Shown here: positions 1 through 64,000 of the stretch, piece by piece
Layout of the letters: every line of letters starts with the position of its first letter
How positions within the stretch are numbered: the first letter of the stretch is position 1
DNA from: Cyanophora paradoxa CCMP329
Lineage: Eukaryota; Plantae; Glaucophyta
Assembly (NCBI GenBank): GCA_004431415.1
Contig: QPMI01000427.1
Location: 116,030 to 180,029, forward strand
Reading direction: 5' to 3'
Length of the DNA stretch: 64,000 nt
Position numbers and translations under genes: made by a program
Notes under the pieces: model-generated
Seen by the model: only the letters and a program-made list of their open reading frames with translations
Databases searched by the model: none
Told to the model about the DNA's origin: nothing

Positions 1-248
1 CCGCGCCCTACCTAGCAACGGAAAAAGCGAGGGGGGGTAGGCCCTGGATCCAAGCATCCAGACCGATTAATTTCCAGAACCGACCTGCGGCCGTGAGTTT
101 CCGGGTCCCCTCCCCCGATTAATTCTTATCGCTAGACCGTATCGTTGGGTTAAAGTTGAAAAATTCGGAAAATAGCCCGGCACCTGCCGGTGCTCCAGGC
201 CAGTTAATCGCGATCGTGGCTTCCGAAGTTCCGGGAGAGGCGGGCGGG

Positions 249-397
249 CCGCGAAGCTGCAACTAACGCGAAGCCGAAAAGAAAGTGGGGGTACTGTGGG
301 CGGCCGTGCGCAGGCTGTACCCCGGAGGTAAGGGCGCGGCCCCGGCAGCGCGCTCCGGCGGAGAGAAACTGATCACGCCTTGCAGCGTAATCTATTA
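249..397 (-). repeat. Split direct repeat A2 of the YR retrotransposon
   Basis: ccgcgaagctgcaactaacg...gcagcgtaatctatta, identical to 9138-9286. Confidence 0.95.
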
Positions 398-1506
398 TCT
401 CTCCTTCTGCGCGCCAGCTGCCGGGCTCACGCGCCGCCTCCCTTAGGGCACTGCCGTATATCTATCCACGGCCGCGTCGGCCGCCGCGAGCGAGCGCTAA
501 TATTACTTGGCAAACTCCGGCTTGTCATTGCCGAGCGCTGGCTTGCGCCAGCGCTGCCGGGCGCTCACTCGTGCGGCCTCATTGGTTGACACAATAACAT
601 TTGCGCCTATCGCTTTCACTCACGGGATCGACGTCACGGCGCGCGTGCGCGCACGTGCACGATCCACGGGAATGGCGCGGGGGAGAAAAGAGAGGACGAC
701 GCCTCGTGATCAGGCTCAGCATAGGCGAGCCCCCGGGGCGAGTATCTCATCGCCCCGGTGTGCCGCTGCGCGGCCAGGAGGGAAAAGCGACCAGATCTTT
801 TTCCGGCACGGGGCAGGAGGGAAGAAACGGGGTGACCGTTCCCTCACTGCATGTTTCCCGGCCGGGGCTGGTCGGCCCTCCTGGCGCGCACTCAAGAAGC
901 ATACTATACGTCTACAATAATTGAGCAATGATGGATGATAGCCGGAGGTACGCTGTACCGCCCGGCCGGCCAGGCAGGTTACCCGGGCCAGCATCACACC
1001 TCTCGCTGTATACAGATAGACATAAATTGTCTGGCAGACGTATATATATGCCAGGCGGCCAGTCAATAGCACTCTGAATATTAATATGTATGTATATTTA
1101 TGCGTAGTTGGGCACGTATACGTATTTAGTTAGCAGTCGTACGCAATATACGTTTCACTGAGCTCGAGTGCGGCTCGGGCGCGAGATCTTGACCGGCCCA
1201 GTACTCAGTGACTCTAGCGAGTGGCTCTGGGCCTCGTGTGGTTTATCTATCGCAAGATCTACCCAAGTTTACGTATACACCTCAGGCAGCGAGAATTCAA
1301 ATGTGACGTGATCGAGTCGCCGTCAGCCCGGCGGCCAGAGATCTATAGCGCGAGTGCTAGCGCCGGGCACGGGCCCGAGTGCTACGCGAGCACCTATATG
1401 TACACTGCGATCCCGATCACGTGCGTATGTGCATGCTGTACTGTGGCGTACGTGCACATACAGCTGCAGTGGCCCGGTGGCCGTGGCTACGGGCTCGAGC
1501 TCGTGA

Positions 1507-2616
1507 TCACAGGCGCGGGGCGCCGGCGCTGGCGGCGCGGCCGGCGCCGAGAGGTAAGGTCAGCCCGGCGCCGGCCGTCATGTAGGCACTGCCCCGGCCG
1601 GAGAGGACCACTGCGGCATCGACATACTGCTCGGCGGTGGTGCTGCGGTGGGACCAGCCGCCAAGGACACGGAGCTCGCGCGTCGTGGCGCCGCCAAGGG
1701 CTGCCAGGGTGGCACCCGTGCGGCGGAGTGTGTGGGACGTCCAGCTGCCCTGAGCGCCTGAGGCGGCCGCCACCTCCTTAATGAGCCCGTTGATGTAATC
1801 ATACGTCACGGGGAGGCCGTCCGCGCCGCGAAAGAGGAGGTCGGTGGACAACCGGACCGCGGGCGGGAATCGTGCCAGATAGGCCCGGACGGCGGGGGCG
1901 AAGTCCCACAGGCGGCTGCGGGGCTGCCCGGGGGGCCGCGGTGGCGGGTCCAGGACGCGCACGACACGTGCCGGCTTCAAGGCGCCAGGGTTGGTCTTCT
2001 CCCACGGGAAGGAGAAATCGAAACCCGGGGTGCCGATGAGCGCGACGACGTCGCAGTGGCGGAGGTGGAGGACCTGCTCGCTCCGAAGCAGGCAGGCGAT
2101 GCCGATCAATACCATCGCCACGTCGGCTAGGGCCGCTGCCACTGGCTTCGACGCCAGGGCGGGAGACCGCAGCCAGGCATCGAGCATCGACGACTCGAGG
2201 GGGGTAGCCTGCTGCGTCGTCTGCGGGTTCCGCTGCGCGGCCCCACGCAGGAAGAGGCGGGTCGTGGAGGGGGGCGGGGGCTCCAGGCCCCGTGCCGCCA
2301 GCTGCCAACGAATGCCCGAGAGGATCTTGGCAAGGTACGCTGCCTTCTTGCCCTCACTCTCCAGGTGGGCGGCAAAGGCAAGGAGCGAGTCCGACTCAAC
2401 AGGGTCGAGCTCGCCCCCGCAGAAGGCCAGGTACCAGCCCCACCAGACGTCGTACTTGGCACGGGTTGTGCCCTGGATGGAGGCCGCCTGGGTCGCCCGG
2501 GCACTCGCCAGCAGCGAACGGACGCGCTGTGAGGGGGGCGGCCGTGGCGGGGGCGCGCTCAGCTCCGGCCGTGCGGCGTGAGCCGTGCGGGCACCGGCTG
2601 CACCGCCGGCGCCCAC
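1507..2616 (-). CDS. Tyrosine recombinase of the retrotransposon
   Basis: Catalytic motifs CLLRSEQV (R), WEKTN (K), SHTLRRTGAT (HxxR), LGGWSHRS (W), AEQYV (Y); N-terminal core-binding region TRAKYDVWWGWY. Confidence 0.93.
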   Translation of the reverse strand: MGAGGAAGARTAHAARPELSAPPPRPPPSQRVRSLLASARATQAASIQGTTRAKYDVWWGWYLAFCGGELDPVESDSLLAFAAHLESEGKKAAYLAKILSGIRWQLAARGLEPPPPSTTRLFLRGAAQRNPQTTQQATPLESSMLDAWLRSPALASKPVAAALADVAMVLIGIACLLRSEQVLHLRHCDVVALIGTPGFDFSFPWEKTNPGALKPARVVRVLDPPPRPPGQPRSRLWDFAPAVRAYLARFPPAVRLSTDLLFRGADGLPVTYDYINGLIKEVAAASGAQGSWTSHTLRRTGATLAALGGATTRELRVLGGWSHRSTTAEQYVDAAVVLSGRGSAYMTAGAGLTLPLGAGRAASAGAPRL

Positions 2617-5600
2617 GGGTCGAGCTCGAGGCTGCGGGACGGGAGCGCTGCTGGCTGGCGCCCCAGTTGGGGCAGCAACTGCGCCAACGGTGGAGCCTGG
2701 GTCCGCACGCCCGGCGCTGGCAGTCCCAGGGTTGCGTCCTGGGCTGGCGATGGTCCGGAGACCGGTCGGCGGCGGCGATGGCGCGGGCGCCGGGAGGGCT
2801 GCGTGGTAGTAGCTGCCGGGGCCGTAGGGCCAGTAGCCGCCGACGGGGATGGGTGGGGGGGCGAAGTGCGGGGCGAAGAAGCGCCCTGCGGCCGGCCCAG
2901 CACCCAGTCAGCGTCGCTCGCGACGCAGAGGTACAGGGGCCACGGGGAGGCTCCTAGCCCGACCCCACCGGCCCCCCCGGTGCCCTCCGCAAAGAACAAG
3001 TCCCGCGGAAGGCGCCACTCTGCAGGGAGCGCCTGCAGGAACCAGCCTCGCTGGGACGCTGCAAGCTGCAGCGCCAGCCAGGAGGACGTGCCGGGCAGGT
3101 ACGGGACCAACCAGGCAGAGCCGCTGCCATGCGTGCAGAGCCAGGCGAGGAACTCGGAGCGCAGCCGTGCATCGACGGTGTACAGCGCAGGGGTGCGTGC
3201 GGATCCGTCAAACGGGGCGTCGTGCCGCGATGCCACGTGTACGTGCGGCCAGGTGGTCCCACCGCACCAGTGGCGAATGCGCCGCGCGAGGCCCCAGTGC
3301 AGCGTGGGTCGGCGAGTGCGTGAGCCGGCGTCCGCAAGGACGTTGCGTCGGCCGGCGATATGCAGCACATCCAGCGTGACGCCCGCTTGAGCACAAAGGC
3401 CGAAAAGGCGCAACGCGAGGTCCATCATTCCTTCCGACAGGCTTCCGCGAACCGCGGCTGCCACAGCCGAGGAATTATCGCAGCGCACGAGGATGTGCGA
3501 GCCGCGGACGAGGGGAAAGAGCTCGGCGGCGGCAATCACGACGGCCCTCAGTTCGCGCCAGCTGTTATCTTCGCCCCGGATGTCCTCTGGCCACGTGCCA
3601 AAGATCGAGCGGCAGGGGGCGGCGTCCAGCGAATCGGGGGACGCGCAGGGGCGCGCATCGAGCGCCGCGCAGTAACCCAGACCGGACGCATCGGTGAACA
3701 AGCGATACGCCTGTTCGGGTCGCCAAAGGGGCGCCGGGGGGGCAAGCGGCAGGTACTCTGCCAGCCAGCGGATTGCACGGCGGGCCAGAGCATTCAGCGG
3801 GACGACTGCCGCGCTGCCGGACCCAAGGGTCTCCGCCTGAGCGACCGCGTTCGTGAGCGGGCGAGCCACGAGCCGTGCACCCACTACGGCATGCCGGGCT
3901 GCATTCAGCGAGCCTGCAATACTCTGCAGGGTTCGCGCGGGGGCCGACGCCTTGCCCACGAGAGGCACAAGCACGCCGAGGAGCTTATCGAGCTTCTTGG
4001 GTGGGAGGAAGCACTCGCCGCGCCCGACGTCAATGCCGAGACCGAGGTAAATGAGCAGCCGGGTCGGCGCATCGACGTGTCCTTTATCCGAAAAGGTGAG
4101 GCGCAGGAGTGGGGCGAGCCACCGAAGGTGTTCGGACACCAGAAGCGCCTCCTCTAACGAGCGGCAGATGAAGAGGCCGTCGTCGAGGTACGTGCCCAGG
4201 AGGACCTTCAAGGCAGCCCAATACTTGGCGAAAGCCCGCATCACTTTCGTGAACACGTAACACGCGAGCGCGACGCCGAAGGGCAAGGCGTTGTAACGGA
4301 AAACGCGCGTGATGCCATTCAGGAAGGTCCAAGCAAAGACCAGCACGATGGCCGTGATGCGCGCCAGGGCAATGTGGTAATATCCCTTGCGCAGATCGTA
4401 CGCGAGGAGGTACAGATCGAGGCCTCGGAGGCTCCGAATGATGGCTAGGACGTCATCAAGCGTTTGATACCGAAAACGGCGGAGGTGAATGAACTCGTTG
4501 ATGCGCCGGGCATCGAGGCACCGACGGAAGCGATCCGCCCCCTTCTTGGGAACCGCGTGCAGCGCCGAGTAATGCGCGGGCGGCGGCCACATGGGGGGGT
4601 GTATTTCGTCAATCACCCCGATGGACTCGTCCTCGAGGACGTCCCGGTCAATGAATTCGCGTGCACTGGCACCGTCGACCTCAATGAAACACGAGGGGCG
4701 GTTGCGCTCGCAGAAAGGGGGAATGTCCTCCGGTGTTGCCGCGTTGGCTGGGTCCCAACGGGCGGTTGCCGGGGTGCCGGGGCGGAGCAGCGGAATTTTG
4801 AAGCCTTGTTCCAGCCAAAGCATCACGCGTGCCGGCACCTCGATGCCTGCTGCCCGGAAGCGGCGGCGCCACTCGGGGGCCGCCTCGCGCAGCTGCCCCG
4901 CCCTAAACGCGGCTTTGTGACGTGCAAAATCGTATGGGGGCTGGGGCCCATGTGCCTTAACAAGTGTCCGCAGGCGATCTAGCTCCGGGCCCCCGTCTGT
5001 CGGTGCACGCGGGCAGCGCTGTGGGGCTGCATGAGGGGAGAGGCTGATGAGGTCTACAAGGGGGAAACAATACTGCAGCTCGACGGCCCTGCCCGCCTCT
5101 AAGCGAGACAGCAGGAAAGTCGGCGGCGCGAGGCGAGGGCGTGTCGCCGGGGGTAGTGACAAGCCCGGCCGTCGGGACCGCGGGGCCAAGGCAGGGGAAA
5201 TGCTAGAACTACTCGTAGTAGCTCTGGCCTCCGTAATCCTGCTGGCCGCCGCCGTACCCGTGCACGTGGCCGCCCCGCTGGGCATGGCCCCCGTGGCCGG
5301 CGCCACCCTGGCCACCTCCCCGACCGCGCCCCCCTCGGCCTCCGCCGCCGCCGCCACGGCCGCCGTACTGCCCCGGGGCAGAGCCCTGCTGGGGGCCGAA
5401 GTACGGGGCCGGGGGGGGCGGTGCGAAGGGCTGGGCGAACGAGAACGGCTGCGGCGGCGGGCCGAGCATGGGGGCGAACTGTTGGGGGCCACCGAGGGGG
5501 ACGAACTGCTGCCGGAGCTGGCCCTGGCTGAAGAGTGCCTGGGAGACCACCCGCTCAATGGCGGCGGTAGTGGCAGCACCGACACCCCGCTGGCGCTGGC

Positions 5601-8573
5601 GCTTGGTGGGGAACGGGAACTGGTCCTCCTGCCCCGGCGCCGGTCTTGGGACGGTGGCAGGGGGGGCCGACTCGGGGGCCGTGGCGGAGGCCACGCCTGT
5701 GGAGCCGCCGGCCGCTGCCAGCACGCGCTTGTACTCGCCCCCCAGGGTGCCTGCCATGCGGGGGCCGGGGTTGGTTCACGCGGCCAGAGGGGGGGGGGCG
5801 TGCGTCCGCTATAGCTAGCTATAGCGTGCTCGCCCGCAGGGCGGAGTTGCCTACCCCACTCCTCCGGCGCCGCGCCAGGGGCGTGCGGTTTGAACTCGAG
5901 GTTCAGCGTGGTTGTGCCAGCGGTCGCCATGGCGCCCTCAACCCTCACGGCATCCTTGCTCGCAAGGAACTCCATGGATGCGGCGGCCAGGGGGCCATTG
6001 GTGGCGCCGTCCTTCGTGAGGTATACGAAATCGTGCATTGCCGGTGCGGGGCGCATCACGGCCGTGAGGACACGGCTGAAGCTTGCCGCCGCGCCGATCA
6101 TGCCGGCGGTGTTCGAGGCGGGGAAGCAGGTGCCCTTTTTGGTGTTCGCCGCTGTGGCGTCGGTCACCAGGGCCTTCATGCCGGACGTGGCATCAATCTC
6201 AATCGGGCGGCGCTGCAGCTCCGCGGCCCGCGAGTGCGTGGCCGCGAGATGATAGCACTGCTGTGCCTGGCTCAACGTGACGTGCTGAATCAGCTGCGTC
6301 CGGAAATCCTCCAGGTGCGCCCGCGTAACAAACTCTGGCGGCGCCGGCTGGGCAGGCCGCTCCTGCTGATCGTGCCGCAGGAGCTGAATGCCGGGCTCGT
6401 GGCGGGCCTCGCGCTCGCGCAGGGCGACATCGGCAGCCGCCAGCACGTCCAGCCCCTTGGCCAGCAGCAGCTCAGCGCTGGCCAACGCTCCGTTGGACAA
6501 GTCGAACGCGACTGAGTGGCCGATGAACGAGCCGTAGATCTGAGCCTGGCGGGCCAGATCGATCCGCTCCTCCGCCGAAGCGTCGGTCAGCTGGCTGAAA
6601 TCGCCGAGGAGGCCGTTGCAGGCGGCCCGATCGAGATAGATCGAACCTGCCTTGAGCTGCGGCACGGTGCCGCTGCCCTGAAGGCCGAAACCGGAGCCAG
6701 CGAGGAAGTGACGCGGACCGCCCATGCGCCATGGCTGGCGCTTGATGTTCTCATGAACACCACCATGTGCCGCGCCGATGAGCTTGGCGAAAGCGGGGTC
6801 CGTCTTCGCCGCAGCGTAGAGCTCGTGCTGCTGCGCCTGGGCGTGCCCCGCGGCGGGGGCCGCCGCTGGGCCGCCGGCGCCGCCCGCACCCTCAAACTCA
6901 TCGACCTCGTACATGTCCTCATCCGAGGGAGGCGGAGCCTGAACGGGCGAGGGTGGGCGGTCGGCCGAGGCGCGGGCTAACCGCGGTAAGCCAGGCGGGT
7001 GTGGCAAGCGTACCCCGGGGCCCTGGCTGGGGAAGATGGGGGGGTCCCGCCGGAACTGCAGGGGGGCCTGCCCCGTGGGATCTGGCTGAGAAATCGTCAT
7101 TGGCGCTGTCGCGACCGGTGGCGGTCGCTTGACATGGGCCACCGGGCCTACCTGCATGCGAGCACGCATCGCGGCCGCCGAGGCCCGAGCCTCTCGCATC
7201 GCGTTGCCGAGGCCACTCTCGACTGCACCGAGTCGAGGCTCCGGCTGCGGAAGCGGCGATGGGGCCTCAGCTGTCTGCCCCAGGGGAGGGGCGCAGCGGG
7301 GAATGCCTACCCCGCGAACCAGCCTGGTGCCGGAGCTGGCACCAGTGGCCCGGGCCGCGAAGCTAGAGCGGCCGAGGCCGGGCGCCGCAAGGCCCCCTGG
7401 GCCCGGGGCCAGCCGTGCCGAAGCGGCTCCGGAAATCGAGGGTCGGATGCGCGGGGCCATCCGCATCGGCGGCACCTGCTGCTGCTGCATATGCTGCTGC
7501 AGCTGCAACTGCTCCTGCGGGCCCTCGGCGCCCTGGCCGGAGCCAGTGCCCGAGCTAGCCGCCCGGGGGAAAGACGCCGGCGCCGCCTCGTGCAGCTCCT
7601 CGCCCAGAATCGCGGCCGCACGTGAAACCTCGAAGAGCAGGGTCATGTCGCCCCGCACCCCTCCGCTCACATCCGAATAGCTGCCGTTGGCCGCCATCAG
7701 AGCCGACGGAGAGAAAGCCAGCATATCCGCCGGCGTCACCACGCGGCCGCGGGCGAGTGTCTCCCGCGCAGCAAGGCCGAGGGGGGTCGTCGCGAAAGCG
7801 TAGAGGCTCTCCAGGGCGAGCTGGATATTGGCGTCGCTCAGACGCTCGCTGGCGAGCTGCTGGGCGCCGACGCCGGCGGCGTTCTGCGCGGCCCCGATGA
7901 GGAGCTCGAGAAACGCGCTCTCCACCGTCGTGTAATGCGGGGGCAGAATCTGCCACAGGTCGAAGAGAGACCGGACCCCGGCTGGGCGGGACTCCGCTGG
8001 CAGGAGTGCCAGGCCGAACCACTGTGTAACGCCCCGTAGGACGTTCACGACCGCCGTCGACGTCGGCTCGTCCCTGGCGACGTCCGCCAGCTGGGCGAGC
8101 CGGTGCACGGTCTGCTGCTGGCCGGGACCGCCGGCCGCCGGCGCCGGGCCGACTAGCACGCGGTAGTCCGTGCCGCAGGGGCTCAGCTCGCCGAACTCGA
8201 ACTCGAACGTAATCTGCTCCGCGCCGTGCCGGAGCGTGCCGGCGCGCGCGCCGGTCTTCCATGTGTACGTGTGGACGGCGCCGGCCTCACTGCAGCCGAC
8301 GAGCACGCAGTCAACGCCCTCGGGCAGCTTGCTCAGTGCGTTGGGCTCTTCATCGGCGCGCAGGCCGGTCGCGATCTGGCGAGGGCGGGCCGTCGCGTTC
8401 GCTCTTGAAAAAGGTTGCAAAACGAATAGAAGCACCTGATACAGGAGCTTGGCCGATACCGGCAGCTCAGGGTTCTCGGCTGTAACAGTGCCAAGTTCCT
8501 CTCTACGGTTCTCGCCGAACCACGCGACGACGTCGCCCTCTGCGACCGGCCAGAACAGTAAGGATCCTGTCAT
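2559..8573 (-). CDS. Gag-like + reverse transcriptase + RNase H (+ degenerate methyltransferase-like tail) polyprotein ORF
   Basis: RT: AVPKKGADRFRRCLDAR, YDLRKGYYHI, LPFGV, YLDDG; RNase H: FTDAS, WRELRAV, RCDNSSAV, HIAGRRNVLADAGSR. Gag and Pol may really be two overlapping ORFs. Confidence 0.9.
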   Translation of the reverse strand: MTGSLLFWPVAEGDVVAWFGENRREELGTVTAENPELPVSAKLLYQVLLFVLQPFSRANATARPRQIATGLRADEEPNALSKLPEGVDCVLVGCSEAGAVHTYTWKTGARAGTLRHGAEQITFEFEFGELSPCGTDYRVLVGPAPAAGGPGQQQTVHRLAQLADVARDEPTSTAVVNVLRGVTQWFGLALLPAESRPAGVRSLFDLWQILPPHYTTVESAFLELLIGAAQNAAGVGAQQLASERLSDANIQLALESLYAFATTPLGLAARETLARGRVVTPADMLAFSPSALMAANGSYSDVSGGVRGDMTLLFEVSRAAAILGEELHEAAPASFPRAASSGTGSGQGAEGPQEQLQLQQHMQQQQVPPMRMAPRIRPSISGAASARLAPGPGGLAAPGLGRSSFAARATGASSGTRLVRGVGIPRCAPPLGQTAEAPSPLPQPEPRLGAVESGLGNAMREARASAAAMRARMQVGPVAHVKRPPPVATAPMTISQPDPTGQAPLQFRRDPPIFPSQGPGVRLPHPPGLPRLARASADRPPSPVQAPPPSDEDMYEVDEFEGAGGAGGPAAAPAAGHAQAQQHELYAAAKTDPAFAKLIGAAHGGVHENIKRQPWRMGGPRHFLAGSGFGLQGSGTVPQLKAGSIYLDRAACNGLLGDFSQLTDASAEERIDLARQAQIYGSFIGHSVAFDLSNGALASAELLLAKGLDVLAAADVALREREARHEPGIQLLRHDQQERPAQPAPPEFVTRAHLEDFRTQLIQHVTLSQAQQCYHLAATHSRAAELQRRPIEIDATSGMKALVTDATAANTKKGTCFPASNTAGMIGAAASFSRVLTAVMRPAPAMHDFVYLTKDGATNGPLAAASMEFLASKDAVRVEGAMATAGTTTLNLEFKPHAPGAAPEEWGRQLRPAGEHAIASYSGRTPPPLWPREPTPAPAWQAPWGASTSACWQRPAAPQAWPPPRPPSRPPLPPSQDRRRGRRTSSRSPPSASASGVSVLPLPPPLSGWSPRHSSARASSGSSSSPSVAPNSSPPCSARRRSRSRSPSPSHRPPRPRTSAPSRALPRGSTAAVAAAAEAEGGAVGEVARVAPATGAMPSGAATCTGTAAASRITEARATTSSSSISPALAPRSRRPGLSLPPATRPRLAPPTFLLSRLEAGRAVELQYCFPLVDLISLSPHAAPQRCPRAPTDGGPELDRLRTLVKAHGPQPPYDFARHKAAFRAGQLREAAPEWRRRFRAAGIEVPARVMLWLEQGFKIPLLRPGTPATARWDPANAATPEDIPPFCERNRPSCFIEVDGASAREFIDRDVLEDESIGVIDEIHPPMWPPPAHYSALHAVPKKGADRFRRCLDARRINEFIHLRRFRYQTLDDVLAIIRSLRGLDLYLLAYDLRKGYYHIALARITAIVLVFAWTFLNGITRVFRYNALPFGVALACYVFTKVMRAFAKYWAALKVLLGTYLDDGLFICRSLEEALLVSEHLRWLAPLLRLTFSDKGHVDAPTRLLIYLGLGIDVGRGECFLPPKKLDKLLGVLVPLVGKASAPARTLQSIAGSLNAARHAVVGARLVARPLTNAVAQAETLGSGSAAVVPLNALARRAIRWLAEYLPLAPPAPLWRPEQAYRLFTDASGLGYCAALDARPCASPDSLDAAPCRSIFGTWPEDIRGEDNSWRELRAVVIAAAELFPLVRGSHILVRCDNSSAVAAAVRGSLSEGMMDLALRLFGLCAQAGVTLDVLHIAGRRNVLADAGSRTRRPTLHWGLARRIRHWCGGTTWPHVHVASRHDAPFDGSARTPALYTVDARLRSEFLAWLCTHGSGSAWLVPYLPGTSSWLALQLAASQRGWFLQALPAEWRLPRDLFFAEGTGGAGGVGLGASPWPLYLCVASDADWVLGRPQGASSPRTSPPHPSPSAATGPTAPAATTTQPSRRPRHRRRRPVSGPSPAQDATLGLPAPGVRTQAPPLAQLLPQLGRQPAALPSRSLELDPWAPAVQPVPARLTPHGRS
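5209..5757 (-). CDS. Probable true Gag C-terminus (Gln/Pro- and RGG-rich) in an alternative frame overlapping the pol start
   Basis: Protein-like sequence ending GGRGGGGGGRGGRGRGGG...GGQSYYE*, whereas the long ORF reads as S/P/R-rich off-frame-like sequence over the same interval. Confidence 0.55.
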   Translation of the reverse strand: MAGTLGGEYKRVLAAAGGSTGVASATAPESAPPATVPRPAPGQEDQFPFPTKRQRQRGVGAATTAAIERVVSQALFSQGQLRQQFVPLGGPQQFAPMLGPPPQPFSFAQPFAPPPPAPYFGPQQGSAPGQYGGRGGGGGGRGGRGRGGGQGGAGHGGHAQRGGHVHGYGGGQQDYGGQSYYE

Positions 8574-9137
8574 ATGCGTGAGGATGTATGTGCGTGCAGC
8601 TCGTCTTGCTCTAGCCCACGTGAGCTACTACTCCGGAAGTGCGGCGCCGGGCACAGCCACGCGGCGGGGCGCCGAGCGAGCTCAGGCGTGCGAGTGTGGG
8701 ATGCTACGTGCCACACGATAATGTACTACGAGATTCAGACAAGACCACTACGGAGAGCTACCTGTGTACGCTAACTACGCCGGGCACCAGCCACGCGGCG
8801 AGCGCCGAGTATTCTCAGGCGCTGTGACTCTAATGTGGTATGGGAGCTACCTATGAAGCTATGAAGAAGGTTTATGGGAAGGGATGGTTGCCTAACTAGG
8901 CGCCTATGGAACGCTTGTACGGAAAGGCTGCAGCTGGCTGGCGCTAACTAGCTGCGCCAGTCAGCAGTGCGCGGCGCTGAGCGCAGGCGAGGCGCGGGAG
9001 CTGGATTGCCAAAGGCGGCCCCGCGCGCCCCCAACCGCACGCTCTTGCGATCACGCACCGTCGACAGGCCAGTGGAACGCCATTCGTTCACCCGACTCCC
9101 ACTAGCTACGTCTGTGATGCTGGCGATGGCTGCAGCT

Positions 9138-9286
9138 CCGCGAAGCTGCAACTAACGCGAAGCCGAAAAGAAAGTGGGGGTACTGTGGGCGGCCGTGCGC
9201 AGGCTGTACCCCGGAGGTAAGGGCGCGGCCCCGGCAGCGCGCTCCGGCGGAGAGAAACTGATCACGCCTTGCAGCGTAATCTATTA
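9138..9286 (-). repeat. Split direct repeat A1 (5' end of the YR retrotransposon)
   Basis: Identical to 249-397; flanked directly by unrelated MITE sequence from 9287. Confidence 0.95.
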
Positions 9287-10002
9287 GCATTAATTTGGGG
9301 GCGCATTAATATCGAAGCGCTAAGCCGGTAGGGCTCCGGCCCGGGTCCTAAAACCGGGACCCGCGACCCGCGGGTCGGGTCGACCCCCTGACCCGTGACC
9401 CACGGGTCCGACCCGGGTCGCTGGGGGGGGTACCGGTTGCGCCGAAAAACCGCTACAAAAACACGTGTTCGCTTCCGACTGAGACATTTCTGTCAGCGGC
9501 GCCCCGAACTCGGTCGGCAGCCAGTTGAGCGGCGCGGTCTTAGTCTTGTGGTTGCTCGGTAAGCTCCATAGCTATCGTGTGCATCATCCTCGTCGGCCCC
9601 CGTACTTTCTCTGGCGCAGCTCCGGTCGACGGCGTTTTGTGTGCCAGGTGCGACGCAGCCTTCGTCCTCCTGAATCACTGGATTGATGTGAGGGCTATAG
9701 CTAATGGCGTGCGCTCTTCGCCTCCCGCTGCGCGTTCCCGTGCAGGTCGACGCGTACGTCGCGCAGCGGCCGCGCCGCTGATCATGATCGGACCGCTAGG
9801 GCGGCTAGAACATGCATGCAACGTTGGAGCATTGCCGCAGGATGCTCTTCCATGTGTCCAGCGAAGGGCGGCTCTCCATTGCCGGCCGCCGAGCGAAGGT
9901 GCGGCGCCGGTGGCCGCGCCCCGCGGGAGTCTTGCCACGTGCGCCCTCCCTGTTGACTCTACGCTCTTTGTAGCCACACTACGCTCCCGCGGCGCACCGC
10001 GG

Positions 10003-10372
10003 GCGGCGAGCGCGCCTCCTCGAAGCGCGCCGCGTTGTAACCGAGGCCAGGCTGGACTAGTACTACGGCTGAGCCAAGGTGCGGCGGCCGCGGGGCGGGG
10101 GCGCGGGCGCCGCGCGCGCTTCCGCGCGCTTTGAGCTGATGTATTCTCCCTCGCAGCGGGCGCTGGCGGCCCGACGCGCCGCGAGCGGCGAGCGCGCCTC
10201 GTCGTAACCGAGACCAGGCTGTACTGCGGCCGAGCCAAGGTGCGGCGGCCGCGGGGCGGGGGCGGGGGCGCCGCGCGTGCTGCCGCGCACTTCAGGCCGA
10301 TGTAATCTCCTTCGCAGGGGGCGCTCGCGGCCCGACGCGCCGCGGGCGGTGAATGCGCCTCGCCGTAGCCAG
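10003..10372. repeat. Diverged tandem duplication (~170-bp unit) inside the hAT element
   Basis: gtaaccgag(g/a)ccaggctg...gagccaaggtgcggcggccgcggggcggggg...gatgta(t/a)tctcc...gcggcccgacgcgccgcg occurs twice. Confidence 0.85.
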
Positions 10373-11114
10373 ATGCCCCCTCCACGCACCTCCCCCCCCA
10401 TGCCGCCGCCGAGTTGTTTCTGTCTGTTTTGAGCCGTGCATGTGTAACGATGAACACATTATTAAAGCTCGCTTGAATTACTTTCCAAAGATGTGTAGCT
10501 GTCGGGGCTCGCCAGACGCGGAGCACTGCCGATTCCAGCCCGCCAGAGAGCCTGGCTGGTTCCAGAGAGTGAATGAGTGAATCGGCAATCAGGGCGTTGC
10601 GGGAGGGCCCTTAAACGCTATAATATATCGTATAATATCTATTCAAACGCATCTATAACGCTATCCTAAGAGCGCGGGCTGCCTGAATAAAGTGGCAGAA
10701 AAGTACGGCTTCTAGAGATCGCCAGAAGGCTAGACTACGTCATACAGTTGGTCTAGTCACTTTGGGCTGGACGGAGGGGAGTTTCGGACCATTTTATTCC
10801 CAGCGCTTCAGCATCGCCCCTGCAGCATATACTAACGCAATAAAATGTAATATAAGCTTAAATAGAACCTATCTAGTTCTTTTGGGGGGCCGGCTGCCGA
10901 CTAACAGTGACTTTGCATCTGCAGCTTCATGATCATGATCATCTGCAGCCCGCGGCCCGCCCCGAGTACGTTCCTTCCACATCCCGACACGGTCACTCCG
11001 CCCCATTCAGCTGTATATCGCTTGCGCTTGCTCTTACTCATGATCATATTTACTTGCTAGCTGCTGGCGCCGAGGGCGGGGGGAGTGACTAAGTCAACGG
11101 GGGAGGAGAGGAGG

Positions 11115-11910
11115 CCGAGGCGGGCGGCGGCGGGGCTCTCTGGGCGGGGCGCAAGCGCGGCGGGCGGCGGCGCGGCTCGCCGGCGGGGCGGAGGCGCGGC
11201 GGGCGGCGGCGCGGCACGCCGGGCGGCGCGGAGGCGCGGCGGCGGCGTCGGGGCTCGCCGGGCGGGACGCAAGCGCGGCGAGCGACGGCGCGGCTCGCCG
11301 CACGGGGCGGAGGCGCGGCGGGGGCCGGCGCGGCTCGCCGGGCGGGCCGGAGGCGCGGCGGGCGGCGTCGGGGCTCGTCGGGCGGGACGGAGGCGCGGCG
11401 AGCGACGGCGCGGCTCGCCGGCGGGGCGGAGGCGCGGCGGGCGGAGGCGCGGCTCGCCGGGCGGGGCGTAGGCGCGGCGGGCGGCGGCGGGGTCGCCGGG
11501 CGGGCGGGGACGCGGCGGGCGGCGGCGCGGCTCGCCGGGCGGCCGCGGGCCGGAGGCGCGGCGGGGGCCGGCGCGGCTCGCCGGGCGGGCCGGAGGCGCG
11601 GCGGGCGGCGTCGGGGCTCGCCGCACGGGCGGAAGGCGCAGCGGGCGGCGGCGCGGCTCGCCGCCCGGGGCGGAGCGGCGGCGCGGCTCGTCGCCCGGGC
11701 GGAGCGGCGGGCGGCAGCGGGGCTCGTAGCCCGGGCGAAGGCGCGGCGGACGGCAGCGGGGTCGCCGCACGGGGCGGAGACGCTGCGGGCGTAGGAGGAG
11801 CTCGCCGCACGGGGCGGGGACGTCGACGCGGCCGCCGGCCGGCGGCGGCGCGGCTCGCCGCACGGGCGAAGGCGCGGCGCGCGCCGGCGGGCGGTGGCGG
11901 GGCCGCCGCA
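11115..11910. repeat. Extremely GC-rich minisatellite (gcgcggctcgccgg / ggaggcgcggcg units)
   Basis: Dozens of degenerate copies; stop-poor frames produce spurious R/A/P-rich ORFs. Confidence 0.9.
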
Positions 11911-12884
11911 CGTGGCGTTGACTACGTATACCTCCCGCCGGACGCTGCAGTGATTCCATTTCTCGGAACGCTTCTGTCCCGCGGGAACAAGGTCCGACGG
12001 TCCGGCTGTGGTGCTGCCGCCATCGCTGAGCTGCTTCGCTGCAGCTGCCGCCACCTCTACGGTGCCACCGGGAACCCCCTCACACGGATCCGACCCTTTG
12101 TATGGACCCGACCCGCCGGGTCACCACCTGGACCCGTGACCCGCGGGTCAGGCGACCCACGGGTCCACCCGCGGGTCCGGCGACCCGGGCCGGAGCCCTA
12201 TAAGCCGGCGCTAAGAAAACTGCGGCATGTACCCCCCTCACTCTGCTAGAAGGCTTCAAACCGCATTAATTCGGGGGCGCATAATTATCCGTAATGGGGG
12301 TCCGGGTCCAAAAACGCATTACTTACAGGCGCATTACTTAAGTGTTTTACGGTACTAGGCTAGCGCTGCAGGCTGCAGCCACTGTCCGGCCCACTGAGTA
12401 CTAAGTTCTACTAACTAGTACTGTGATTCTGTGCTCGAAGCCGTTGCAGTGATTTTTTTCGCCCGGCCAGTGGACCGATCACCACTTTTTTGTACCGGTA
12501 AGTTGGGCGTGACTCCGGAGTCTCCGGTGAGTTGCCGGTAAGTTGCGGTGGTAAGTCGCCGGTAACGCCGGTAGGTTCGCGGTAATTGCGAACTTACTAC
12601 TGCGGGAGTCTGCGCATATACTATGATATACGTGGCATTGCAGTAACTTAGTAATTATAAGTTAATGGCATTGCCGTAACGGTATACGTATTACGTAGAC
12701 TCGAGGCTGTGGCCGGTAATTCAATAAAAAATGATCGGCAATTTAACGACTCGGCAATGTTGCTGGTTAGGGGGGTAGGTATTTTCTTAGCCCGCCATTA
12801 AACATGTACAGAATTAATTATAACCTAAATTCGGCAATTTATCGCCACGGCAATTCCGATTTTGGGCGAATTCGGCAATTTTTC

Positions 12885-13282
12885 TTCTTTTTTTTTAGGG
12901 CGAACCCCCCGGGTCCCCCCCGTAGGTAGTAAAATAGAAAATCGACAAAGCAATCACGAATCAAACATTTTTTTTTTTTTTTTAAGATCTACGGTGGGCG
13001 TGCCCACTCGTAGTACACAACGAGGATACAAGTCACGGTATCGGGAATCACAGGGATTCGAAGTACAACGTAGCGGAAACAGCAGGAACCGAACCCGGGA
13101 ATCCGGGAGGTCGTAGCACGACCTTATACCACTGCGCTAAAGCGCGGGTATCAAACATAGTCGTAGGCAATATTAATCGAGATCGCAAGACATATGCATA
13201 ACTTCAGCAGCATAAGAACTAGCCTAGTAGGGATCACGACGACTCGTCGACGAGGCACACGATCGCGACTCGGCGAGAACGC
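12885..13282 (-). mobile_element. 5'-truncated non-LTR retroposon fragment (related to the 17646 and 21402 family)
   Basis: poly(T) at 12885-12896; 16-bp TSD aattcggcaatttttc (12869-12884, 13283-13298); shares gggcgaacccccc...cgtaggtagt...caaagcaatcac with the other copies. Confidence 0.75.
12969..13149 (-). mobile_element. Second retroposon fragment nested inside the previous one
   Basis: Long poly(T) ending at 12983; 9-bp TSD atcaaacat (12960-12968, 13150-13158); 3' stem-loop ctacggtgggc-gt-gcccactcgtag. Confidence 0.75.
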
Positions 13283-13531
13283 AATTCGGCAATTTTTCGC
13301 CTCGGCAATCCTACACTGGCACAGAACTATCATCAGTGACTATCACTCATGATCACTAGTACTGACTCGTGAGTCAGTGAGCGCTCATCATCATGGCATG
13401 CCATGATGGCATGCAGGATGATGCAGCTACTACTAGGCTACTACATTAGTACTACCGTAGTACTAGTACTACCGTACACGGTACATCATGGCATGTACAA
13501 GGCTACACAGTCTACACTGTACATACTACTA

Positions 13532-13754
13532 CTGTCATGTCATTAAGTTAGGCGTCGCTTTTCTTAGACGTTTGCCCACCCGTCGTGATAGACGTTCACA
13601 AAGATAGACGAGCAGCTGGTCGCTCCATACAAGCGTTACTATGGCATACCCCCTTTAGGCACAGTTAGACGGGGATTAAGTTAGACGAATGGGTGATCAT
13701 GAACTCGTCTATCCGCGCCTAACTTTGTCGTCGCCTAACTTTGTGGATTGACAG
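13532..13754. mobile_element. TA-flanked MITE with imperfect TIRs
   Basis: TA-ctgtca...aagttaggcg at left and cgcctaactt...tgacag-TA at right; internal tagacg repeats. Confidence 0.65.
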
Positions 13755-14566
13755 TATCATAGTATGATACTAGTAGCCTACTAAGCCTAGTAGAGCGGGG
13801 CTGCACAGCCTCACAGACTGCAGTGTCACACTGTCACTGCACTAGCCTTAGTACTAGTTAGTAGCCTGCACTGTCTGGCAGTCACAGAGTGTCTGCACAC
13901 TCAGTGACTGTGAGCTCGAGTCTGTGACATGTACATTGTACAGCCTGCCAGGCATGCATGCGCGGCGCAGTGGCCCAGCGCTAGCTATATATAGCGGCGC
14001 CGGCTGCGCACGCATCATCATGGCATGGCATGCGCATTCAGGCTGCACTGCAGCTGCAGCCTGCAGCCTCATCGATATCATCATGATGATCATATTATCA
14101 TGGCATGACTCCGGATCCGGATCCCGCATGCCATGATGAGCATGATCATCGCCGTCGGATACTGATGACTCAGTGATGAGTATCCGATGTGGACCGATGA
14201 TCGATCCGATGATCAGGCACTGCGGCAGCATTCAGTGCCATTCAATGATTCAGGCTGCAGCCTGCAGCCTCGCCCGGCCGAGTCGTAGTCGGGCTGCACT
14301 GGCTGCAGGCTGCAGCCGCTGAGCCAGTCACTGTCACTCACTGAGTGACGTCCGACTGATGATCATGGCATAGTACCGTAGTACTACTACTGTACTACTA
14401 CAGTACTAGTACTAGTCACTGAGTATGCATGCAGCTGGTCGATATCATGATCATGATTCACGATTACGACGGTCTCGCTCCGGATATATACACGTACGCG
14501 CGCTCGTCACGGCGTCTCGTTCGGCCGCCCACGATATCGCTCATCGCGCACAAAGGCGGGATATCG

Positions 14567-17500
14567 ATGAGCAACCCTAGGCCTTCCATCTCGAGCCCTC
14601 GAGCTCGGGGTTCGAGATGTAAATCGCTCTCGCTGCAGCTGGCCATGGTCGCACTCGCCGCAGCGGTGCTCCTCGGCTGCAGCTGCCCCGGTGACTGCAG
14701 CTGCCCCGGCCCCCGGCCGCGGGTCACCGCCCGTAGCGATTGCAAGCTGCACGCACATGTGTAACTGCAGATATAAATCTCTAGATCTAGACCGTGAGCT
14801 TGTTTCGCGCGAACGTTAACGCCAACGCGCATGCACATGCGCAGGGGTCGGGGCGCTCTCGGACCGCCTGCTGCCGGGCATCCGCTCGCTGCCCGTCGGG
14901 AGCGGCTGGAGCGACATCGCCCAGGGGAACTACACATTCTGTTTGGGAAATGATCCTGCCGTAGACGGAGGCACGCCCGTGCATGTGGAAGGCGAGTTGA
15001 CGGCTCAGCGCCTAGCGCTGTGCTTGCGACATTGACCGTGTATGCCGGTCCAGTTTACACATCTATATATATACGCCCGCAGGAACTGGCACTGGGGCGA
15101 AGTTCCACGGTTATATTTCGAGTGCGCACAATCATGATCACGATCATAAGCGTAATCAAAAATATCATAACATCGATATCTGCGAGTAATGTATATATAT
15201 ATAAACGTTAACGCTGCTCGAGCTCGAGCTCACTACTGATCATCCGCGGTCGTGCATGTGTTCAGGTCTTCATTACTCACATTTCGATGGTTGGTTTATC
15301 TATAAATATTAATCGAACATAGAACAAGAGGTTTCGCCGTTGTAACACACACCCATGGCCACCGCCGTCGGCGCGCGTCCGCAGGATACCTCTACGTGGG
15401 GGACGGGTATGGCATTTCCAGGGTGAACAGCAGCTGCTCATCGCAAGCCGTCGCGGGATACCACCCGGACCAGCCTCCTTTGCCCGATGTGGGCTCAACG
15501 AAATCTGCACGCGACGTAGCAATCGTGTGAGCATAAAAATTGTCTTTATTCGCGACTCGGTGAAGTCTTTTGAGGCGAAGCTTATTATAAGACGCCTCCG
15601 GATCCGCAGCGACGTGCGCGCAATACACGCCAACTCAAGCAGCGGCCTTTTTTGGATGCAAGGAGAGGACCTTACCATCGGCTACCTTAATCTTGCGACC
15701 TCGGAGGTCACGACACTGTGGAAATCCGGGATGTACGGCTCTGACTGTCCGGCTTTGGACTCGTGCGCTGGCGCATACGTATACTACGCGAACGGATTCG
15801 GATCCATGACTTACCACGCGGGCAAGATTTATGTTCTAGCAAAGCGCGATCTCGCATCGACTGTTTGTGCTAGCTGTGTCGTCAGTGATGGGCGGAGATC
15901 CCTCCGTCAATTCACGGACAGCGAGGCCGGACGGCACAGCGTCGTTCTTTTCACAATCCCCTCTACAGGTGCTGGGCTTCCGTGTCTGAATCCGATTGCA
16001 TCTGTTTGCAATTACTTACAGTCGTTCCTTATTATCAGGGGGACGCTCCTCGTTTGTTGCGGCCTTCGCATCCAGCTCTAGCGGTGACGGCAGTGGTAGA
16101 GTAATATCGAATTCGCTGGCAGCCGAGGCTGTGGGCTCCTCCGTCCACGTCTACGCCGGCGTCCGCGAGGATGTGCCTGCTGCGGGGGGGATCGGCGACG
16201 GTCTCCCGTCCCGTATTGTCAAGGTGCGTTCGAATTCACGTCGCGTCGCGGCCGTACGCGTCTGCAGCTGCTTCAAATTCTCTCGATCACTCTAGAAATC
16301 GATATGGAATATATGCATGCGCAGCTTGTGATCGGTGCATCCTCCACCGTCGTCTCAAACTTCACGACATTCACCGCGAGCTCCTCGCCGCCCTACATCC
16401 ACGGGCTCGCCATCGTGAAAACAACGTGCGCTCGCGCATCGTTTTCACCGACTGCAGGACTCGCGATCGATGCTCACATGCACCTGCGCGGGTGGCTCGA
16501 CGCAGCCACGGCCCGTGGCGGCTCGTGGCTCAAATCGAGGAGTCTGTGACGAAAAGGTTCATCGCGTCGTACGACTCTTCCGGCACCGAAGTGGCCGGCG
16601 AGAGGATCGAGTCCGCTGCCAAGTGCGTTCGTGTTCGCACCTCCGAACTGCGAACTCTTTATTATTAATATTATAATTAATATTTATGGCTCATACTTCA
16701 TTTGCCACGTGCACCTTCAGCCCCTTTGGAGTGGAGCTCACGACAGAAGACCCATTTGTGGATAAAACTGAGATCCGTCCGTTTCCGGCGCTCACAGATA
16801 TCGGCTCGCGCGATCACCCCATCATTTACTCCGCTTGGGCGAGAGTGCGCTTCGGCGACAGCGGAAATGCGGTTGATAGTTTTATAGGCGCAAAAGCTGG
16901 TTTCATTTTCGCCCATCGCCTGAACACCACGATTGCGTTCCCCACCCCGAGCCCGAGCCCGTCGCCCAGCCCGTCGCCCAGCCCGTCGCCCAGCCCGAGC
17001 CCCTCCGGCACCCCGGTGCGCGCCCCCGTCGACGTCGCATAAATCAAGCTTGTCAAAGCGCTAGCCGCTGAGCTTGTTACTGATTTCCCCGCATTCAATC
17101 GCGAGACTCGAGATCTAGATCTGATACAGTCTTCCTTGTCGTATTCAGAGTCCGTCGCCAAGCCCGAGCCCCTCCGGCACCCCGGTGCGTGCCTCACTGC
17201 ATGACTCAGTGACTTCAACTTAAGCTTGTTTCTCTATATGTATATGTGCATGCGGGGCTCTGCTTCTCAGAGCCCGTCGCCTTCCCCGAGCGCGACGCCG
17301 GCGCCCGAGGCGCCCACGCCGACGCCCTCGAGCCCCGTCCTCGCCCCCTCGCCGACGCCGGCGCCCGCGCCGACTCCGCTGTCGGGAACGTCGACGGCTC
17401 CTACGCCGACCCCCGCACCGGCGGCGGCTTCCAACTCGAGCTCGACGGGCGCCGGCGCGGCCCCGGACGCGGCGATGGCGGCCGGCGTGACCGGCCCGAC

Positions 17501-18952
17501 GTCGAAGGTGGTCGTCAAGTCCAACGTCACCGAGCAGTCCACCACCGTCTCCACGAGCTTCGACACCGAGAGCAGGGTCCGTCCAATTGCAAGAAGGCTT
17601 TTCTTTTAACCACTTCCAATATTAATTGCAATTGTTTATTAACAATTTTTTTGAGAGACTACGGTGGGGCGAACCCCCCGTAGGTAGTGATATTAAAGAC
17701 AACAAAGCAATCACAAATCAAAGATACAGTAAACTAGCACAAAATATATACAGAATCAAGAGGGATCACGAGAAGGGACACGATCAGAATTGTTTATTAA
17801 CAACTTCTTCATTTAAGATGCATTTGTTTGATATATATTGTCCACTTGCAATTGTACCTAACATCGCGCGGGCCGGGCAGTGCAAGGACTGGAAGCACTC
17901 GTTCAACCCGAACAAGGAGCGCAAGAGCCTGCTCGACACGCTCAACAAAGACCGCTCGGACAAGGACAAGTTCGACGACTCGATGATCACCGTCGGCAAC
18001 GCCGACTGCAAGAGCTCGTGCGCGGGCCGCTTGAGTTTTGAATCGTCGCTTAATCGGTTTTATTCAAACTCGGAATCGAACGTCTCGCAGGCGCAAGGCG
18101 GCCCGCCGCCTGCTGGCGACGACGGGCGCCTTCGGGGTCGTCGTGCGGGACCAGATCACCACAGGCGGCACGACCGGCGCCCTCGGCGCCTCCGCCCTCT
18201 TCACGGCGCTCAAGACGGCCGTCACCGCCGGCCAAGTCACCGTGAGCGCAATCTCGATGCTCGATCGCACCAATATAATAAGCCAACTGACGCGTCTCCG
18301 TCGCGCAGGTCAACGGGGCGAAGGCGTCGACCATCGCGGACCCCGTCGTGAAGGTGTACGCGCCGGGGACCTTCACGTACGAGCCGCCCGTCGCGGCGGC
18401 GGCCGCCGTGCAGGCCTCCCCCTCCTCCGCCTCGATCCGCTTCCAGTCGACGCAGGCCGAGTGCGACGCGCACATGAGCTCCAACACACTCCTCACCGTG
18501 CGCTTCATCGCCCGTTGCTGATCATGAGCTCAATTAAAACATGAGCTTGTAAATGGCCTCATGAATTACTGTTTTCCGTCGTTGATTAAATTTCGCGAGC
18601 GCAGGTGGAGGACGCGCTCCACGCGGCGATCAACGCGCTCAAGGGCCCCGTCTCGCGCTCGCAGGTGGCCGTGACGGGCATCGCCTGCACGGGCGGCGGC
18701 TTCTCCGTCGCCGTCTCGCTCGGCGCCGGCGGCGCGTACAAGACGGGCAAGGAGCTCGCCGACGCCGTCCAGGCGGCCGTCGCCGACCGCTCGCTCAAGC
18801 TCGGCCCGTACGCCGCCATCGCCGGCGGCGCCGGCCTGACCTCCGGCTCCGACACGTACTGGCCCTCGACCGGCGCCCGGGCCGCCTCGACCGCGCTCGG
18901 GGCCGCCCTGCAGCTCGCCGCGGTCGCCGGCCTCCTCGCCCTCGCCGCGTAG
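14567..18952 (+). CDS. Multi-exon host gene: secreted, probably GPI-anchored Pro/Ser/Thr-rich surface glycoprotein (exon boundaries approximate)
   Basis: Signal-like MVALAAAVLLGC at 5'; GC3-rich exons separated by AT-richer GT..CAG introns; (SP)n and PTP repeats at 16945-17015 and 17270-17430; hydrophobic C-terminus GARAASTALGAALQLAAVAGLLALAA*. Confidence 0.72.
17646..17787 (-). mobile_element. 142-bp 5'-truncated retroposon insertion in an intron
   Basis: poly(T); 16-bp TSD aattgtttattaacaa (17630-17645, 17788-17803); one mismatch versus 21413-21549. Confidence 0.92.
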
Positions 18953-20165
18953 CCTAGTGCTAGTACTAGTAGCTTTAGTTTTGGCGACGCCAACGCTCGC
19001 GATCGCGCTCGTGTGATAAATGGCTATATATAATTCTTAACTATAGCTAAATATATGATAGCTATAGATAGTTATTATATAACGCTCGCCGCGTAGCCTG
19101 TAGCTAGCGCTAGCTATAACATTAGGGTATACTTATACGTACTTTTCCGACACGACTCCATGGCCAGCGTAGGCGCTGGCATGGTATCCAGCCCGTAATG
19201 TAATAAATGTTAATATATATTCTAGAAATGACAGATCTAGATCGACGCGAACAGGGGCTAGGGGCGGGCCCCCCTGCGGAGGGGCCCCGGCCCCCGGGGC
19301 GTACCTCGAGCCCCGTCGACGTCCGAGCCCCGCCTCGCCCGCGCACCACGGCCAAGTTCTACGAGACATCAAGCGGGCATCTAGGACGTCGACCGTGCAG
19401 CTCATAATGCCGCGCTCACTGCTAGAGGACCGGCGCATATTATGTTCTGGAGGCGACTCAGTAGACTACAGCTCAAGCACCAGCTCGACACGACTACTAG
19501 CTGTAGCACTCTTGTCATCTATCTCCTCCTGCAGTCAGCATCCCAGTATCCGGTAGGCGAGGAGCGGGGCCGGGGCCGGGGACTGTTGTCAAGTGTGTAC
19601 GAATGCAACAGGCTTTCCCAAAAAAACGAGCCCCGCCTCGCCCAGGGAGAGGGCGAATTCGAATCGAAGCCCGTGGGGGGGTCCGCCGGTGCCGCCGCCG
19701 GGGCCCCGAGCCCGCCGGGCCGGGCCGGCCCGGCCGCCGGCCCCGCCCGCGGCCGCGGCGCCGGCCCGGCGCCGGGCCGGCGGGCGCCGGCGCAGGCCCG
19801 GGCCGCCGCCGGCCCGCCGGGCCTTGCGCGGGCCGCGGCCGGGGCCAGCCTGGCAGCTGCAGCCTGCAGCCTGGCAGCCAAGCAATTGCGGCCGGCGCCC
19901 CCGGCGCCCGAGCCTCGGACTCTCGGAGTCGCGGGCCGGCCGGTCGCGGGCCGCGGGCCGGCGCCGGCGCGCCGGCCGCGCCGCCGTCGCGCCGGCGCGC
20001 CTCGCCGGCGCCGAGTCGCGGCCCCGGCGGCCCGGCCACTAGTACTGGGCCAGGGCCGGCCCTCGCGGCGGTACCGTAGACGGTCCGTAGTACCCTCGAG
20101 CCTCGGAGCTCGCAATTCAAAGTTGGCTGGTGGGCCAGTGGTGGCCAACTTCGCAATATAGGCTA

Positions 20166-20478
20166 CCGTAAAACACTTAAGCCTTTGAAGTAATGCGGGC
20201 ACTTAAGCCTTGAAGTAATGCGGTCGACGTCCCGAAATAATGCGTTTTCCGCTGACAAAACGCATTAATTTGGGGGCGCATTAATATCGAAGCGCTAAGC
20301 CGGCGCTAAGAAAACTGCGGCATCCCCCTCACGCTGCCAGCCTGGCAGAAGCCTTGAAGGCTTCAAAACGCATTAATTCGGGGGCGCATAATGAACCGAA
20401 CTGGCATGGGGGTCCGGGTCCAAAAAAGCATTACTTACCGGCGCATTAATATTACTCAGTGACTTCAGTGTTTTACGG
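20166..20478. mobile_element. Uninterrupted copy of the CCGTA-ended MITE
   Basis: TA-ccgtaaaacactt ... agtgttttacgg; homologous to 9287-9328 and 12209-12352. Confidence 0.85.
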
Positions 20479-21401
20479 ACCCTGCTCAACAAGGAGAAGC
20501 ACGGCCGGCAGTTCGCTTGTAAGACAGTGTTCAAAAACATCAGCGCGACATCGAGCATCGACAGCCATTCCATTGCTGCTCTCGTTAATCTGTATGAGCT
20601 GTACCTTGCATTGCTGGTGTTCCCATTTTCGAGTTGGCAGGCCAGATTAAGAAGGCAGTAGGGCGACGTCGACGTCGACCTGAAGGGTCTCCAGATGGAA
20701 AGAAGCGGAAGTCGACTTAGTTGTTTATGTTTCACTGAACAATTTGAGCAAGATCGTATACGTACGTGCGTAGCTAGCTAGCGCGCGGGAAAGAGATGGG
20801 AAAGAGGGGCGTACATGGGGTACCCCCTCCTCAAGCATTTGACAAATATTTGACCTAGCCGAGGGGCCAAGCATTTGAGCCGGCCGGCTCGGGTGCTTGG
20901 CTTGGCTTGACTCCGGAAGGCCAAAATTTGGCTTGGCTTGGCTTGAAGCCGGGGGGGGTCAAGCATCAGGCCTATTTACGGTAGCCTGCAAATAGGCTGC
21001 AATCATGATTGCAATGCCATGATGCCCTGAATGATGAGCCTGAATATTAATCAGGCAGCATGCCGCAGACTCAGTGCACGTGACTCCCGCAGCGTCCCGC
21101 TGGAGTCCCCGGCGACTCCCCGGGCCCGCATGCGCATTGCGCAGTGCATATGCATGGCACTGGCCGCACTGCGCATGCCATGATGCATGGCAACATTGGC
21201 AAGTCTGCTGCTGTCGACGTCCGACGGTCACAGACTCACAGCTGCAGTCACTGAGTGTCTAGATCTGGCACTGTCTGCATGCGCAAGGCTGCAATTGCAA
21301 CTTACTAACTTCGCAAGTTGCAATTCAATGTTTATAAGTTGCCGTACGCGTAGAGCAGGAAAATACTGGGCCGGAAATTAGTGGATCATAAAACTTGGCC
21401 C

Positions 21402-22572
21402 TTTTTTTTTTTGAGAGACTACGGTGGGGCGAACCCCCCGTAGGTAGTGATATTAAAGACAACAAAGCAATCACAAATCAAAGATACAGTAAACTAGCAC
21501 AAAATATATACAGAATCAAGAGGGATCACGAGAAAGGACACGATCAGAAGAACGCAAAAGATAAGGAGAACGAGCACGAGGAGAAGGAGTAGAAGAGCTC
21601 AAGGGCGTCGATGCAGAAGTACTAGTCACACTAGAACGACGAGGAGCACGGGGACGCAGCAAATAAGGAGAACGAGCACGAGGAACTACAGTCGAAGACG
21701 AAGATCTAGACGAAGACGACAAGACAGAGCTAACAGCAGAACTAGAAGACGTAGTCGCAGGAGGCAAAGGCGGTAGAACAGTAGGAGAGGCGAAACGTAG
21801 GACACCACTAGAGGGGAAAGTCGAAGCTGGCGGAGTGTCTAAACGGAATCGAGATTGTAGAGTTGGTAAAACAATGGACGGCTGAAGACTAATCTGAGGA
21901 ACTGGGGACGACACGAGGAAAGGGGCAGAGCTCGGGTGCAGACTCGGAATCGGCAGTATAAGAGGAGGGGCGAAACGCAAGCCAGTAGTGACAGGGAAGG
22001 CAGACGATGGGCTGAACCAGGCGGGAGAGGCAAATATAGCGAAGTAGAAGAGAGAGAAGGGTACACACGAGGAACGTCACCATACACAAAATACTCGCTG
22101 CCAAAAACTATACGGTCTGACGGTCGCTGAAGATAAAGAGGCGGAACTGCCTGAGGGCTAACAGTGAGAGATGGAGGAGGAAGAGGCAGAGCTAACGACA
22201 AAGGGAACGGAATCAAAGGTACAGGGAAGGCATGGAATACACGAGGAACTGGAAGGTGGAGGGGGCCAGTGCTCCTAACTAACATCGATGAAGCATCTGA
22301 TGGAGGTGACGGCAAAACAACTGAGGGTAAACTAAGTTGAGGTGAAGCGAAGATTGATACAAGACTATCATGAATCAAAGGGGGCCATGCAGGAACCGGC
22401 GGGCGAGGTGGATCTGGCGGGACAGCCAGAGGGGAAGCCGAAGGTACAGGAGAGGAAAGCCGCAGGCGCCGAGACACATGGACAGGGGACGGATCGGCAT
22501 CGGGAGGCAAGGTTGAATTCGACGGAGACCGGCTCGCTTCCAGGAGAACCCCACCAATTGCGCGACCTTCCC
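21402..22572 (-). mobile_element. Longer 3' portion of the same non-LTR retroposon, cut by PLV-1
   Basis: T11 tail, first ~137 bp nearly identical to 17653-17789; purine-rich plus strand continues to an abrupt composition change at ~22573; no matching TSD in window. Confidence 0.78.
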
Positions 22573-22790
22573 CACTACCATTCTCAGTAAGCCCATTATC
22601 CATTTTCAAATTTCTCAGTAAGGCTCAGTAACAAATTATAAATTAGCACTGTATTTTTCAAACATCTAACCTCTCCTTACTGAAACCAATCACGAAACCC
22701 TTTAATTCTCCATTTTTATAATTCCTTACCATTCCCAGTAAGCCCTAAAACCCTCTCTCGATTTCTCAGTAAGGACAGTGAGACCCCTAT
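22573..22790. repeat. Probable left terminal region of PLV-1 with repeated t(c/t)tcagtaag motifs
   Basis: taccattctcagtaagccc, taccattcccagtaagccc, tttctcagtaagg (x2); partner TIR not in window. Confidence 0.6.
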
Positions 22791-22933
22791 TTTTACGAAA
22801 TGTTCCCGATCGTTTCCAAACTGTTTTCAGTTACCCAAATTGAAAAATCAAGGTGACCCCCACCGATAGCGTAAATCAACATATGAAATGCGTTTATCCC
22901 CACTTAAAGATTTCCCGCTATATAGCTATAAAG

Positions 22934-23257
22934 ATGCCGAGCAATCAACTCCCACTACCCAAAAGTAAGCAATGCACTATCTGCAAAGTAGATAGACCTG
23001 CATCGTGTTTTGGTTTGCGTAAATTAAAAACTGGTAATGTCGCATTGAATCCAAGATGCATCGAGTGCAACCGCGACTATCACCTTGACCTGTATCACAA
23101 AGTCTTAAAAACGCGTCCGAAAATCGAAGTACAATCGAAAATATGCCCCGATTGCAAGATTGAGAAGCCTGCAAGCGAGTATAATAAAAAACAAAGCACG
23201 AAGGATGGTCTCTACTACAAATGCCGACAGTGTTATAGTGAGACTCGGACGAGCTAA
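22934..23257 (+). CDS. Tandem CxxC zinc-ribbon protein
   Basis: CTIC...CIEC and CPDC...CRQC repeats (KxCxxCKxEKPxSEY...KDGLxxxCxxC), a motif common in phage/NCLDV endonuclease N-termini. Confidence 0.7.
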   Translation: MPSNQLPLPKSKQCTICKVDRPASCFGLRKLKTGNVALNPRCIECNRDYHLDLYHKVLKTRPKIEVQSKICPDCKIEKPASEYNKKQSTKDGLYYKCRQCYSETRTS

Positions 23258-23488
23258 TTTATGATTTTAAAATGAGATTTGTATTTTTTAAAGCAAGTTT
23301 GTGCATGAGCAAGCATGCCGAAAATGCCCACCTGCACAAACTTGCGCACCCCATCGACAAAGTACGATGATCGACGAAGTACGACGATAGACCACGTTAA
23401 AATAAACTCGCGCCCCGCCCACTATGCAAGATACATGCAAACAACATGCGAGATACATATATAAATTGTTTTTCTCTTCCTATAATAA

Positions 23489-24298
23489 ATGAAGACTCAC
23501 TTTTACCATAAATATACCGGCAACAAGTATAATGAAATGGATACGATCTATCCATATATCGATTTAGAAGGAATTAATAAAGTTATAGAACCGTTTTGTG
23601 GTTCAGGTGCTTGTAGTTTCTATCTTTGGGAAAAGCATAAAGACCGGTTTGATTATTATATGAATGATAACGACGAAACCCATACCCTTTTTTTGAATAC
23701 AATGAAAGACCCAGACAATAAAGTTAAACTCTTAGAGAGTCTTAAACAGTTCGAAGCAGTTAGCAATATAGAAGAGCACAAAGAAGTCTATAAGAAGTTT
23801 CTACAACATGATCGTAAAGATGCAATGGATTACTTAGCTCACCATTTCTATCTTCTTAAAAACAGCATTTTAAATGTTAAAACCCTCCGTGATTTCAAAA
23901 AACGAAACGTAAAGGTGAGTCCATATACAACTCTTAAAAATAAGATACCTTACGATGATTTCATAAAAGAAGTCAACCTATCCCATGGGGATTTTCGCGA
24001 TATTGTAGCCAAATATAGAGATGATGAAGCGGCTTTTATATTTCTCGATCCTCCATACGTAAACAGCAATAATGACTTTTACGAAAATGTAGAATTCGAT
24101 TTAGAAACCTTCTTTTTGGATTTGGAAGACCTATTTAAGACAGCGAAATGCAAGGTTATGATGGTTGTAAATGATGCTCTTTTAATGAAACTACTATTTA
24201 AACCCTATATTCGCCATACGTATGGCAAAGTGTATGGTATAACAAAACGAAAAAGGGACCACATCATAATGACTAACTATGAACTTGGTGAAAAATAG
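23489..24298 (+). CDS. DNA N6-adenine methyltransferase, Dam/D12 class
   Basis: Motif I IEPFCGSGA, MND, motif IV FLDPPY, N-terminal YTGNK. Confidence 0.9.
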   Translation: MKTHFYHKYTGNKYNEMDTIYPYIDLEGINKVIEPFCGSGACSFYLWEKHKDRFDYYMNDNDETHTLFLNTMKDPDNKVKLLESLKQFEAVSNIEEHKEVYKKFLQHDRKDAMDYLAHHFYLLKNSILNVKTLRDFKKRNVKVSPYTTLKNKIPYDDFIKEVNLSHGDFRDIVAKYRDDEAAFIFLDPPYVNSNNDFYENVEFDLETFFLDLEDLFKTAKCKVMMVVNDALLMKLLFKPYIRHTYGKVYGITKRKRDHIIMTNYELGEK

Positions 24299-24329
24299 AG
24301 TAATTAAAATATTTGTTAAATAATTAATA

Positions 24330-24722
24330 ATGGATTCCCGATACCGCGGCTACCACGTTATGCTCGACTATATAACCGACCCGTTCACCGAGTCCCCGGA
24401 GGCATGCGCCGAGTGGATCACAGCGAACCTATCGCAATATATAACAGATCGCCAGATGCGCATCGTGCACCAGCACACATGCATTTTCGATGGCTCTAAT
24501 TCCCCTCCCGGTTTCGCGATTGGCTTTCTATTGGATGAGTCGCATGCGACGGCTCACTCTTATAGCGACCAGGGGCTATTAGCGATCGATATCTTTACAT
24601 GCGGGTCAAATGCCGAAGCAAAGACGATGGGTATAGCACGGGACATTAACGAACTCATTCAGGAAAAGCTGAAAGTTCGAAAGCGGGACTTACAGGTCGA
24701 GCAAAGGTTCCCAATTTCATAA
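24330..24722 (+). CDS. speD: S-adenosylmethionine decarboxylase proenzyme, short prokaryotic type
   Basis: GYHVMLD; self-cleavage site LLDE-SHATAH; IDIFTCG catalytic Cys; 130 aa. Confidence 0.9.
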   Translation: MDSRYRGYHVMLDYITDPFTESPEACAEWITANLSQYITDRQMRIVHQHTCIFDGSNSPPGFAIGFLLDESHATAHSYSDQGLLAIDIFTCGSNAEAKTMGIARDINELIQEKLKVRKRDLQVEQRFPIS

Positions 24723-24747
24723 AAAATGAAAAAAGCGACATATACAT

Positions 24748-25062
24748 TTAATGCTCCTTGATCGGAAACTTGCCCATTAGCGGGTGATCGAGACCCATGA
24801 CATACCAGGATTTCATAACGGGATCCCAGCGGGCTTTCTCAGCCTTCGCTTGATCCTTAAATTCATAAGGAATATCGAGGTAAACCTTCAAGTTTCTTTG
24901 ATACACTTGCTCATAGCTTAGAGTCTTGAACTGAGAGCATAGAGAGTGATCTTTCTTCGTGACATACCAGCATGAATTCTCACGATCCCACTTTCCACCG
25001 AGGGATTTCGCAACGTCTTTTTTATCAAACGGAATATCCACGAAATGCTTTTCACCCTCCAT
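24748..25062 (-). CDS. Tandem DUF5710-like domain protein
   Basis: Two copies: FVDIPFDKKDVAKSLGGKWDRENSCWYV and YLDIPYEFKDQAKAEKARWDPVMKSWYV. Confidence 0.8.
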   Translation of the reverse strand: MEGEKHFVDIPFDKKDVAKSLGGKWDRENSCWYVTKKDHSLCSQFKTLSYEQVYQRNLKVYLDIPYEFKDQAKAEKARWDPVMKSWYVMGLDHPLMGKFPIKEH

Positions 25063-25101
25063 CTCTTTTATATTTACCGGAGAAAATAATTTCGGGGTTT
25101 G

Positions 25102-26484
25102 TTATGAACGAGAAGACCGAAGAATGCGCGTAGTAGGGGCTGTGTAGCTTGCGCTCTGATTCTTGAATGATTTATACCACCGCTGACTGTTTACCTCAGA
25201 GAGCTTCTCAGTTCCCGCGATCGTTAATTTAGCGAGCTCCCTCAGCGCCCTCTTTGTCTTTTCTGCGCGATCTTCCAATAAAGCCCCTTTCGGAACACTT
25301 GTGGCGACATCTATACCTTCTTTTTGAACCTGCCGGATAGAGGAGGCTTCTATTTCGGCTGCTTTGATTGCGTTGCCTGATGGCTCCACCACAGCCTCGA
25401 CCTCTGTAATGATCTGCAATTCGTGCGGCTTAAAAAGCTTCGGCATTATGTTCCCCGCTGCATCTTGCACCTCTATCGCGTTTCCTCTCCTTCCCGCAAT
25501 TTTGTAGACCTCTCTGCTATACCTTTGTGTTGCTCCTTTATCAAACTTTGATCTCGGCAATAATACACGGACGTGGAGACCCGGCTTAAAGTCGCTGAAT
25601 ATATCCTTTACGATTGTGTTCTTCCTTGAAATAATAGCCGCTCTGATCCGCTCCATATCAGAAAGCTTAACATCTGCGGGTTTCATTCCTATGGTTCTGT
25701 GAATGGTGTTATTATAATTGAAAACGAAGTCGTCCAATTTGTCCATGAATCGAACTGTGTTATAAGCGACACAGTAATTGTTTATCATCGTTTTTAAGGT
25801 CAAATGAAAGCGATTCATTATTCCCAGAGAAGTGTGATCTCCGACCTGTTTAAAGCGGTGCTCTATTCCATTATTTTTTACGACCTCCTGAAACTCCTTC
25901 GCGATGAATTCCGAGCCGTTATCTGTCTCCAATCGAATCATCGGAGCCGGGAGCTCTGTGAGCATCTCCGCAAAAGCGGCGGCAACACTTGCGCCCTCCT
26001 TATTCTTTAACTTCTTGGCATATGCTTTTCGGCTCGTCATCTCGATGAGAGTAAGGACTGCAATGTAGCCGGAATTATAATTGCCATATGAGAGATAAAA
26101 GATGAGATCCGCTTGATAGCACCACGGCGGGGCTGTGATGGGAATAAAAGCTGTTTGGGTCGGTGCTGGGGGCTTCTTGTTGATCTGCATAAATTCTTGT
26201 TTCGCTGCGACATCTTGCACTTCTTTCAATGTGAGGCTCTTGTCCTCTTTTCTCAGCTCTTCGTACAATGCCGATGGGTTCTTAAAACCTGTCTTTGGGT
26301 CATACATGCGGCGCACGATCTTAGAGGACGGGTTAGCAATGCTAAAAGGAACATCTCCTAATAAATTTGATTTTGCTTGGCGTTTTGTGATTTTTTGGGG
26401 GACTTGCTCAGTTTCAGGAACCGCGATAGGTAGTATGGTGGTCTCTGTCTCCTCGCCCGCTACCCTTCTAACGATCCGTGACAT
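25102..26484 (-). CDS. Retroviral-type (rve) integrase of PLV-1
   Basis: YQADLIF (D), LETDNGSEF (D), GIMNRFHLTLK (E position reads N), YNNTIHRTIGMKP; homologous to 61103-62487. Confidence 0.92.
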   Translation of the reverse strand: MSRIVRRVAGEETETTILPIAVPETEQVPQKITKRQAKSNLLGDVPFSIANPSSKIVRRMYDPKTGFKNPSALYEELRKEDKSLTLKEVQDVAAKQEFMQINKKPPAPTQTAFIPITAPPWCYQADLIFYLSYGNYNSGYIAVLTLIEMTSRKAYAKKLKNKEGASVAAAFAEMLTELPAPMIRLETDNGSEFIAKEFQEVVKNNGIEHRFKQVGDHTSLGIMNRFHLTLKTMINNYCVAYNTVRFMDKLDDFVFNYNNTIHRTIGMKPADVKLSDMERIRAAIISRKNTIVKDIFSDFKPGLHVRVLLPRSKFDKGATQRYSREVYKIAGRRGNAIEVQDAAGNIMPKLFKPHELQIITEVEAVVEPSGNAIKAAEIEASSIRQVQKEGIDVATSVPKGALLEDRAEKTKRALRELAKLTIAGTEKLSEVNSQRWYKSFKNQSASYTAPTTRILRSSRS

Positions 26485-26502
26485 TCTTCTAATTAAACCT
26501 GT

Positions 26503-29500
26503 TTATTTTTTGCTGCAATTGCACCCGTGATGCACGAGCTGGCAATTGTCTTTAAGATGTGGGCGCCTGTTGTTTATGCGATCCACGACGAGCTTGTAAT
26601 TCGGATCTTGTGGCTCAGTCGGAATAGGAAGGGAACAGAGCGCACAGGCGCCCTTCTGTTGCTTCTTGCGCTCTAATATCCACTCCGGCGTAATATAATC
26701 CGCCTCATCGAAATCGCGCCCGGCACGCTGATCCTGGCATTTGTAACCGCGGATCTTCCCTTTCAGATACTCGATGTAGTCACTCTTTCCTTGGAACTTG
26801 TGAATCGGTGTATAAATCAGCACAGTAGACAGATCGCGGTTACGAGTGAGCGCGGTATAGAACCATTCGCGAGTGGTATAGCGGAACGTAGCCTCACAAA
26901 TGACAATGCCCGAATCAAGTGTGAGACCTTGCGTTGAATGACCTGTTCCTGCATAAGGGAGAGAAAAATGTTCTAACATCGCGCACGGAACCTCAAACGT
27001 GACACCATCGAAAACGTCCGTTAATGTGACCATTTGCTTTGTGATTTTGGTGATTCGATAGGTGTAATTCGTGTATGCGTTTATAGACTCGCCCTCAGAC
27101 CGCGAAATGCGTAGATACTTGCGGCAAACGACTTCCAAACCCTTGTAGAATTTGATGCCATTGACCTCTACGGTTGGGATATTTACTTTGCGTCTATCGT
27201 GCATCAGTTTGTTGTAGGCTAAGGTCATTTCGTTTCTGTAAGCGATGCCAAAGTAGCCGTCGGGAATAGCGCTTAGATCATTAATTGTCGGCAACCCGTA
27301 TTTCGAGATAATCTGTGCGGCTTCCAGTCCGTTCTCGAAGAGATCCTCTTTAATCGCCCGAATTAATTCACGGTCTGTCTCCTTCTTGTGCCGCTTGTTA
27401 TTGCGTAGACTCAGAACGTTAGGGAACATACTCTGCACCGCGCGCTTATAGTAGCCCTTGCGATCAGAAACCGAGAGCTCGTCATTAATTGGTTCATTTT
27501 GATAGGTGTCGCCATTAGCCAAATATTTGATATCCGGATAGCGATCGATAAACGACTTGATCTTAGCGAGATCTTTTACGGAATACGCGAATATCTCGTC
27601 GAACATAATGTGACTGAACTCGGAGACGAACGCCCTCTGGTCTTTTTCGCTCATAGCCTCTTCGTAGGTCTGATCATTTGAGACACGGATCCCGAGAACA
27701 TTATATAAAGTACGAACGGTAATATTCTCGATTCCGCGGACTTTGAGAGAGTCCCTCAGCTCCGCGCACTGTTTGTTATAGGGGCAAATAACTAAGCAAT
27801 TCGACTTTTGAGATGCGAAACAGTTAATACCGAGTGTCGACTTTCCACTTCCGGGCATGTCAGCAAGGACAAGCATACGATTATGGAGCTTCGCAACCCA
27901 ATTAAAGCACTCCGGATTAAATTCGTCCCTCAGCGAGAACCGGTTAATGAGTGTCTCGGGATCCTGAAATTCGAGAGTTACACCCCGCGGTGGGCGGAGT
28001 GCATTCTCAGGGCATCTTTTCCCGGGAATATAGCTGAATTTGCCCATGTTCTCAAACGCATTTCGGTCGAACTCTTTCTTACTTGTCCATGAACCTTCGA
28101 TATATAGGCAATCCGTTCTGATCCCGGCAACCTTGTGCCCGCGCGCTGTCAGGCGCTTGTATTGCGCAAACATATTAGCACGGTTACGATCGTAAATATG
28201 AAAGTGGATAGGAAGGAATCCGTTAACGAGCTCGCGGTGAGAGCTGATCTTAACGAAATAGATGTGACCTTCGAATTCGCTAAGAGCTTTGACACGTTTC
28301 GAATTCTTAGGATTGAAAGTAAACACCTCTACTGTTCCTCCGCATTCTTGGGCGAACCTCTCAGCCTCGGCACGGTTGTAGAACATTTTCGTGGATGTTT
28401 GCGAGTCTTGGAATTTGCCGAGCATTCCGATCTCTTTCACTAAAATGTGCTTCTTATCTGTGGTTTGAATGTCACTTGAAAGTACTTTCTTCATCTCCGA
28501 GATCGACGTATTGGGCACCAAATGCGAAGGCTCCGCGACCGCGATAATCTCTATCTTGTCCTTTACGTCCGCCCAATGCATGGAGAGAGTGTAGCCTGTC
28601 ATGAAATTATAACAGCGACCACTCACGGAAAATGCGCGATCCAGAATAATTTCGATTCCGTCAATCTTGCGAGACATGGCGGCATCATAATCAATGTCCT
28701 CGTCGTCGGCGAAAGTCGTTTGCTCTCTCTCAAACGCAACCACACGCACGTAGTAGATTGCGTATTCGAGAATATCGCTTCCCGCTTTAAAGGGAACGAA
28801 GTCATCGAATACATTGTATTTCGGAAGATATTGCATACCTTTCAGTATCGAAGGGTAGCACTTCGCCATATCGACAGCTGTGTAGGTGGCTTTCGGGTTC
28901 GGCTTATAGAAATAGCCGCTTAGTGCGGATCGCTTGTAGTGCGTGAGAATTTCGCGCATATTCGGACTGTAATGTGAGATATTCGTCGCATTTAGAAGCG
29001 ACTCGCGGAATCCCTTCCCGATTTCACAGACCTTATTATAATATTCTTCTGTCTCGAAATCTTGCTCAATAAAGTGGTCGGTTGTGCGTGGATCTTTGAT
29101 AGAGAACATGGAGCCATTAGCTTTGAATGTGATGCTGTCGATTTGTTTCGATGGTGTTAACTTCACAGCGGGCTCATATCGCATTTTCAGGAACGTAAAT
29201 AGAAGACCTTCCAGACCTTCACGCCCAGTATACAGAATGCGAATGAAACTGCGCTCGTCAGGCGATAGTTTTAATTGCGTGATCTTTAACAGATCCTTGG
29301 ATGTGTGCGCGAAGATATCGTGAGTAAGACACGTCGGAATTTTATAGAGTGCTAACGAAGAGTTCGACTTAGGAACATGATTATCGAGCTCTTCGACCTC
29401 CATCTTTGCCATGCGCATTTCGAGCGACTTGATGTTATCGTTGAATATATAGATATGCTTGTTGTGAATCATAAAGTGAATATTGCGGGGATTGATATTT

Positions 29501-30813
29501 TTGTTAATTGATTCTGCCGCGAATTTGTATACTAACTTTCCGTCGACATCAAAGACGCGGAAGCCTGTCTGGATTCTCTTACAGAATTTCTCAATATGGC
29601 GGAGGGTGAGAGCCAGAGAGTCGCCAGGTGTGCGTTCGCGACCGTGAAAGAATTTATAGAGACCGTCGTAGGACATAGTTAAGTCAGTATATCGCGGTTT
29701 TGGCGCCTCCTGACACTTCTTAATGGACGCTCCCCATGTGGAGATGATCATATCATAGCCGCAAGCGTTAGATGTCGATGATTTGGGGAGCTCAATAACA
29801 TCTTCGAACTCAGACGCGTTTGGATTTAATGTATAGTCTGTGAATTTGCTCATAATCGCGGTGCATCGCATACTGTCCATTAGCTCCTCATCCAGGAACT
29901 CATAGCGATTGCCAGGTATAGCGCCGGCTCCATCGTCCTCGACACCTTCGTCCCCATCGATCGCGACCTCATGAACAGTTATAAAGGCATCATCGACACT
30001 GCCGCCAAAATCATCGAAACCTTTGCGTAGTTTTTTCTGTTCCTCGGTTGGTGGTGTCTTAAAGAAGAACATCTCGTATGCTTGTCCGAAAGTTCCCAGA
30101 CCAATCTTCAATTCATCGTAGTTTTCGAGTAAATCGAAGATTGAATCTCTCTCTTCCGAATAATAACGATTTTGAGCGGTGAGAATTCCATACACTCTAT
30201 CGATTTTTGCCAGAGCAAAGTTTCTCAACACCCTCACCGAAACTGTCTCTCTTATATTCTGGTAGGTGACAAAGGTTTTGTCTTTTATATATGTTCCGGG
30301 AATTCCGGGAATAACAATTACCTCCGACGACCGAGCACCGGATCCGGGCGCCCACATCTTGAACGTAATTGTTGCGAGAGTTTCCGGATCGTATGCGGCG
30401 ATTGGGTCGAGAATAGTGCGTTTAATCGCATCCTCTACCGCTTTTAGTTTACCTCTCTGCTGCTTTGCTTCGAGCTTCGCTTCTTTCGCTCGTTTCTGTT
30501 CTTGCTTGCGATCGAAGCGCTGTAAACGCTTAGCCTCTTGTTCTTTTTGCTTCTGCTTTTCTATATTAACTTGGGTGCGAGCGGCACGCTTTTCTTTCCG
30601 CTCTGCCCTGCGGAAAACGCGGGGATTAATGATTCCATTCAGAGTATCCCGAATGTCGATCAGCGTTTGGAGCTTGGGCTTCCGATTCATTGTGTTGTGC
30701 ATCGCCCAATGCGCCTGTTCTTCGGTTAGCAAATCCTGACTCAATCCCTGCATAATGTATCCGATAATCTCCTCCCGAACATTGTTAGCGATTCTGTTGG
30801 CTGCGCGCGGCAT
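26503..30813 (-). CDS. Multidomain replication protein: divergent family B DNA polymerase + SF1 helicase + C-terminal HNH-like domain
   Basis: PolB-like VDMAKCYPSIL, KHILVKEIGMLGK, GIRTDCLYI; SF1 motifs DMPGSGKST, MFDEI, GDTYQNEPI, HSTQGLT, YTALTR; CALC...VDRINNRRPHLKDNCQLVHHGCN. Confidence 0.85.
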   Translation of the reverse strand: MPRAANRIANNVREEIIGYIMQGLSQDLLTEEQAHWAMHNTMNRKPKLQTLIDIRDTLNGIINPRVFRRAERKEKRAARTQVNIEKQKQKEQEAKRLQRFDRKQEQKRAKEAKLEAKQQRGKLKAVEDAIKRTILDPIAAYDPETLATITFKMWAPGSGARSSEVIVIPGIPGTYIKDKTFVTYQNIRETVSVRVLRNFALAKIDRVYGILTAQNRYYSEERDSIFDLLENYDELKIGLGTFGQAYEMFFFKTPPTEEQKKLRKGFDDFGGSVDDAFITVHEVAIDGDEGVEDDGAGAIPGNRYEFLDEELMDSMRCTAIMSKFTDYTLNPNASEFEDVIELPKSSTSNACGYDMIISTWGASIKKCQEAPKPRYTDLTMSYDGLYKFFHGRERTPGDSLALTLRHIEKFCKRIQTGFRVFDVDGKLVYKFAAESINKNINPRNIHFMIHNKHIYIFNDNIKSLEMRMAKMEVEELDNHVPKSNSSLALYKIPTCLTHDIFAHTSKDLLKITQLKLSPDERSFIRILYTGREGLEGLLFTFLKMRYEPAVKLTPSKQIDSITFKANGSMFSIKDPRTTDHFIEQDFETEEYYNKVCEIGKGFRESLLNATNISHYSPNMREILTHYKRSALSGYFYKPNPKATYTAVDMAKCYPSILKGMQYLPKYNVFDDFVPFKAGSDILEYAIYYVRVVAFEREQTTFADDEDIDYDAAMSRKIDGIEIILDRAFSVSGRCYNFMTGYTLSMHWADVKDKIEIIAVAEPSHLVPNTSISEMKKVLSSDIQTTDKKHILVKEIGMLGKFQDSQTSTKMFYNRAEAERFAQECGGTVEVFTFNPKNSKRVKALSEFEGHIYFVKISSHRELVNGFLPIHFHIYDRNRANMFAQYKRLTARGHKVAGIRTDCLYIEGSWTSKKEFDRNAFENMGKFSYIPGKRCPENALRPPRGVTLEFQDPETLINRFSLRDEFNPECFNWVAKLHNRMLVLADMPGSGKSTLGINCFASQKSNCLVICPYNKQCAELRDSLKVRGIENITVRTLYNVLGIRVSNDQTYEEAMSEKDQRAFVSEFSHIMFDEIFAYSVKDLAKIKSFIDRYPDIKYLANGDTYQNEPINDELSVSDRKGYYKRAVQSMFPNVLSLRNNKRHKKETDRELIRAIKEDLFENGLEAAQIISKYGLPTINDLSAIPDGYFGIAYRNEMTLAYNKLMHDRRKVNIPTVEVNGIKFYKGLEVVCRKYLRISRSEGESINAYTNYTYRITKITKQMVTLTDVFDGVTFEVPCAMLEHFSLPYAGTGHSTQGLTLDSGIVICEATFRYTTREWFYTALTRNRDLSTVLIYTPIHKFQGKSDYIEYLKGKIRGYKCQDQRAGRDFDEADYITPEWILERKKQQKGACALCSLPIPTEPQDPNYKLVVDRINNRRPHLKDNCQLVHHGCNCSKK

Positions 30814-30900
30814 CTCTATTAGTTCTTTTAAAATAAGCGGAGAAAATAATTTTACCGCAATCTACCAAATCCTCCTTTTCATACCCTTGTTGTTAATTCC

Positions 30901-31392
30901 TTAAATGCTTTTTGACCGATCCGGGGAATAAAAAGGGAGGTAAAAATGAGTCATTTTTTGCATCGTACGGATACGTTTCACTACGGATTTTGTACATTCT
31001 CGACGACATGCTTTCGGGTCTCCCAGCGGGCTTTTGCGGCTGGGCTTCACCGGCGGGTTCAGCTTTCGTTCCGCTCTTTTTCTGCGTTGGTATTCCCGTG
31101 CCTTTTCTCTGATTTTCTCCCGATACTCTTCATCGTCTTGGTATCGCTGCTGTTTACGAATTGCGATCTTTTGTAGCTGCTCCGGGGTAAATACGGTCGC
31201 TTCCCCTGCGGCTAATCGCTCTTGCTTTTGTCTCTGATGCTTGTTTCGCTGCCGCTCTGCATCTTTCTCGCGTTTTAGTCGTAATCTCTCGGCTTTCTCC
31301 TCTTCTGTGATCACCTTTTTCGGTCTCCCGGGTCTGCGCTTTTCTTGCTGTGCCGCCATTGCCTCTTGGTTTGAAATCTTGGGTTTCGCCAT
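30901..31392 (-). CDS. Basic coiled-coil protein with AT-hook-like RPGRPKK, homologue of 54069-54473
   Basis: ITEEEKAERLRLKREKDAERQR vs LTDDEKAEKLRLKREQDAQRKR. Confidence 0.8.
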   Translation of the reverse strand: MAKPKISNQEAMAAQQEKRRPGRPKKVITEEEKAERLRLKREKDAERQRNKHQRQKQERLAAGEATVFTPEQLQKIAIRKQQRYQDDEEYREKIREKAREYQRRKRAERKLNPPVKPSRKSPLGDPKACRRECTKSVVKRIRTMQKMTHFYLPFYSPDRSKSI

Positions 31393-31493
31393 TTACTATA
31401 ACCGGAGAAAATAGTTTTTTGTCACTCTGTATTATTTCCCTTGCCCTTATATACCTTTTACCGAAACCTTCAATTTTTGCCCTCGGATCGATC

Positions 31494-31889
31494 TTAATAA
31501 TCGTTCCAGACAGGTTGCGGCTCCACGTATTCGTAATTTCCATCGTTGCCCGAAGCCATTCCATCGAGGGTGAGCATCGGATAAGGGGAATCAGCGCGAA
31601 AATGCCCACCCAATATCTCAGGACATGAGCGCCTTCTAATATACTCTACGTTTACGTCCTCTATCTGAGCGGATTCGATATTGGAACTCATAGCCGCGGG
31701 CACAGGCGACCCCCTTCGCGATCTTGGCGGGGCGTTCGTGTCAGTGTTCGAAATAACAGATAAGCGACGACCCCCATTGTCTTCGCCATCCGATATTTCA
31801 ATTTCTACGGTCGTGTCACAGCAAGGGCTGTGGCAATTAGACACTACATGAAGCTGAAACATTTCAATGCACTGACTGATAAAGTTCAT
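31494..31889 (-). CDS. Conserved hypothetical protein, homologue of 53415-53687
   Basis: EMFQLHVVSNCHSPCCDTTVEIEISD vs EMFSLHVVSNCHSGCCETTVEFEMSD. Confidence 0.8.
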   Translation of the reverse strand: MNFISQCIEMFQLHVVSNCHSPCCDTTVEIEISDGEDNGGRRLSVISNTDTNAPPRSRRGSPVPAAMSSNIESAQIEDVNVEYIRRRSCPEILGGHFRADSPYPMLTLDGMASGNDGNYEYVEPQPVWNDY

Positions 31890-32088
31890 CTTCTATAAAG
31901 AGTCGCAATAAAATAATCCTATGGTAACAGGAAATGAGGCTGTTACTTGCTCGTGTGTTCCCATACGAGTTAGTCGATCTTATAATGCTGTTTACAGAAC
32001 CCACATGCCCGTTTTGCAAGGGAGTCCACATAAAGACCCGCTCTAAATACGGGCGGGTTCAGCTTTGCCTTGCGGATATTCACAGTCA

Positions 32089-32772
32089 TTAGCGGATATG
32101 GCGTTTACCACCGAGCATTGCGGCATAATTCACGGGTGCGGTCGGCACAATATGTGCATATTGCGGGGCAACCGATTGCTGTCGAGTTACGGCTTGCGCA
32201 TCTGTCTTTTCCTCCTTTTTAATCTCCTCTACGTCGACTTTTTGCTTTAATCCGAGTTTGGAGATCTCTTTCTTCACGAGCCCCTTTAATTTCTTGCGTT
32301 CGTTATAATCTTGCATCCATTTCTCGTAGTTAGAGACTTTCATTTCAAGGTCTCGCACTTTCTCTTCGAAGCTCATGACAACGTCGACAGGAACCGTGTG
32401 TTTTTGATAGGATCCGCGCTTTTTAAGCTCGGTTTCGGCGGCTTTCGGGACGTCTTGCGTTTTGTGCTGGCTTGCGACAACTTGCGCTTTAATTACTTTG
32501 TCGGTTGCTTCATCAACAGAGCCGCCTCCAATCTGTGGTTTTACAGTAGCTAAATCGTCCATTTGGCGTTTACCGCTATCTTGGTTTCCCTTGTCCGCGG
32601 TGGCACTCGCAATAATCGCCTCTTGCTTGGCGACCTCCTCTGGCGAAGTGTCTATAAGATATTCGGGCATTTCGAGACCGCCACCCGACGTTAACCCAGA
32701 CTCTTCAAGTCCGCGATTAGGATTACCAGAAGCGACAGTTTGAATGGTTTGAGGCTTCTTTCGGTAGACCAT
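32089..32772 (-). CDS. Conserved hypothetical protein, homologue of 52658-53392
   Basis: KVRDLEMKVS...ERKKLKGLVKKEISKLG vs KLKDLEAKSS...ERAKLKEMLRKEVYKMG; same position after the ATPase. Confidence 0.75.
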   Translation of the reverse strand: MVYRKKPQTIQTVASGNPNRGLEESGLTSGGGLEMPEYLIDTSPEEVAKQEAIIASATADKGNQDSGKRQMDDLATVKPQIGGGSVDEATDKVIKAQVVASQHKTQDVPKAAETELKKRGSYQKHTVPVDVVMSFEEKVRDLEMKVSNYEKWMQDYNERKKLKGLVKKEISKLGLKQKVDVEEIKKEEKTDAQAVTRQQSVAPQYAHIVPTAPVNYAAMLGGKRHIR

Positions 32773-32774
32773 GA

Positions 32775-33640
32775 TTATCTTCTCTTACATTTGATTAACA
32801 TTTTCTTTTTCTTAGGCGAAATTTGCGAAAGTTTGGGGATACCTTCAAGCTCACGCTCAAATTTGGATAAAGTTTTGCATACAGTTGTCGAATCTTTGAC
32901 AGGCGGCGGTTTTGATGCTTGCTCTTCTTGTTGTTTGCGCTTCTTTTCTTCAAAAGCCGCCCGCTTGTGGAATTTAGTAAACGGATGGTCATCGATCATA
33001 TCGGCTTTTTCGACCCACCATCGCACAGAATACCCGGTATTATCGTGAATGATCGCTTGGTAGCTATGACAGAATTCTTGGAACATGCGCTTAAAACTCT
33101 CTTTATCCATGTTCCCGAACTCTTCGTGATATGCTTCAAACTCTCGCATGTTTGACCAGCTTAGGAATATGATATACTCCGCATTGCTGCGAATGATCGT
33201 TGAAAGCTTTGTTAGTTTCTGCGATATTAAAGCCACGGAACAAAACGTATGACGACCTTGCGCCATCATTTATTTAGCAAATGATCGCGCGAAAGATCGA
33301 TAGTTCCGGACTCCAAACAATCGTCGAGCACGATAAGAATATTCTTTGGTTTCTTACCCGCGATGATGGCTTTTTTGCGGGCTTCTATGATCGACTCTAC
33401 ATATTCCGGTTTCCAGGTGTCATGTACTTCGTCTGTTATTTGACCCCAGAAACCGTTAAAACTCGTAGGACAGAAAACCAGAACATACGAGATCTGATCT
33501 TCGAGTTCTTTGATCAGCCACTTTAAGAATACCGATTTACCACAATTGGTTTTCGCCAATAGGAGAAATCGTGCGGGAAGTTTCACCCTCTGTTTCGGGT
33601 TCCATTCTTCGAGATCCATGGGCGTCGTCCCTTTTTGCAT
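32775..33640 (-). CDS. A32/FtsK-HerA genome packaging ATPase (one frameshift near 33268)
   Basis: Walker A AKTNCGKS, Walker B LIVLDD, then QGRH...ISQK...IRSN in the second frame; homologous to 51848-52543. Confidence 0.88.
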
Positions 33641-33690
33641 TCTTTCACTATAAAAACAATAGAAAAATAAGACTGAATGTGGTAATTGGT

Positions 33691-34407
33691 TTAGATTTCG
33701 TTTAGGATCGCTTTATCACCCAGAATTTCGGCGGCTTTCTCATTGTAAAATCGAGCTGCGTCTTCCTTTGTGTCACATATTTTGCGCCATCTCTGTTTGT
33801 TATGCATGAAACTCGCTTCCCACTTTCCAGATCTCGTTTGATTGACACCACGATAACCACTCGAATTCGTTGATTTCAGCAATCTACGAGTTAGATTTAC
33901 AGGATCCACATCATTAAGAACCGCAAGATCGCCGAACAGTTCGGTTGCTTTTGCATTGTATGCTGCTGCGGCTTCTTCTTTCGTGTTGAAGCATCCGAGA
34001 TTATAAGAAATTCCGTTCTTTTGAATTTCAGCTCTCCATTTTCCAGTGTCTTTTCTCTGCATCACTCCTTTGAGACCTGACTTATTTGTTCGTCTCACGC
34101 CAGTGTTAATGACGCTCTCTTGCGGGGTTAAAAAGCGAAGATTGCAACGCCTATTATCCAATTTATCTCTGCTAATGTGATCTACAAAGTGCCCATCGCG
34201 GCTTCCCATAATCCACTTGTGCATGTCAATATTCTTGCCCTTTCCAACATAGCCCCATGCGTAACCTCTGACATTATGAAAATACCACTTACTGATTTTA
34301 GTGACATGCTCATAGTCTGCTTCATCGACAAGCGCAAATTTGCCTTCTCCATGCTTTCCATTAAGTGCAATTCGCCTAATGCCTTCCATTTGTCCGCCGT
34401 ATTCCAT
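33691..34407 (-). CDS. HNH homing endonuclease with two AP2 DNA-binding domains
   Basis: FALVDEADY, VDHISRDKLDNRRCNLR, SGLKGV...KWRAEI...LGCFNTKEEAAAAYN, second SGYRGV...KWEA...EDAARFYN. Confidence 0.9.
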   Translation of the reverse strand: MEYGGQMEGIRRIALNGKHGEGKFALVDEADYEHVTKISKWYFHNVRGYAWGYVGKGKNIDMHKWIMGSRDGHFVDHISRDKLDNRRCNLRFLTPQESVINTGVRRTNKSGLKGVMQRKDTGKWRAEIQKNGISYNLGCFNTKEEAAAAYNAKATELFGDLAVLNDVDPVNLTRRLLKSTNSSGYRGVNQTRSGKWEASFMHNKQRWRKICDTKEDAARFYNEKAAEILGDKAILNEI

Positions 34408-34479
34408 AATACTGTAAATTGTCTTGTCCTTAAATGGGCAAAAGATAAAAAGAACGTCATTTTTTGTCCGACGAATTCC

Positions 34480-35791
34480 TTAGCTACTTACACGCCTGAT
34501 TCCGTCGGCGCCAATTATCATGATATTATGAGCGAGGGCAATGCACTGAATTTGCATCTTCTGATACGCGGAGCCCGCATACCACTCCTCATTACCGACT
34601 CCTCCGGCTGTGACACCGTTGAATTCGAAGACCAGATCGAACGCCGATGTGCCTGTGGCATCGATGTAGCCCGTGTTCTCTTGGTTGAGAAGCGACGCCT
34701 TTCCGTTTCCAGCACCGAAGTAAATGCCAGAGAGAGCCGGGTAGCTTGTGCTCTCGGTGAAAATCGCCGCATCATATTTATCTTGAAGTTCGGTCGCGGC
34801 AATCATGAGAGGAAGCGAAGTATTGGAGTAAAGGCGGTTATTGTTGAGTTCCACATAGAAGCTTACGGCGTTGGTTCTGAGTGCACGAGGAGCCAGAACC
34901 GAGAGAGTTCCGTTGTTAACCTTCGTCTTCGCGTTTTGGCGCACAGAGAATACGAGAGTGTGGATGAGACCCGCACCTGTGAGTTGCGAGAGATTGACTC
35001 GCGAACCGGAGGCGGTCGGCTGGAAATCTGTGTGTAGGAAACCGATTTCGTTGTAGGGATCGCGATGCCAGTCGATTTAACACGGGCAATGGTCTCAGAT
35101 ACAACCGCCTCATCGGCATTTACGACCTTGCAGATAATGCGGGGTTTCAGCACTTGAAGGGAAGCACCACTGTTTACGACCGAAATATTGCCAACATTGT
35201 TTACATCCTCAATGATACCATCACCAATCGCCTTGAATTCGATTTCGACCACGATCTCAGAGTTCAGAGCGCAAAGTGGGAACATCGCCTTCTCGAAAGG
35301 AGAGGGTAAATCGATTTCGTAGGTTCCACCGACAGTGTTACCAGCGGTTCCGACAAGACCACCCACATAGCGAAGTTTCTTATCGAGTTCGCCCTGTTCG
35401 GTCATCAGTAGAAAATACTGGGTGACGAAATCCTCTGGGACAACGTAGCGGAATGAAGCGTGAGAGATTTCGATGCGCTTAATTAGCGATCCAATAACGC
35501 GAAGGTAGCCAGTAGTTCCAGCGACACCATTCGTGAGATCAGTGAGGGTGATCGGGTTAAGATCGAGTTGCAGCGCGAGACCATTCAGGAAATGGTAGCG
35601 GGGGATTTTGAAGACAACTCGGTTGCCGAGAGCGCTGGGTGGCTCAGTGTCGGGGCGACCAGAACTCGAAGTGGCTTAGTGCCAGAGGACGTTCCAATGA
35701 CCAGCGACTTGTTTAGGAAATAATCCTTGTAGTCGTCGGTGGTGAGCATAGATTTCAGCGTTGGGCGCTGGAATTGGCTGTTAGTCTCCAT
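34480..35791 (-). CDS. Major capsid protein of PLV-1 (double jelly-roll; at least two frameshifts)
   Basis: Fragments align with 50415-51782: FPLCALNSEIVVEIEFK, VKSTGIAIP, VRQNA..V.NG..SVL, GYIDAT, ALAHNIMIIGADGIRRV. Confidence 0.82.
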
Positions 35792-35838
35792 GAGCGTTTC
35801 TTCTCTTATCTTTGGGTTCAGAAAATAATTTACAGGGC

Positions 35839-36765
35839 TCAGTAGAAATTCATTTCCGGCGGTGCGTCGTAGGTTTCGATTTCAAAAGTGAAATAATGCG
35901 CCCAAACCCCGAAATCTAAGAGAGCGCCATCATGGTCGATGAGTTTAATCGTCAAGCGGTCGAACGATTTTAATTCGCGGAATTCTCGAATGAGAGGCAC
36001 CGTAGTGGACGTGTCGAAGTGGTAGATATCACCATGTTCGAGTTCCTGTGGGATTGGAATGCGCATGAAATAACCATCGACGTACTTGTTGACTGAGCGA
36101 ATAAACGGCGCAAATTCGTCAATATATAGCCAGATCATCGCCGCCGGGGTCTCATCTCCACGAGTATAGCCGCGAATGCGCCGATTGAGTGTCACAGTTC
36201 CCGTCCCAGGATTGAATACAAGGAATGTATCGCTTGCAAAAGGGGTAAATGTCTCGTAAACATATAGTTGAATTTCTTTGAAACCGAATATTGCGAGTTT
36301 CTTAGCGATTGCTTTGCGGTTACTGGATTTTCTGAGTGTGGCTTCGGAAGCCTGAGAGAACTTGAACCAAAAGTTACTATCACTGAAAAACTCATAGATC
36401 TTTGAAGTAGTATTATAGCGGCATTTAATATATTTTCCACCGAAGTCTGAAAGGCGAGCTGCTTCGAGTCTTTCTGTGACTTTTGCGGCAAGGTCGTCCT
36501 TGGTGTAAAATCCTTTGGGGATTGTGATGGTCACGAATCCGGAATCCGAAGCTGTGACCGAGAAATAGAGTTCCATGCGCTCGATGGTTGCACCAGTGGC
36601 ATCGATATCGTTCGTCACAGTCGAAAGAACATTGGGAATCGTTGCCTGCACCAGGCGCACCGATTTTACGTTGTCATAGCGACGGGGTAATGTCACTACA
36701 TACTGGTTTGGCTGAGTAAACTCCTCATCGCGATCATCGCTCGAAAAGCTCAGGTATTCTTTCAT
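35839..36765 (-). CDS. Minor capsid (penton-like) protein
   Basis: N-terminal SSDDRD...YVVTLPRRYDNVKSVRLVQATIPN and C-terminal LTIKLIDHDGALLDF...FTFEIE; adjacent to MCP; homologous to 48389-49321 and 49351-50361. Confidence 0.8.
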   Translation of the reverse strand: MKEYLSFSSDDRDEEFTQPNQYVVTLPRRYDNVKSVRLVQATIPNVLSTVTNDIDATGATIERMELYFSVTASDSGFVTITIPKGFYTKDDLAAKVTERLEAARLSDFGGKYIKCRYNTTSKIYEFFSDSNFWFKFSQASEATLRKSSNRKAIAKKLAIFGFKEIQLYVYETFTPFASDTFLVFNPGTGTVTLNRRIRGYTRGDETPAAMIWLYIDEFAPFIRSVNKYVDGYFMRIPIPQELEHGDIYHFDTSTTVPLIREFRELKSFDRLTIKLIDHDGALLDFGVWAHYFTFEIETYDAPPEMNFY

Positions 36766-36862
36766 CTTACTATAATAGATTATGAAAAGAATAACAATAA
36801 ATTGCGACAGTAGAGACCTTGAAAACGGCGTGCTGCACTTGAAAACGCGCCTTAATAATGTT

Positions 36863-36935
36863 ACACATATGAATATTCATATTTTAATCCCTCGGCGTTC
36901 CGCCTCAGGATTAAAATATGAATATTCATATGTGT
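36863..36935. repeat. Terminal palindrome/hairpin: 28-bp perfect arms, 17-nt loop
   Basis: acacatatgaatattcatattttaatcc (36863-36890) / ggattaaaatatgaatattcatatgtgt (36908-36935). Confidence 0.92.
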
Positions 36936-37653
36936 GATTCGATGTTATATCAATAAAATCGATTAATTTATTTGAATTTTCACATGAATTTTCATATTTT
37001 TATATGCAATTTCAATTAATTTAATCGATGTTATATCGATAAACTCGATTAATCGATATTGTATCTTAATTGTAGTTAATCGGAATTATATCAATAACTT
37101 CGATTGATCTTAATTGAATCCTAAATGAATCTAATCGGAATTATATCAATAAATTCGATTAAATCATGTTCTTTTCCGATTAAATCAATTAAATATTTAA
37201 CTTTGTTATCAGAAGTGGTCTAAGTTGACTCACTTTTCATAAACATTTTGAACTCTTAGTCTCTTTGAATTTCTTAAGATGACTCAACTTAGTCAACTTA
37301 GTCAACTTTGTTACCATAATCAATCAGGGTGGACTCACTTTTAGATCAACTTTGAAATTTCAAGCAAAATCAACTTGGATTTCAAAAGTGGATCTTCTAA
37401 GTGGACTCAAAATGTTCACTTTGTGATACATGTTAGCTCAAATCCTTACTGTTTATGGTCAGGGTTGACTAAGTGGGGGGAGTTGACACATTTTTTGAAA
37501 TCCTTTTTAGAAAACTTTAGGTCCCAAATATTTCCTGTGAAATTTGAGTCAACTCAACCCACTTAGTCAACCCTTGCATTGAATTCGTAACAAAATCCAT
37601 ATACTATTACTACTTTTACGATTAATATGAGTCAACCTTGAGTCCACTTTAAT
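36922..37653 (+). repeat. Left terminal inverted repeat of PLV-2 (portion matched within the window)
   Basis: Near-identical reverse complement of 63272-64000. Confidence 0.95.
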
Positions 37654-37874
37654 TATAGGGGGAATCTTGGGCAGATGCTGAGGTTTTAGTGTAAGGAAAT
37701 CGAACATTATTCTAATTATTTGACATTGCTTAATGTAGGGTGCATTCATATTTCGGCTACATCATACAGTAGAATTTCTATCGTAAAGAATGACCGGAAT
37801 CCGGAAAATAATCATTGTAGAAAGCTTTTGTAATAAAAAAGGTAAATCACCCTGATTGTCATTATAGAAACTCA

Positions 37875-38273
37875 TCAAAACGGGAATCTATCATGTTTAT
37901 GTCTCTCAGTCTTCTCAAATGTTAAGAAATTCATTGTTTTATCGATCTCATCTGCAACTGCTTGTGTTTTATGCTGAGCTTCTTTACCACAACTGAATAT
38001 ATCAATTGCTAACATGCCTTCATTGGAATAACAATGAGCTGTGCAATGGCTTTCATCTAATAGCAGAACCAATGCAAAACCAGGAGGTGATACTTTGCCA
38101 TCAAATATTTCACAGTGTTTATGAACAATCCTAATACCTTGTCTCAATATAGCTTGTTCAAGGGTTCTCATAATCCAATTACCAAGAAAGCTAACATGCT
38201 CATAACCTGTTGCTATAGCTGTTTTAGCCTTGTAATCAAGCATTACATGAAAGCCTCTGTATTTAGTCTCCAT
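37875..38273 (-). CDS. speD: S-adenosylmethionine decarboxylase proenzyme, short prokaryotic type
   Basis: GFHVMLD, LLLDE-SHCTAH, IDIFSCG; clear homologue of 24330-24722 (YRGxHVMLDY, FDGxxSPPGFA, RFP). Confidence 0.9.
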   Translation of the reverse strand: METKYRGFHVMLDYKAKTAIATGYEHVSFLGNWIMRTLEQAILRQGIRIVHKHCEIFDGKVSPPGFALVLLLDESHCTAHCYSNEGMLAIDIFSCGKEAQHKTQAVADEIDKTMNFLTFEKTERHKHDRFPF

Positions 38274-38302
38274 TAAGAATACCTTAGAAAAATTAATTAA
38301 TC

Positions 38303-38575
38303 CTAATCGAACCTAATGCAAACATCCCTATACTCTACTCTAATTGATGAAGTAGCCCTTTTCCTATGTGCTTGACTTTTTCTTTTATTACAGTCCCTAC
38401 ACCCTGATCCCTTCACATGATTAAATGGATATGTAAGGATCACCTTATTACACTGCAAACATCTAACAGATACTTTCTCTTGAGCTTTGATGTAATGTGT
38501 CTCACTGTAATCGAATTTATCTTTACCATGAACTGTCATAGCAGCATCAATAAACTTTTTTGTTTTACTATCCAT
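38303..38575 (-). CDS. Small Zn-binding protein resembling the DUF723-like module of viral endonucleases
   Basis: FIDAAMTVHGKDKFDYSETHY...VRCLQC...PFNHVKGSGCRDC. Confidence 0.7.
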   Translation of the reverse strand: MDSKTKKFIDAAMTVHGKDKFDYSETHYIKAQEKVSVRCLQCNKVILTYPFNHVKGSGCRDCNKRKSQAHRKRATSSIRVEYRDVCIRFD

Positions 38576-38597
38576 ACTCTATATATAACCAATATTC

Positions 38598-39431
38598 TTA
38601 TGGAGCAGTATCCTGCCCAAAAATGGGGAAATATCGATTTGTGCCATAATACTCAGCATAGGTATTCTGCCTTGCAATAAAATCGGTTCTCTCAGCATAT
38701 AATACACACTTGTAGATACCAAACTTGGTGGCTCTAACCAGAAACTGATAGTCTTCCAAACCGAAATTGACTCCATGATAAGCAATACCAAAATTATCAT
38801 ATGGGGTGATCACAACAGCAAAATTAGGAGTTCCACCCTCTACTTGACAAAGAGCATAAACATCTGGTGGGATATCCACAACTACCTTGTAGTGGTCACC
38901 AATTTCAACAAGAGAGTCTACTACTGCTGTTTGTTCATTCACAACAATTGGGAATATCTTGATAATGTATGGGGCATTCATGCTGGGGACATAGGTTCGA
39001 ATTCTGGTGTTAGGATCAATGGGATTGGGTTGATCATTCACAAATAAAGGCGCTCCAACAGCCCCACCAACCCGAAGACCATCACCAATATAAGCTCCCC
39101 CCGATTTGCAGTTAATAGCTCCCGACCTAGATTCAAAAGAATAAGTAGACAGAGGATCTCCATAGCTATCTGGGTCTCCATAATGAGCAGAAAAGTTTGC
39201 ATTTGTGACAAGTAGCTTAGTTGTCTTAACTATTCCATTATTTTTATCACATCTGAGTTCCTGTAATCTCAGCTTGTGGGTGGAACCAAATGTATTCATT
39301 GTAGGTTGGACCTCTGTGGATTGGAGACCCTCTACATCATCAAAGGTAGCATGCTGTAAAACATGGTTTGCTGGGGCAGCTAATGATAGTTGAGGTGTAA
39401 TAATTCGTTCAAGTGGGGGTTGCTCAGCCAT
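38598..39431 (-). CDS. Hypothetical, possibly virion fibre-associated protein (paralogue of 39455-40255)
   Basis: Shared ELRxDKNxGxVKTTxLLVTNANF and SGGAxIGxGxRVxG. Confidence 0.7.
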   Translation of the reverse strand: MAEQPPLERIITPQLSLAAPANHVLQHATFDDVEGLQSTEVQPTMNTFGSTHKLRLQELRCDKNNGIVKTTKLLVTNANFSAHYGDPDSYGDPLSTYSFESRSGAINCKSGGAYIGDGLRVGGAVGAPLFVNDQPNPIDPNTRIRTYVPSMNAPYIIKIFPIVVNEQTAVVDSLVEIGDHYKVVVDIPPDVYALCQVEGGTPNFAVVITPYDNFGIAYHGVNFGLEDYQFLVRATKFGIYKCVLYAERTDFIARQNTYAEYYGTNRYFPIFGQDTAP

Positions 39432-39454
39432 TTTACATTAAAGGGATATATCTT

Positions 39455-40255
39455 TTATGGGGTTGGGTCATCAATTACATCTGGTTCCATGTAAAATCCT
39501 GTTGTGAATATATCAGCAACATTTACCCCACGAAGTGCTGATACAGCTGCTATATCTGTTCTCAGTCCCATAATCATAGTATTGTATACTCCAACCTCAG
39601 TGACAAACAGATCATAGGTAAATGTCAAATTGTTATAAACACAATATCCTCTGCCAAAATGGTTCGAAGCTTGAATAAAGAATAAGTAGTTGTGTCCTGG
39701 TTGATTATTATTGGCTCTACACATGGAAAGCATTGCAGTGGGAAGAGGAATATTTCTTCTTACTCGATCAGTTCCTGTAATGGAAACTAATTCCGAATTC
39801 TCAAGAGTTACAGAGGATGCAACATAGAAATGCAAAAAAGGTTGCTGTGCAACAGGTGTGTAGAAACGAATTCGTTGTGGGTTCTCCACATTTTGTTCGA
39901 GAGTATCTGGGACATCATTGTAGGAAACAGATGAAGATAGCTGACCTGAAACTCTGCAGCCACCACCAATAAATGCTCCTCCTGATCTCACAGTAACAGC
40001 TGCAGAATTCTTGTCGAAATCAAGGGCTTTCAGATCAACACTGTAAGCATCTGGACCTCCATTAGTAGGTTGGAAGAAGTTTGCATTTGTGACAAGGAGT
40101 CGAGTTGTTTTCACCACACCTGAATTCTTATCAGCTCTCAGCTCTTTAACTCGAATAATCGAATTCTTATCAAAGGAGTTACCATTGGAATTGGGTCTCT
40201 CTGTGGATTCTAAACCACGAACCTCATCATTAACTTCATGCTGGCGAAAATGCAT
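39455..40255 (-). CDS. Hypothetical, possibly virion fibre-associated protein (true start may be at 40308 via a frameshift)
   Basis: Paralogy with 38598-39431; promoter-like motif upstream of ATG at 40308. Confidence 0.7.
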   Translation of the reverse strand: MHFRQHEVNDEVRGLESTERPNSNGNSFDKNSIIRVKELRADKNSGVVKTTRLLVTNANFFQPTNGGPDAYSVDLKALDFDKNSAAVTVRSGGAFIGGGCRVSGQLSSSVSYNDVPDTLEQNVENPQRIRFYTPVAQQPFLHFYVASSVTLENSELVSITGTDRVRRNIPLPTAMLSMCRANNNQPGHNYLFFIQASNHFGRGYCVYNNLTFTYDLFVTEVGVYNTMIMGLRTDIAAVSALRGVNVADIFTTGFYMEPDVIDDPTP

Positions 40256-40347
40256 TGCAGGGATCCAAGGGAATATATAGGCAGTTGAACTCGATTATAT
40301 TCACCCATTGCTTCTTTTACTAAGAAGTAAAGAAAAATAAACTGCAA

Positions 40348-40653
40348 TCAAGCCAAAGTGATTAAATTCGATCCAAGGGATTGGTAGGCAACTGAAAGTG
40401 ATTGAAGGTTGGATGTCATCGCTTTGAGGTTAGAATCACATTCACCATATTTTTTTACTGGGTCACCATGAGCCGATTGCGCAAGGACATTAACCAAGAG
40501 GTTTTTATACTCATTTACAACTGGTGAGAGCTTGTTAGTTTGCTGAATCGTTTTTTCAACTGTTTGTAATGCGTTTACAAGGGTGATTGTATCGAAAGAA
40601 AGCGCAACAGGCTCAGTTGAATAGGTGGTTCCACCAAGAGGATAGGTCGCCAT
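40348..40653 (-). CDS. Hypothetical protein
   Basis: ATG-initiated ORF packed 3 bp after the fibre gene. Confidence 0.6.
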   Translation of the reverse strand: MATYPLGGTTYSTEPVALSFDTITLVNALQTVEKTIQQTNKLSPVVNEYKNLLVNVLAQSAHGDPVKKYGECDSNLKAMTSNLQSLSVAYQSLGSNLITLA

Positions 40654-40656
40654 TTA

Positions 40657-43600
40657 TTATACTTTGACATTTTTAATTTGGTCTATTTGATCCTGTAGAT
40701 CTTTGCATTTTTGGGACAACTCCTTCACAGCTTCAATGAGAACTGGAATTAAACCTGTGTATTCAAGAGATAGGTAGCCATCGTCTTTTTTAACATTAAC
40801 TACCTCTGGTATTACCTTTTGAACATCTTGTGCAATTAAACCTAATCTTGTTCCGTCTTTTTCACTTCCAATTCGTTTAAAACTTACTCCTTCTAATTTT
40901 TCAATCGCTGAAAGAGCGCCGGTTATCTTTTTAATATCTGTTTTATATCTTATGTCACTTCCTTGTGTTAAATACCCTCCTATCCACATCCAACCACCAT
41001 GATACATGTAACAAATATCAGTATCTTGCTCATTTCGGAATACAAGGGGAATATCTCCCCTTCCTTTCAAATATGTAGAAGTATTATTACCGAAATGGAT
41101 ACGATTGTATCCATCACTGGAATTAAACCAAGTCCCCACAGCTCCTGTTAAGATATTTGGTTTGCTATAAATATTATCCCAATGATAAAACCCGGTGTGA
41201 CCACCATAACTACCCATATACCAAAGTCGAGAGAATCCAATACCCATTAAATGAACTCTTCCGACTTTACAAACAATTCTAAGATGTGTAAAACGATTAC
41301 CAAGCTGAATAGCAACATTATTTATTCCATTGTGGTGTCCATCATATGCTTCTGGGTATGGATGGTAACTATTTACTCTTGTAATAAAAACAAGGTTACC
41401 ATTTCGATTAAGACCCCACACCTCAAAATATCTACAATTTGACCATGGAAGGTAGGTAATAAATGCTGTTGAACTATAAAAATTCGCATTTATGGTATAT
41501 TGAACCCATGCACTGGATGTTTGGTCATCGGACTCATTATTATAAAGATTCGCTCCATAATTGTAATAAGGATCCCATGCGGTTCCTGTTCCTGAACTCC
41601 AACCTCCACTTATCGAGGAATATTGCGTTGCATTCATTGAATAATCAAACATAAACGAATATGGAATTTTAGAATCCAATATACGTATATCAGTATCAGC
41701 ATTCACAGAATTTACATTAATATCTCCATTTTTATAAATCTTCATTATGTCTCGATCATCTTGATTTCTAAACTCAATACAAACATTTTCAGCATTGGGT
41801 CTTCCTCGTATATATGTGCAATCGCCATTACCAAACCAAATTCGCTCGACTGCATCTACTGATTTTAACCATGTGTTAGTTGTCCATTTTGCTGTTGCTG
41901 GAAGGTCTGCGGCTGAATAAAATGACGGTTTGCTAAATATATTATCCCAAGAGATCATGCCCAATTCATTATCTGTTGCTCTCTGTCTACTCCAACCGAA
42001 AACACCCGTTAGATGAATGCGACCTTTTCGACCTTGAACATAAATATATTTGTAAAACTCACAATTGATAGAGACAAACAAAAGACAATTGTGTGTTCCA
42101 TCTTGATTAACTTCCTGAACTACTTGATAAGCATTTACACGCTTTAAGAAATGTTGATATCCATTAACAGTTTGCCCGTAGATATCGAAATATCTACAAT
42201 TACCCCAAGGCATGTGCTGAATATAAAACGATTTCATACCTTCTGGTTTTATCCACCTCATCCAACAACCGCTGCAATCTTCATCATTTTGTGGTGTTGT
42301 ATAACATCCTGTTTGTCCGGTTCTTGGTGTCCATCCTGTAACAGTCCAATTATTCGCGCTTCTATCTGATGAAACCACATCTAATTGGTCGAAATCGTAA
42401 CCTTTTGGTATTGTGGTTCCGCCAATTTGTAAAGTGGTAGCATTCACAGTTCCTGTTACAGTTCCACCTGTTAGAGGTAGATAATTAGCAAGTGCCTCCG
42501 TTAATTCGGTATCTGTAACAAAATCTGTAACAGCTAACTGTAATTCTGTATTTGTAACATAATCTTTGTTTTCTAAGTAATCATCTGTAACAACACCGGA
42601 AAGGGTGGTATTGTGTAAGTTTTTCGCCGCCATTCTCTGATTGACTTCTAAGGCGCCACCTGATAACGTTTTTATCCACGCCATCTCACATTTTCCGTGA
42701 TCATCTGTGGGTTGTCCCACAACAGGAAGGTAGTTTACAACTTTCTCCCTTGTGAAAACTATCTTAGGTCTTGCTCCATCATATGCGCTTTGATCTGTTA
42801 CATTTACTTGTATCGCTGCTGAAAAATCCGCTACTTGTCCTGTTTCACCCGGGTGATAATTCGTGACATAGATACTGGGGAAAGTATCATTAATTCCTAC
42901 ATTAAAATCGCCACTATACACTCCATTTACGATTGGATCCCTGGGTAATCTTACTGCAAGAGTTCCCACCATCGGTGTGCCGTCTTGACCTGTAAATGAA
43001 CCATTGAGACTAACATAATGATCATTCAAAAATAGCCTTTCAGGTGTATTACTCGATTGGTAAAGTGTGACTCCATTAAAAACGTTTCCGATTGCATTCA
43101 ATTGGGCAAAAACTGGCTGTTCGTCTATTTCGTCCCAATTGTGCCTATGTGCAAAATCTGTGATTTGCGCTTTTGTGTGAGTATGGTCAAAATCTGTGAT
43201 TTGCGCTTTTGTGTGAGTATGGTCAAAATCTGTGATTTGCGCTTTTGTGTGAGTATGGTCAAAATCTGTGATTTGCGCTTTTGTGTGAGTATGGTCAAAA
43301 TCTGTGATTTGCGCTTTTGTGTGAGTATGGTCAAAATCTGTGATTTGCGCTTTTGTGTGAGTATGGTCAAAATCTGTTATTTGCGCTTTTGTGTGAGTAT
43401 GGTCAAAATCTGTTATTTGCGCTTTTGTGTGAGTATGGTCAAAATCTGTGATTTGCGCTTTTGTGTGAGTATGGTCAAAATCTGTGATTTGCGCTTTTGT
43501 GTGAGTATGGTCAAAATCTGTGATTTGCGCTTTTGTGTGAGTATGGTCAAAATCTGTGATTTGCGCTTTTGTGTGAGTATGGTCAAAATCTGTTATTTGC

Positions 43601-46600
43601 GCTTTTGTGTGAGTATGGTCAAAATCTGTTATTTGCGCTTTTGTGTGAGTATGGTCAAAATCTGTGATTTGCGCTTTTGTGTGAGTATGGGCAAAATCTG
43701 TGATCTGATCTTTGGTGTGTGTGTGGTTTTGTATCCAACCTTGAACCACATTAGAGGTTGGATGATGTGGTAAATTTGCATTGCTTATAACTGTAAGGTA
43801 ATCTATTACAGTATCAGGTGAGGTTATTTTTAATCCTCTGTAAATATTCAGAGTCTGGGTATGAGTGAATCCATATTTTTGTTGAATGTAATACCTCACA
43901 GCATTCTTTTCAGAAGTTGTCAAAGCCCTATTGAAAACAATCAACTCGGAAATACCACCATTCACAATATTACCAAATCCGAAATGATTGACAGTATTAT
44001 CTGGTAGATAATTCGTTCCTACAAGTGTTTGAATATCTACTCCATTTAACCCGACTGTGTAGCTGTTTGGAGTAATTGTTTGGTCAGTGTAATACCATGT
44101 ATTTATTAAAGAAGGAACCGTAATAACTGGGCGGGTTTGGGATACTCCATTAATAGTAAACTGGTTCATTCCAATAGCAGTAGAAGATGTTGCCCCATAA
44201 TAACAATATCGTGATGGAGAGGCGCTTCTGTAAAGTCTCAAATGAACTTGCATAGAAGAGGTAGTTGGATGATATTTTCCCACAAAGAAAAATGTAAGCC
44301 CATTTGAGAAATCAATAGTCCTTGTAGCAGAGGTATATGCATAAAAAGTGCCTGTTGGGTTTGAAACACTAACTTGGTTGTTGATTTCGGGATTGGTGTA
44401 ATAGGAACTGGCTCCGGAGATAAACAAGTCTGGAACAACTGAATTCGGGACTCTGCTTACTATAGTTGTATACATTGCTGATTGACCTGGTACTCCTGAT
44501 GCCTTCCAAGCAAAAATGCAGTTCGAGATATTTGATGCTGGATCAAAGCTTGGTGGGACATCATACCATTCTTCGTAAACCTGATTCATGGTATTGAAAT
44601 TGCAAGAGCCAATTGTGAGGATTCCATTTACTTTCAAATTGCTGGTCTCTATATTGCTACTGTAAATATTACTATTAACTGTGAGGTTTCCTGTGATTGT
44701 CCCACCCACAAGAGGGAGATATTTGGATAGTTCTGCTGCAAGTTCAGCTTCTGTAATAAATTGATCAAGCATAGCAAGGGTTACAAAATTAACAAGGATT
44801 ACTGCAGTAAGGTAATCCTCTGTGACCACTCTCGAAATATTTTCGTTGTGTATGTTTTTTGCAGCCATCCTCTGATTGGCTTCCAGAACCCCACCATAAT
44901 CTGTTTTAATCCATGCAAGCTCTGCCCTCCCATAATTATCATTTGCAGTTCCCACTATGGGAATGTAGGAATATTTATCTCTGCTGAATACTATCATTGG
45001 TCTTGAGCCATCCAAACTGCTTACATCTGCTACATGAACCTGTATAGCAGAGTTGAAATTTTGGTAGGTTGCTGGGTCTGTTGGGACTCTGAATGTATCT
45101 GTGGGAATGTCAGCCTCCATGTAGCTTGACACAAAGATATTTGGTATGGTTGCTCCTGGTTCAGGTGGTGGATCATAAGAGCCTGGTAATGTCCTAATAT
45201 GAAGTGGTCCTCTCATAGCTGAATTCGCAAGTGTCCCATTCACATGAACATAGTGGTGATTCAAAAAGATCCTTTCAGGGACATTGCAAGTCTGGTAAAG
45301 AGAAACTCCCAGAGTAGCAAGAGGCTCAACTTTTGCAAATTCTGGTTGGTCATTGATCTCATCCCAGGTGTGTTCATGGTTGCTTGCTGCAAACTTATCT
45401 GGAATCCCATCAATATCACCCCAATCATGCCTGTGGTCTTCTGGTGGGTATTTCTGTGGTTTGCCTAAGATCTCATCCCAGTCATGATTGTGATCCTCTG
45501 GGGGATACTTTGCAGGTTTATTATTAATTTGTTCATAATCAGGAAAGAACTCCCAGATCTCAGGTCGAAATCCATCTGGTAATAGTTCCTCATGGGGTTC
45601 ATAAGGTTGCTCATAGTCAACAGCTGGTGGATCATGCCCATCTGGCAAATACTCCTCATCAGGTTCATAGTTCTGCTCATACTCAAACTCTTGAGGATCT
45701 AAGCCATCTGGTAGTATCTCCTCCTCATTGGGGTCAAATTGATCATATTCATATTCTTGTGGGTCAAAACCATCTGGTAAATACTCTTCCTCATCTGGGA
45801 CGAATTGATATTCATCAAGCTCTAATATATCGACTTCAGGAGGTAAATACTGCTCATCTATTTGCTTTCTTGGTTCAATTATAGGTTTATTGCGAACTTG
45901 CTCCCAACTAACAATATGCTGCCCAAAAGCAACTGTCTCATCTGCTGTGTACTCTCTGCCTGGTTGCTTTTTCGGTGTTAAATCCGGTGGATCCCATGGA
46001 AGAGGGAAGGGAACTGGGACAGGTCCATAATACTCAAAGATCTCTCTTATGGTCTTCTCACTTACAAGCTTCTCACCATTTGCATACACATTACTGCCAT
46101 GGATATTTCGCCATTGCCTGGTTCTAATTCCAAGGTCTTTCACATTGCTATACAAAGGCAAAAGGTGCCTATCCATTTCGACTAAATCAGGATGTAAATG
46201 GATTGCTACTGGTTGACTGGGGCTACTGTTGATTGTAATTGATGGCTTTTTTTGATGGACATCTTTTGGAGTAAAGAACCCAAAAGGCTCATTCCTTGCA
46301 AAGTCATATGTAATATCCTTGGGGTAGACATCATTTGTGTAGGAGACCTGATTTGTATTGGCAATGGGACCCACTTGCAATACTTGGGGGACCTCAGCTT
46401 TTGCAATGCTGCCCTCATTGTAAATTCGCAAAGCTGTGTTCTGTTTGCCCTGCTCATCTTGAACATTGAAAATCAATCGACCACTATCGAACCTGGAAGG
46501 TATATCTGGGTGAGTGCCACTGGTTTTTAGTTTCCTAGGTCTCCTTCTTGTTGCTTTGATCTCTGCCACTTGGTTTGCTTTCACATTACCCAAGCTAAAA

Positions 46601-46803
46601 GCAACACTAACTTCCTCCTTATCTGGATCGGTTTGATTCACAGATAAAGCATGCTCCCTTGATTGAGTCTTGGATGAATTATCGGAACTGTGGTCAATCG
46701 AAACTGAACCCTTTACTTTAATATTATCAAAGTTCACATGCTTGGTGCTGCTTGCATTATCATCTTGAATGGTTTCTAGATTTGGTGGGTAATTGAAGCT
46801 CAT
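40657..46803 (-). CDS. Phage-like tail fibre/spike protein with C-terminal peptidase S74 intramolecular chaperone
   Basis: GSDIRYKTDIKKI...RLGLIAQDVQKVIPEVV...LEYTGLIPVLIEAVKEL; HxH fibre repeats; YLPLxGGTxTG motifs; LamG-like ISELIVFNRALTTSE. Confidence 0.88.
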   Translation of the reverse strand: MSFNYPPNLETIQDDNASSTKHVNFDNIKVKGSVSIDHSSDNSSKTQSREHALSVNQTDPDKEEVSVAFSLGNVKANQVAEIKATRRRPRKLKTSGTHPDIPSRFDSGRLIFNVQDEQGKQNTALRIYNEGSIAKAEVPQVLQVGPIANTNQVSYTNDVYPKDITYDFARNEPFGFFTPKDVHQKKPSITINSSPSQPVAIHLHPDLVEMDRHLLPLYSNVKDLGIRTRQWRNIHGSNVYANGEKLVSEKTIREIFEYYGPVPVPFPLPWDPPDLTPKKQPGREYTADETVAFGQHIVSWEQVRNKPIIEPRKQIDEQYLPPEVDILELDEYQFVPDEEEYLPDGFDPQEYEYDQFDPNEEEILPDGLDPQEFEYEQNYEPDEEYLPDGHDPPAVDYEQPYEPHEELLPDGFRPEIWEFFPDYEQINNKPAKYPPEDHNHDWDEILGKPQKYPPEDHRHDWGDIDGIPDKFAASNHEHTWDEINDQPEFAKVEPLATLGVSLYQTCNVPERIFLNHHYVHVNGTLANSAMRGPLHIRTLPGSYDPPPEPGATIPNIFVSSYMEADIPTDTFRVPTDPATYQNFNSAIQVHVADVSSLDGSRPMIVFSRDKYSYIPIVGTANDNYGRAELAWIKTDYGGVLEANQRMAAKNIHNENISRVVTEDYLTAVILVNFVTLAMLDQFITEAELAAELSKYLPLVGGTITGNLTVNSNIYSSNIETSNLKVNGILTIGSCNFNTMNQVYEEWYDVPPSFDPASNISNCIFAWKASGVPGQSAMYTTIVSRVPNSVVPDLFISGASSYYTNPEINNQVSVSNPTGTFYAYTSATRTIDFSNGLTFFFVGKYHPTTSSMQVHLRLYRSASPSRYCYYGATSSTAIGMNQFTINGVSQTRPVITVPSLINTWYYTDQTITPNSYTVGLNGVDIQTLVGTNYLPDNTVNHFGFGNIVNGGISELIVFNRALTTSEKNAVRYYIQQKYGFTHTQTLNIYRGLKITSPDTVIDYLTVISNANLPHHPTSNVVQGWIQNHTHTKDQITDFAHTHTKAQITDFDHTHTKAQITDFDHTHTKAQITDFDHTHTKAQITDFDHTHTKAQITDFDHTHTKAQITDFDHTHTKAQITDFDHTHTKAQITDFDHTHTKAQITDFDHTHTKAQITDFDHTHTKAQITDFDHTHTKAQITDFDHTHTKAQITDFDHTHTKAQITDFDHTHTKAQITDFAHRHNWDEIDEQPVFAQLNAIGNVFNGVTLYQSSNTPERLFLNDHYVSLNGSFTGQDGTPMVGTLAVRLPRDPIVNGVYSGDFNVGINDTFPSIYVTNYHPGETGQVADFSAAIQVNVTDQSAYDGARPKIVFTREKVVNYLPVVGQPTDDHGKCEMAWIKTLSGGALEVNQRMAAKNLHNTTLSGVVTDDYLENKDYVTNTELQLAVTDFVTDTELTEALANYLPLTGGTVTGTVNATTLQIGGTTIPKGYDFDQLDVVSSDRSANNWTVTGWTPRTGQTGCYTTPQNDEDCSGCWMRWIKPEGMKSFYIQHMPWGNCRYFDIYGQTVNGYQHFLKRVNAYQVVQEVNQDGTHNCLLFVSINCEFYKYIYVQGRKGRIHLTGVFGWSRQRATDNELGMISWDNIFSKPSFYSAADLPATAKWTTNTWLKSVDAVERIWFGNGDCTYIRGRPNAENVCIEFRNQDDRDIMKIYKNGDINVNSVNADTDIRILDSKIPYSFMFDYSMNATQYSSISGGWSSGTGTAWDPYYNYGANLYNNESDDQTSSAWVQYTINANFYSSTAFITYLPWSNCRYFEVWGLNRNGNLVFITRVNSYHPYPEAYDGHHNGINNVAIQLGNRFTHLRIVCKVGRVHLMGIGFSRLWYMGSYGGHTGFYHWDNIYSKPNILTGAVGTWFNSSDGYNRIHFGNNTSTYLKGRGDIPLVFRNEQDTDICYMYHGGWMWIGGYLTQGSDIRYKTDIKKITGALSAIEKLEGVSFKRIGSEKDGTRLGLIAQDVQKVIPEVVNVKKDDGYLSLEYTGLIPVLIEAVKELSQKCKDLQDQIDQIKNVKV
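43150..43726 (-). repeat. 16 tandem copies of a 36-bp unit encoding HTHTKAQITDFD
   Basis: aaaatctgtgatttgcgcttttgtgtgagtatggtc recurs every 36 bp from 43153 to 43693. Confidence 0.95.
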
Positions 46804-46846
46804 GGCTTTTACTATATGGATTTATAAAATTCCTGATAAGTAAAAG

Positions 46847-48399
46847 ATGCCCTTGAAAATCTGCCTGTCTTTATCAGGGGAGGTGCAAGGGCATTATCAT
46901 AACCAGGCTGCTCAAAGAAATCGAAAATCGAACTGGCAGGAGAATAATCGATCTTGTGGATCTTGTAAGTGGAACTTCCACTGGTGGGATCATTGCAATA
47001 GGTTTGAATATAAGGCATCCTGATAAACCAGGTGAACCTAAACTGACAGCAAACGATTTACACAATATTTACCTAACTCAACTGCCCTTGATTTTCGCAA
47101 ATCCTCGAAATATCATCGAAAATGCCCTATTTAACACAAAGTATGATGTGGGACCCTTGGAAACTGCAATCAATTCAGTTACTGGTGAATCACTAATACA
47201 GGATTCCTTAAAGGACATTGTGATTACATCCTTTGATACTCAGAATATGAAACCAATATTTATCACAAATGACAACAATTACAACTTTATGCCTTGTAAG
47301 ATTGCTGCTAGGGCTACTTCTGCTGCTCCTACATATTTCTCTCCTGTAAGCATTGTTGATTTCAATCAGGGGTATTTGTCTGTCTCATTGATGGTGCCAT
47401 TTCGGGAAACAATAATCCCAGTGTGTGTGGTTACAGCCATGCAAAGAAGATTTACAGTGATGATGATGATATTATAGTAATAAGCATCTCTTGTGGTGAG
47501 GTGGACCCACATTTAGAGTCTGATTATGTGGGTTATGCTTATGAGACTGTAAACAGCTGGGGAATTCTCTCATGGATTGCCTCAACAGATGGAAGCCCAT
47601 TGATTAACATGCTCATGGCTGCAAGTGAGCTTTCTGCCCTTGATAAGATGGAGGAGTTGTTACCCTACAACTATGATCAGGATTATGGGAGATACTATAG
47701 GCTATCAGTCCCACTTCCAAATCACATAGTAAGCTCCCTTGATGACACTTCTAAAATCCCAGATATGCTAGCATTCACTGAAACATACATTGCAGCAAAC
47801 AATGATATGATTAATAAGCTTTGCAGCCTACTAGTAGCAAACTATGAACTAAAGAACCCTACAAAGGCTTACATCTCATCCACTCTCACTACATCACCTC
47901 CTTTGGATGCTAATTGGTATCAGCTTGCAGATGATGCCTTTACTGCCTCATCCTCTGTGACAGGTAAAGAGCCTTTCATGGCTAGACCTTCAGCATTTGG
48001 CTGGAAGCTGGAGCCTATGCTCCTGAACAGATATGGGAAACCCCCACTGAATACCTTCAAGTTGCTTTCCCGTATACTTTTGAACTCTCTTCTGTGATTG
48101 CCTATGGATCAGGGGACACCAATGCTTTTATTAAGACTTTCAATGTGGCAACATCCACTGATGGGATCAACTGGTCTTTTATTCGATCAGATGGGCAGAA
48201 CAAAATGTATATGTGTGAGAACATTAACAATGCTCACAACTCTGGTGATGTGGCTCTATTGAGTGGATTTCCTCTCAGCATCAAGGATGCTTTTTACATA
48301 GGTTTCTCTCTCAGAATTAAATATATTCGCATTTATCCCCTTGTGTATGTGAATGCTCCCACAATGAGAGTTGATTTCACAGGTGCCTTTATTCGATAA
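46847..48399 (+). CDS. Patatin-like phospholipase fused to a discoidin (F5/8 type C) domain, split by several frameshifts
   Basis: LSLSGGGA Gly-rich motif, GTSTG nucleophile, ARATSAAPTYF, IDGA...NNP; C-terminal FTASS...STDGINW...KYIRIYP...TMRVDF. Confidence 0.8.
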
Positions 48400-49321
48400 A
48401 CTCCAACTGAAAAGAATTATCGATTCCATTCATATCAATCAGTTCACCAAAGTAATCTTTAAACTCAACTGTGAGTTCCCTTATCACCAGGTTTCTGTCA
48501 TTGATTTGAATAAATTCTGCATGTTCACCACTATGGTAAACATAGCCACCTATATCTTTACTCAATTGTAATCTAAGGATAGCTCCCTGGTTTTGTGGTT
48601 GCGATTTCGGAATTATATTGTGTCTGCTGGCAAAGGGGGCTAGCTCTTTAATATGCATGTATAGATACTGCTCAGCATTCATATCAGACATCTTATTACT
48701 GGTGAAATAATACTGCAAGGGCTTAGATGAGAGTCTGGGTCCTGAAAAGGTGGTTCCCCATGCTGGGTGATCAGGTGTAATAGGTTTGCCATCATACTTT
48801 AACAGGTTCTCAGGTCGATAGGGTGATCCACCAACAGGAGGAGTGCTATAATACCCATTGGTGTATTCAGTAGAACTTACACCCAAAAGCTTCCCTATTC
48901 TCTGGTTGCTTGCAATAAAACGAAACTCATGGTTACTGTAAAACTCCACTTTATAGGTAGTTGGGTTATAGAATATCTTGAACTCAAAAGCTACTGTTTT
49001 GCCTGCAATGGTTTGGAAGCTTGAATAGTTCAGCCCATAATTATAAGGGTGTGTTACCCCAAAATGACCCTGATTGATGTAGCCACTGGGAAGGGGATAC
49101 ACTTGTTGTGTGATCACTTGGTTATATGAACCATCTTGGTAGTTAAAATCAACTGTTAAATGATCAGTTCCCACACTGTTATAGATACTGTTTGGAATCT
49201 CTGCATATAGAACCCTGCATTCCCTTGGTCTCTCTACTGGAGTTGTGAGGGTGACCCTGTAAGAGTTTTCAGATTCCCCTTGGCTTCTATCCCTGCTATC
49301 AATATTAACAAGTCGATTCAT
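48389..49321 (-). CDS. Minor capsid (penton-like) protein
   Basis: NIDSRDR...YRVTL...AEIPNSIYN; LTVEFKDYFGELIDMNGIDNSFQLEF. Confidence 0.8.
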   Translation of the reverse strand: MNRLVNIDSRDRSQGESENSYRVTLTTPVERPRECRVLYAEIPNSIYNSVGTDHLTVDFNYQDGSYNQVITQQVYPLPSGYINQGHFGVTHPYNYGLNYSSFQTIAGKTVAFEFKIFYNPTTYKVEFYSNHEFRFIASNQRIGKLLGVSSTEYTNGYYSTPPVGGSPYRPENLLKYDGKPITPDHPAWGTTFSGPRLSSKPLQYYFTSNKMSDMNAEQYLYMHIKELAPFASRHNIIPKSQPQNQGAILRLQLSKDIGGYVYHSGEHAEFIQINDRNLVIRELTVEFKDYFGELIDMNGIDNSFQLEFIE

Positions 49322-49350
49322 TTTAATATATAAATATAGATAAAAGAAGA

Positions 49351-50361
49351 ATGCCTGTGGATTACATCGAGGTTAGCTCATTTAATACAATCTCTGGTGA
49401 TGGTCCCACATCAAGCTTTGTGGCTAGACTCCCAAGTTCTTATGAGAATGTGAGGGCTGTGAGACTGGTATCAGCCGAATTTTATAACAGCATCCCTATG
49501 GTGAGTGGGGAAACCAAAGTAGGAGATGTAACAATCGACAATTCATTTAGTATTTACTATTCTGAAGAACTTGCAGGAGCTGGAATTGATGGTATCCCCA
49601 CAGTTCGCCCAGCTGAGGACTTTGAACAGTGGAAACAAATCATTATAAGTCGCAAAGCCCCCATCCAAAGCCACCAACAACTGGTGAATGTTATTAATGA
49701 AAAGTTCGATTTAAAAAATCCTAAACCATCTCTTCGCTGCAAATGGGATGAGTCACTGAAACGAATAGTATTCCATTCCGAAAAAAAGTTTTACCTGGCT
49801 TTCTCACTTGCTGTAAATCCAAACCTGCAAACAATTCAAAAGCTATTGAGTTCAGGTAGACTGCTTGGTCTTGATCCTGGAAGATATGGCAATTCCTCAA
49901 TCCAATCACAAGTTTATGATGCTCTCACTGATGGTATCTTTACTGGGACTCGAGTGAACGGTATTCTATCTTCTTTTGAGCCTGAGAAGACCAGGGACAG
50001 TGTTTTGTTTGTGAGAGTAAAGGAGCTGGGTGATCTGGTGCAATGTGGGGATGGTCTTCTGACTGGTTACTTCCATAAAATAGTGGTCCCTGACAAAGAC
50101 TATGGTGAGCATGTAGTTTACAATTCGACAGAGGCTCATCCACTTTACAAATACTATAATAAGAAGGTTGGATTATCCACTTTCTCGGTTGATATTGTAA
50201 ATGCTATTAATGAACCAATTGATTTTGAGGGTCAACCTGTTCATCTGACCTTTGAAATTCGCTATGGTGATGAGCCAGCTGGGGACCCAGTTTATGAATA
50301 CTTTAAGATGAGAATGTCACAGCTTCACCCTTCCTATCCAGTTATTACAAGCTTCGCATAA
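49351..50361 (+). CDS. Second minor capsid (penton-like) protein
   Basis: FVARLPSSYENVRAVRLVSAEFYN; FSVDIVNAINEPIDFEGQPVHLTFEI. Confidence 0.78.
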   Translation: MPVDYIEVSSFNTISGDGPTSSFVARLPSSYENVRAVRLVSAEFYNSIPMVSGETKVGDVTIDNSFSIYYSEELAGAGIDGIPTVRPAEDFEQWKQIIISRKAPIQSHQQLVNVINEKFDLKNPKPSLRCKWDESLKRIVFHSEKKFYLAFSLAVNPNLQTIQKLLSSGRLLGLDPGRYGNSSIQSQVYDALTDGIFTGTRVNGILSSFEPEKTRDSVLFVRVKELGDLVQCGDGLLTGYFHKIVVPDKDYGEHVVYNSTEAHPLYKYYNKKVGLSTFSVDIVNAINEPIDFEGQPVHLTFEIRYGDEPAGDPVYEYFKMRMSQLHPSYPVITSFA

Positions 50362-50414
50362 ATTAAGGATCATTGGTAGATTTTTTATGTTGCAGTATAA
50401 TAAAAGAGAATATA

Positions 50415-51782
50415 ATGGATATCACTTCCACTCTTCAAAGACTTTCGCTGAAAGAAGCCCTAACAACCCCAGAGGAGGCGAAAGCCTTTTTCCTGGATAA
50501 CTCCCTTATGCTTGGTCTCGAATCCAAGTCTAAGCCAGTTCTAGTTGTTGTGAATCCCAGCAATACTTTTGAGAATAATGTTGGAAATCGCATTTCCTTC
50601 AAGCTACCTCGCTACAATTTCTGTGGAAAACTCGAACTTGCTTTCGACCTTCCAGCCATCACTTTTGCTGGTGATACGGACCTTGTTCGCAATGGATACA
50701 CTCGCCCTGTTGGTGCTTTAGTTCAGCGACTTGAAATTACCTATGGATCTTACACCTACCACATTCCTTCTGATTTCCTTGCTCATTTCCCCCTGGTCTA
50801 TTATTCGGAGGATCAACTAGCTAAAAAGAAACGATCAATGGGCATGGTTCATGGTATCCCTGCTCATGGAACCAACCGACTTGGTGGCTCATTTTTCGTT
50901 GAAATCCCTGTGCCTTGGCTAAATCACTATCTTCCCCTTGGTGCTTTATCTGGTGAAATGGTTGTTACTGTTTGGTTTAAGGATGCTGATAAGGGTTATG
51001 TTGAAACTTCCTATGGTGGTCGTGAACTCACAACTGCTGTTGGAACTGTTGATGCAACTGCTGATGATGGTCTTGGAAACTTTACAGATGGAACCCTTGC
51101 CCATGTTGGTCAAAATATCACAACTTTCAGTCTTGGTGCAACAACCCCTGTCATTTCTATTACTTCTCCTCGCCTTTACATGCATGCTATTAATGTTTCT
51201 GATGAGCTTTTCGCTACTGTAATTGAAAAAGTAAAGACTACTGGCATGGCTATTCCTGCTCTAGACATTGGATTTGTAGATGCTAGTGCTTTCCCTGCCA
51301 AGGGCAATGCCCAACCCAATCGAATTAACCTCTCTCAAATCTCAGGTCTTGTATATGCTCTGCTTGTTTCAGTTCGTGATAATGCAACTGTTGATAAATC
51401 CAATGGCTCCCACAGTGTTCTTAAGACCTATGCCAACTCCAAAGACATAACATTCACAACTGAAATAAATGGACAGCGACTTTTTGCCACTGAGCCAATT
51501 TCCCTACTCAAAGGTGCTGAGCTAATTGCTGATGCCTTCAAATGCTCTAACATGGACAAGGTTGCTGATCGCTATGTCCTTTCAGGACTCCCATTCTGCC
51601 TTGATGGAGAAAAGGCAATTCGAAATATTGCCCAGTCTGGTTATGTTGATTTAACAAATTCCTCTTCTTCCTTCCTCACCCTCTACATGCCTTCAGATAA
51701 GGTAATCGATGTTAATGTTCGCGCTCTCATGCATTCGTTCATAATTGTAGACAAAGATGGATTACGTCGTATAAATTTGTAG
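50415..51782 (+). CDS. Major capsid protein (double jelly-roll, PLV type)
   Basis: 455 aa beta-rich; GNRISFKLPR...LELAFDLP...LVQRLEITYG, YLPLGAL; located between minor capsid protein and packaging ATPase. Confidence 0.85.
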   Translation: MDITSTLQRLSLKEALTTPEEAKAFFLDNSLMLGLESKSKPVLVVVNPSNTFENNVGNRISFKLPRYNFCGKLELAFDLPAITFAGDTDLVRNGYTRPVGALVQRLEITYGSYTYHIPSDFLAHFPLVYYSEDQLAKKKRSMGMVHGIPAHGTNRLGGSFFVEIPVPWLNHYLPLGALSGEMVVTVWFKDADKGYVETSYGGRELTTAVGTVDATADDGLGNFTDGTLAHVGQNITTFSLGATTPVISITSPRLYMHAINVSDELFATVIEKVKTTGMAIPALDIGFVDASAFPAKGNAQPNRINLSQISGLVYALLVSVRDNATVDKSNGSHSVLKTYANSKDITFTTEINGQRLFATEPISLLKGAELIADAFKCSNMDKVADRYVLSGLPFCLDGEKAIRNIAQSGYVDLTNSSSSFLTLYMPSDKVIDVNVRALMHSFIIVDKDGLRRINL

Positions 51783-51847
51783 ATTGTTACGATATTCAGT
51801 CACCATGCATTATTTTTATCTGTATTTATTTAGAAAGATATACAACA

Positions 51848-52543
51848 ATGAATGATTTGGATGAATTTGTGGCTGGTGAAATGATAGAACCACCATTTCG
51901 AGTCCTAGCAATTGGGAAATCAGCAACTGGTAAATCAGAAGCTGTAAAATATTGGTTGAAGCAGTTGCATGATGCCAAAAAGATTGATGTTGTATTAGTT
52001 GTGAGTGGAACCAGCTTCAATCATTTCTGGGATAAAGTTGCAACATTGCAACTGGGAAAATGGGATGCCCCTTACATTGCTAAATTGCTAGATGAAAGGC
52101 AAGAGAAAATAGAAAAAGGTGAACCTGTTAACCAGTTATGTGTGGTTCTAGATGATTTAATCGATAATGAGATTGTAGACCTAACTCGTGATAAAATTAT
52201 TGGCTCTCTGTATTCCAGAGGTCGCCATTCGAAAATATCCATTATCTGCATCACACAAAAGCTAAGGAAAGTCTCGTCGACTATTCGAGTTAATTCTGAC
52301 TATGCTATGTTTCTCAGTGCTGCTAATCGCAAAGAACTTGAAGCCATAGAGGAAGAATACAATATAATGCGAAATAAAGAGGATTTCTACAAGATGTTTG
52401 AAGAGTATGTTCACTCCTATCAATATATCATTTGGTCCTCTGCAAACTACTCAGTTAAATACTATGTAGATAAAGCTGAGCTTGTGAAAGATTTCCCATT
52501 TCCTCGCTTCCACAGGAAGCCAAAAAGAAAGAGGATGAACTGA
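51848..52543 (+). CDS. A32/FtsK-HerA genome packaging ATPase
   Basis: GKSATGKS, VVLDDL, RGRH, ITQK, IRVN. Confidence 0.92.
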   Translation: MNDLDEFVAGEMIEPPFRVLAIGKSATGKSEAVKYWLKQLHDAKKIDVVLVVSGTSFNHFWDKVATLQLGKWDAPYIAKLLDERQEKIEKGEPVNQLCVVLDDLIDNEIVDLTRDKIIGSLYSRGRHSKISIICITQKLRKVSSTIRVNSDYAMFLSAANRKELEAIEEEYNIMRNKEDFYKMFEEYVHSYQYIIWSSANYSVKYYVDKAELVKDFPFPRFHRKPKRKRMN

Positions 52544-52657
52544 AACCACCAGAAAAAGAGGAAGCCCCCAAAGAAGTGAAAAGCCAAGTCCATAGCAATA
52601 AATTGATGCGATATAAACGCGGTTTATAAAATTATCTCTCATTCTAATAAAGATACA

Positions 52658-53392
52658 ATGCCTCCCAAACGAAAGATAGGGATTCCAGCTGGGGCTGTTG
52701 GCTATTCAGGTGGTGGAAACAATGGATCCATTAACACAGATCCACTGAAGTTCAATGGTATGAATGAGGTAAAGCCCTCACAGCAAGAAGAGGACCCTCT
52801 TAATGCTGCCTATGAGGAATCAGTCGATGACAAAGCCCCACAAGCTTCAACCAGTGACCAACTCAACATCTCACCTGAAGCTTCGAAAATGAAAGCTGTT
52901 GCTGAGGGTGCCAGGCGAATTATTGGTGCTGCTGATGATAAAGGTTTAGGCTTGCAAGATCTGTCATTGGCTCGCAAAGGTGAAGGTCTTAGTAAGGAAT
53001 CAGACAAGGTAATCCAGTCTATGGCTGGTGAAGTCACATATAAGACTGCTCCCACTCAAAATATTCATCGAATTCCCAAGGCTCAATGGGATGAGATGAC
53101 TGCTAAACTCAAAGACTTGGAAGCCAAATCCAGTGCCTTGGAGCAGTATGTTACTGAGAAGAAAGAGAGAGCTAAGCTAAAGGAGATGCTTCGAAAGGAA
53201 GTTTATAAAATGGGTATTACTGGTGTCCCAGATAAACAGTTTATTGCTAAGAAAGAGACCCAAATCGATGAGCAGGCAGTAGATGAAATGAAAACAAAGA
53301 CCCAAAAGGGAACTATTGAACCTGGTGCCACCAAAGCTGAAGTAGAAAAGGGAGTAGCCCCAGCAGTATATAAAAGACGAGTTTGGCTTTAA
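52658..53392 (+). CDS. Conserved hypothetical protein
   Basis: Homologue of 32089-32772. Confidence 0.75.
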   Translation: MPPKRKIGIPAGAVGYSGGGNNGSINTDPLKFNGMNEVKPSQQEEDPLNAAYEESVDDKAPQASTSDQLNISPEASKMKAVAEGARRIIGAADDKGLGLQDLSLARKGEGLSKESDKVIQSMAGEVTYKTAPTQNIHRIPKAQWDEMTAKLKDLEAKSSALEQYVTEKKERAKLKEMLRKEVYKMGITGVPDKQFIAKKETQIDEQAVDEMKTKTQKGTIEPGATKAEVEKGVAPAVYKRRVWL

Positions 53393-53414
53393 TTATCTCT
53401 GTTTTATTAGAGAT

Positions 53415-53687
53415 ATGGACATAATACGAAAGTTCTTCGAGATGTTCAGTCTGCATGTGGTGAGCAATTGCCACAGTGGATGTTGTGAGACAACAGTGGA
53501 GTTTGAGATGTCAGATAATGAGGATAATGCCTCAGAAGCAAGAGAGAGAAGGAGGTCTACAGTTTCTGTGGAATCAATGCCAGCAGACCCCACAGAGTAT
53601 ACATATGAGCAACAGGAGTATCCAAGGAGAAGTTCTCTGCCAGCAGAAAACGTTTTCTCTGGGAATATAAATGGAGGACACTATTAG
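53415..53687 (+). CDS. Conserved hypothetical protein (HVVSNCHSxCC motif)
   Basis: Homologue of 31494-31889. Confidence 0.8.
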   Translation: MDIIRKFFEMFSLHVVSNCHSGCCETTVEFEMSDNEDNASEARERRRSTVSVESMPADPTEYTYEQQEYPRRSSLPAENVFSGNINGGHY

Positions 53688-53916
53688 TTTAATCGAGTTT
53701 ACCAGTGATGAACCTGTTACTGAGGGTTCTATTAGACACATTCTAGCAATGCAGAAACGATATAGAGAGGACCCAGCATATAGAGAGTATAAAAAGCAGC
53801 AAGCCTTGGCATCCTATTATCGAAGAAAAGCCCAAAAAGAGGAGCAGAGACCCAGAGGTAGACCAATTAAATATTATTTGCCTACTGAAAGTAGCAATGG
53901 ACCCCCAGGTCTATAA
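53671..53916 (+). CDS. Small basic protein with AT-hook-like RPRGRP
   Basis: QKRYREDPAYREYKKQQA..YYRRK...RPRGRP resembles the neighbouring basic protein. Confidence 0.6.
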   Translation: MEDTISLIEFTSDEPVTEGSIRHILAMQKRYREDPAYREYKKQQALASYYRRKAQKEEQRPRGRPIKYYLPTESSNGPPGL

Positions 53917-54068
53917 GATAATTGAGAAAAAGCGGTCTCAGTATGCCACTGAGGCAGCTATAAAAGTTTACAGACAGGAACTGGTGTTCGCAACAAAAAA
54001 TGACTTAAGGAAAAAGTAGATAGATTGTATTGAGGAAAAATTATTTTCGTATCTACTATTAAAGAGAA

Positions 54069-54473
54069 ATGCCGAATATCCGCAAGATACTCACAGATGA
54101 TGAAAAAGCAGAGAAGCTGAGACTGAAAAGGGAGCAAGATGCCCAAAGAAAACGCGAAGCCTATCATAAAAAGAAGCAGGAACGATTATCCCAAGGAGCC
54201 GCTACAGTTCACACACCAGAAGAACTCAAAAAGATTGCCCTCAGACACCAGAGGAAATACAGGGAAAATGAAGAATATCGCGAGCAAAAAAGGCAAAAGC
54301 GCTGGAATATTACCACAAGAAGAAAGATGAACAGCCCAAGAAACCCAAAGAGCATAAACCGGTTGGAAGACCTCGGAAATATATCGAAGAATAAATTCTC
54401 GATCGAAACAAATTTTGTAGAAATCGATTTGATCGGAGGCAAAAAAATGACAGCTTTCTTCCCTCTTTTTTAA
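54069..54473 (+). CDS. Basic coiled-coil protein
   Basis: Homologue of 30901-31392; C-terminus probably frameshifted. Confidence 0.78.
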   Translation: MPNIRKILTDDEKAEKLRLKREQDAQRKREAYHKKKQERLSQGAATVHTPEELKKIALRHQRKYRENEEYREQKRQKRWNITTRRKMNSPRNPKSINRLEDLGNISKNKFSIETNFVEIDLIGGKKMTAFFPLF

Positions 54474-54611
54474 AACTGTACCTATATATCGAGACAGTAT
54501 CCCGACCCAAAACTACTTAAGGACTTGGCAAATAATAGGATATATATAAAAGACAATTCCTCCTTCCGAAATTATTTTCTTCGTTAAAGGTAGAAGTCCC
54601 CAAAATCGAAA

Positions 54612-57205
54612 ATGAACAAAATCGAGAAATTCGCCACCCCTGTTGAAAATGCTACATTCCTTAGTACTCTCATTGGTGATCGCAACAAGGTCACCCATGT
54701 ATTTGATTCTGCCGAAGATGCCCTTGAAGCCATTGATAATAGCAAGGTTAAGACCTGGGCTGAATGCATTCAACCTGAGCAAGTGACCAGAGTTTACCTG
54801 GACCTGGATAAATTCGCTGATTTGAAGGAGAACATTGCTGATAACTATGCTGAGGCGGAAACTGTTGTAAGAGAGATGAGAGATAAGCTATGGAAGCGAT
54901 CTGGTACCACTTCTATTAACGATATTGCTGTTGCAGTTCGCCATAGAAGGGTTTATTTGATTAAGGAGGATGTCACCAAGTTCAAGATTTCAGCCCACTT
55001 TATTATTAAATCGCTTGCATGCAAACATGAAGATATCCCCAAGCTTTTCAAAGCGATGGGATTGGTGAAAAATGAGGATTATGACAGTGGAGTTTACAGC
55101 TCCACACAGAACCTAATCTGCCTCAATTGCTGCAAAGGTGAGACTCTGGATGCTCAAAATAAGTCGAAAAAAGATGTTGATAAAAACGTTTGCTTTAAGA
55201 AATTCGTTGACTGTGACAAAGTGTTAATGCGAAATGAGGACTTCTTTGTATCTTACTTCTCAGCTACTACTAAACTTGTGGATGAATCAAATATTTCTGC
55301 ATTTGCAAATTATACTCCTGAGCCAAAACCAGTTAAAAAGGAGCCAAAAAGTGATAAAGTGAAGACTGAGAAGGTAGAAGCTGAAAAAGACACTGAACCC
55401 GAAAATCCTGTTACTTTCGAACTGCTACAAAGTGTTATAATGGGTCTCAATGCTGAAAGAGCCAGCGAGTATAAGACTTGGATTGATGTTGGACTGGTCA
55501 TCATCAATGTTGGGGAAGACAACAAATTTACCCCTAAAATGCAGGCTGAACTCTTCCACCAATTCTCAGAACAGAGTGACAAGTATGATTATGATGAATG
55601 CCAGGAAAAGTTTACACAGCTTCGCAGAAGCAAGAAGAAGGCTGAGCCTGGCAAAGTGTTGACCTTCAAATCCTTGGTTTATTGGTTGAGCAAAGATAAC
55701 AATGAGCTTTTCAAGGAACTCTTCCCCAAAAAGTATGCATTCCTACCAGAGGACACAGATGAAATCGATTACAAGACTGCAAGTATCCCTCCTTTGGCTG
55801 AACATTACAATGTGCATAAGAGGTATTTCAATGCTCGCATGCATCATGTTGAAAATGTTGGTTGTGTGATGCTCTGGGATGAACAACTACTTTGCTGGAT
55901 GCCCAAAGACATTGGAAAACTGTCTACAAAGCATTTCCCCACTTGATGCATAAGGTGATTGTGAATGAGGGGACAGATAATGAGAAAGAGAAATGGGAGC
56001 AATCATTTAGGAAATGGATTGTGGATCCAACAGCCACAAGATCAACTTACATGGATTTCCTCCCACCTCCTGCTACTCTCAGTGCAAAATGCAAGTCTGT
56101 ATTTAATCTCTATCCAGGAATGAAGGTCGACCATCAGCAATTCGAAAATGCTCCAGAGGATGTAACTGCTGAGATGATTAAGCCTTTCCTTGATCACTTG
56201 TTCTTAATGTCTGGTGAGGATCAAAATACCTATGAATATCTGTTGAAATGGTTTGCCCACATGCTGCAAAAGCCTGGGGAACTCAATGGAGTATCCTTAA
56301 TCTTCATTGGTGAACAGGGAACTGGTAAGAATGTGTTGGTTGATACTTTCCAAAAGAAGATACTTGGAGATGCCCTGAGTTATGCAACTGGTAAGCCAAA
56401 AGAGGATCTGTTTGGTCGATTTGCCCACAATAGAGAGGATAAGATCTTGATTGTTGTGAATGAAGCCTCAGGCAAGGACACATTCGAAAATAATGATATG
56501 CTTAAAGATCTCATTACTTCTGATAAGATTGTTATTGAACACAAAGGGATAGATTCATACACAAAAAGCAACTTTGCCAGGATTATATTCACCAGCAATA
56601 ACAACATTCCAGTTAAAATTGAAGCTGGAGATAGGCGATTTGTGGTTGTTGAAGTTAGTAAGAAATTCGCAAAGGATAGGTCATACTTCCTTCCACTTGT
56701 AAAATGGCTTAATGATCACTGCAATATTCGAAACATTGCCCACTATTTGAGAACCAAAGTTGAATGTGAGGATGTGAACTGGATTGCTGATAGACCCCTT
56801 ACAAATAAATACTATTTAGCCCAGCAGGTGTGCGCTCCAATCATCCTTATGTTCACTAAGTGGCTTGTGGATCGAGGCTTAATTTCCGAGAATAAATGCA
56901 AGTCTGGTAGCCTTGTGGAAACCTGGAAATGGTTCCAGGAGTTCATTACCAGCAATAAATATAAAAACGATTATAATAGTCGCAGATATTATACAGAAAT
57001 GCGAAGTGTTACATATATCCAAGTGAAAACTACAAATGGTAAACAATACTATCATTTCCTATTCCCACAAGTATTTGAGGAATTCAGAAAGATGAAGCTT
57101 GTAGATGATGAGACCATTGAGGAAGAAGCTAATCCAAGGATGAAACAAGAACTACCTGCTGCTGATCCTGATGCATCAGATTATGACTCTGATGTTGAAG
57201 TTTAG
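54612..57205 (+). CDS. AEP primase + PriCT-2 + SF3 helicase (one frameshift near 55935)
   Basis: RVYLDLD, KISAHFII, DSGVY; YKTWIDVG...FHQFSEQSDKYD; GEQGTGKN, VVNE, FTSNN, GDRRF. Confidence 0.9.
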
Positions 57206-57397
57206 GTTTACTCAAAAGTGGACTCACAGTTGACTCAAATTTATCATAAAAGACCCAAACAGTCTTTTATTTATGGTTTATTTATCGATTAGGTTGACTA
57301 AGTGGGGGAGTTGACTCATTTTTTCACAGATTCTAAAAGAGGACTCTGCCCTAAAAAGAAATAAAAAGTGCCTCAACTCCACCCACTAAGTCAACCA
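57206..57397. promoter_or_regulatory. Putative replication origin: internal degenerate copy of the TIR iteron block
   Basis: aaagtggactca..gttgactca, ggttgactaagtgggggagttgac and inverted tcaactccacccactaagtcaacc match motifs at 63275-63460. Confidence 0.6.
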
Positions 57398-57447
57398 AAA
57401 AATGATTTAAGAGATAGAAAAATATATTTATATGTAACTAGTAAGAA

Positions 57448-57798
57448 ATGGCTGGAACAGATCATGATTCTGGATCGATCTATATGATTGAGAGTCAGGA
57501 AATGAACAAAGTCTACATAGGAAGAACCTCACAGCCACTTCAAAAAAGATGGAGACAACACAAATCAGGTCAAATGCCATCTACAGCAGACCTATGCAAG
57601 GCTTCTGATGTGAAGTTCTCAGTCCTGTATTCAAGTAAGAAGGGTGGGCATGAAGACCTTATGAACAGAGAAGCATATTACATGTATTTGTTTGAACCTT
57701 GGATAGTCAATCTACAAAAACCGAAATCTCGATTTAGGATTAATAGGTTTTTGCGATTTCATTCAGAGGAAGCCAATGGATCCATTAAAACATTTTAA
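57448..57798 (+). CDS. GIY-YIG endonuclease
   Basis: GSIYMI...KVYIGRT...KRWRQH...REAYY...VN. Confidence 0.85.
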   Translation: MAGTDHDSGSIYMIESQEMNKVYIGRTSQPLQKRWRQHKSGQMPSTADLCKASDVKFSVLYSSKKGGHEDLMNREAYYMYLFEPWIVNLQKPKSRFRINRFLRFHSEEANGSIKTF

Positions 57799-57858
57799 AT
57801 TGCGTTTAGAACATCCTAAAATAAAATATCCCCTTAGAATAGGAACAAGTTAGGAATA

Positions 57859-60800
57859 ATGCCCCGAATTACCAACAAACTCATAAGGGAGAAGAAATGG
57901 GAACTCATGGGATTGCTGGGAACACTATATGCAGCCCATGAAATAACAGAGGCTGAATATGACCGGGAAATAGATTTAATTGCAAGGGGCAGACCCACTT
58001 TAAGCAGATTAACCAGAAAAGCAAATAACCTATATGATAAAATTGAAACCTTGGATGAACTGGATAGGCTTAGGCAAATAGAACCAGAGGCAGAAGATGG
58101 AACAGCCATGAATGAATTATATCGCTGGCTCACTTACAGAGCCAGAAGGGAAGTTGTTGTAGATGTGATTGAATTCCTGGACAGAATTGCTACATCCCTT
58201 CCTAATCGATTAAAGCAGGGTTTAGATCAATTCAGGGCAATCAAGGTTCGCTTGTCTTTTATCTGCAAGTTCGTAAAAGTGAGCAATCCACAGGTTTGGA
58301 TATCGAAATACATTTACAGTGATTACTTTGTATTAACCAGGTCGAGAAATATTCGAACTGAGCTGAATAAAGCAGCCCAAATGTGTCAGGAGCAGATGAA
58401 TGTGGTTGATAGCTATCGCTTAGAAAGAATTGAAATACTCAGAGTGGCTATTATGAGTTATGCTCCAACTGGTGGTTGCTTTCTACAAACCCAGAGTGGA
58501 TTGCTAGGAAGAGAGCCACAGTGAATATTCGAAATATTGATGATTCCTGCTTCGAAAATGCGATTTTAGCCTCGATTTACAGAAAATCTATTAACTCCCA
58601 TAAGAGGAATGAGCTTTCACAATATCGCAAATGGAAATACTCAGCAATCGCTTATAATCCGCTGGCTCTGAATTTCGATAACATCCCATTCCCTGTTGCC
58701 TGTGATGCTGAGATTATTGATAAATTCGAGGCTCAAAATGCAGGCATTAGCATTAATATATTTGGAATCGATGGAGAGGTTATTTATCCCCTGCATCAAT
58801 CCAGTAACCCAGGCAGAAAGCATAAGGTTAATCTCATGCTGATATTTGATGATGAAGGGAATGGTCATTATATTACAATCATGTCCCTTTCAAGATTATT
58901 GAAAGTAAACCATGAAACATACAATGATCAAAAGTTACACTACTGTGATACATGCTTATCTCGATTCAGGTCTGAGGCTAAACTCACTGCTCATGTGGAC
59001 TCAAACAGATGCATTGATTGGAGACTCTCAAAGGGAATCACCCCTAAACCTGAGACCACCATAGAGTTTGGACTGAAAAACCTCAGGAAAACTGTGTGGC
59101 TTCCTGTTGTGGTTTACTGCAAGATTGAACATAGAAGCATCCCCATTGATGCATCGAAATCCAAAAGGGAAGTCTCAGCAGTCAACCTGAGAGTAGTCAC
59201 TGGGGAAGATGTTCAAGATTTTCGATTTGAGGGCAGGATCCAATGGGAGGTCTCTTTGAATGCTTGGAGTCCAAAGCTAGAGAACTAATCGATTTCCTGT
59301 TCACCAATATTCCAATGAATGAACTCACAGATGAGCAAAAGGCTATTTACAGGGCTACTAAACACTGTTACCTTTGCAGTGAGAGGTTCACTAAGGAAAA
59401 CTTCAAATGCAGAGATCATGATCACCACACAGGTAATTACATTGCACCTGCATGCAGAAACTGCAATCTCCATAGGAGAATCTCAAAGCAAACCAAAGTT
59501 GCAGTTGTTGTTGACCAAATGGATGACTGTGGGACATTCATTTTCAGAAAAATAGCAGGCATGGGTGATAAAAAGCGAATCGAAATCCTTTCGAAAAACT
59601 TTGATCAATACCTGTCATTGCAATGGGTCTTTACAAGTTCATTGATGCAAGCAATTTCATGGATTTTGGAGCTGCTGATGTAGATGAGTTAATGAACAAA
59701 TTCCAGGCTTTTAGAAGGCTTTCACACTCAGTATATGGATTGGACCCAGTTCATTATGTATCTGCACCTGGGTTATCTTGGGATGCTATGCTTAGGACCA
59801 CCAAGGCAAAAATAGAGCTTATAAGTGATGTAGAGCAATACGAATTTGTTGAGAGGGAATCAGGGGTGGCTTTGCAACAATGCCTTGTAGGTATGCTGAG
59901 GCTGATGGTGAAAACTCCCACATTATGCTGTTTGATGCTAACAACTTGTATGGCTACTGTTTGAGTCAGCCAATCCCAGTTGGTGATTTTAGATGGGAGA
60001 CCGAATTCAACCCACAAGATAACAGATCCAGTTTCCTGGAAGTTGATCTGGATTACCCAATTAGGCTATATCTAGACCACAGTGATTTCCCCCTAATTAT
60101 TAACAAGAAAATAGTAGAATATGCCGAATTATCACAATATCAAAAGAGCCTATTAGATCTTTCAGGAGAAGAGCTTGATAAGACCCCTAAGCTAACTGCA
60201 ACCTTTGGTTCTGTGACCAACTATGTGATTTCTGAGCCTCTTCTACAGTATCTGTTGGACAAAGGTGTGAAATTAAAGAAAGTTCACAGGGTCCTATCAT
60301 TTACTGTGGCTCCTGTCATGAAACCCTATATTGAGCTGAACACTGAGATGAGAAGGAAAGCAGTGAATAAATTCGAGGCTGATTTCTATAAGCTCATGAA
60401 TAACTCAATCTATGGGAAATGCATTGAATCTTGCAGAGGTAGATCTGTGGTTAAGATTGCAAACAGTGAGAAACTGTTTATGAAATATGCAGCCTCTCCA
60501 TTGGTGAAATCAACAAGCCCCATAAACGAAAGAGCAGTTGCCTTTGAGTTTTACACAAAACATGTGAAGCTAGATAAGCCAGTTGCCATTGGAGCCTATG
60601 TTTGGATGCAGCCAAACTGCATAATTACCAGTTCTTCTATGATACTGTAAGGTCCCAATGGTCCAAAGCCAAATTACTGTTCCATGATACTGATTCCTTT
60701 TGTCTATATATCGAATCTAAGACCTTACAAAAAGATATAGAGAATATATCTTATGCCTTGGACCTAGGGGGATCTAACAGAATGACCCCAGGTAAATACA

Positions 60801-61099
60801 AAAATGAGATGCCAGGTTCTGCTATATTGGAGTATGTGGGTCTCAGAGCCAAAGTTTACAGTTTCAGAACTGCTGAGATTGAGAGGAGTAAGCTCTCTGG
60901 GACTTCAACTGAGGAACTCCAATTTAATGATTTTAAGCAGTGTTTATTTGCAGGTATCAGCAAGACTGTGACTGCAAAGCAGAAAAGAAGGGCAGATCAC
61001 ACAATAATAGACACTGTGAGTAGAAGGGTTGCCCTAAACTGCTTTGATGCAAAGAGATACATCTTACCAGATGGTATTAATTCTGTTCCTTTTAATTAA
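57859..61099 (+). CDS. Protein-primed family B DNA polymerase (Polinton group-2-like, with endonuclease VII-like insert), split into about six frames
   Basis: NIRNIDDSCF...HYITIMSLSRL; CYLC...RDHDHHTGNYIAPACRNCNL; GLDPVHYVSAPGLSWDAML; FDANNLYG; YKLMNNSIYGK; HDTDSF; YVGLRAKVYS; FDAKRYI. Confidence 0.92.
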
Positions 61100-61102
61100 G
61101 AG

Positions 61103-62487
61103 ATGCCAGCAACTGGAAGAATAGTTAGAAGAACCACTGAGCAACTGCAAGGTAACCTACTGCCCATCACAGTTCCAAAGGAGGAAAAGGGGAATCTCGA
61201 ATTGTCAAAAAATCAGAGATGAAAGAGCTTGTCCCAGTAGAGATCCCAGTTGCTATTGCAGTGAAAGAAACTAGCAAGATTGCCAAGAGATTCTATGATG
61301 TGAGGACTGGTTACAAAGGGCTTCAAGCTATGAGAGCTGAGTTACCAGATGAATCCTATAAGCAGTTGCAAGAGTTCTATAAAAAACAAGAAGTTGTTCA
61401 GATCAATGCACCTGCTATATCTAGGAAGAGAGATCCCATGGTCCCAATTAGGCAACCCCTTGATACCTATGTGATTGATTTGCTCTTTTTCCCAGCTTAT
61501 AAGAAACAAAACAATGGCTATGATACATTTATGACTGCAATGGAATCAACACTGAGAACTGGGTATATTATACCTATAAGAGATAAATCAGCTCTCACTA
61601 CATTGGCTGCATTTAAACAGCTTGAGATGAGAGTGGCAAGACCAATAGTAAAGGTTCAATCAGATGCTGGGAGTGAATTCCAAAATCGAATATTCCAGGA
61701 GTATTTATCTAGTAAATACATAGAACACCAAGTGAGTGGAACTGCAGACCATAGAAGCCAAGGTCGAATTGAAGCCTTTAACAAGCAGATTAAGAGACTG
61801 ATCACAAACTACTGCATAGCTAATAACACAGCTAGATTCTTTGATGTGTTAGGTGATATTGAGTATAATTACAATAATACAGTTCACTCAGCTACTAAGA
61901 TGAAGCCAGGCGAAACTACAGAGGAGCATTATAGGTATATAGTGGGATTAGAAGATGAAAGATTCAAGAAATCAATAGCTTACCTTGATACCATGCAGCC
62001 TGGCATGTTTGTTAGAGTGAAAGTTGAGAAGAACCCCTTTGCTAAACAGGGTAACAATTGGTCTAGGATGGTTTACACTGTTGATAGTAGGGAAGGCTTT
62101 AAGTTTAAGCTAAGGAGTCCCACTGGTGAGATCATAGAAAACAGGTTTGCTTTCCATGAGCTGTTGCCTGTGAATGCAGTTGAATATCTAGAAACCCCTA
62201 CAGTGGATGCCTTAGAGCAAGCTAAAGAGGAAGCTAGGGTTGATGCTGCTATAAGGAGAGAAGGCATAGAAGCTGCTAATGAAGTCCCAGATAAGCCTTT
62301 GATAGAGGCTAGGAAGGAGAAGGCTGGGAAAGTTAATAGGGAACTCAAAAAGCTCACCATAGCAGGCACACAGAAACTTTCAGAAGTGAATAGCCAGAGA
62401 TGGTATAGTGACTTTCAGACTACTAAGGAGTCATATACAGCCCCTAAACCTCAAAGAACACTAAGAGAGAGGACCAAAACTAGCTAG
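61103..62487 (+). CDS. Retroviral-type (rve) integrase of PLV-2 (frameshift near 61190)
   Basis: YVIDLL (D), VQSDAGSEF (D), QGRIEAFNKQIK (E), YNNTVHSATKMKP; N-terminus GRIVRR...LPITVP matches PLV-1 integrase. Confidence 0.92.
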
Positions 62488-63271
62488 TTTGCTAGCCGAA
62501 AACTCGTTTTTTCCAAATATATGTATGACTGATATACATATATGCATATGATATACACATTGTCTTGTAGATCTTTCAAGCGCTTCACAGCGATATGCAG
62601 AACGTTGCGATTGATAATCTGGTGATGAGATACAAGCGTTTGAAGATGCCGATTATCGATTTTTCGAGATTTCGGAATGATGCATCATAATGATGTAATA
62701 ATGATGTATCATAAACACATAACATATATATATCGCCGTGATCGTCATGATCTCCCGAGTTCGATGGTGTGTCATATATATCATATACATATGCATCGTC
62801 ATTATGACATCATTTCGTAACATAACACGTCCGTCATCGTCTTTTTCCGCAGCGAACAGATAAGTGAACAGTTAACGAGACAACTATTGTAATAGTGTAC
62901 TGCAACAACAATTGAAAACAAGATATGCGGGAAAGCTATTGAAAGACAATGAAGCAAATTGCGAACAATTAAGTGAACAGTTAAGTGGACACCTGTTGGA
63001 GTAGGCAGTGTCTACTCGTTTATCGTGAAAAGGTGTCCACTTAACTGTTCATTTAACTGTTGACGAAAACCCATGCATTATGACATCATATCATTAAACC
63101 ACATACAAAACACTAAAATGCATGTATCTCTTCACCAACTCATCATGTGACAAAACCAAAACAGATTCGGAATCCTCTTAACGAGCCTGCCTGACGATGT
63201 AAGTATCATAGGCTCAATAATTCATATGTTATAAGCATCTCCCCTAGATTCCCCTATTATATAATATTTAT

Positions 63272-64000
63272 ATTAAAGTGGACTCAAGGTTGACTCATAT
63301 TAATCGTAAAAGTAGTAATAGTATATGGATTTGTTACGAATTCAATGCAAGGGTTGACTAAGTGGTTGAGTTGACTCAAATTTCACAGGAAATATTTGGG
63401 ACCTAAAGTTTTCTAAAAAGGATTTCAAAAAATGTGTCAACTCCCCCACTTAGTCAACCCTGACCATAAACAGTAAGGATTTGAGCTAACATGTATCACC
63501 AAAGTGAACATTTTGAGTCCACTTAGAAGATCCACTTTTGAAATCCAAGTTGATTTTGCTTGAAATTTCAAAGTTGATCTAAAAGTGAGTCCACCCTGAT
63601 TGATTATGGTAACAAAGTTGACTAAGTTGACTAAGTTGAGTCATCTTAAGAAATTCAAAGAGACTAAGAGTTCAAAATGTTTATGAAAAGTGAGTCAACT
63701 TAGACCACTTCTGATAACAAAGTTAAATATTTAATTGATTTAATCGGAAAAGAACATGATTTAATCGAATTTATTGATATAATTCCGATTAGATTCATTT
63801 AGGATTCAATTAAGATCAATCGAAGTTATTGATATAATTCCGATTAACTACAATTAAGATACAATATCGATTAATCGAGTTTATCGATATAACATCGATT
63901 AAATTAATTGAAATTGCATTTAAAAATATGAAAATTCATGTGAAATTCAAATAAATTAATCGATTTTATTGATATAACATCGAATCACACATATGAATAT
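63272..64000 (-). repeat. Right terminal inverted repeat of PLV-2 (runs off the window)
   Basis: Reverse complement of 36922-37653. Confidence 0.95.

What the first reader, a model, noticed from the sequence alone, without database searches (positions are those of the whole stretch)
20166..20478. Host DNA accumulates short templated fold-back (palindromic) insertions
Seen: comparing the two MITE copies, ctgctagaaggcttc (12243-12257) corresponds to ctgccag-cctggcag-aagccttg-aaggcttc (about 20334-20364), i.e. inserts that are inverted copies of adjacent bases; gcattacttaagtg becomes gcattaatattactcagtgacttcagtg. In the hAT duplication ggctgtact corresponds to ggctggactagtact. A 20-bp perfect palindrome cgctatagctagctatagcg sits in the YR element (5807-5826). 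Intergenic tracts 13320-14470, 18950-19140 and 20990-21330 are saturated with overlapping micro-palindromes (actagt, agtact, catg, tgca, gatc, agct). Viral regions lack this texture. Inference: a pervasive repair/replication process (snap-back synthesis or hairpin opening) rewrites neutral DNA and may degrade TEs.
Basis: partly seen in the sequence, partly recalled or inferred. Interest (0 to 1): 0.72.

Follow-up and report, generated by a model that had tools for sequence, protein, structure and literature searches.

The report
Transposon-style scars saturate algal non-coding DNA
The short palindromes in this alga's non-coding DNA are real and come largely from two exact kinds of tiny insertion (6 and 8 letters, built from a three-letter word, its reverse complement and the word again), which are likely scars left where jumping genes cut themselves out and which make up about 8% of the host DNA examined here.

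Summary
With x any 3-mer and x' its reverse complement, 11.6 kb of host DNA holds about 110 x-x'-x sites (about 5 expected) and 34 x-C-x'-G-x sites (0.4 expected); the reversed x-G-x'-C-x occurs once. Paralogues show these are 6- and 8-nt insertions at a single x. The 313-bp MITE copy carries seven. Short-read contigs confirm 92 sites letter for letter. Scars fill introns and spacers and nest in layers; the 8-nt class is near background in reading frames, and both classes are at background in the two integrated viruses. A fixed 3-bp duplication and a strand-symmetric C…G argue against generic snap-back or Pol-theta repair. The best fit is excision footprints of cut-and-paste transposons with 3-bp target duplications (CACTA/EnSpm-Transib type): flank hairpins are opened and rejoined through x/x' microhomology, and one family leaves the element's terminal C in each hairpin tip. 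The element itself was not found. The host matches Cyanophora paradoxa gene models at 99-100%. Hairpin footprints are known; I found no paper describing this grammar or density.

The parts
20166..20478 (.). MITE copy B (TIR begins CCGTAAAACAC, TA before it; Tc1/mariner-like by termini, label from recall) carrying seven scars
   Evidence: a family of many copies by contig depth
20179..20190 (.). 8-nt class scar with one extra T (aag-C-ctt-t-G-aag); near fit
   Evidence: 9-nt gap against the reverse complement of copy A's right TIR; exact in X5 contig 19589-20258
20205..20215 (.). 8-nt scar aag-C-ctt-G-aag
   Evidence: absent from the loose-end consensus of paralogues (table 7); exact in X5 contig
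20223..20231 (.). 6-nt scar gtc-gac-gtc
   Evidence: paralogue loose end joins at 20229 without the 6 nt; exact in X5 contig
20338..20348 (.). 8-nt scar cag-C-ctg-G-cag
   Evidence: absent from copy A and from a paralogue contig; B allele not covered by contigs
20349..20359 (.). 8-nt scar aag-C-ctt-G-aag
   Evidence: as above
20445..20453 (.). 6-nt scar att-aat-att
   Evidence: absent from copy A and from paralogue loose ends; B allele not covered by contigs
20454..20464 (.). 8-nt scar act-C-agt-G-act inside the right TIR
   Evidence: absent from copy A and from TIR symmetry; B allele not covered by contigs
20665..20679 (.). two stacked 6-nt scars gac-gtc-gac-gtc-gac in a deleted hAT transposase fragment
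   Evidence: paralogue DNA and RNA contigs lack 17 nt; depth dips give 12.0 nt in this bin and 5.0 nt at 20590-20612 (position inferred from depth)
19385..19393 (.). 6-nt scar gac-gtc-gac
   Evidence: 6 nt missing in 2312 of 2584 depth of paralogue contigs (table 4)
21546..21548 (.). empty site (aga) at which other copies of this repeat carry aga-tct-aga
   Evidence: AGATCT inserted in a minority of copies in runs X1 and X5 (table 4)
10056..10064 (.). 6-nt scar act-agt-act in the hAT-internal duplication (ambiguous with tandem duplication)
5807..5826 (.). 20-bp perfect palindrome in the YR element ORF; parses as an 8-bp palindrome plus two in-frame 6-nt scars (parse inferred, no paralogue seen)
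13320..14470 (.). densest tract: 36 scars in three nested layers, 252 of 1151 nt
   Evidence: exact contigs 13122-13594 and 13725-14588
20990..21330 (.). scar-rich spacer
   Evidence: exact contig 20946-21378
18950..19140 (.). spacer with 6-nt scars only; modest palindrome excess
16225..18604 (+). introns of a host gene: 13 six-nt and 3 eight-nt scars in 888 nt (0.4 and 0.02 expected)
   Evidence: boundaries read by eye, some off by one; last three introns confirmed by the EukProt model
9287..12352 (.). MITE copy A, split by a hAT-like element (9329-12200, 19-bp TIR, 8-bp TSD); reference copy without scars

Best explanation
The palindromes come largely from two exact insertion types, x to x-x'-x (+6 nt) and x to x-C-x'-G-x (+8 nt), which are likely excision scars of cut-and-paste DNA transposons that duplicate 3 bp on insertion. 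SHOWN: the grammar, its polarity as insertion, its nesting, and its absence from the viruses. INFERRED: (1) the element inserts and duplicates x; (2) on excision the transposase seals both chromosome ends as hairpins, as RAG, Transib, hAT and MULE enzymes do; (3) a host nuclease opens them, leaving 3' tails x-x' on one side and x'-x on the other; (4) the tails pair through x'/x, the only microhomology they share, and fill-in gives x-x'-x; (5) a second family nicks one base inside its C…G termini, so each hairpin tip keeps a C and the product is x-C-x'-G-x. A CACTA/EnSpm (CMC-Transib clade) element is the likely author. In a haploid host every excision not repaired from a sister chromatid leaves a scar, and neutral DNA accumulates them.
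For: Fixed 3-bp unit: 126 loosely merged x-x'-x sites vs 5.3±2.5 in trinucleotide shuffles (110 clusters under stricter merging); 2-mers 108 vs 69.5; 4-mers 2 vs 0.3; mirror, complement and direct controls 8, 21 and 12. C…G 34 vs 0.4 expected; G…C 1. The pattern is its own reverse complement, as a two-ended symmetric reaction predicts. C and G are not flank-derived: 3 of 34 have the flanks that Ac/Ds chemistry needs. Of 13 indel sites of 4 nt or more seen against paralogues, 8 fit exactly (11 scars), 1 nearly, 4 not. Peeling one layer exposes 13 + 6 new motifs vs at most 4.8 + 0.4 by chance. No flank consensus, so no restriction-type site. The 8-nt class is 1 of 27 in reading frames vs 31 of 117 outside (p=0.009). 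The classes differ in target bias (A-W-T for 8-nt) and clustering. CACTA elements have 3-bp TSDs and CA..TG ends and share motifs with Transib/RAG1 (PMC12730594 passages). A carnation CACTA left short palindromic footprints (PMC3859356 passages).
Against: No 3-bp-TSD element and no CMC transposase were found in the window; the genome could not be searched. The hairpin-forming elements seen here are hAT (8-bp TSD), which cannot give this product. Published CACTA and Ac/Ds footprints are heterogeneous and short, not a clean 9-mer. I know of no flank-hairpin transposase that nicks one base inside the element (recall). The implied rate is high: 4 scars against 11 substitutions in 184 aligned bases of copies A and B, all 4 in B. 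Exact motifs explain 243 of about 276 excess even palindromes but only 68 of about 174 excess odd ones, and an excess remains after peeling. Contig tables were truncated (12 of 435 and 12 of 28 indel rows shown), and four named scars lack read cover.
Confidence: 0.7

Rival explanations
1. No element is inserted. A host or domesticated transposase-like nuclease makes 3-nt staggered breaks at near-random sites, the ends are filled, hairpinned and rejoined, and the scars arise directly. This could be a programmed or defensive process.
For: Same product geometry. No matching element was found in the window. Local rate approaches the substitution rate.
Against: The C…G pair has no source without element ends. 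Two discrete classes with few one-sided products (about 9 vs 3 expected after peeling) fit two families better than one sloppy enzyme. Scars are as dense in host introns as in repeats, which does not suggest targeting of TEs.
Confidence: 0.15
2. One reading: snap-back or template-switch synthesis (Pol-theta end joining, fork U-turns) writes inverted copies of adjacent bases.
For: Inserts are reverse complements of adjacent bases. Residual odd palindromes and 4 of 13 indel sites do not fit the two classes.
Against: From established knowledge such repair gives variable lengths, needs priming microhomology and usually deletes flanks. Here the unit is fixed at 3, the polarised targets had no palindrome, and a single-strand U-turn adding one base would give C…C, not C…G (5 vs 34).
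Confidence: 0.08
3. Slippage duplication of existing palindromes, or selection for palindromic motifs (regulatory or chromatin), creates the texture.
For: The 10056 insert equals a tandem duplication. 3-mer tandem repeats are also somewhat enriched.
Against: Ancestral states at 19385, 20223, 20445 and 21546 lack x', so duplication cannot make it. 31 of 32 3-mer classes are used, with no motif consensus. Scars sit inside TIRs and dead TE fragments.
Confidence: 0.05
4. Long-read or assembly artefact.
For: Four named scars have no matching contig in run X5. About 17% of sampled words are missing from the best runs.
Against: 62 six-nt and 30 eight-nt sites lie in short-read contigs identical to the window. 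An independent example occurs in other copies of a repeat. Viral DNA on the same contig lacks the pattern.
Confidence: 0.02

Closest known systems
Ac/Ds (hAT) excision footprints with P-nucleotides (PMC5873905, PMC1978519, PMC4561436; passages read)
   Same: Palindromic insertions copied from flanking DNA, explained by flank hairpins, opening and microhomology-mediated joining.
   Different: 8-bp TSD; heterogeneous footprints centred on the complement of the flanking base. Here the unit is 3 bp, there are two stereotyped products, and the centre bases C and G are independent of the flanks (3 of 34 fit the hAT register).
CACTA/EnSpm footprints (carnation dTac1, PMC3859356 passages; TSD and termini from PMC12730594, PMC6379663, PMC12810828 passages)
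   Same: 3-bp TSD of variable sequence, C…G termini, short palindromic footprints between the TSD copies, kinship with Transib/RAG1.
   Different: The two footprint sequences I could read add 4 nt to the single target and one TSD copy is clipped; no full x-x'-x or x-C-x'-G-x. Described at single loci, not as a genome texture.
V(D)J coding joints, Transib and MULE Muta1 (PMC5499845, passages and section 12)
   Same: A flush hairpin on flanking DNA, which is what the 6-nt class needs.
   Different: TSDs of 5 bp (Transib, recalled) or 8-9 bp (Muta1); Muta1 excision is mostly precise; no retained terminal base reported in what I read.
Tc1/mariner footprints (PMC3878927 passages)
   Same: Terminal bases of the element stay between two TSD copies.
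   Different: TA target only, 2-3 element bases, no reverse complement of the target.
Pol-theta templated insertions and short template-switch mutations (recalled, not read here)
   Same: Inverted copies of nearby sequence at a junction.
   Different: Variable length and position; no fixed 3-bp duplication or C…G pair.

Membership tests
CACTA/EnSpm (CMC) excision footprint | 3-bp target duplication of variable sequence | tested here: met
   x duplicated at 8 of 13 polarised indel sites; unit 3 sharply preferred; 31 of 32 3-mer classes used
CACTA/EnSpm (CMC) excision footprint | element termini C…G | tested here: inconclusive
   C then G in 34 of 53 one-base-loop triplets, but only one base per end and no element seen
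CACTA/EnSpm (CMC) excision footprint | a filled site (element with TIRs and TSD x) in an allele or paralogue | tested here: inconclusive
   none in 22.7 kb of host DNA; genome not held
CACTA/EnSpm (CMC) excision footprint | CMC-type DDE transposase in the host genome | not testable with these tools
   no hit among 73 window ORFs (73 of 114 listed were scanned); genome-paper supplement unreadable
CACTA/EnSpm (CMC) excision footprint | flank-hairpin chemistry shown in vitro | not testable with these tools
   inferred from product geometry
hAT (Ac/Ds) footprint | 8-bp TSD remnants around the scar | tested here: not met
   no 6-mer triplet with one-base loops; polarised inserts duplicate 3 nt
hAT (Ac/Ds) footprint | palindrome centred on the complement of the flanking base | tested here: not met
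   3 of 34 have C before and G after
Tc1/mariner footprint | TA target with 2-3 element bases | tested here: not met
   x is any 3-mer; TA-NNN-TA shows only small counts (CCG 5 vs 0.5, overlapping the 8-nt class and MITE ends)
Pol-theta / template-switch insertion | variable template length, often with flanking deletion | tested here: not met
   unit-length spectrum; clean junctions at the fitting sites
Pol-theta / template-switch insertion | dependence on POLQ | not testable with these tools
   no genome, no mutants

The most novel reading that the evidence does not exclude
A CMC/Transib-clade transposase with an undescribed cleavage register (nick one base inside the element, hairpin on the flank) and a flush-cutting sister family have excised so often in this glaucophyte that their scars rival point mutation as a source of change in neutral DNA. 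They lengthen introns and spacers in 6- and 8-nt steps and leave a countable, layered record of every past jump, possibly hundreds of thousands genome-wide.
Probability: 0.4. Interest if true: 0.8.

Novelty: new variant of a known kind. Interest (0 to 1): 0.63.

Why it matters
If true, transposons that are no longer present have written a measurable share of a eukaryote's non-coding DNA (982 of 11,618 host bases here). That gives a direct count of historical excisions, which is normally invisible, and a mutational force on intron length in an intron-rich basal archaeplastid. The x-C-x'-G-x scar predicts a specific, testable cleavage register for a transposase group related to RAG1. It also warns that abundant palindromic k-mers in such genomes need not be regulatory motifs.

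Tried and rejected
Whole genome not held, so all counts are from one window. MITE motif scans: 13 metagenome loci were short chance matches (19-34 nt alignments), viral contigs gave none. A 20-nt double-scar motif found nothing in viral or prokaryote contigs. The hAT protein had no relative in viral contigs. TIR+TSD searches found only the 8-bp-TSD hAT (output partly cut). The prediction that each end keeps its C independently failed: one-sided forms are rare, and raw counts ran the other way (x-G-x'-x 11 vs x-C-x'-x 8; x-x'-C-x 15 vs x-x'-G-x 5). By eye most are frame shifts of full motifs, but 17 such sites vs 3.3 expected remain after peeling and are not fully explained. Aligning the YR ORF to homologues did not test in-frame scars because the sites lie outside the well-aligned part. 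No RNA holder was listed for the stretch, which is no evidence. The Volvox Jordan and Idaten papers, recalled as 3-bp-TSD elements with 3-9 bp footprints, and Yu et al. 2004 could not be retrieved. Footprint figures of PMC6379663 and PMC3193017 are not held as text. The supplement of PMC6704402, which may list DNA transposon classes, was unreadable; that of PMC12344493 had no CACTA terms.

Full report
SETTING. Bases 1-22.6 kb are GC-rich eukaryotic DNA with short GT-AG introns, a tyrosine-recombinase retroelement (RT and integrase domains), a hAT-like element with an 8-bp TSD, MITEs and retro-insertions. Bases 22.6-64 kb are two AT-richer integrated viral elements. A host exon set matches an EukProt model at 99-100% and a hAT fragment matches another at 100% over 29 aa.

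1. OBSERVATION. Short palindromes with 0- or 1-base centres exceed dinucleotide shuffles strongly in 13320-14470 and 20990-21330, modestly in 18950-19140, and not in viral DNA. Short-read contigs from three DNA runs reproduce 4,001 nt of these tracts exactly, including 62 of 117 six-nt and 30 of 37 eight-nt sites in 9100-21600. The four scars at 20338-20359 and 20445-20464 had no B-specific contig in run X5; the tool warns that contigs drop rare variants, so this is neither support nor refutation.

2. WHAT IT IS. The inserts share a grammar. Let x be a 3-mer and x' its reverse complement. In 11,618 nt of host DNA (GC-rich tandem tracts, the YR element and young retro-insertions excluded; exons of one gene included), x-x'-x occurs at 126 loosely merged sites vs 5.3±2.5 in 30 trinucleotide shuffles, or 110 clusters under stricter merging. 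Units of 2 (108 vs 69.5) and 4 (2 vs 0.3) show nothing comparable, and mirror, complement and direct triplets reach only 8, 21 and 12. Among 53 triplets with one-base loops, 34 are x-C-x'-G-x (0.4 expected) and one is x-G-x'-C-x.

Polarity. Thirteen indel sites of 4 nt or more were visible against paralogues (the indel tables showed 12 of 435 and 12 of 28 rows). Eight fit exactly and hold 11 scars: 10056, 19385, 20205, 20223, 20338-59 (two), 20445-64 (two), 20665 (two, placed by depth dips of 12.0 nt in two runs) and 21546 (insert in other copies). One fits with an extra base (20179). Four do not: 4 nt at 20323, 5 nt near 20400, 5 nt at 20590-612 and an 11-nt tandem unit at 19567. At 19385, 89% of paralogue depth lacks the 6 nt; at 21546 only a small minority has them; in the MITE, TIR symmetry and copy A fix the ancestral state. 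At 19385, 20223, 20445 and 21546 the ancestor has x without x', so slippage cannot explain them.

Distribution. Excess 6-nt sites per kb: introns 14, spacers 12-15, hAT body 4.5, exons 3.4, YR ORF 2.2, viruses 0.0-0.1. The frameshifting 8-nt class is 31 of 117 sites outside reading frames and 1 of 27 inside (Fisher p=0.009; boundaries partly read by eye, and about 6 of the coding sites are expected by chance). Collapsing motifs in silico exposes a second layer of 13 + 6 and a third of 1, against at most 4.8 + 0.4 by chance; in all 152 events and 982 nt, or 8.5%. Five of 110 clusters are double hits, about what random re-hitting gives (my estimate). The 6-nt class has no target consensus; the 8-nt class prefers A-W-T and is clustered (17 in 13290-14520, 0 in the next 800 nt, regions chosen after the fact). 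Exact motifs account for 243 of about 276 excess even palindromes but 68 of about 174 excess odd ones, so decayed scars or a further class remain.

3. MECHANISM. Shown: a clean 3-bp duplication with one inverted copy between, with or without a C…G pair. The 8-nt pattern reads the same on both strands, each strand carrying a C right after its first copy of the 3-mer, which points to a symmetric reaction at two DNA ends. The C and G are not complements of flanking bases (3 of 34), which excludes the Ac/Ds register (PMC5873905 passages). Inferred: an element inserted with a 3-bp TSD; excision left hairpins on both flanks; opening gave tails x-x' and x'-x whose only shared microhomology is x'/x, so variable opening still converges on x-x'-x. 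If the first nick falls one base inside termini that begin with C, each hairpin tip holds a C and the product is x-C-x'-G-x. Independent ends would give about 120 one-sided products (my arithmetic from 110 and 34); about 9 consistent ones are seen vs 3 expected, so two families or two concerted modes are more likely. CACTA/EnSpm elements have 3-bp TSDs and CA..TG ends and share catalytic motifs with Transib and RAG1 (PMC12730594 passages); flank hairpins are shown for hAT, Transib, RAG and Muta1 (PMC5499845). Confidence 0.7. The main gap is that no such element or enzyme was found. Rivals: an element-free 3-nt-stagger nuclease (0.15), snap-back or Pol-theta synthesis (0.08), slippage or selection (0.05), artefact (0.02).

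4. COMPARISON. It works like hairpin excision footprints of Ac/Ds and like V(D)J P-nucleotides, but fails both hAT tests. It meets the 3-bp TSD test for CACTA; the other CACTA features are inconclusive or untestable, so I do not file it as a member. The only CACTA footprint sequences I could read (carnation, PMC3859356 passages) are short palindromic joints, not the full 9- or 11-mer.

5. NOVELTY. Ten full-text searches (open-access library only) listed no paper on this grammar, on genome-scale saturation by such scars, or on palindromes in this alga's nuclear DNA; 'palindrom' does not occur in PMC6704402. Older subscription papers on En/Spm and Volvox footprints were not available and may hold x-x'-x examples. 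Unchecked notes of this scan describe the same 6-nt pattern in a yeast and other scar types in fungi, a diatom, an alga and a protist. I read them after forming the footprint reading (note). They are leads, not support; they suggest scar saturation recurs and so lower the uniqueness of this case. None of the lines shown mentions the C…G class.

6. VERDICT. Real feature; a new variant of a known kind; interest 0.63.

Noticed in passing
window 20481-20742: Internally deleted hAT transposase fragment; an RNA-labelled contig of 2,269 nt has about 1.7 kb more at 20567-20569 with a 3-nt overlap, so a longer copy probably exists and may be transcribed.
   Followed up: partly
window 249-12352: Nested stack: a YR retroelement (149-nt identical direct repeats at 249 and 9138) abuts MITE copy A, which is split by a 2.9-kb hAT-like element with an 8-bp TSD.
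   Followed up: partly
window 2559-8624 and 1507-2907 (-): YR element with a 2,021-aa stop-free frame (RT domain) overlapping a tyrosine recombinase frame; nearest database relatives only 57% and 47% identical.
   Followed up: partly
window 17646-17800: A 144-nt truncated copy of the repeat at 21406 sits in an intron of the surface-protein-like gene, flanked by an apparent 15-nt duplication (by eye); the EukProt model starts just after it.
   Followed up: no
window 36922-64000: Integrated virus with 771-nt terminal inverted repeats (97% identical), rve integrase, primase-helicase domains and a 2,054-aa tail-fibre-like ORF.
   Followed up: no
window 22.6-36.9 kb: Second integrated virus with rve integrase, D12 adenine methyltransferase and AP2/HNH protein, ending in a 35-bp hairpin at 36863-36935 directly against the other virus's TIR.
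   Followed up: no
window 12495-12565 and 12735-13309: Short direct repeats (CCGGTAA x3 plus one at 12713, TCGGCAAT x6) that resemble subterminal arrays of DNA transposons; no matching TIR pair with a TSD found.
   Followed up: partly
window 11090-11910: GC-rich 40-nt tandem array present at high copy elsewhere in the genome.
   Followed up: no

Follow-up and report, generated by a model that had tools for sequence, protein, structure and literature searches.

TCGA-sparing CpG loss in an endogenous Polinton-like virus of Cyanophora paradoxa, and restriction-like word avoidance in two such virus families

The window analyzed here (64,000 nucleotides of the Cyanophora paradoxa CCMP329 contig QPMI01000427.1) carries two endogenous Polinton-like viruses, PLV-1 and PLV-2, and a host retrotransposon ORF (Table 1), in host DNA with a GC content of 57-68% and a CpG observed/expected ratio (o/e) of 1.1-1.2. 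PLV-2 starts at about 36,920, where PLV-1 is cut off, and ends at or beyond the window end. A hairpin with 35-bp arms (36863-36935) precedes its left terminal inverted repeat (TIR), and the two TIRs differ by one substitution and five single-base gaps over about 730 nt. PLV-2 combines the hallmarks of a Polinton-like virus: a predicted double jelly-roll (DJR) major capsid protein (MCP), an A32 packaging ATPase, a protein-primed DNA polymerase B (pPolB), an integrase, TIRs and many copies. The MCP model has a pLDDT of only 45, its top Foldseek matches are all DJR capsids (E 2e-12) and the protein has no Pfam match; it matches a Cyanophora paradoxa protein at 60% and has two relatives among 1.84 billion representative proteins. 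The PLV-2 and PLV-1 integrases match at 37% (E 1.6e-13), and the PLV-2 ORFs at 48389-50361 have no Pfam match.

Table 1. Features of the window (positions counted from its first nucleotide)
Feature	Positions	Strand	Remarks
Host retrotransposon ORF (RT)	2559..8573	-	relatives with tyrosine recombinase domain; host-resident control
PLV-1, second endogenous PLV family	22600..36860		GC 45%; left edge approximate
PLV-1 D12-class amino-methyltransferase (predicted)	23489..24298	+	sole PDB match 7M6B (M.CbeI), E 3e-9
PLV-1 rve integrase	25102..26484	-	78 CpG, o/e 1.06
PLV-2, endogenous Polinton-like virus	36922..64000		~27 kb, GC 39%
PLV-2 left TIR	36922..37655	+	13 CpG, 0 VCGB
PLV-2 AdoMet decarboxylase	37875..38273	-	48% to PLV-1 copy
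PLV-2 fibre protein, 2048 aa	40657..46803	-	PTR repeats, Peptidase_S74
PLV-2 MCP (predicted)	50415..51782	+	double jelly-roll by fold search of low-confidence model
PLV-2 A32 packaging ATPase	51848..52543	+	Pox_A32 3.8e-11
PLV-2 primase (PriCT-2) and helicase (DUF5906) ORFs	54612..57205	+	domain matches
PLV-2 pPolB	57859..61099	+	DNA_pol_B_2 1.5e-10; several ORFs in this assembly
PLV-2 rve integrase	61103..62487	+	rve 1.2e-4, below curated cut-off
PLV-2 right TIR	63270..64000	-	pairs with left TIR

PLV-2 is multicopy, with 3,770-8,439 matching contigs in each of three runs (protist genome), as is PLV-1 in the same host; a presumed RNA run covers little of PLV-1. Frameshifts in the two elements are likely assembly errors because 14 of the 17 single-base insertions checked (11 of the 12 listed rows for PLV-2 and 6 of the 12 for PLV-1) extend an existing homopolymer. 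When relatives with DNA were sought, viral contigs gave one distant locus (L001) and metagenome contigs another (L002). Neither displays the CpG gradient or the GGCC loss described below, and both are too distant to polarize changes; L001 has 5 GTAC against 14 and 2 GCGC against 8.

Across 44400-62487, PLV-2 retains 214 CpGs (o/e 0.29), and the loss is graded by the flanking bases. Defining VCGB as a CpG with neither a 5'T nor a 3'A and half sites as those with one such flank, we counted 82 TCGA against 65 expected (1.26), 110 half sites against 306 (0.36) and 22 VCGB against 359 (0.06). TCG or CGA accounts for 192 of the 214 sites (90% versus 51% by chance, p 5e-34), and TpG/CpA o/e reaches 1.25 in PLV-2 versus 0.93 in PLV-1. 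The first-pass annotation, made from the letters alone, had described PLV-2 as depleted except in TCG and CGA and had proposed an NCGN count along both elements; this count bears out a graded depletion and narrows the exception, as half sites are themselves down about threefold and only TCGA is spared. Its by-eye gene counts were accurate: the PLV-2 integrase holds exactly four CpGs, all CGA and three of them TCGA, the PLV-1 interval 25102-25300 holds 14, and survivors are mostly TCG or CGA in the genes for the MCP (26 of 29), pPolB (31 of 33, the other two being VCGB) and patatin (10 of 11).

At synonymous sites, the odds ratios for coding- and template-strand C are 0.41 and 0.93 for TCGA, 0.13 and 0.18 for TCGB, 0.14 and 0.21 for VCGA, and 0.08 and 0.07 for VCGB. 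TCGB and VCGA are indistinguishable (p 0.88 and 0.71): a 5'T and a 3'A protect equally on both strands, and the flank effect is symmetric and additive. A ZAP-like RNA-level CpG sensor would yield a coding-strand-specific flank effect. The equal protection observed points instead to double-stranded DNA and speaks against such a sensor. A CpG sensor was one of the two agents that the first-pass annotation had proposed; the other, a context-selective methyltransferase acting over the long term, fits the data. Codon or amino-acid composition, which that annotation had itself raised as a threat to its claim, is excluded as the sole cause since the deficit holds at synonymous sites and persists under codon shuffling. 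A signature carried over from a former host with the same methylation bias, taken together with an RNA-level sensor and composition, is left with very little probability. In its favor, coding DNA is depleted more than non-coding DNA (o/e 0.87 over 2145 nt), and the searches yielded no DNA-bearing close relative by which to polarize the history; the direction of the gradient, however, is common to both PLVs.

Other candidates were also rejected. Selection against CGA>TGA stops does not account for the sparing of CGA, as TCG is spared equally and in all three frames. Relative to the PLV-1 level, PLV-2 retention by 5' dinucleotide is 0.10-0.17 after TA, TC and TG and 0.28-0.50 after CT, AT, CG and TT. 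Among the TCG contexts, TTCG and ATCG survive better than CTCG, and the excess of TTCG over ATCG argues against GATC or ApT adenine methylation as the protecting agent.

The depletion extends beyond 44400-62487 to most of PLV-2, the exceptions being the distal fibre module (40657-43790, o/e 0.75, without context bias), the ORF at 54069-54473 (o/e 0.94) and 62488-63270 (32 CpGs versus 25.7 expected). Whole PLV-2 keeps 83 VCGB sites, 43 of which lie in the distal fibre module, which is likely a recent gain. VCGB is therefore tolerated, unlike GGCC, and the class is not all-or-none, unlike restriction-site avoidance. In seven long PLV-2 ORFs, 32 codons read CGA in frame, and none of these ORFs is interrupted by a stop. 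Because these ORFs are open and the TIRs nearly identical, the CpG loss arose in the replicating lineage and not in this integrated copy; the absence of internal stops and the single substitution between TIRs likewise dismiss RIP-like in-place hypermutation. Among the 40 listed differences between copies (out of 1,943), three remove and two create a CpG, a sample too small to reveal ongoing loss.

The loss could in principle reflect selection rather than mutation, with variants carrying fewer well-methylated CpGs evading host silencing and reactivating more often. CGN arginine codons in VCGB context are indeed depleted to the same degree as synonymous sites (10 of 105 in PLV-2 versus 94 of 171 in PLV-1), host repeats are uneroded, and summed contig depth, which is not a copy number, is higher for PLV-2 than for PLV-1. 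Long-term mutation also empties CGN codons, however, non-coding DNA, where silencing would matter most, is the least depleted, and VCGB-rich modules are present in PLV-2; we consider this reading improbable.

PLV-1 was said to be undepleted, which its o/e of 1.29 upholds, but it is not a clean negative: the same gradient appears weakly (TCGA 2.02, half sites 1.47, VCGB 1.04), with odds per T/A flank of 1.51 versus 3.80 in the PLV-2 core (difference z 4.6). The host retrotransposon ORF, whose RT region is 100% identical to EP00741_Cyanophora_paradoxa_P000034, displays neither CpG loss nor word avoidance (VCGB 505 versus 522 in codon shuffles, CpG odds 0.94). This control is not quite flat, as a 3'A term (odds 2.76, z 2.7) is countered by a negative interaction. 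Together with the CpG o/e of host DNA, its intact CpGs suggest that host methylation proceeds here without visible erosion of host repeats.

We propose that a symmetric CpG methyltransferase working poorly next to a 5'T or 3'A, most likely the host DNMT1 with DNMT3, would methylate the PLV-2 provirus, and that methylcytosines would turn into thymine across many integration-reactivation cycles while purifying selection keeps the genes open. The shedding of silencing targets may also have been favored, and newly gained modules would not yet have decayed. This decay agrees with the state of the synonymous sites, where CpG is deficient and TpG/CpA in excess, and the equal loss of TCGB and VCGA on both strands is as predicted for a dyad methylated on both strands. 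The weak trace in PLV-1 suggests a shorter or weaker exposure. Similar decay of other host repeats was not found in the one retrotransposon ORF compared, which is not necessarily methylated. According to passages of PMC12344493, C. paradoxa has DNMT1 and DNMT3, an mCG level of 32%, and methylation on both repeats and viral genes; methylated viral genes also appear in excerpts on Amoebidium (PMC11244446). A search for Cyanophora methylation levels broken down by flank came up empty. Combined with a separate process of restriction-word loss, described next, we give this account, in which methylation, enzymes and history are read from the footprint, about an even chance of being right. That PLV-1 is multicopy in the same host yet not depleted counts against the DNMT component, as does the weaker depletion of non-coding DNA.

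The first-pass annotation missed an all-or-none loss of restriction-like words in both PLVs. GGCC is absent from both (0 versus 52 expected; 0 versus 24 and 0 versus 19 in codon-preserving shuffles of the two elements). Against codon shuffles, PLV-1 also lacks CTAG (0 versus 17), CTNNAG (0 versus 36) and GGAN7TC (0 versus 22), and it has a single GGWCC. PLV-2 retains 4 GTAC versus 55 in codon shuffles and is nearly devoid of AGCN6TC. Each element avoids one word on a single strand, with plus-strand GCAG nearly absent from PLV-1 and plus-strand GCAC from PLV-2. The avoidance carries a protein-level cost: Gly-Pro occurs 0 times versus 8.2 in PLV-1 and 6 versus 19.4 in PLV-2, and Trp-Pro 0 versus 1.4 and 0 versus 3.8. 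For three further candidates, GAYN5RTC, TGAN8TG and CAAN7TC, avoidance was no longer clear once codons were shuffled. We interpret the word loss as the likely result of selection by restriction enzymes met during replication in both PLVs, most plausibly those of co-infecting giant viruses.

These enzymes raise an alternative origin for the CpG loss as well: a co-infecting giant virus might attack replicating PLV-2 with a short-motif, CG-core C5 methyltransferase, with or without a nuclease, PLV-1 using another helper. Both PLVs bear restriction-type footprints with partly different word sets, the host retrotransposon is uneroded, and the PLV GC contents of 39% and 45% are far from that of the host (57-68%), which suggests that most change accrues outside host chromatin. 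Excerpted text describes giant-virus insertions in C. paradoxa (PMC12344493) and an algal giant virus that has a nuclease next to a 5mC methylase for RCGY (PMC13196603). The loss is nevertheless graded, with 83 VCGB sites left in PLV-2, and an enzyme that hemi-methylates VCG or CGB with no maintenance step should affect the C of TCGB differently from that of VCGA. RCGY was rejected as the sole motif, as it leaves the loss of CCGC, CCGG and ACGG uncovered. We regard this origin as unlikely, albeit the least so of the alternatives considered.

More broadly, the two PLVs may record an arms race with giant-virus restriction-modification (R-M), in which each family would have purged the sites of a whole arsenal, namely Type II palindromes, Type I-like bipartite words and Type III-like one-strand words. 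The differences between the word sets would mark different helper viruses, and a C5 methylase of the helper or the host may have left the TCGA-sparing loss; this picture has roughly equal prospects of holding or failing. If true, it would show at the sequence level that virophage-like PLVs are restricted by giant viruses, and the words they lack would predict enzyme specificities of glaucophyte giant viruses and offer a way to match PLVs with helpers. A phage-style purge in endogenous PLVs would provide a cheap genome-wide test of giant-virus R-M against virophages, and the CpG gradient could show which flanks a methyltransferase prefers in a glaucophyte for which a methylome already exists. 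A search of the open-access literature brought up no account of PLVs or virophages that avoid words or lose CpG while sparing TCGA.

Among known systems, 5mC decay under DNMT1/DNMT3 resembles our case in that a viral element present in many copies has lost CpG and gained TpG/CpA, and that its host methylates viral genes. Our case differs in that host genome and retrotransposon are undepleted, the PLV-2 loss is steeply flank-graded and the ORFs are open. For vertebrate DNMT1-UHRF1, excerpts report flank effects that are symmetric and additive and that place CTCGAG at the bottom and TGCGCA at the top (PMC13082072), and ranks among 256 flanks of 1 for TACGTA, 2 for TCCGTA and 254 for CGCGAG (PMC7381644). 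PLV-2 shares the symmetric additive 5'/3' effects, the low TCGA-core hexamer and the high ACGT, CCGT and GCGC cores of these excerpts, but departs from their -2 base order, with TTCG and ATCG spared more than CTCG; moreover, the vertebrate preference was measured, whereas here it is deduced from the sequence of a glaucophyte virus. The ranking is reported to be absent in Arabidopsis, and its extension to a glaucophyte is accordingly weak.

The word loss resembles phage restriction-site avoidance, including the one-strand bias of T7 with the Type III enzyme EcoP15 as excerpted from PMC3874151, in that palindromic, bipartite and one-strand words are absent or almost so and the dipeptides that force them are lost. 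Unlike phages, the PLVs are eukaryotic viruses within a host genome, the enzymes are putative and the CpG class is graded. Giant-virus R-M has been proposed as an anti-virophage weapon, without direct support in the passages available (PMC7253447, PMC13196603, PMC12220804), and those passages give no virophage or PLV footprint, unlike the Cyanophora PLVs. The excerpted PMC7253447 finds no support for R-M against virophages in Acanthamoeba mimiviruses and cites AGCT elimination in pandoraviruses, judged not to be R-M. Methylation motifs given in part of the text on ChlorV are RCGY and CAN6TG (PMC13196603), and those given for the algal giant virus AaV, CTAG and CTNNAG (PMC12700378, in excerpt), are two of the words purged from PLV-1.

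The window opens with host DNA and continues into two AT-rich endogenous Polinton-like viruses, PLV-1 and PLV-2. The host is very likely C. paradoxa, since a Cyanophora paradoxa protein in EukProt matches the reverse transcriptase region of the host retrotransposon at 100% identity across 501 aa and the best relative of the capsid comes from the same species. Judged by sequence, the two viruses are distant homologues: their integrases share 37% identity, their AdoMet decarboxylases 48% and their capsids, compared via relatives common to both, about 32%. The PLV-2 capsid was modeled poorly (pLDDT 45), but its top structural matches are all double jelly-roll capsids. Both viruses form repeated families: in three sequencing runs the variant contigs that align to them number in the thousands, and single PLV contigs reach depths of 1,400–1,800 against 31–47 for unique host contigs (run X3), summed contig depth not being equivalent to copy number. 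PLV-1 ends at a junction hairpin without a right terminal inverted repeat (TIR), and PLV-2 may therefore be nested in it. Low depth at the HNH-AP2 gene and contigs that bridge it show that other copies lack this gene. The AdoMet decarboxylase of both viruses could, speculatively, act in making polyamines or deplete the SAM available to methylases and to nucleases that depend on it.

Coordinates of host and viral features in the window
Feature	Position	Content
Host DNA	1 to about 22,500	GC 57–68%
Retrotransposon ORF	2559–8573	host-resident control
Palindrome-rich host DNA	12000–21500	many CATG, TGCA, CTAG, AGCT
Host repeat	17646 and 21406	144 bp
PLV-1	about 22,600–36,860	D12-class methyltransferase, AdoMet decarboxylase, rve integrase, A32 ATPase, capsid gene
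PLV-1 replication protein		1436 aa, SF1 helicase domain
PLV-1 methyltransferase	23489–24298	contig depth falls across gene
PLV-1 AdoMet decarboxylase	24330–24722
HNH-AP2 endonuclease	33691–34407	adjoins PLV-1 capsid gene
PLV-1/PLV-2 junction	36863–36935	hairpin, 35-bp arms
PLV-2	36,922 to window end	flanked by TIRs; AdoMet decarboxylase, fibre, capsid, ATPase, primase-helicase, GIY-YIG nuclease, pPolB, integrase
PLV-2 AdoMet decarboxylase	37875–38273
Tandem repeat in PLV-2 fibre gene	43100–43790	36-bp tandem repeat, HTHTKAQITDFD units, one GCGC in each
Primase-helicase module	53960–57940	contig depth several-fold below flanks
Little-depleted ORF	54069–54473	low-depth bins
Second little-depleted stretch	62488–63270	low-depth bins

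The first-pass annotation had described PLV-2 as CpG-depleted except in TCG or CGA context. Its integrase counts were exact on recount, and the depletion in 44400–62487 is real (214 CpGs, o/e 0.29); TpG/CpA rises to 1.25 in PLV-2. Sparing holds for TCGA (82 against 65 expected) but not for half sites with one T or A flank, which are also low (110 against 306); VCGB sites, lacking both 5′ T and 3′ A, number 22 against 359 expected. When synonymous codons were permuted 300 times within 24 PLV-2 ORF stretches, excluding the 36-bp tandem repeat, 53 VCGB were observed against 206 ± 10 (minimum 177), a null that makes the loss look smaller than it is, since codon usage is preserved; TCGA stood at 86 against 84.

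At PLV-2 synonymous sites, coding-strand and template-strand cytosines behave alike, and 5′ T and 3′ A protect equally. A logistic model over all PLV-2 ORFs gives VCGB odds of 0.07, multiplied by 1.93 for each flank; with two undepleted modules left out (22 of 24 stretches), these become 0.023 and 3.80. This strand and flank symmetry indicates that the agent reads the double-stranded CpG dyad. PLV-1, previously taken to lack depletion, shows no loss (odds 0.98) but has a gradient that runs the same way as in PLV-2 and is weak: the odds rise by 1.51 per flank (z 3.6), and the slopes of the two viruses differ at z 4.6. The retrotransposon, one host control ORF, showed no CpG loss by codon shuffles or logistic model.

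No internal stop interrupts seven long PLV-2 ORFs that together contain 32 CGA codons, the TIRs are one substitution apart, and most frameshifts fall in base runs that are one base longer in other copies. We infer from these features that the CpGs were lost over time in a lineage that kept replicating while purifying selection acted on it. Depletion is slight in the distal fibre (o/e 0.75, 43 VCGB). Low depth and little depletion of the ORF and second stretch listed in the table fit recently exchanged modules, and the depth of the primase-helicase module suggests exchange among PLV-2 copies.

Both viruses also lack restriction-like words. GGCC is absent from 22,600–64,000 (52 expected), against 244 occurrences in the opening 21.4 kb of the window. 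Against 300 codon shuffles, with words drawn from 480 motifs tested per element, PLV-1 is deficient in GGCC (0 versus 18.9), CTAG (0 versus 17.2), CTNNAG (0 versus 36.1), GGWCC (1 versus 9.5) and GTAC (6 versus 30.5), and PLV-2 in GGCC (0 versus 24.2), GTAC (4 versus 55.2), CTNNAG (39 versus 85.1) and CTAG (29 versus 47.5); the retrotransposon showed none of these deficits in the same test. A bipartite scan (11,424 patterns per region) identified GGAN7TC in PLV-1 (0 versus 28, P 6e-13; best host-control value 1e-5) and AGCN6TC in PLV-2 (6 versus 47, P 9e-14; best host-control value 9e-8), deficits that hold after codon shuffling, each word being normal in the other virus. The PLV-2 plus strand carries 5 GCAC and 37 GTGC across genes of both orientations (37700–63200); PLV-1 (22600–36860), with most genes on one strand, has 3 GCAG versus 45 CTGC and 20 GAGG versus 64 CCTC. 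This bias resembles the one-strand bias through which T7 is described as evading Type III enzymes (PMC3874151). Gly-Pro is missing from PLV-1 (0 versus 8.2) and Trp-Pro from both viruses combined (0 versus 5.2), an amino-acid cost that points to strong selection and sets the purge apart from the CpG loss, which is graded. The palindromic words of the host DNA show the reverse of the viral bias. A distant viral contig with pPolB (L001:1–9821) is low in GTAC (5 versus 14) and GCGC (2 versus 8).

The sole PDB match of the PLV-1 methyltransferase is M.CbeI (E 3e-9). M.CbeI targets GGCC, a specificity that a match at this level does not assign to the viral enzyme. Given the fall in contig depth across its gene, many copies may lack the enzyme or carry a diverged version. 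CTAG and CTNNAG, missing from PLV-1, are among the methylation motifs reported for the algal giant virus AaV (PMC12700378), and giant-virus insertions are described in C. paradoxa (PMC12344493). Methylases vary among ChlorV strains, for which the authors proposed virophage suppression (PMC13196603), and a paper on a cryptophyte PLV proposes that Dam-like methylases of PLVs shield against giant-virus or host nucleases (PMC12220804); another study found a restriction role against virophages unsupported in Acanthamoeba mimiviruses and notes that pandoraviruses have purged AGCT, for which it gives no explanation (PMC7253447). A host nuclease sequestered away from nuclear DNA is a serious alternative candidate for the cutter of PLV DNA; a nuclear restriction-modification system seems unlikely because C. 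paradoxa non-CpG methylation is reported near background (PMC12344493).

For the CpG loss, the proposed context-selective methyltransferase or CpG sensor is borne out in part, by a dyad-reading agent and a loss beyond the codon-shuffle null, but the retrotransposon is uneroded. C. paradoxa is reported to possess DNMT1 and DNMT3, to have 32% mCG and to methylate repeats as well as viral genes (PMC12344493), and we give erosion of the PLV-2 CpGs by a host DNMT an even chance. The uneroded retrotransposon, the weaker depletion in PLV-2 non-coding DNA and the reported absence of the vertebrate DNMT1 flank ranking in Arabidopsis count against it. A giant-virus C5 methylase is about half as probable, selection against silencing is less probable still, and all remaining explanations jointly are least so. 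The PLV-2 pattern agrees in outline with vertebrate DNMT1, whose flank effects are described as additive and symmetric, with CTCGAG lowest (PMC13082072) and TACGTA and TCCGTA favoured over CGCGAG (PMC7381644). Searches of open-access papers turned up no account of the word purge or of the CpG gradient in PLVs or virophages; the separate ingredients are already known, namely CpG decay, a flank bias of DNMT1 and avoidance of restriction sites.
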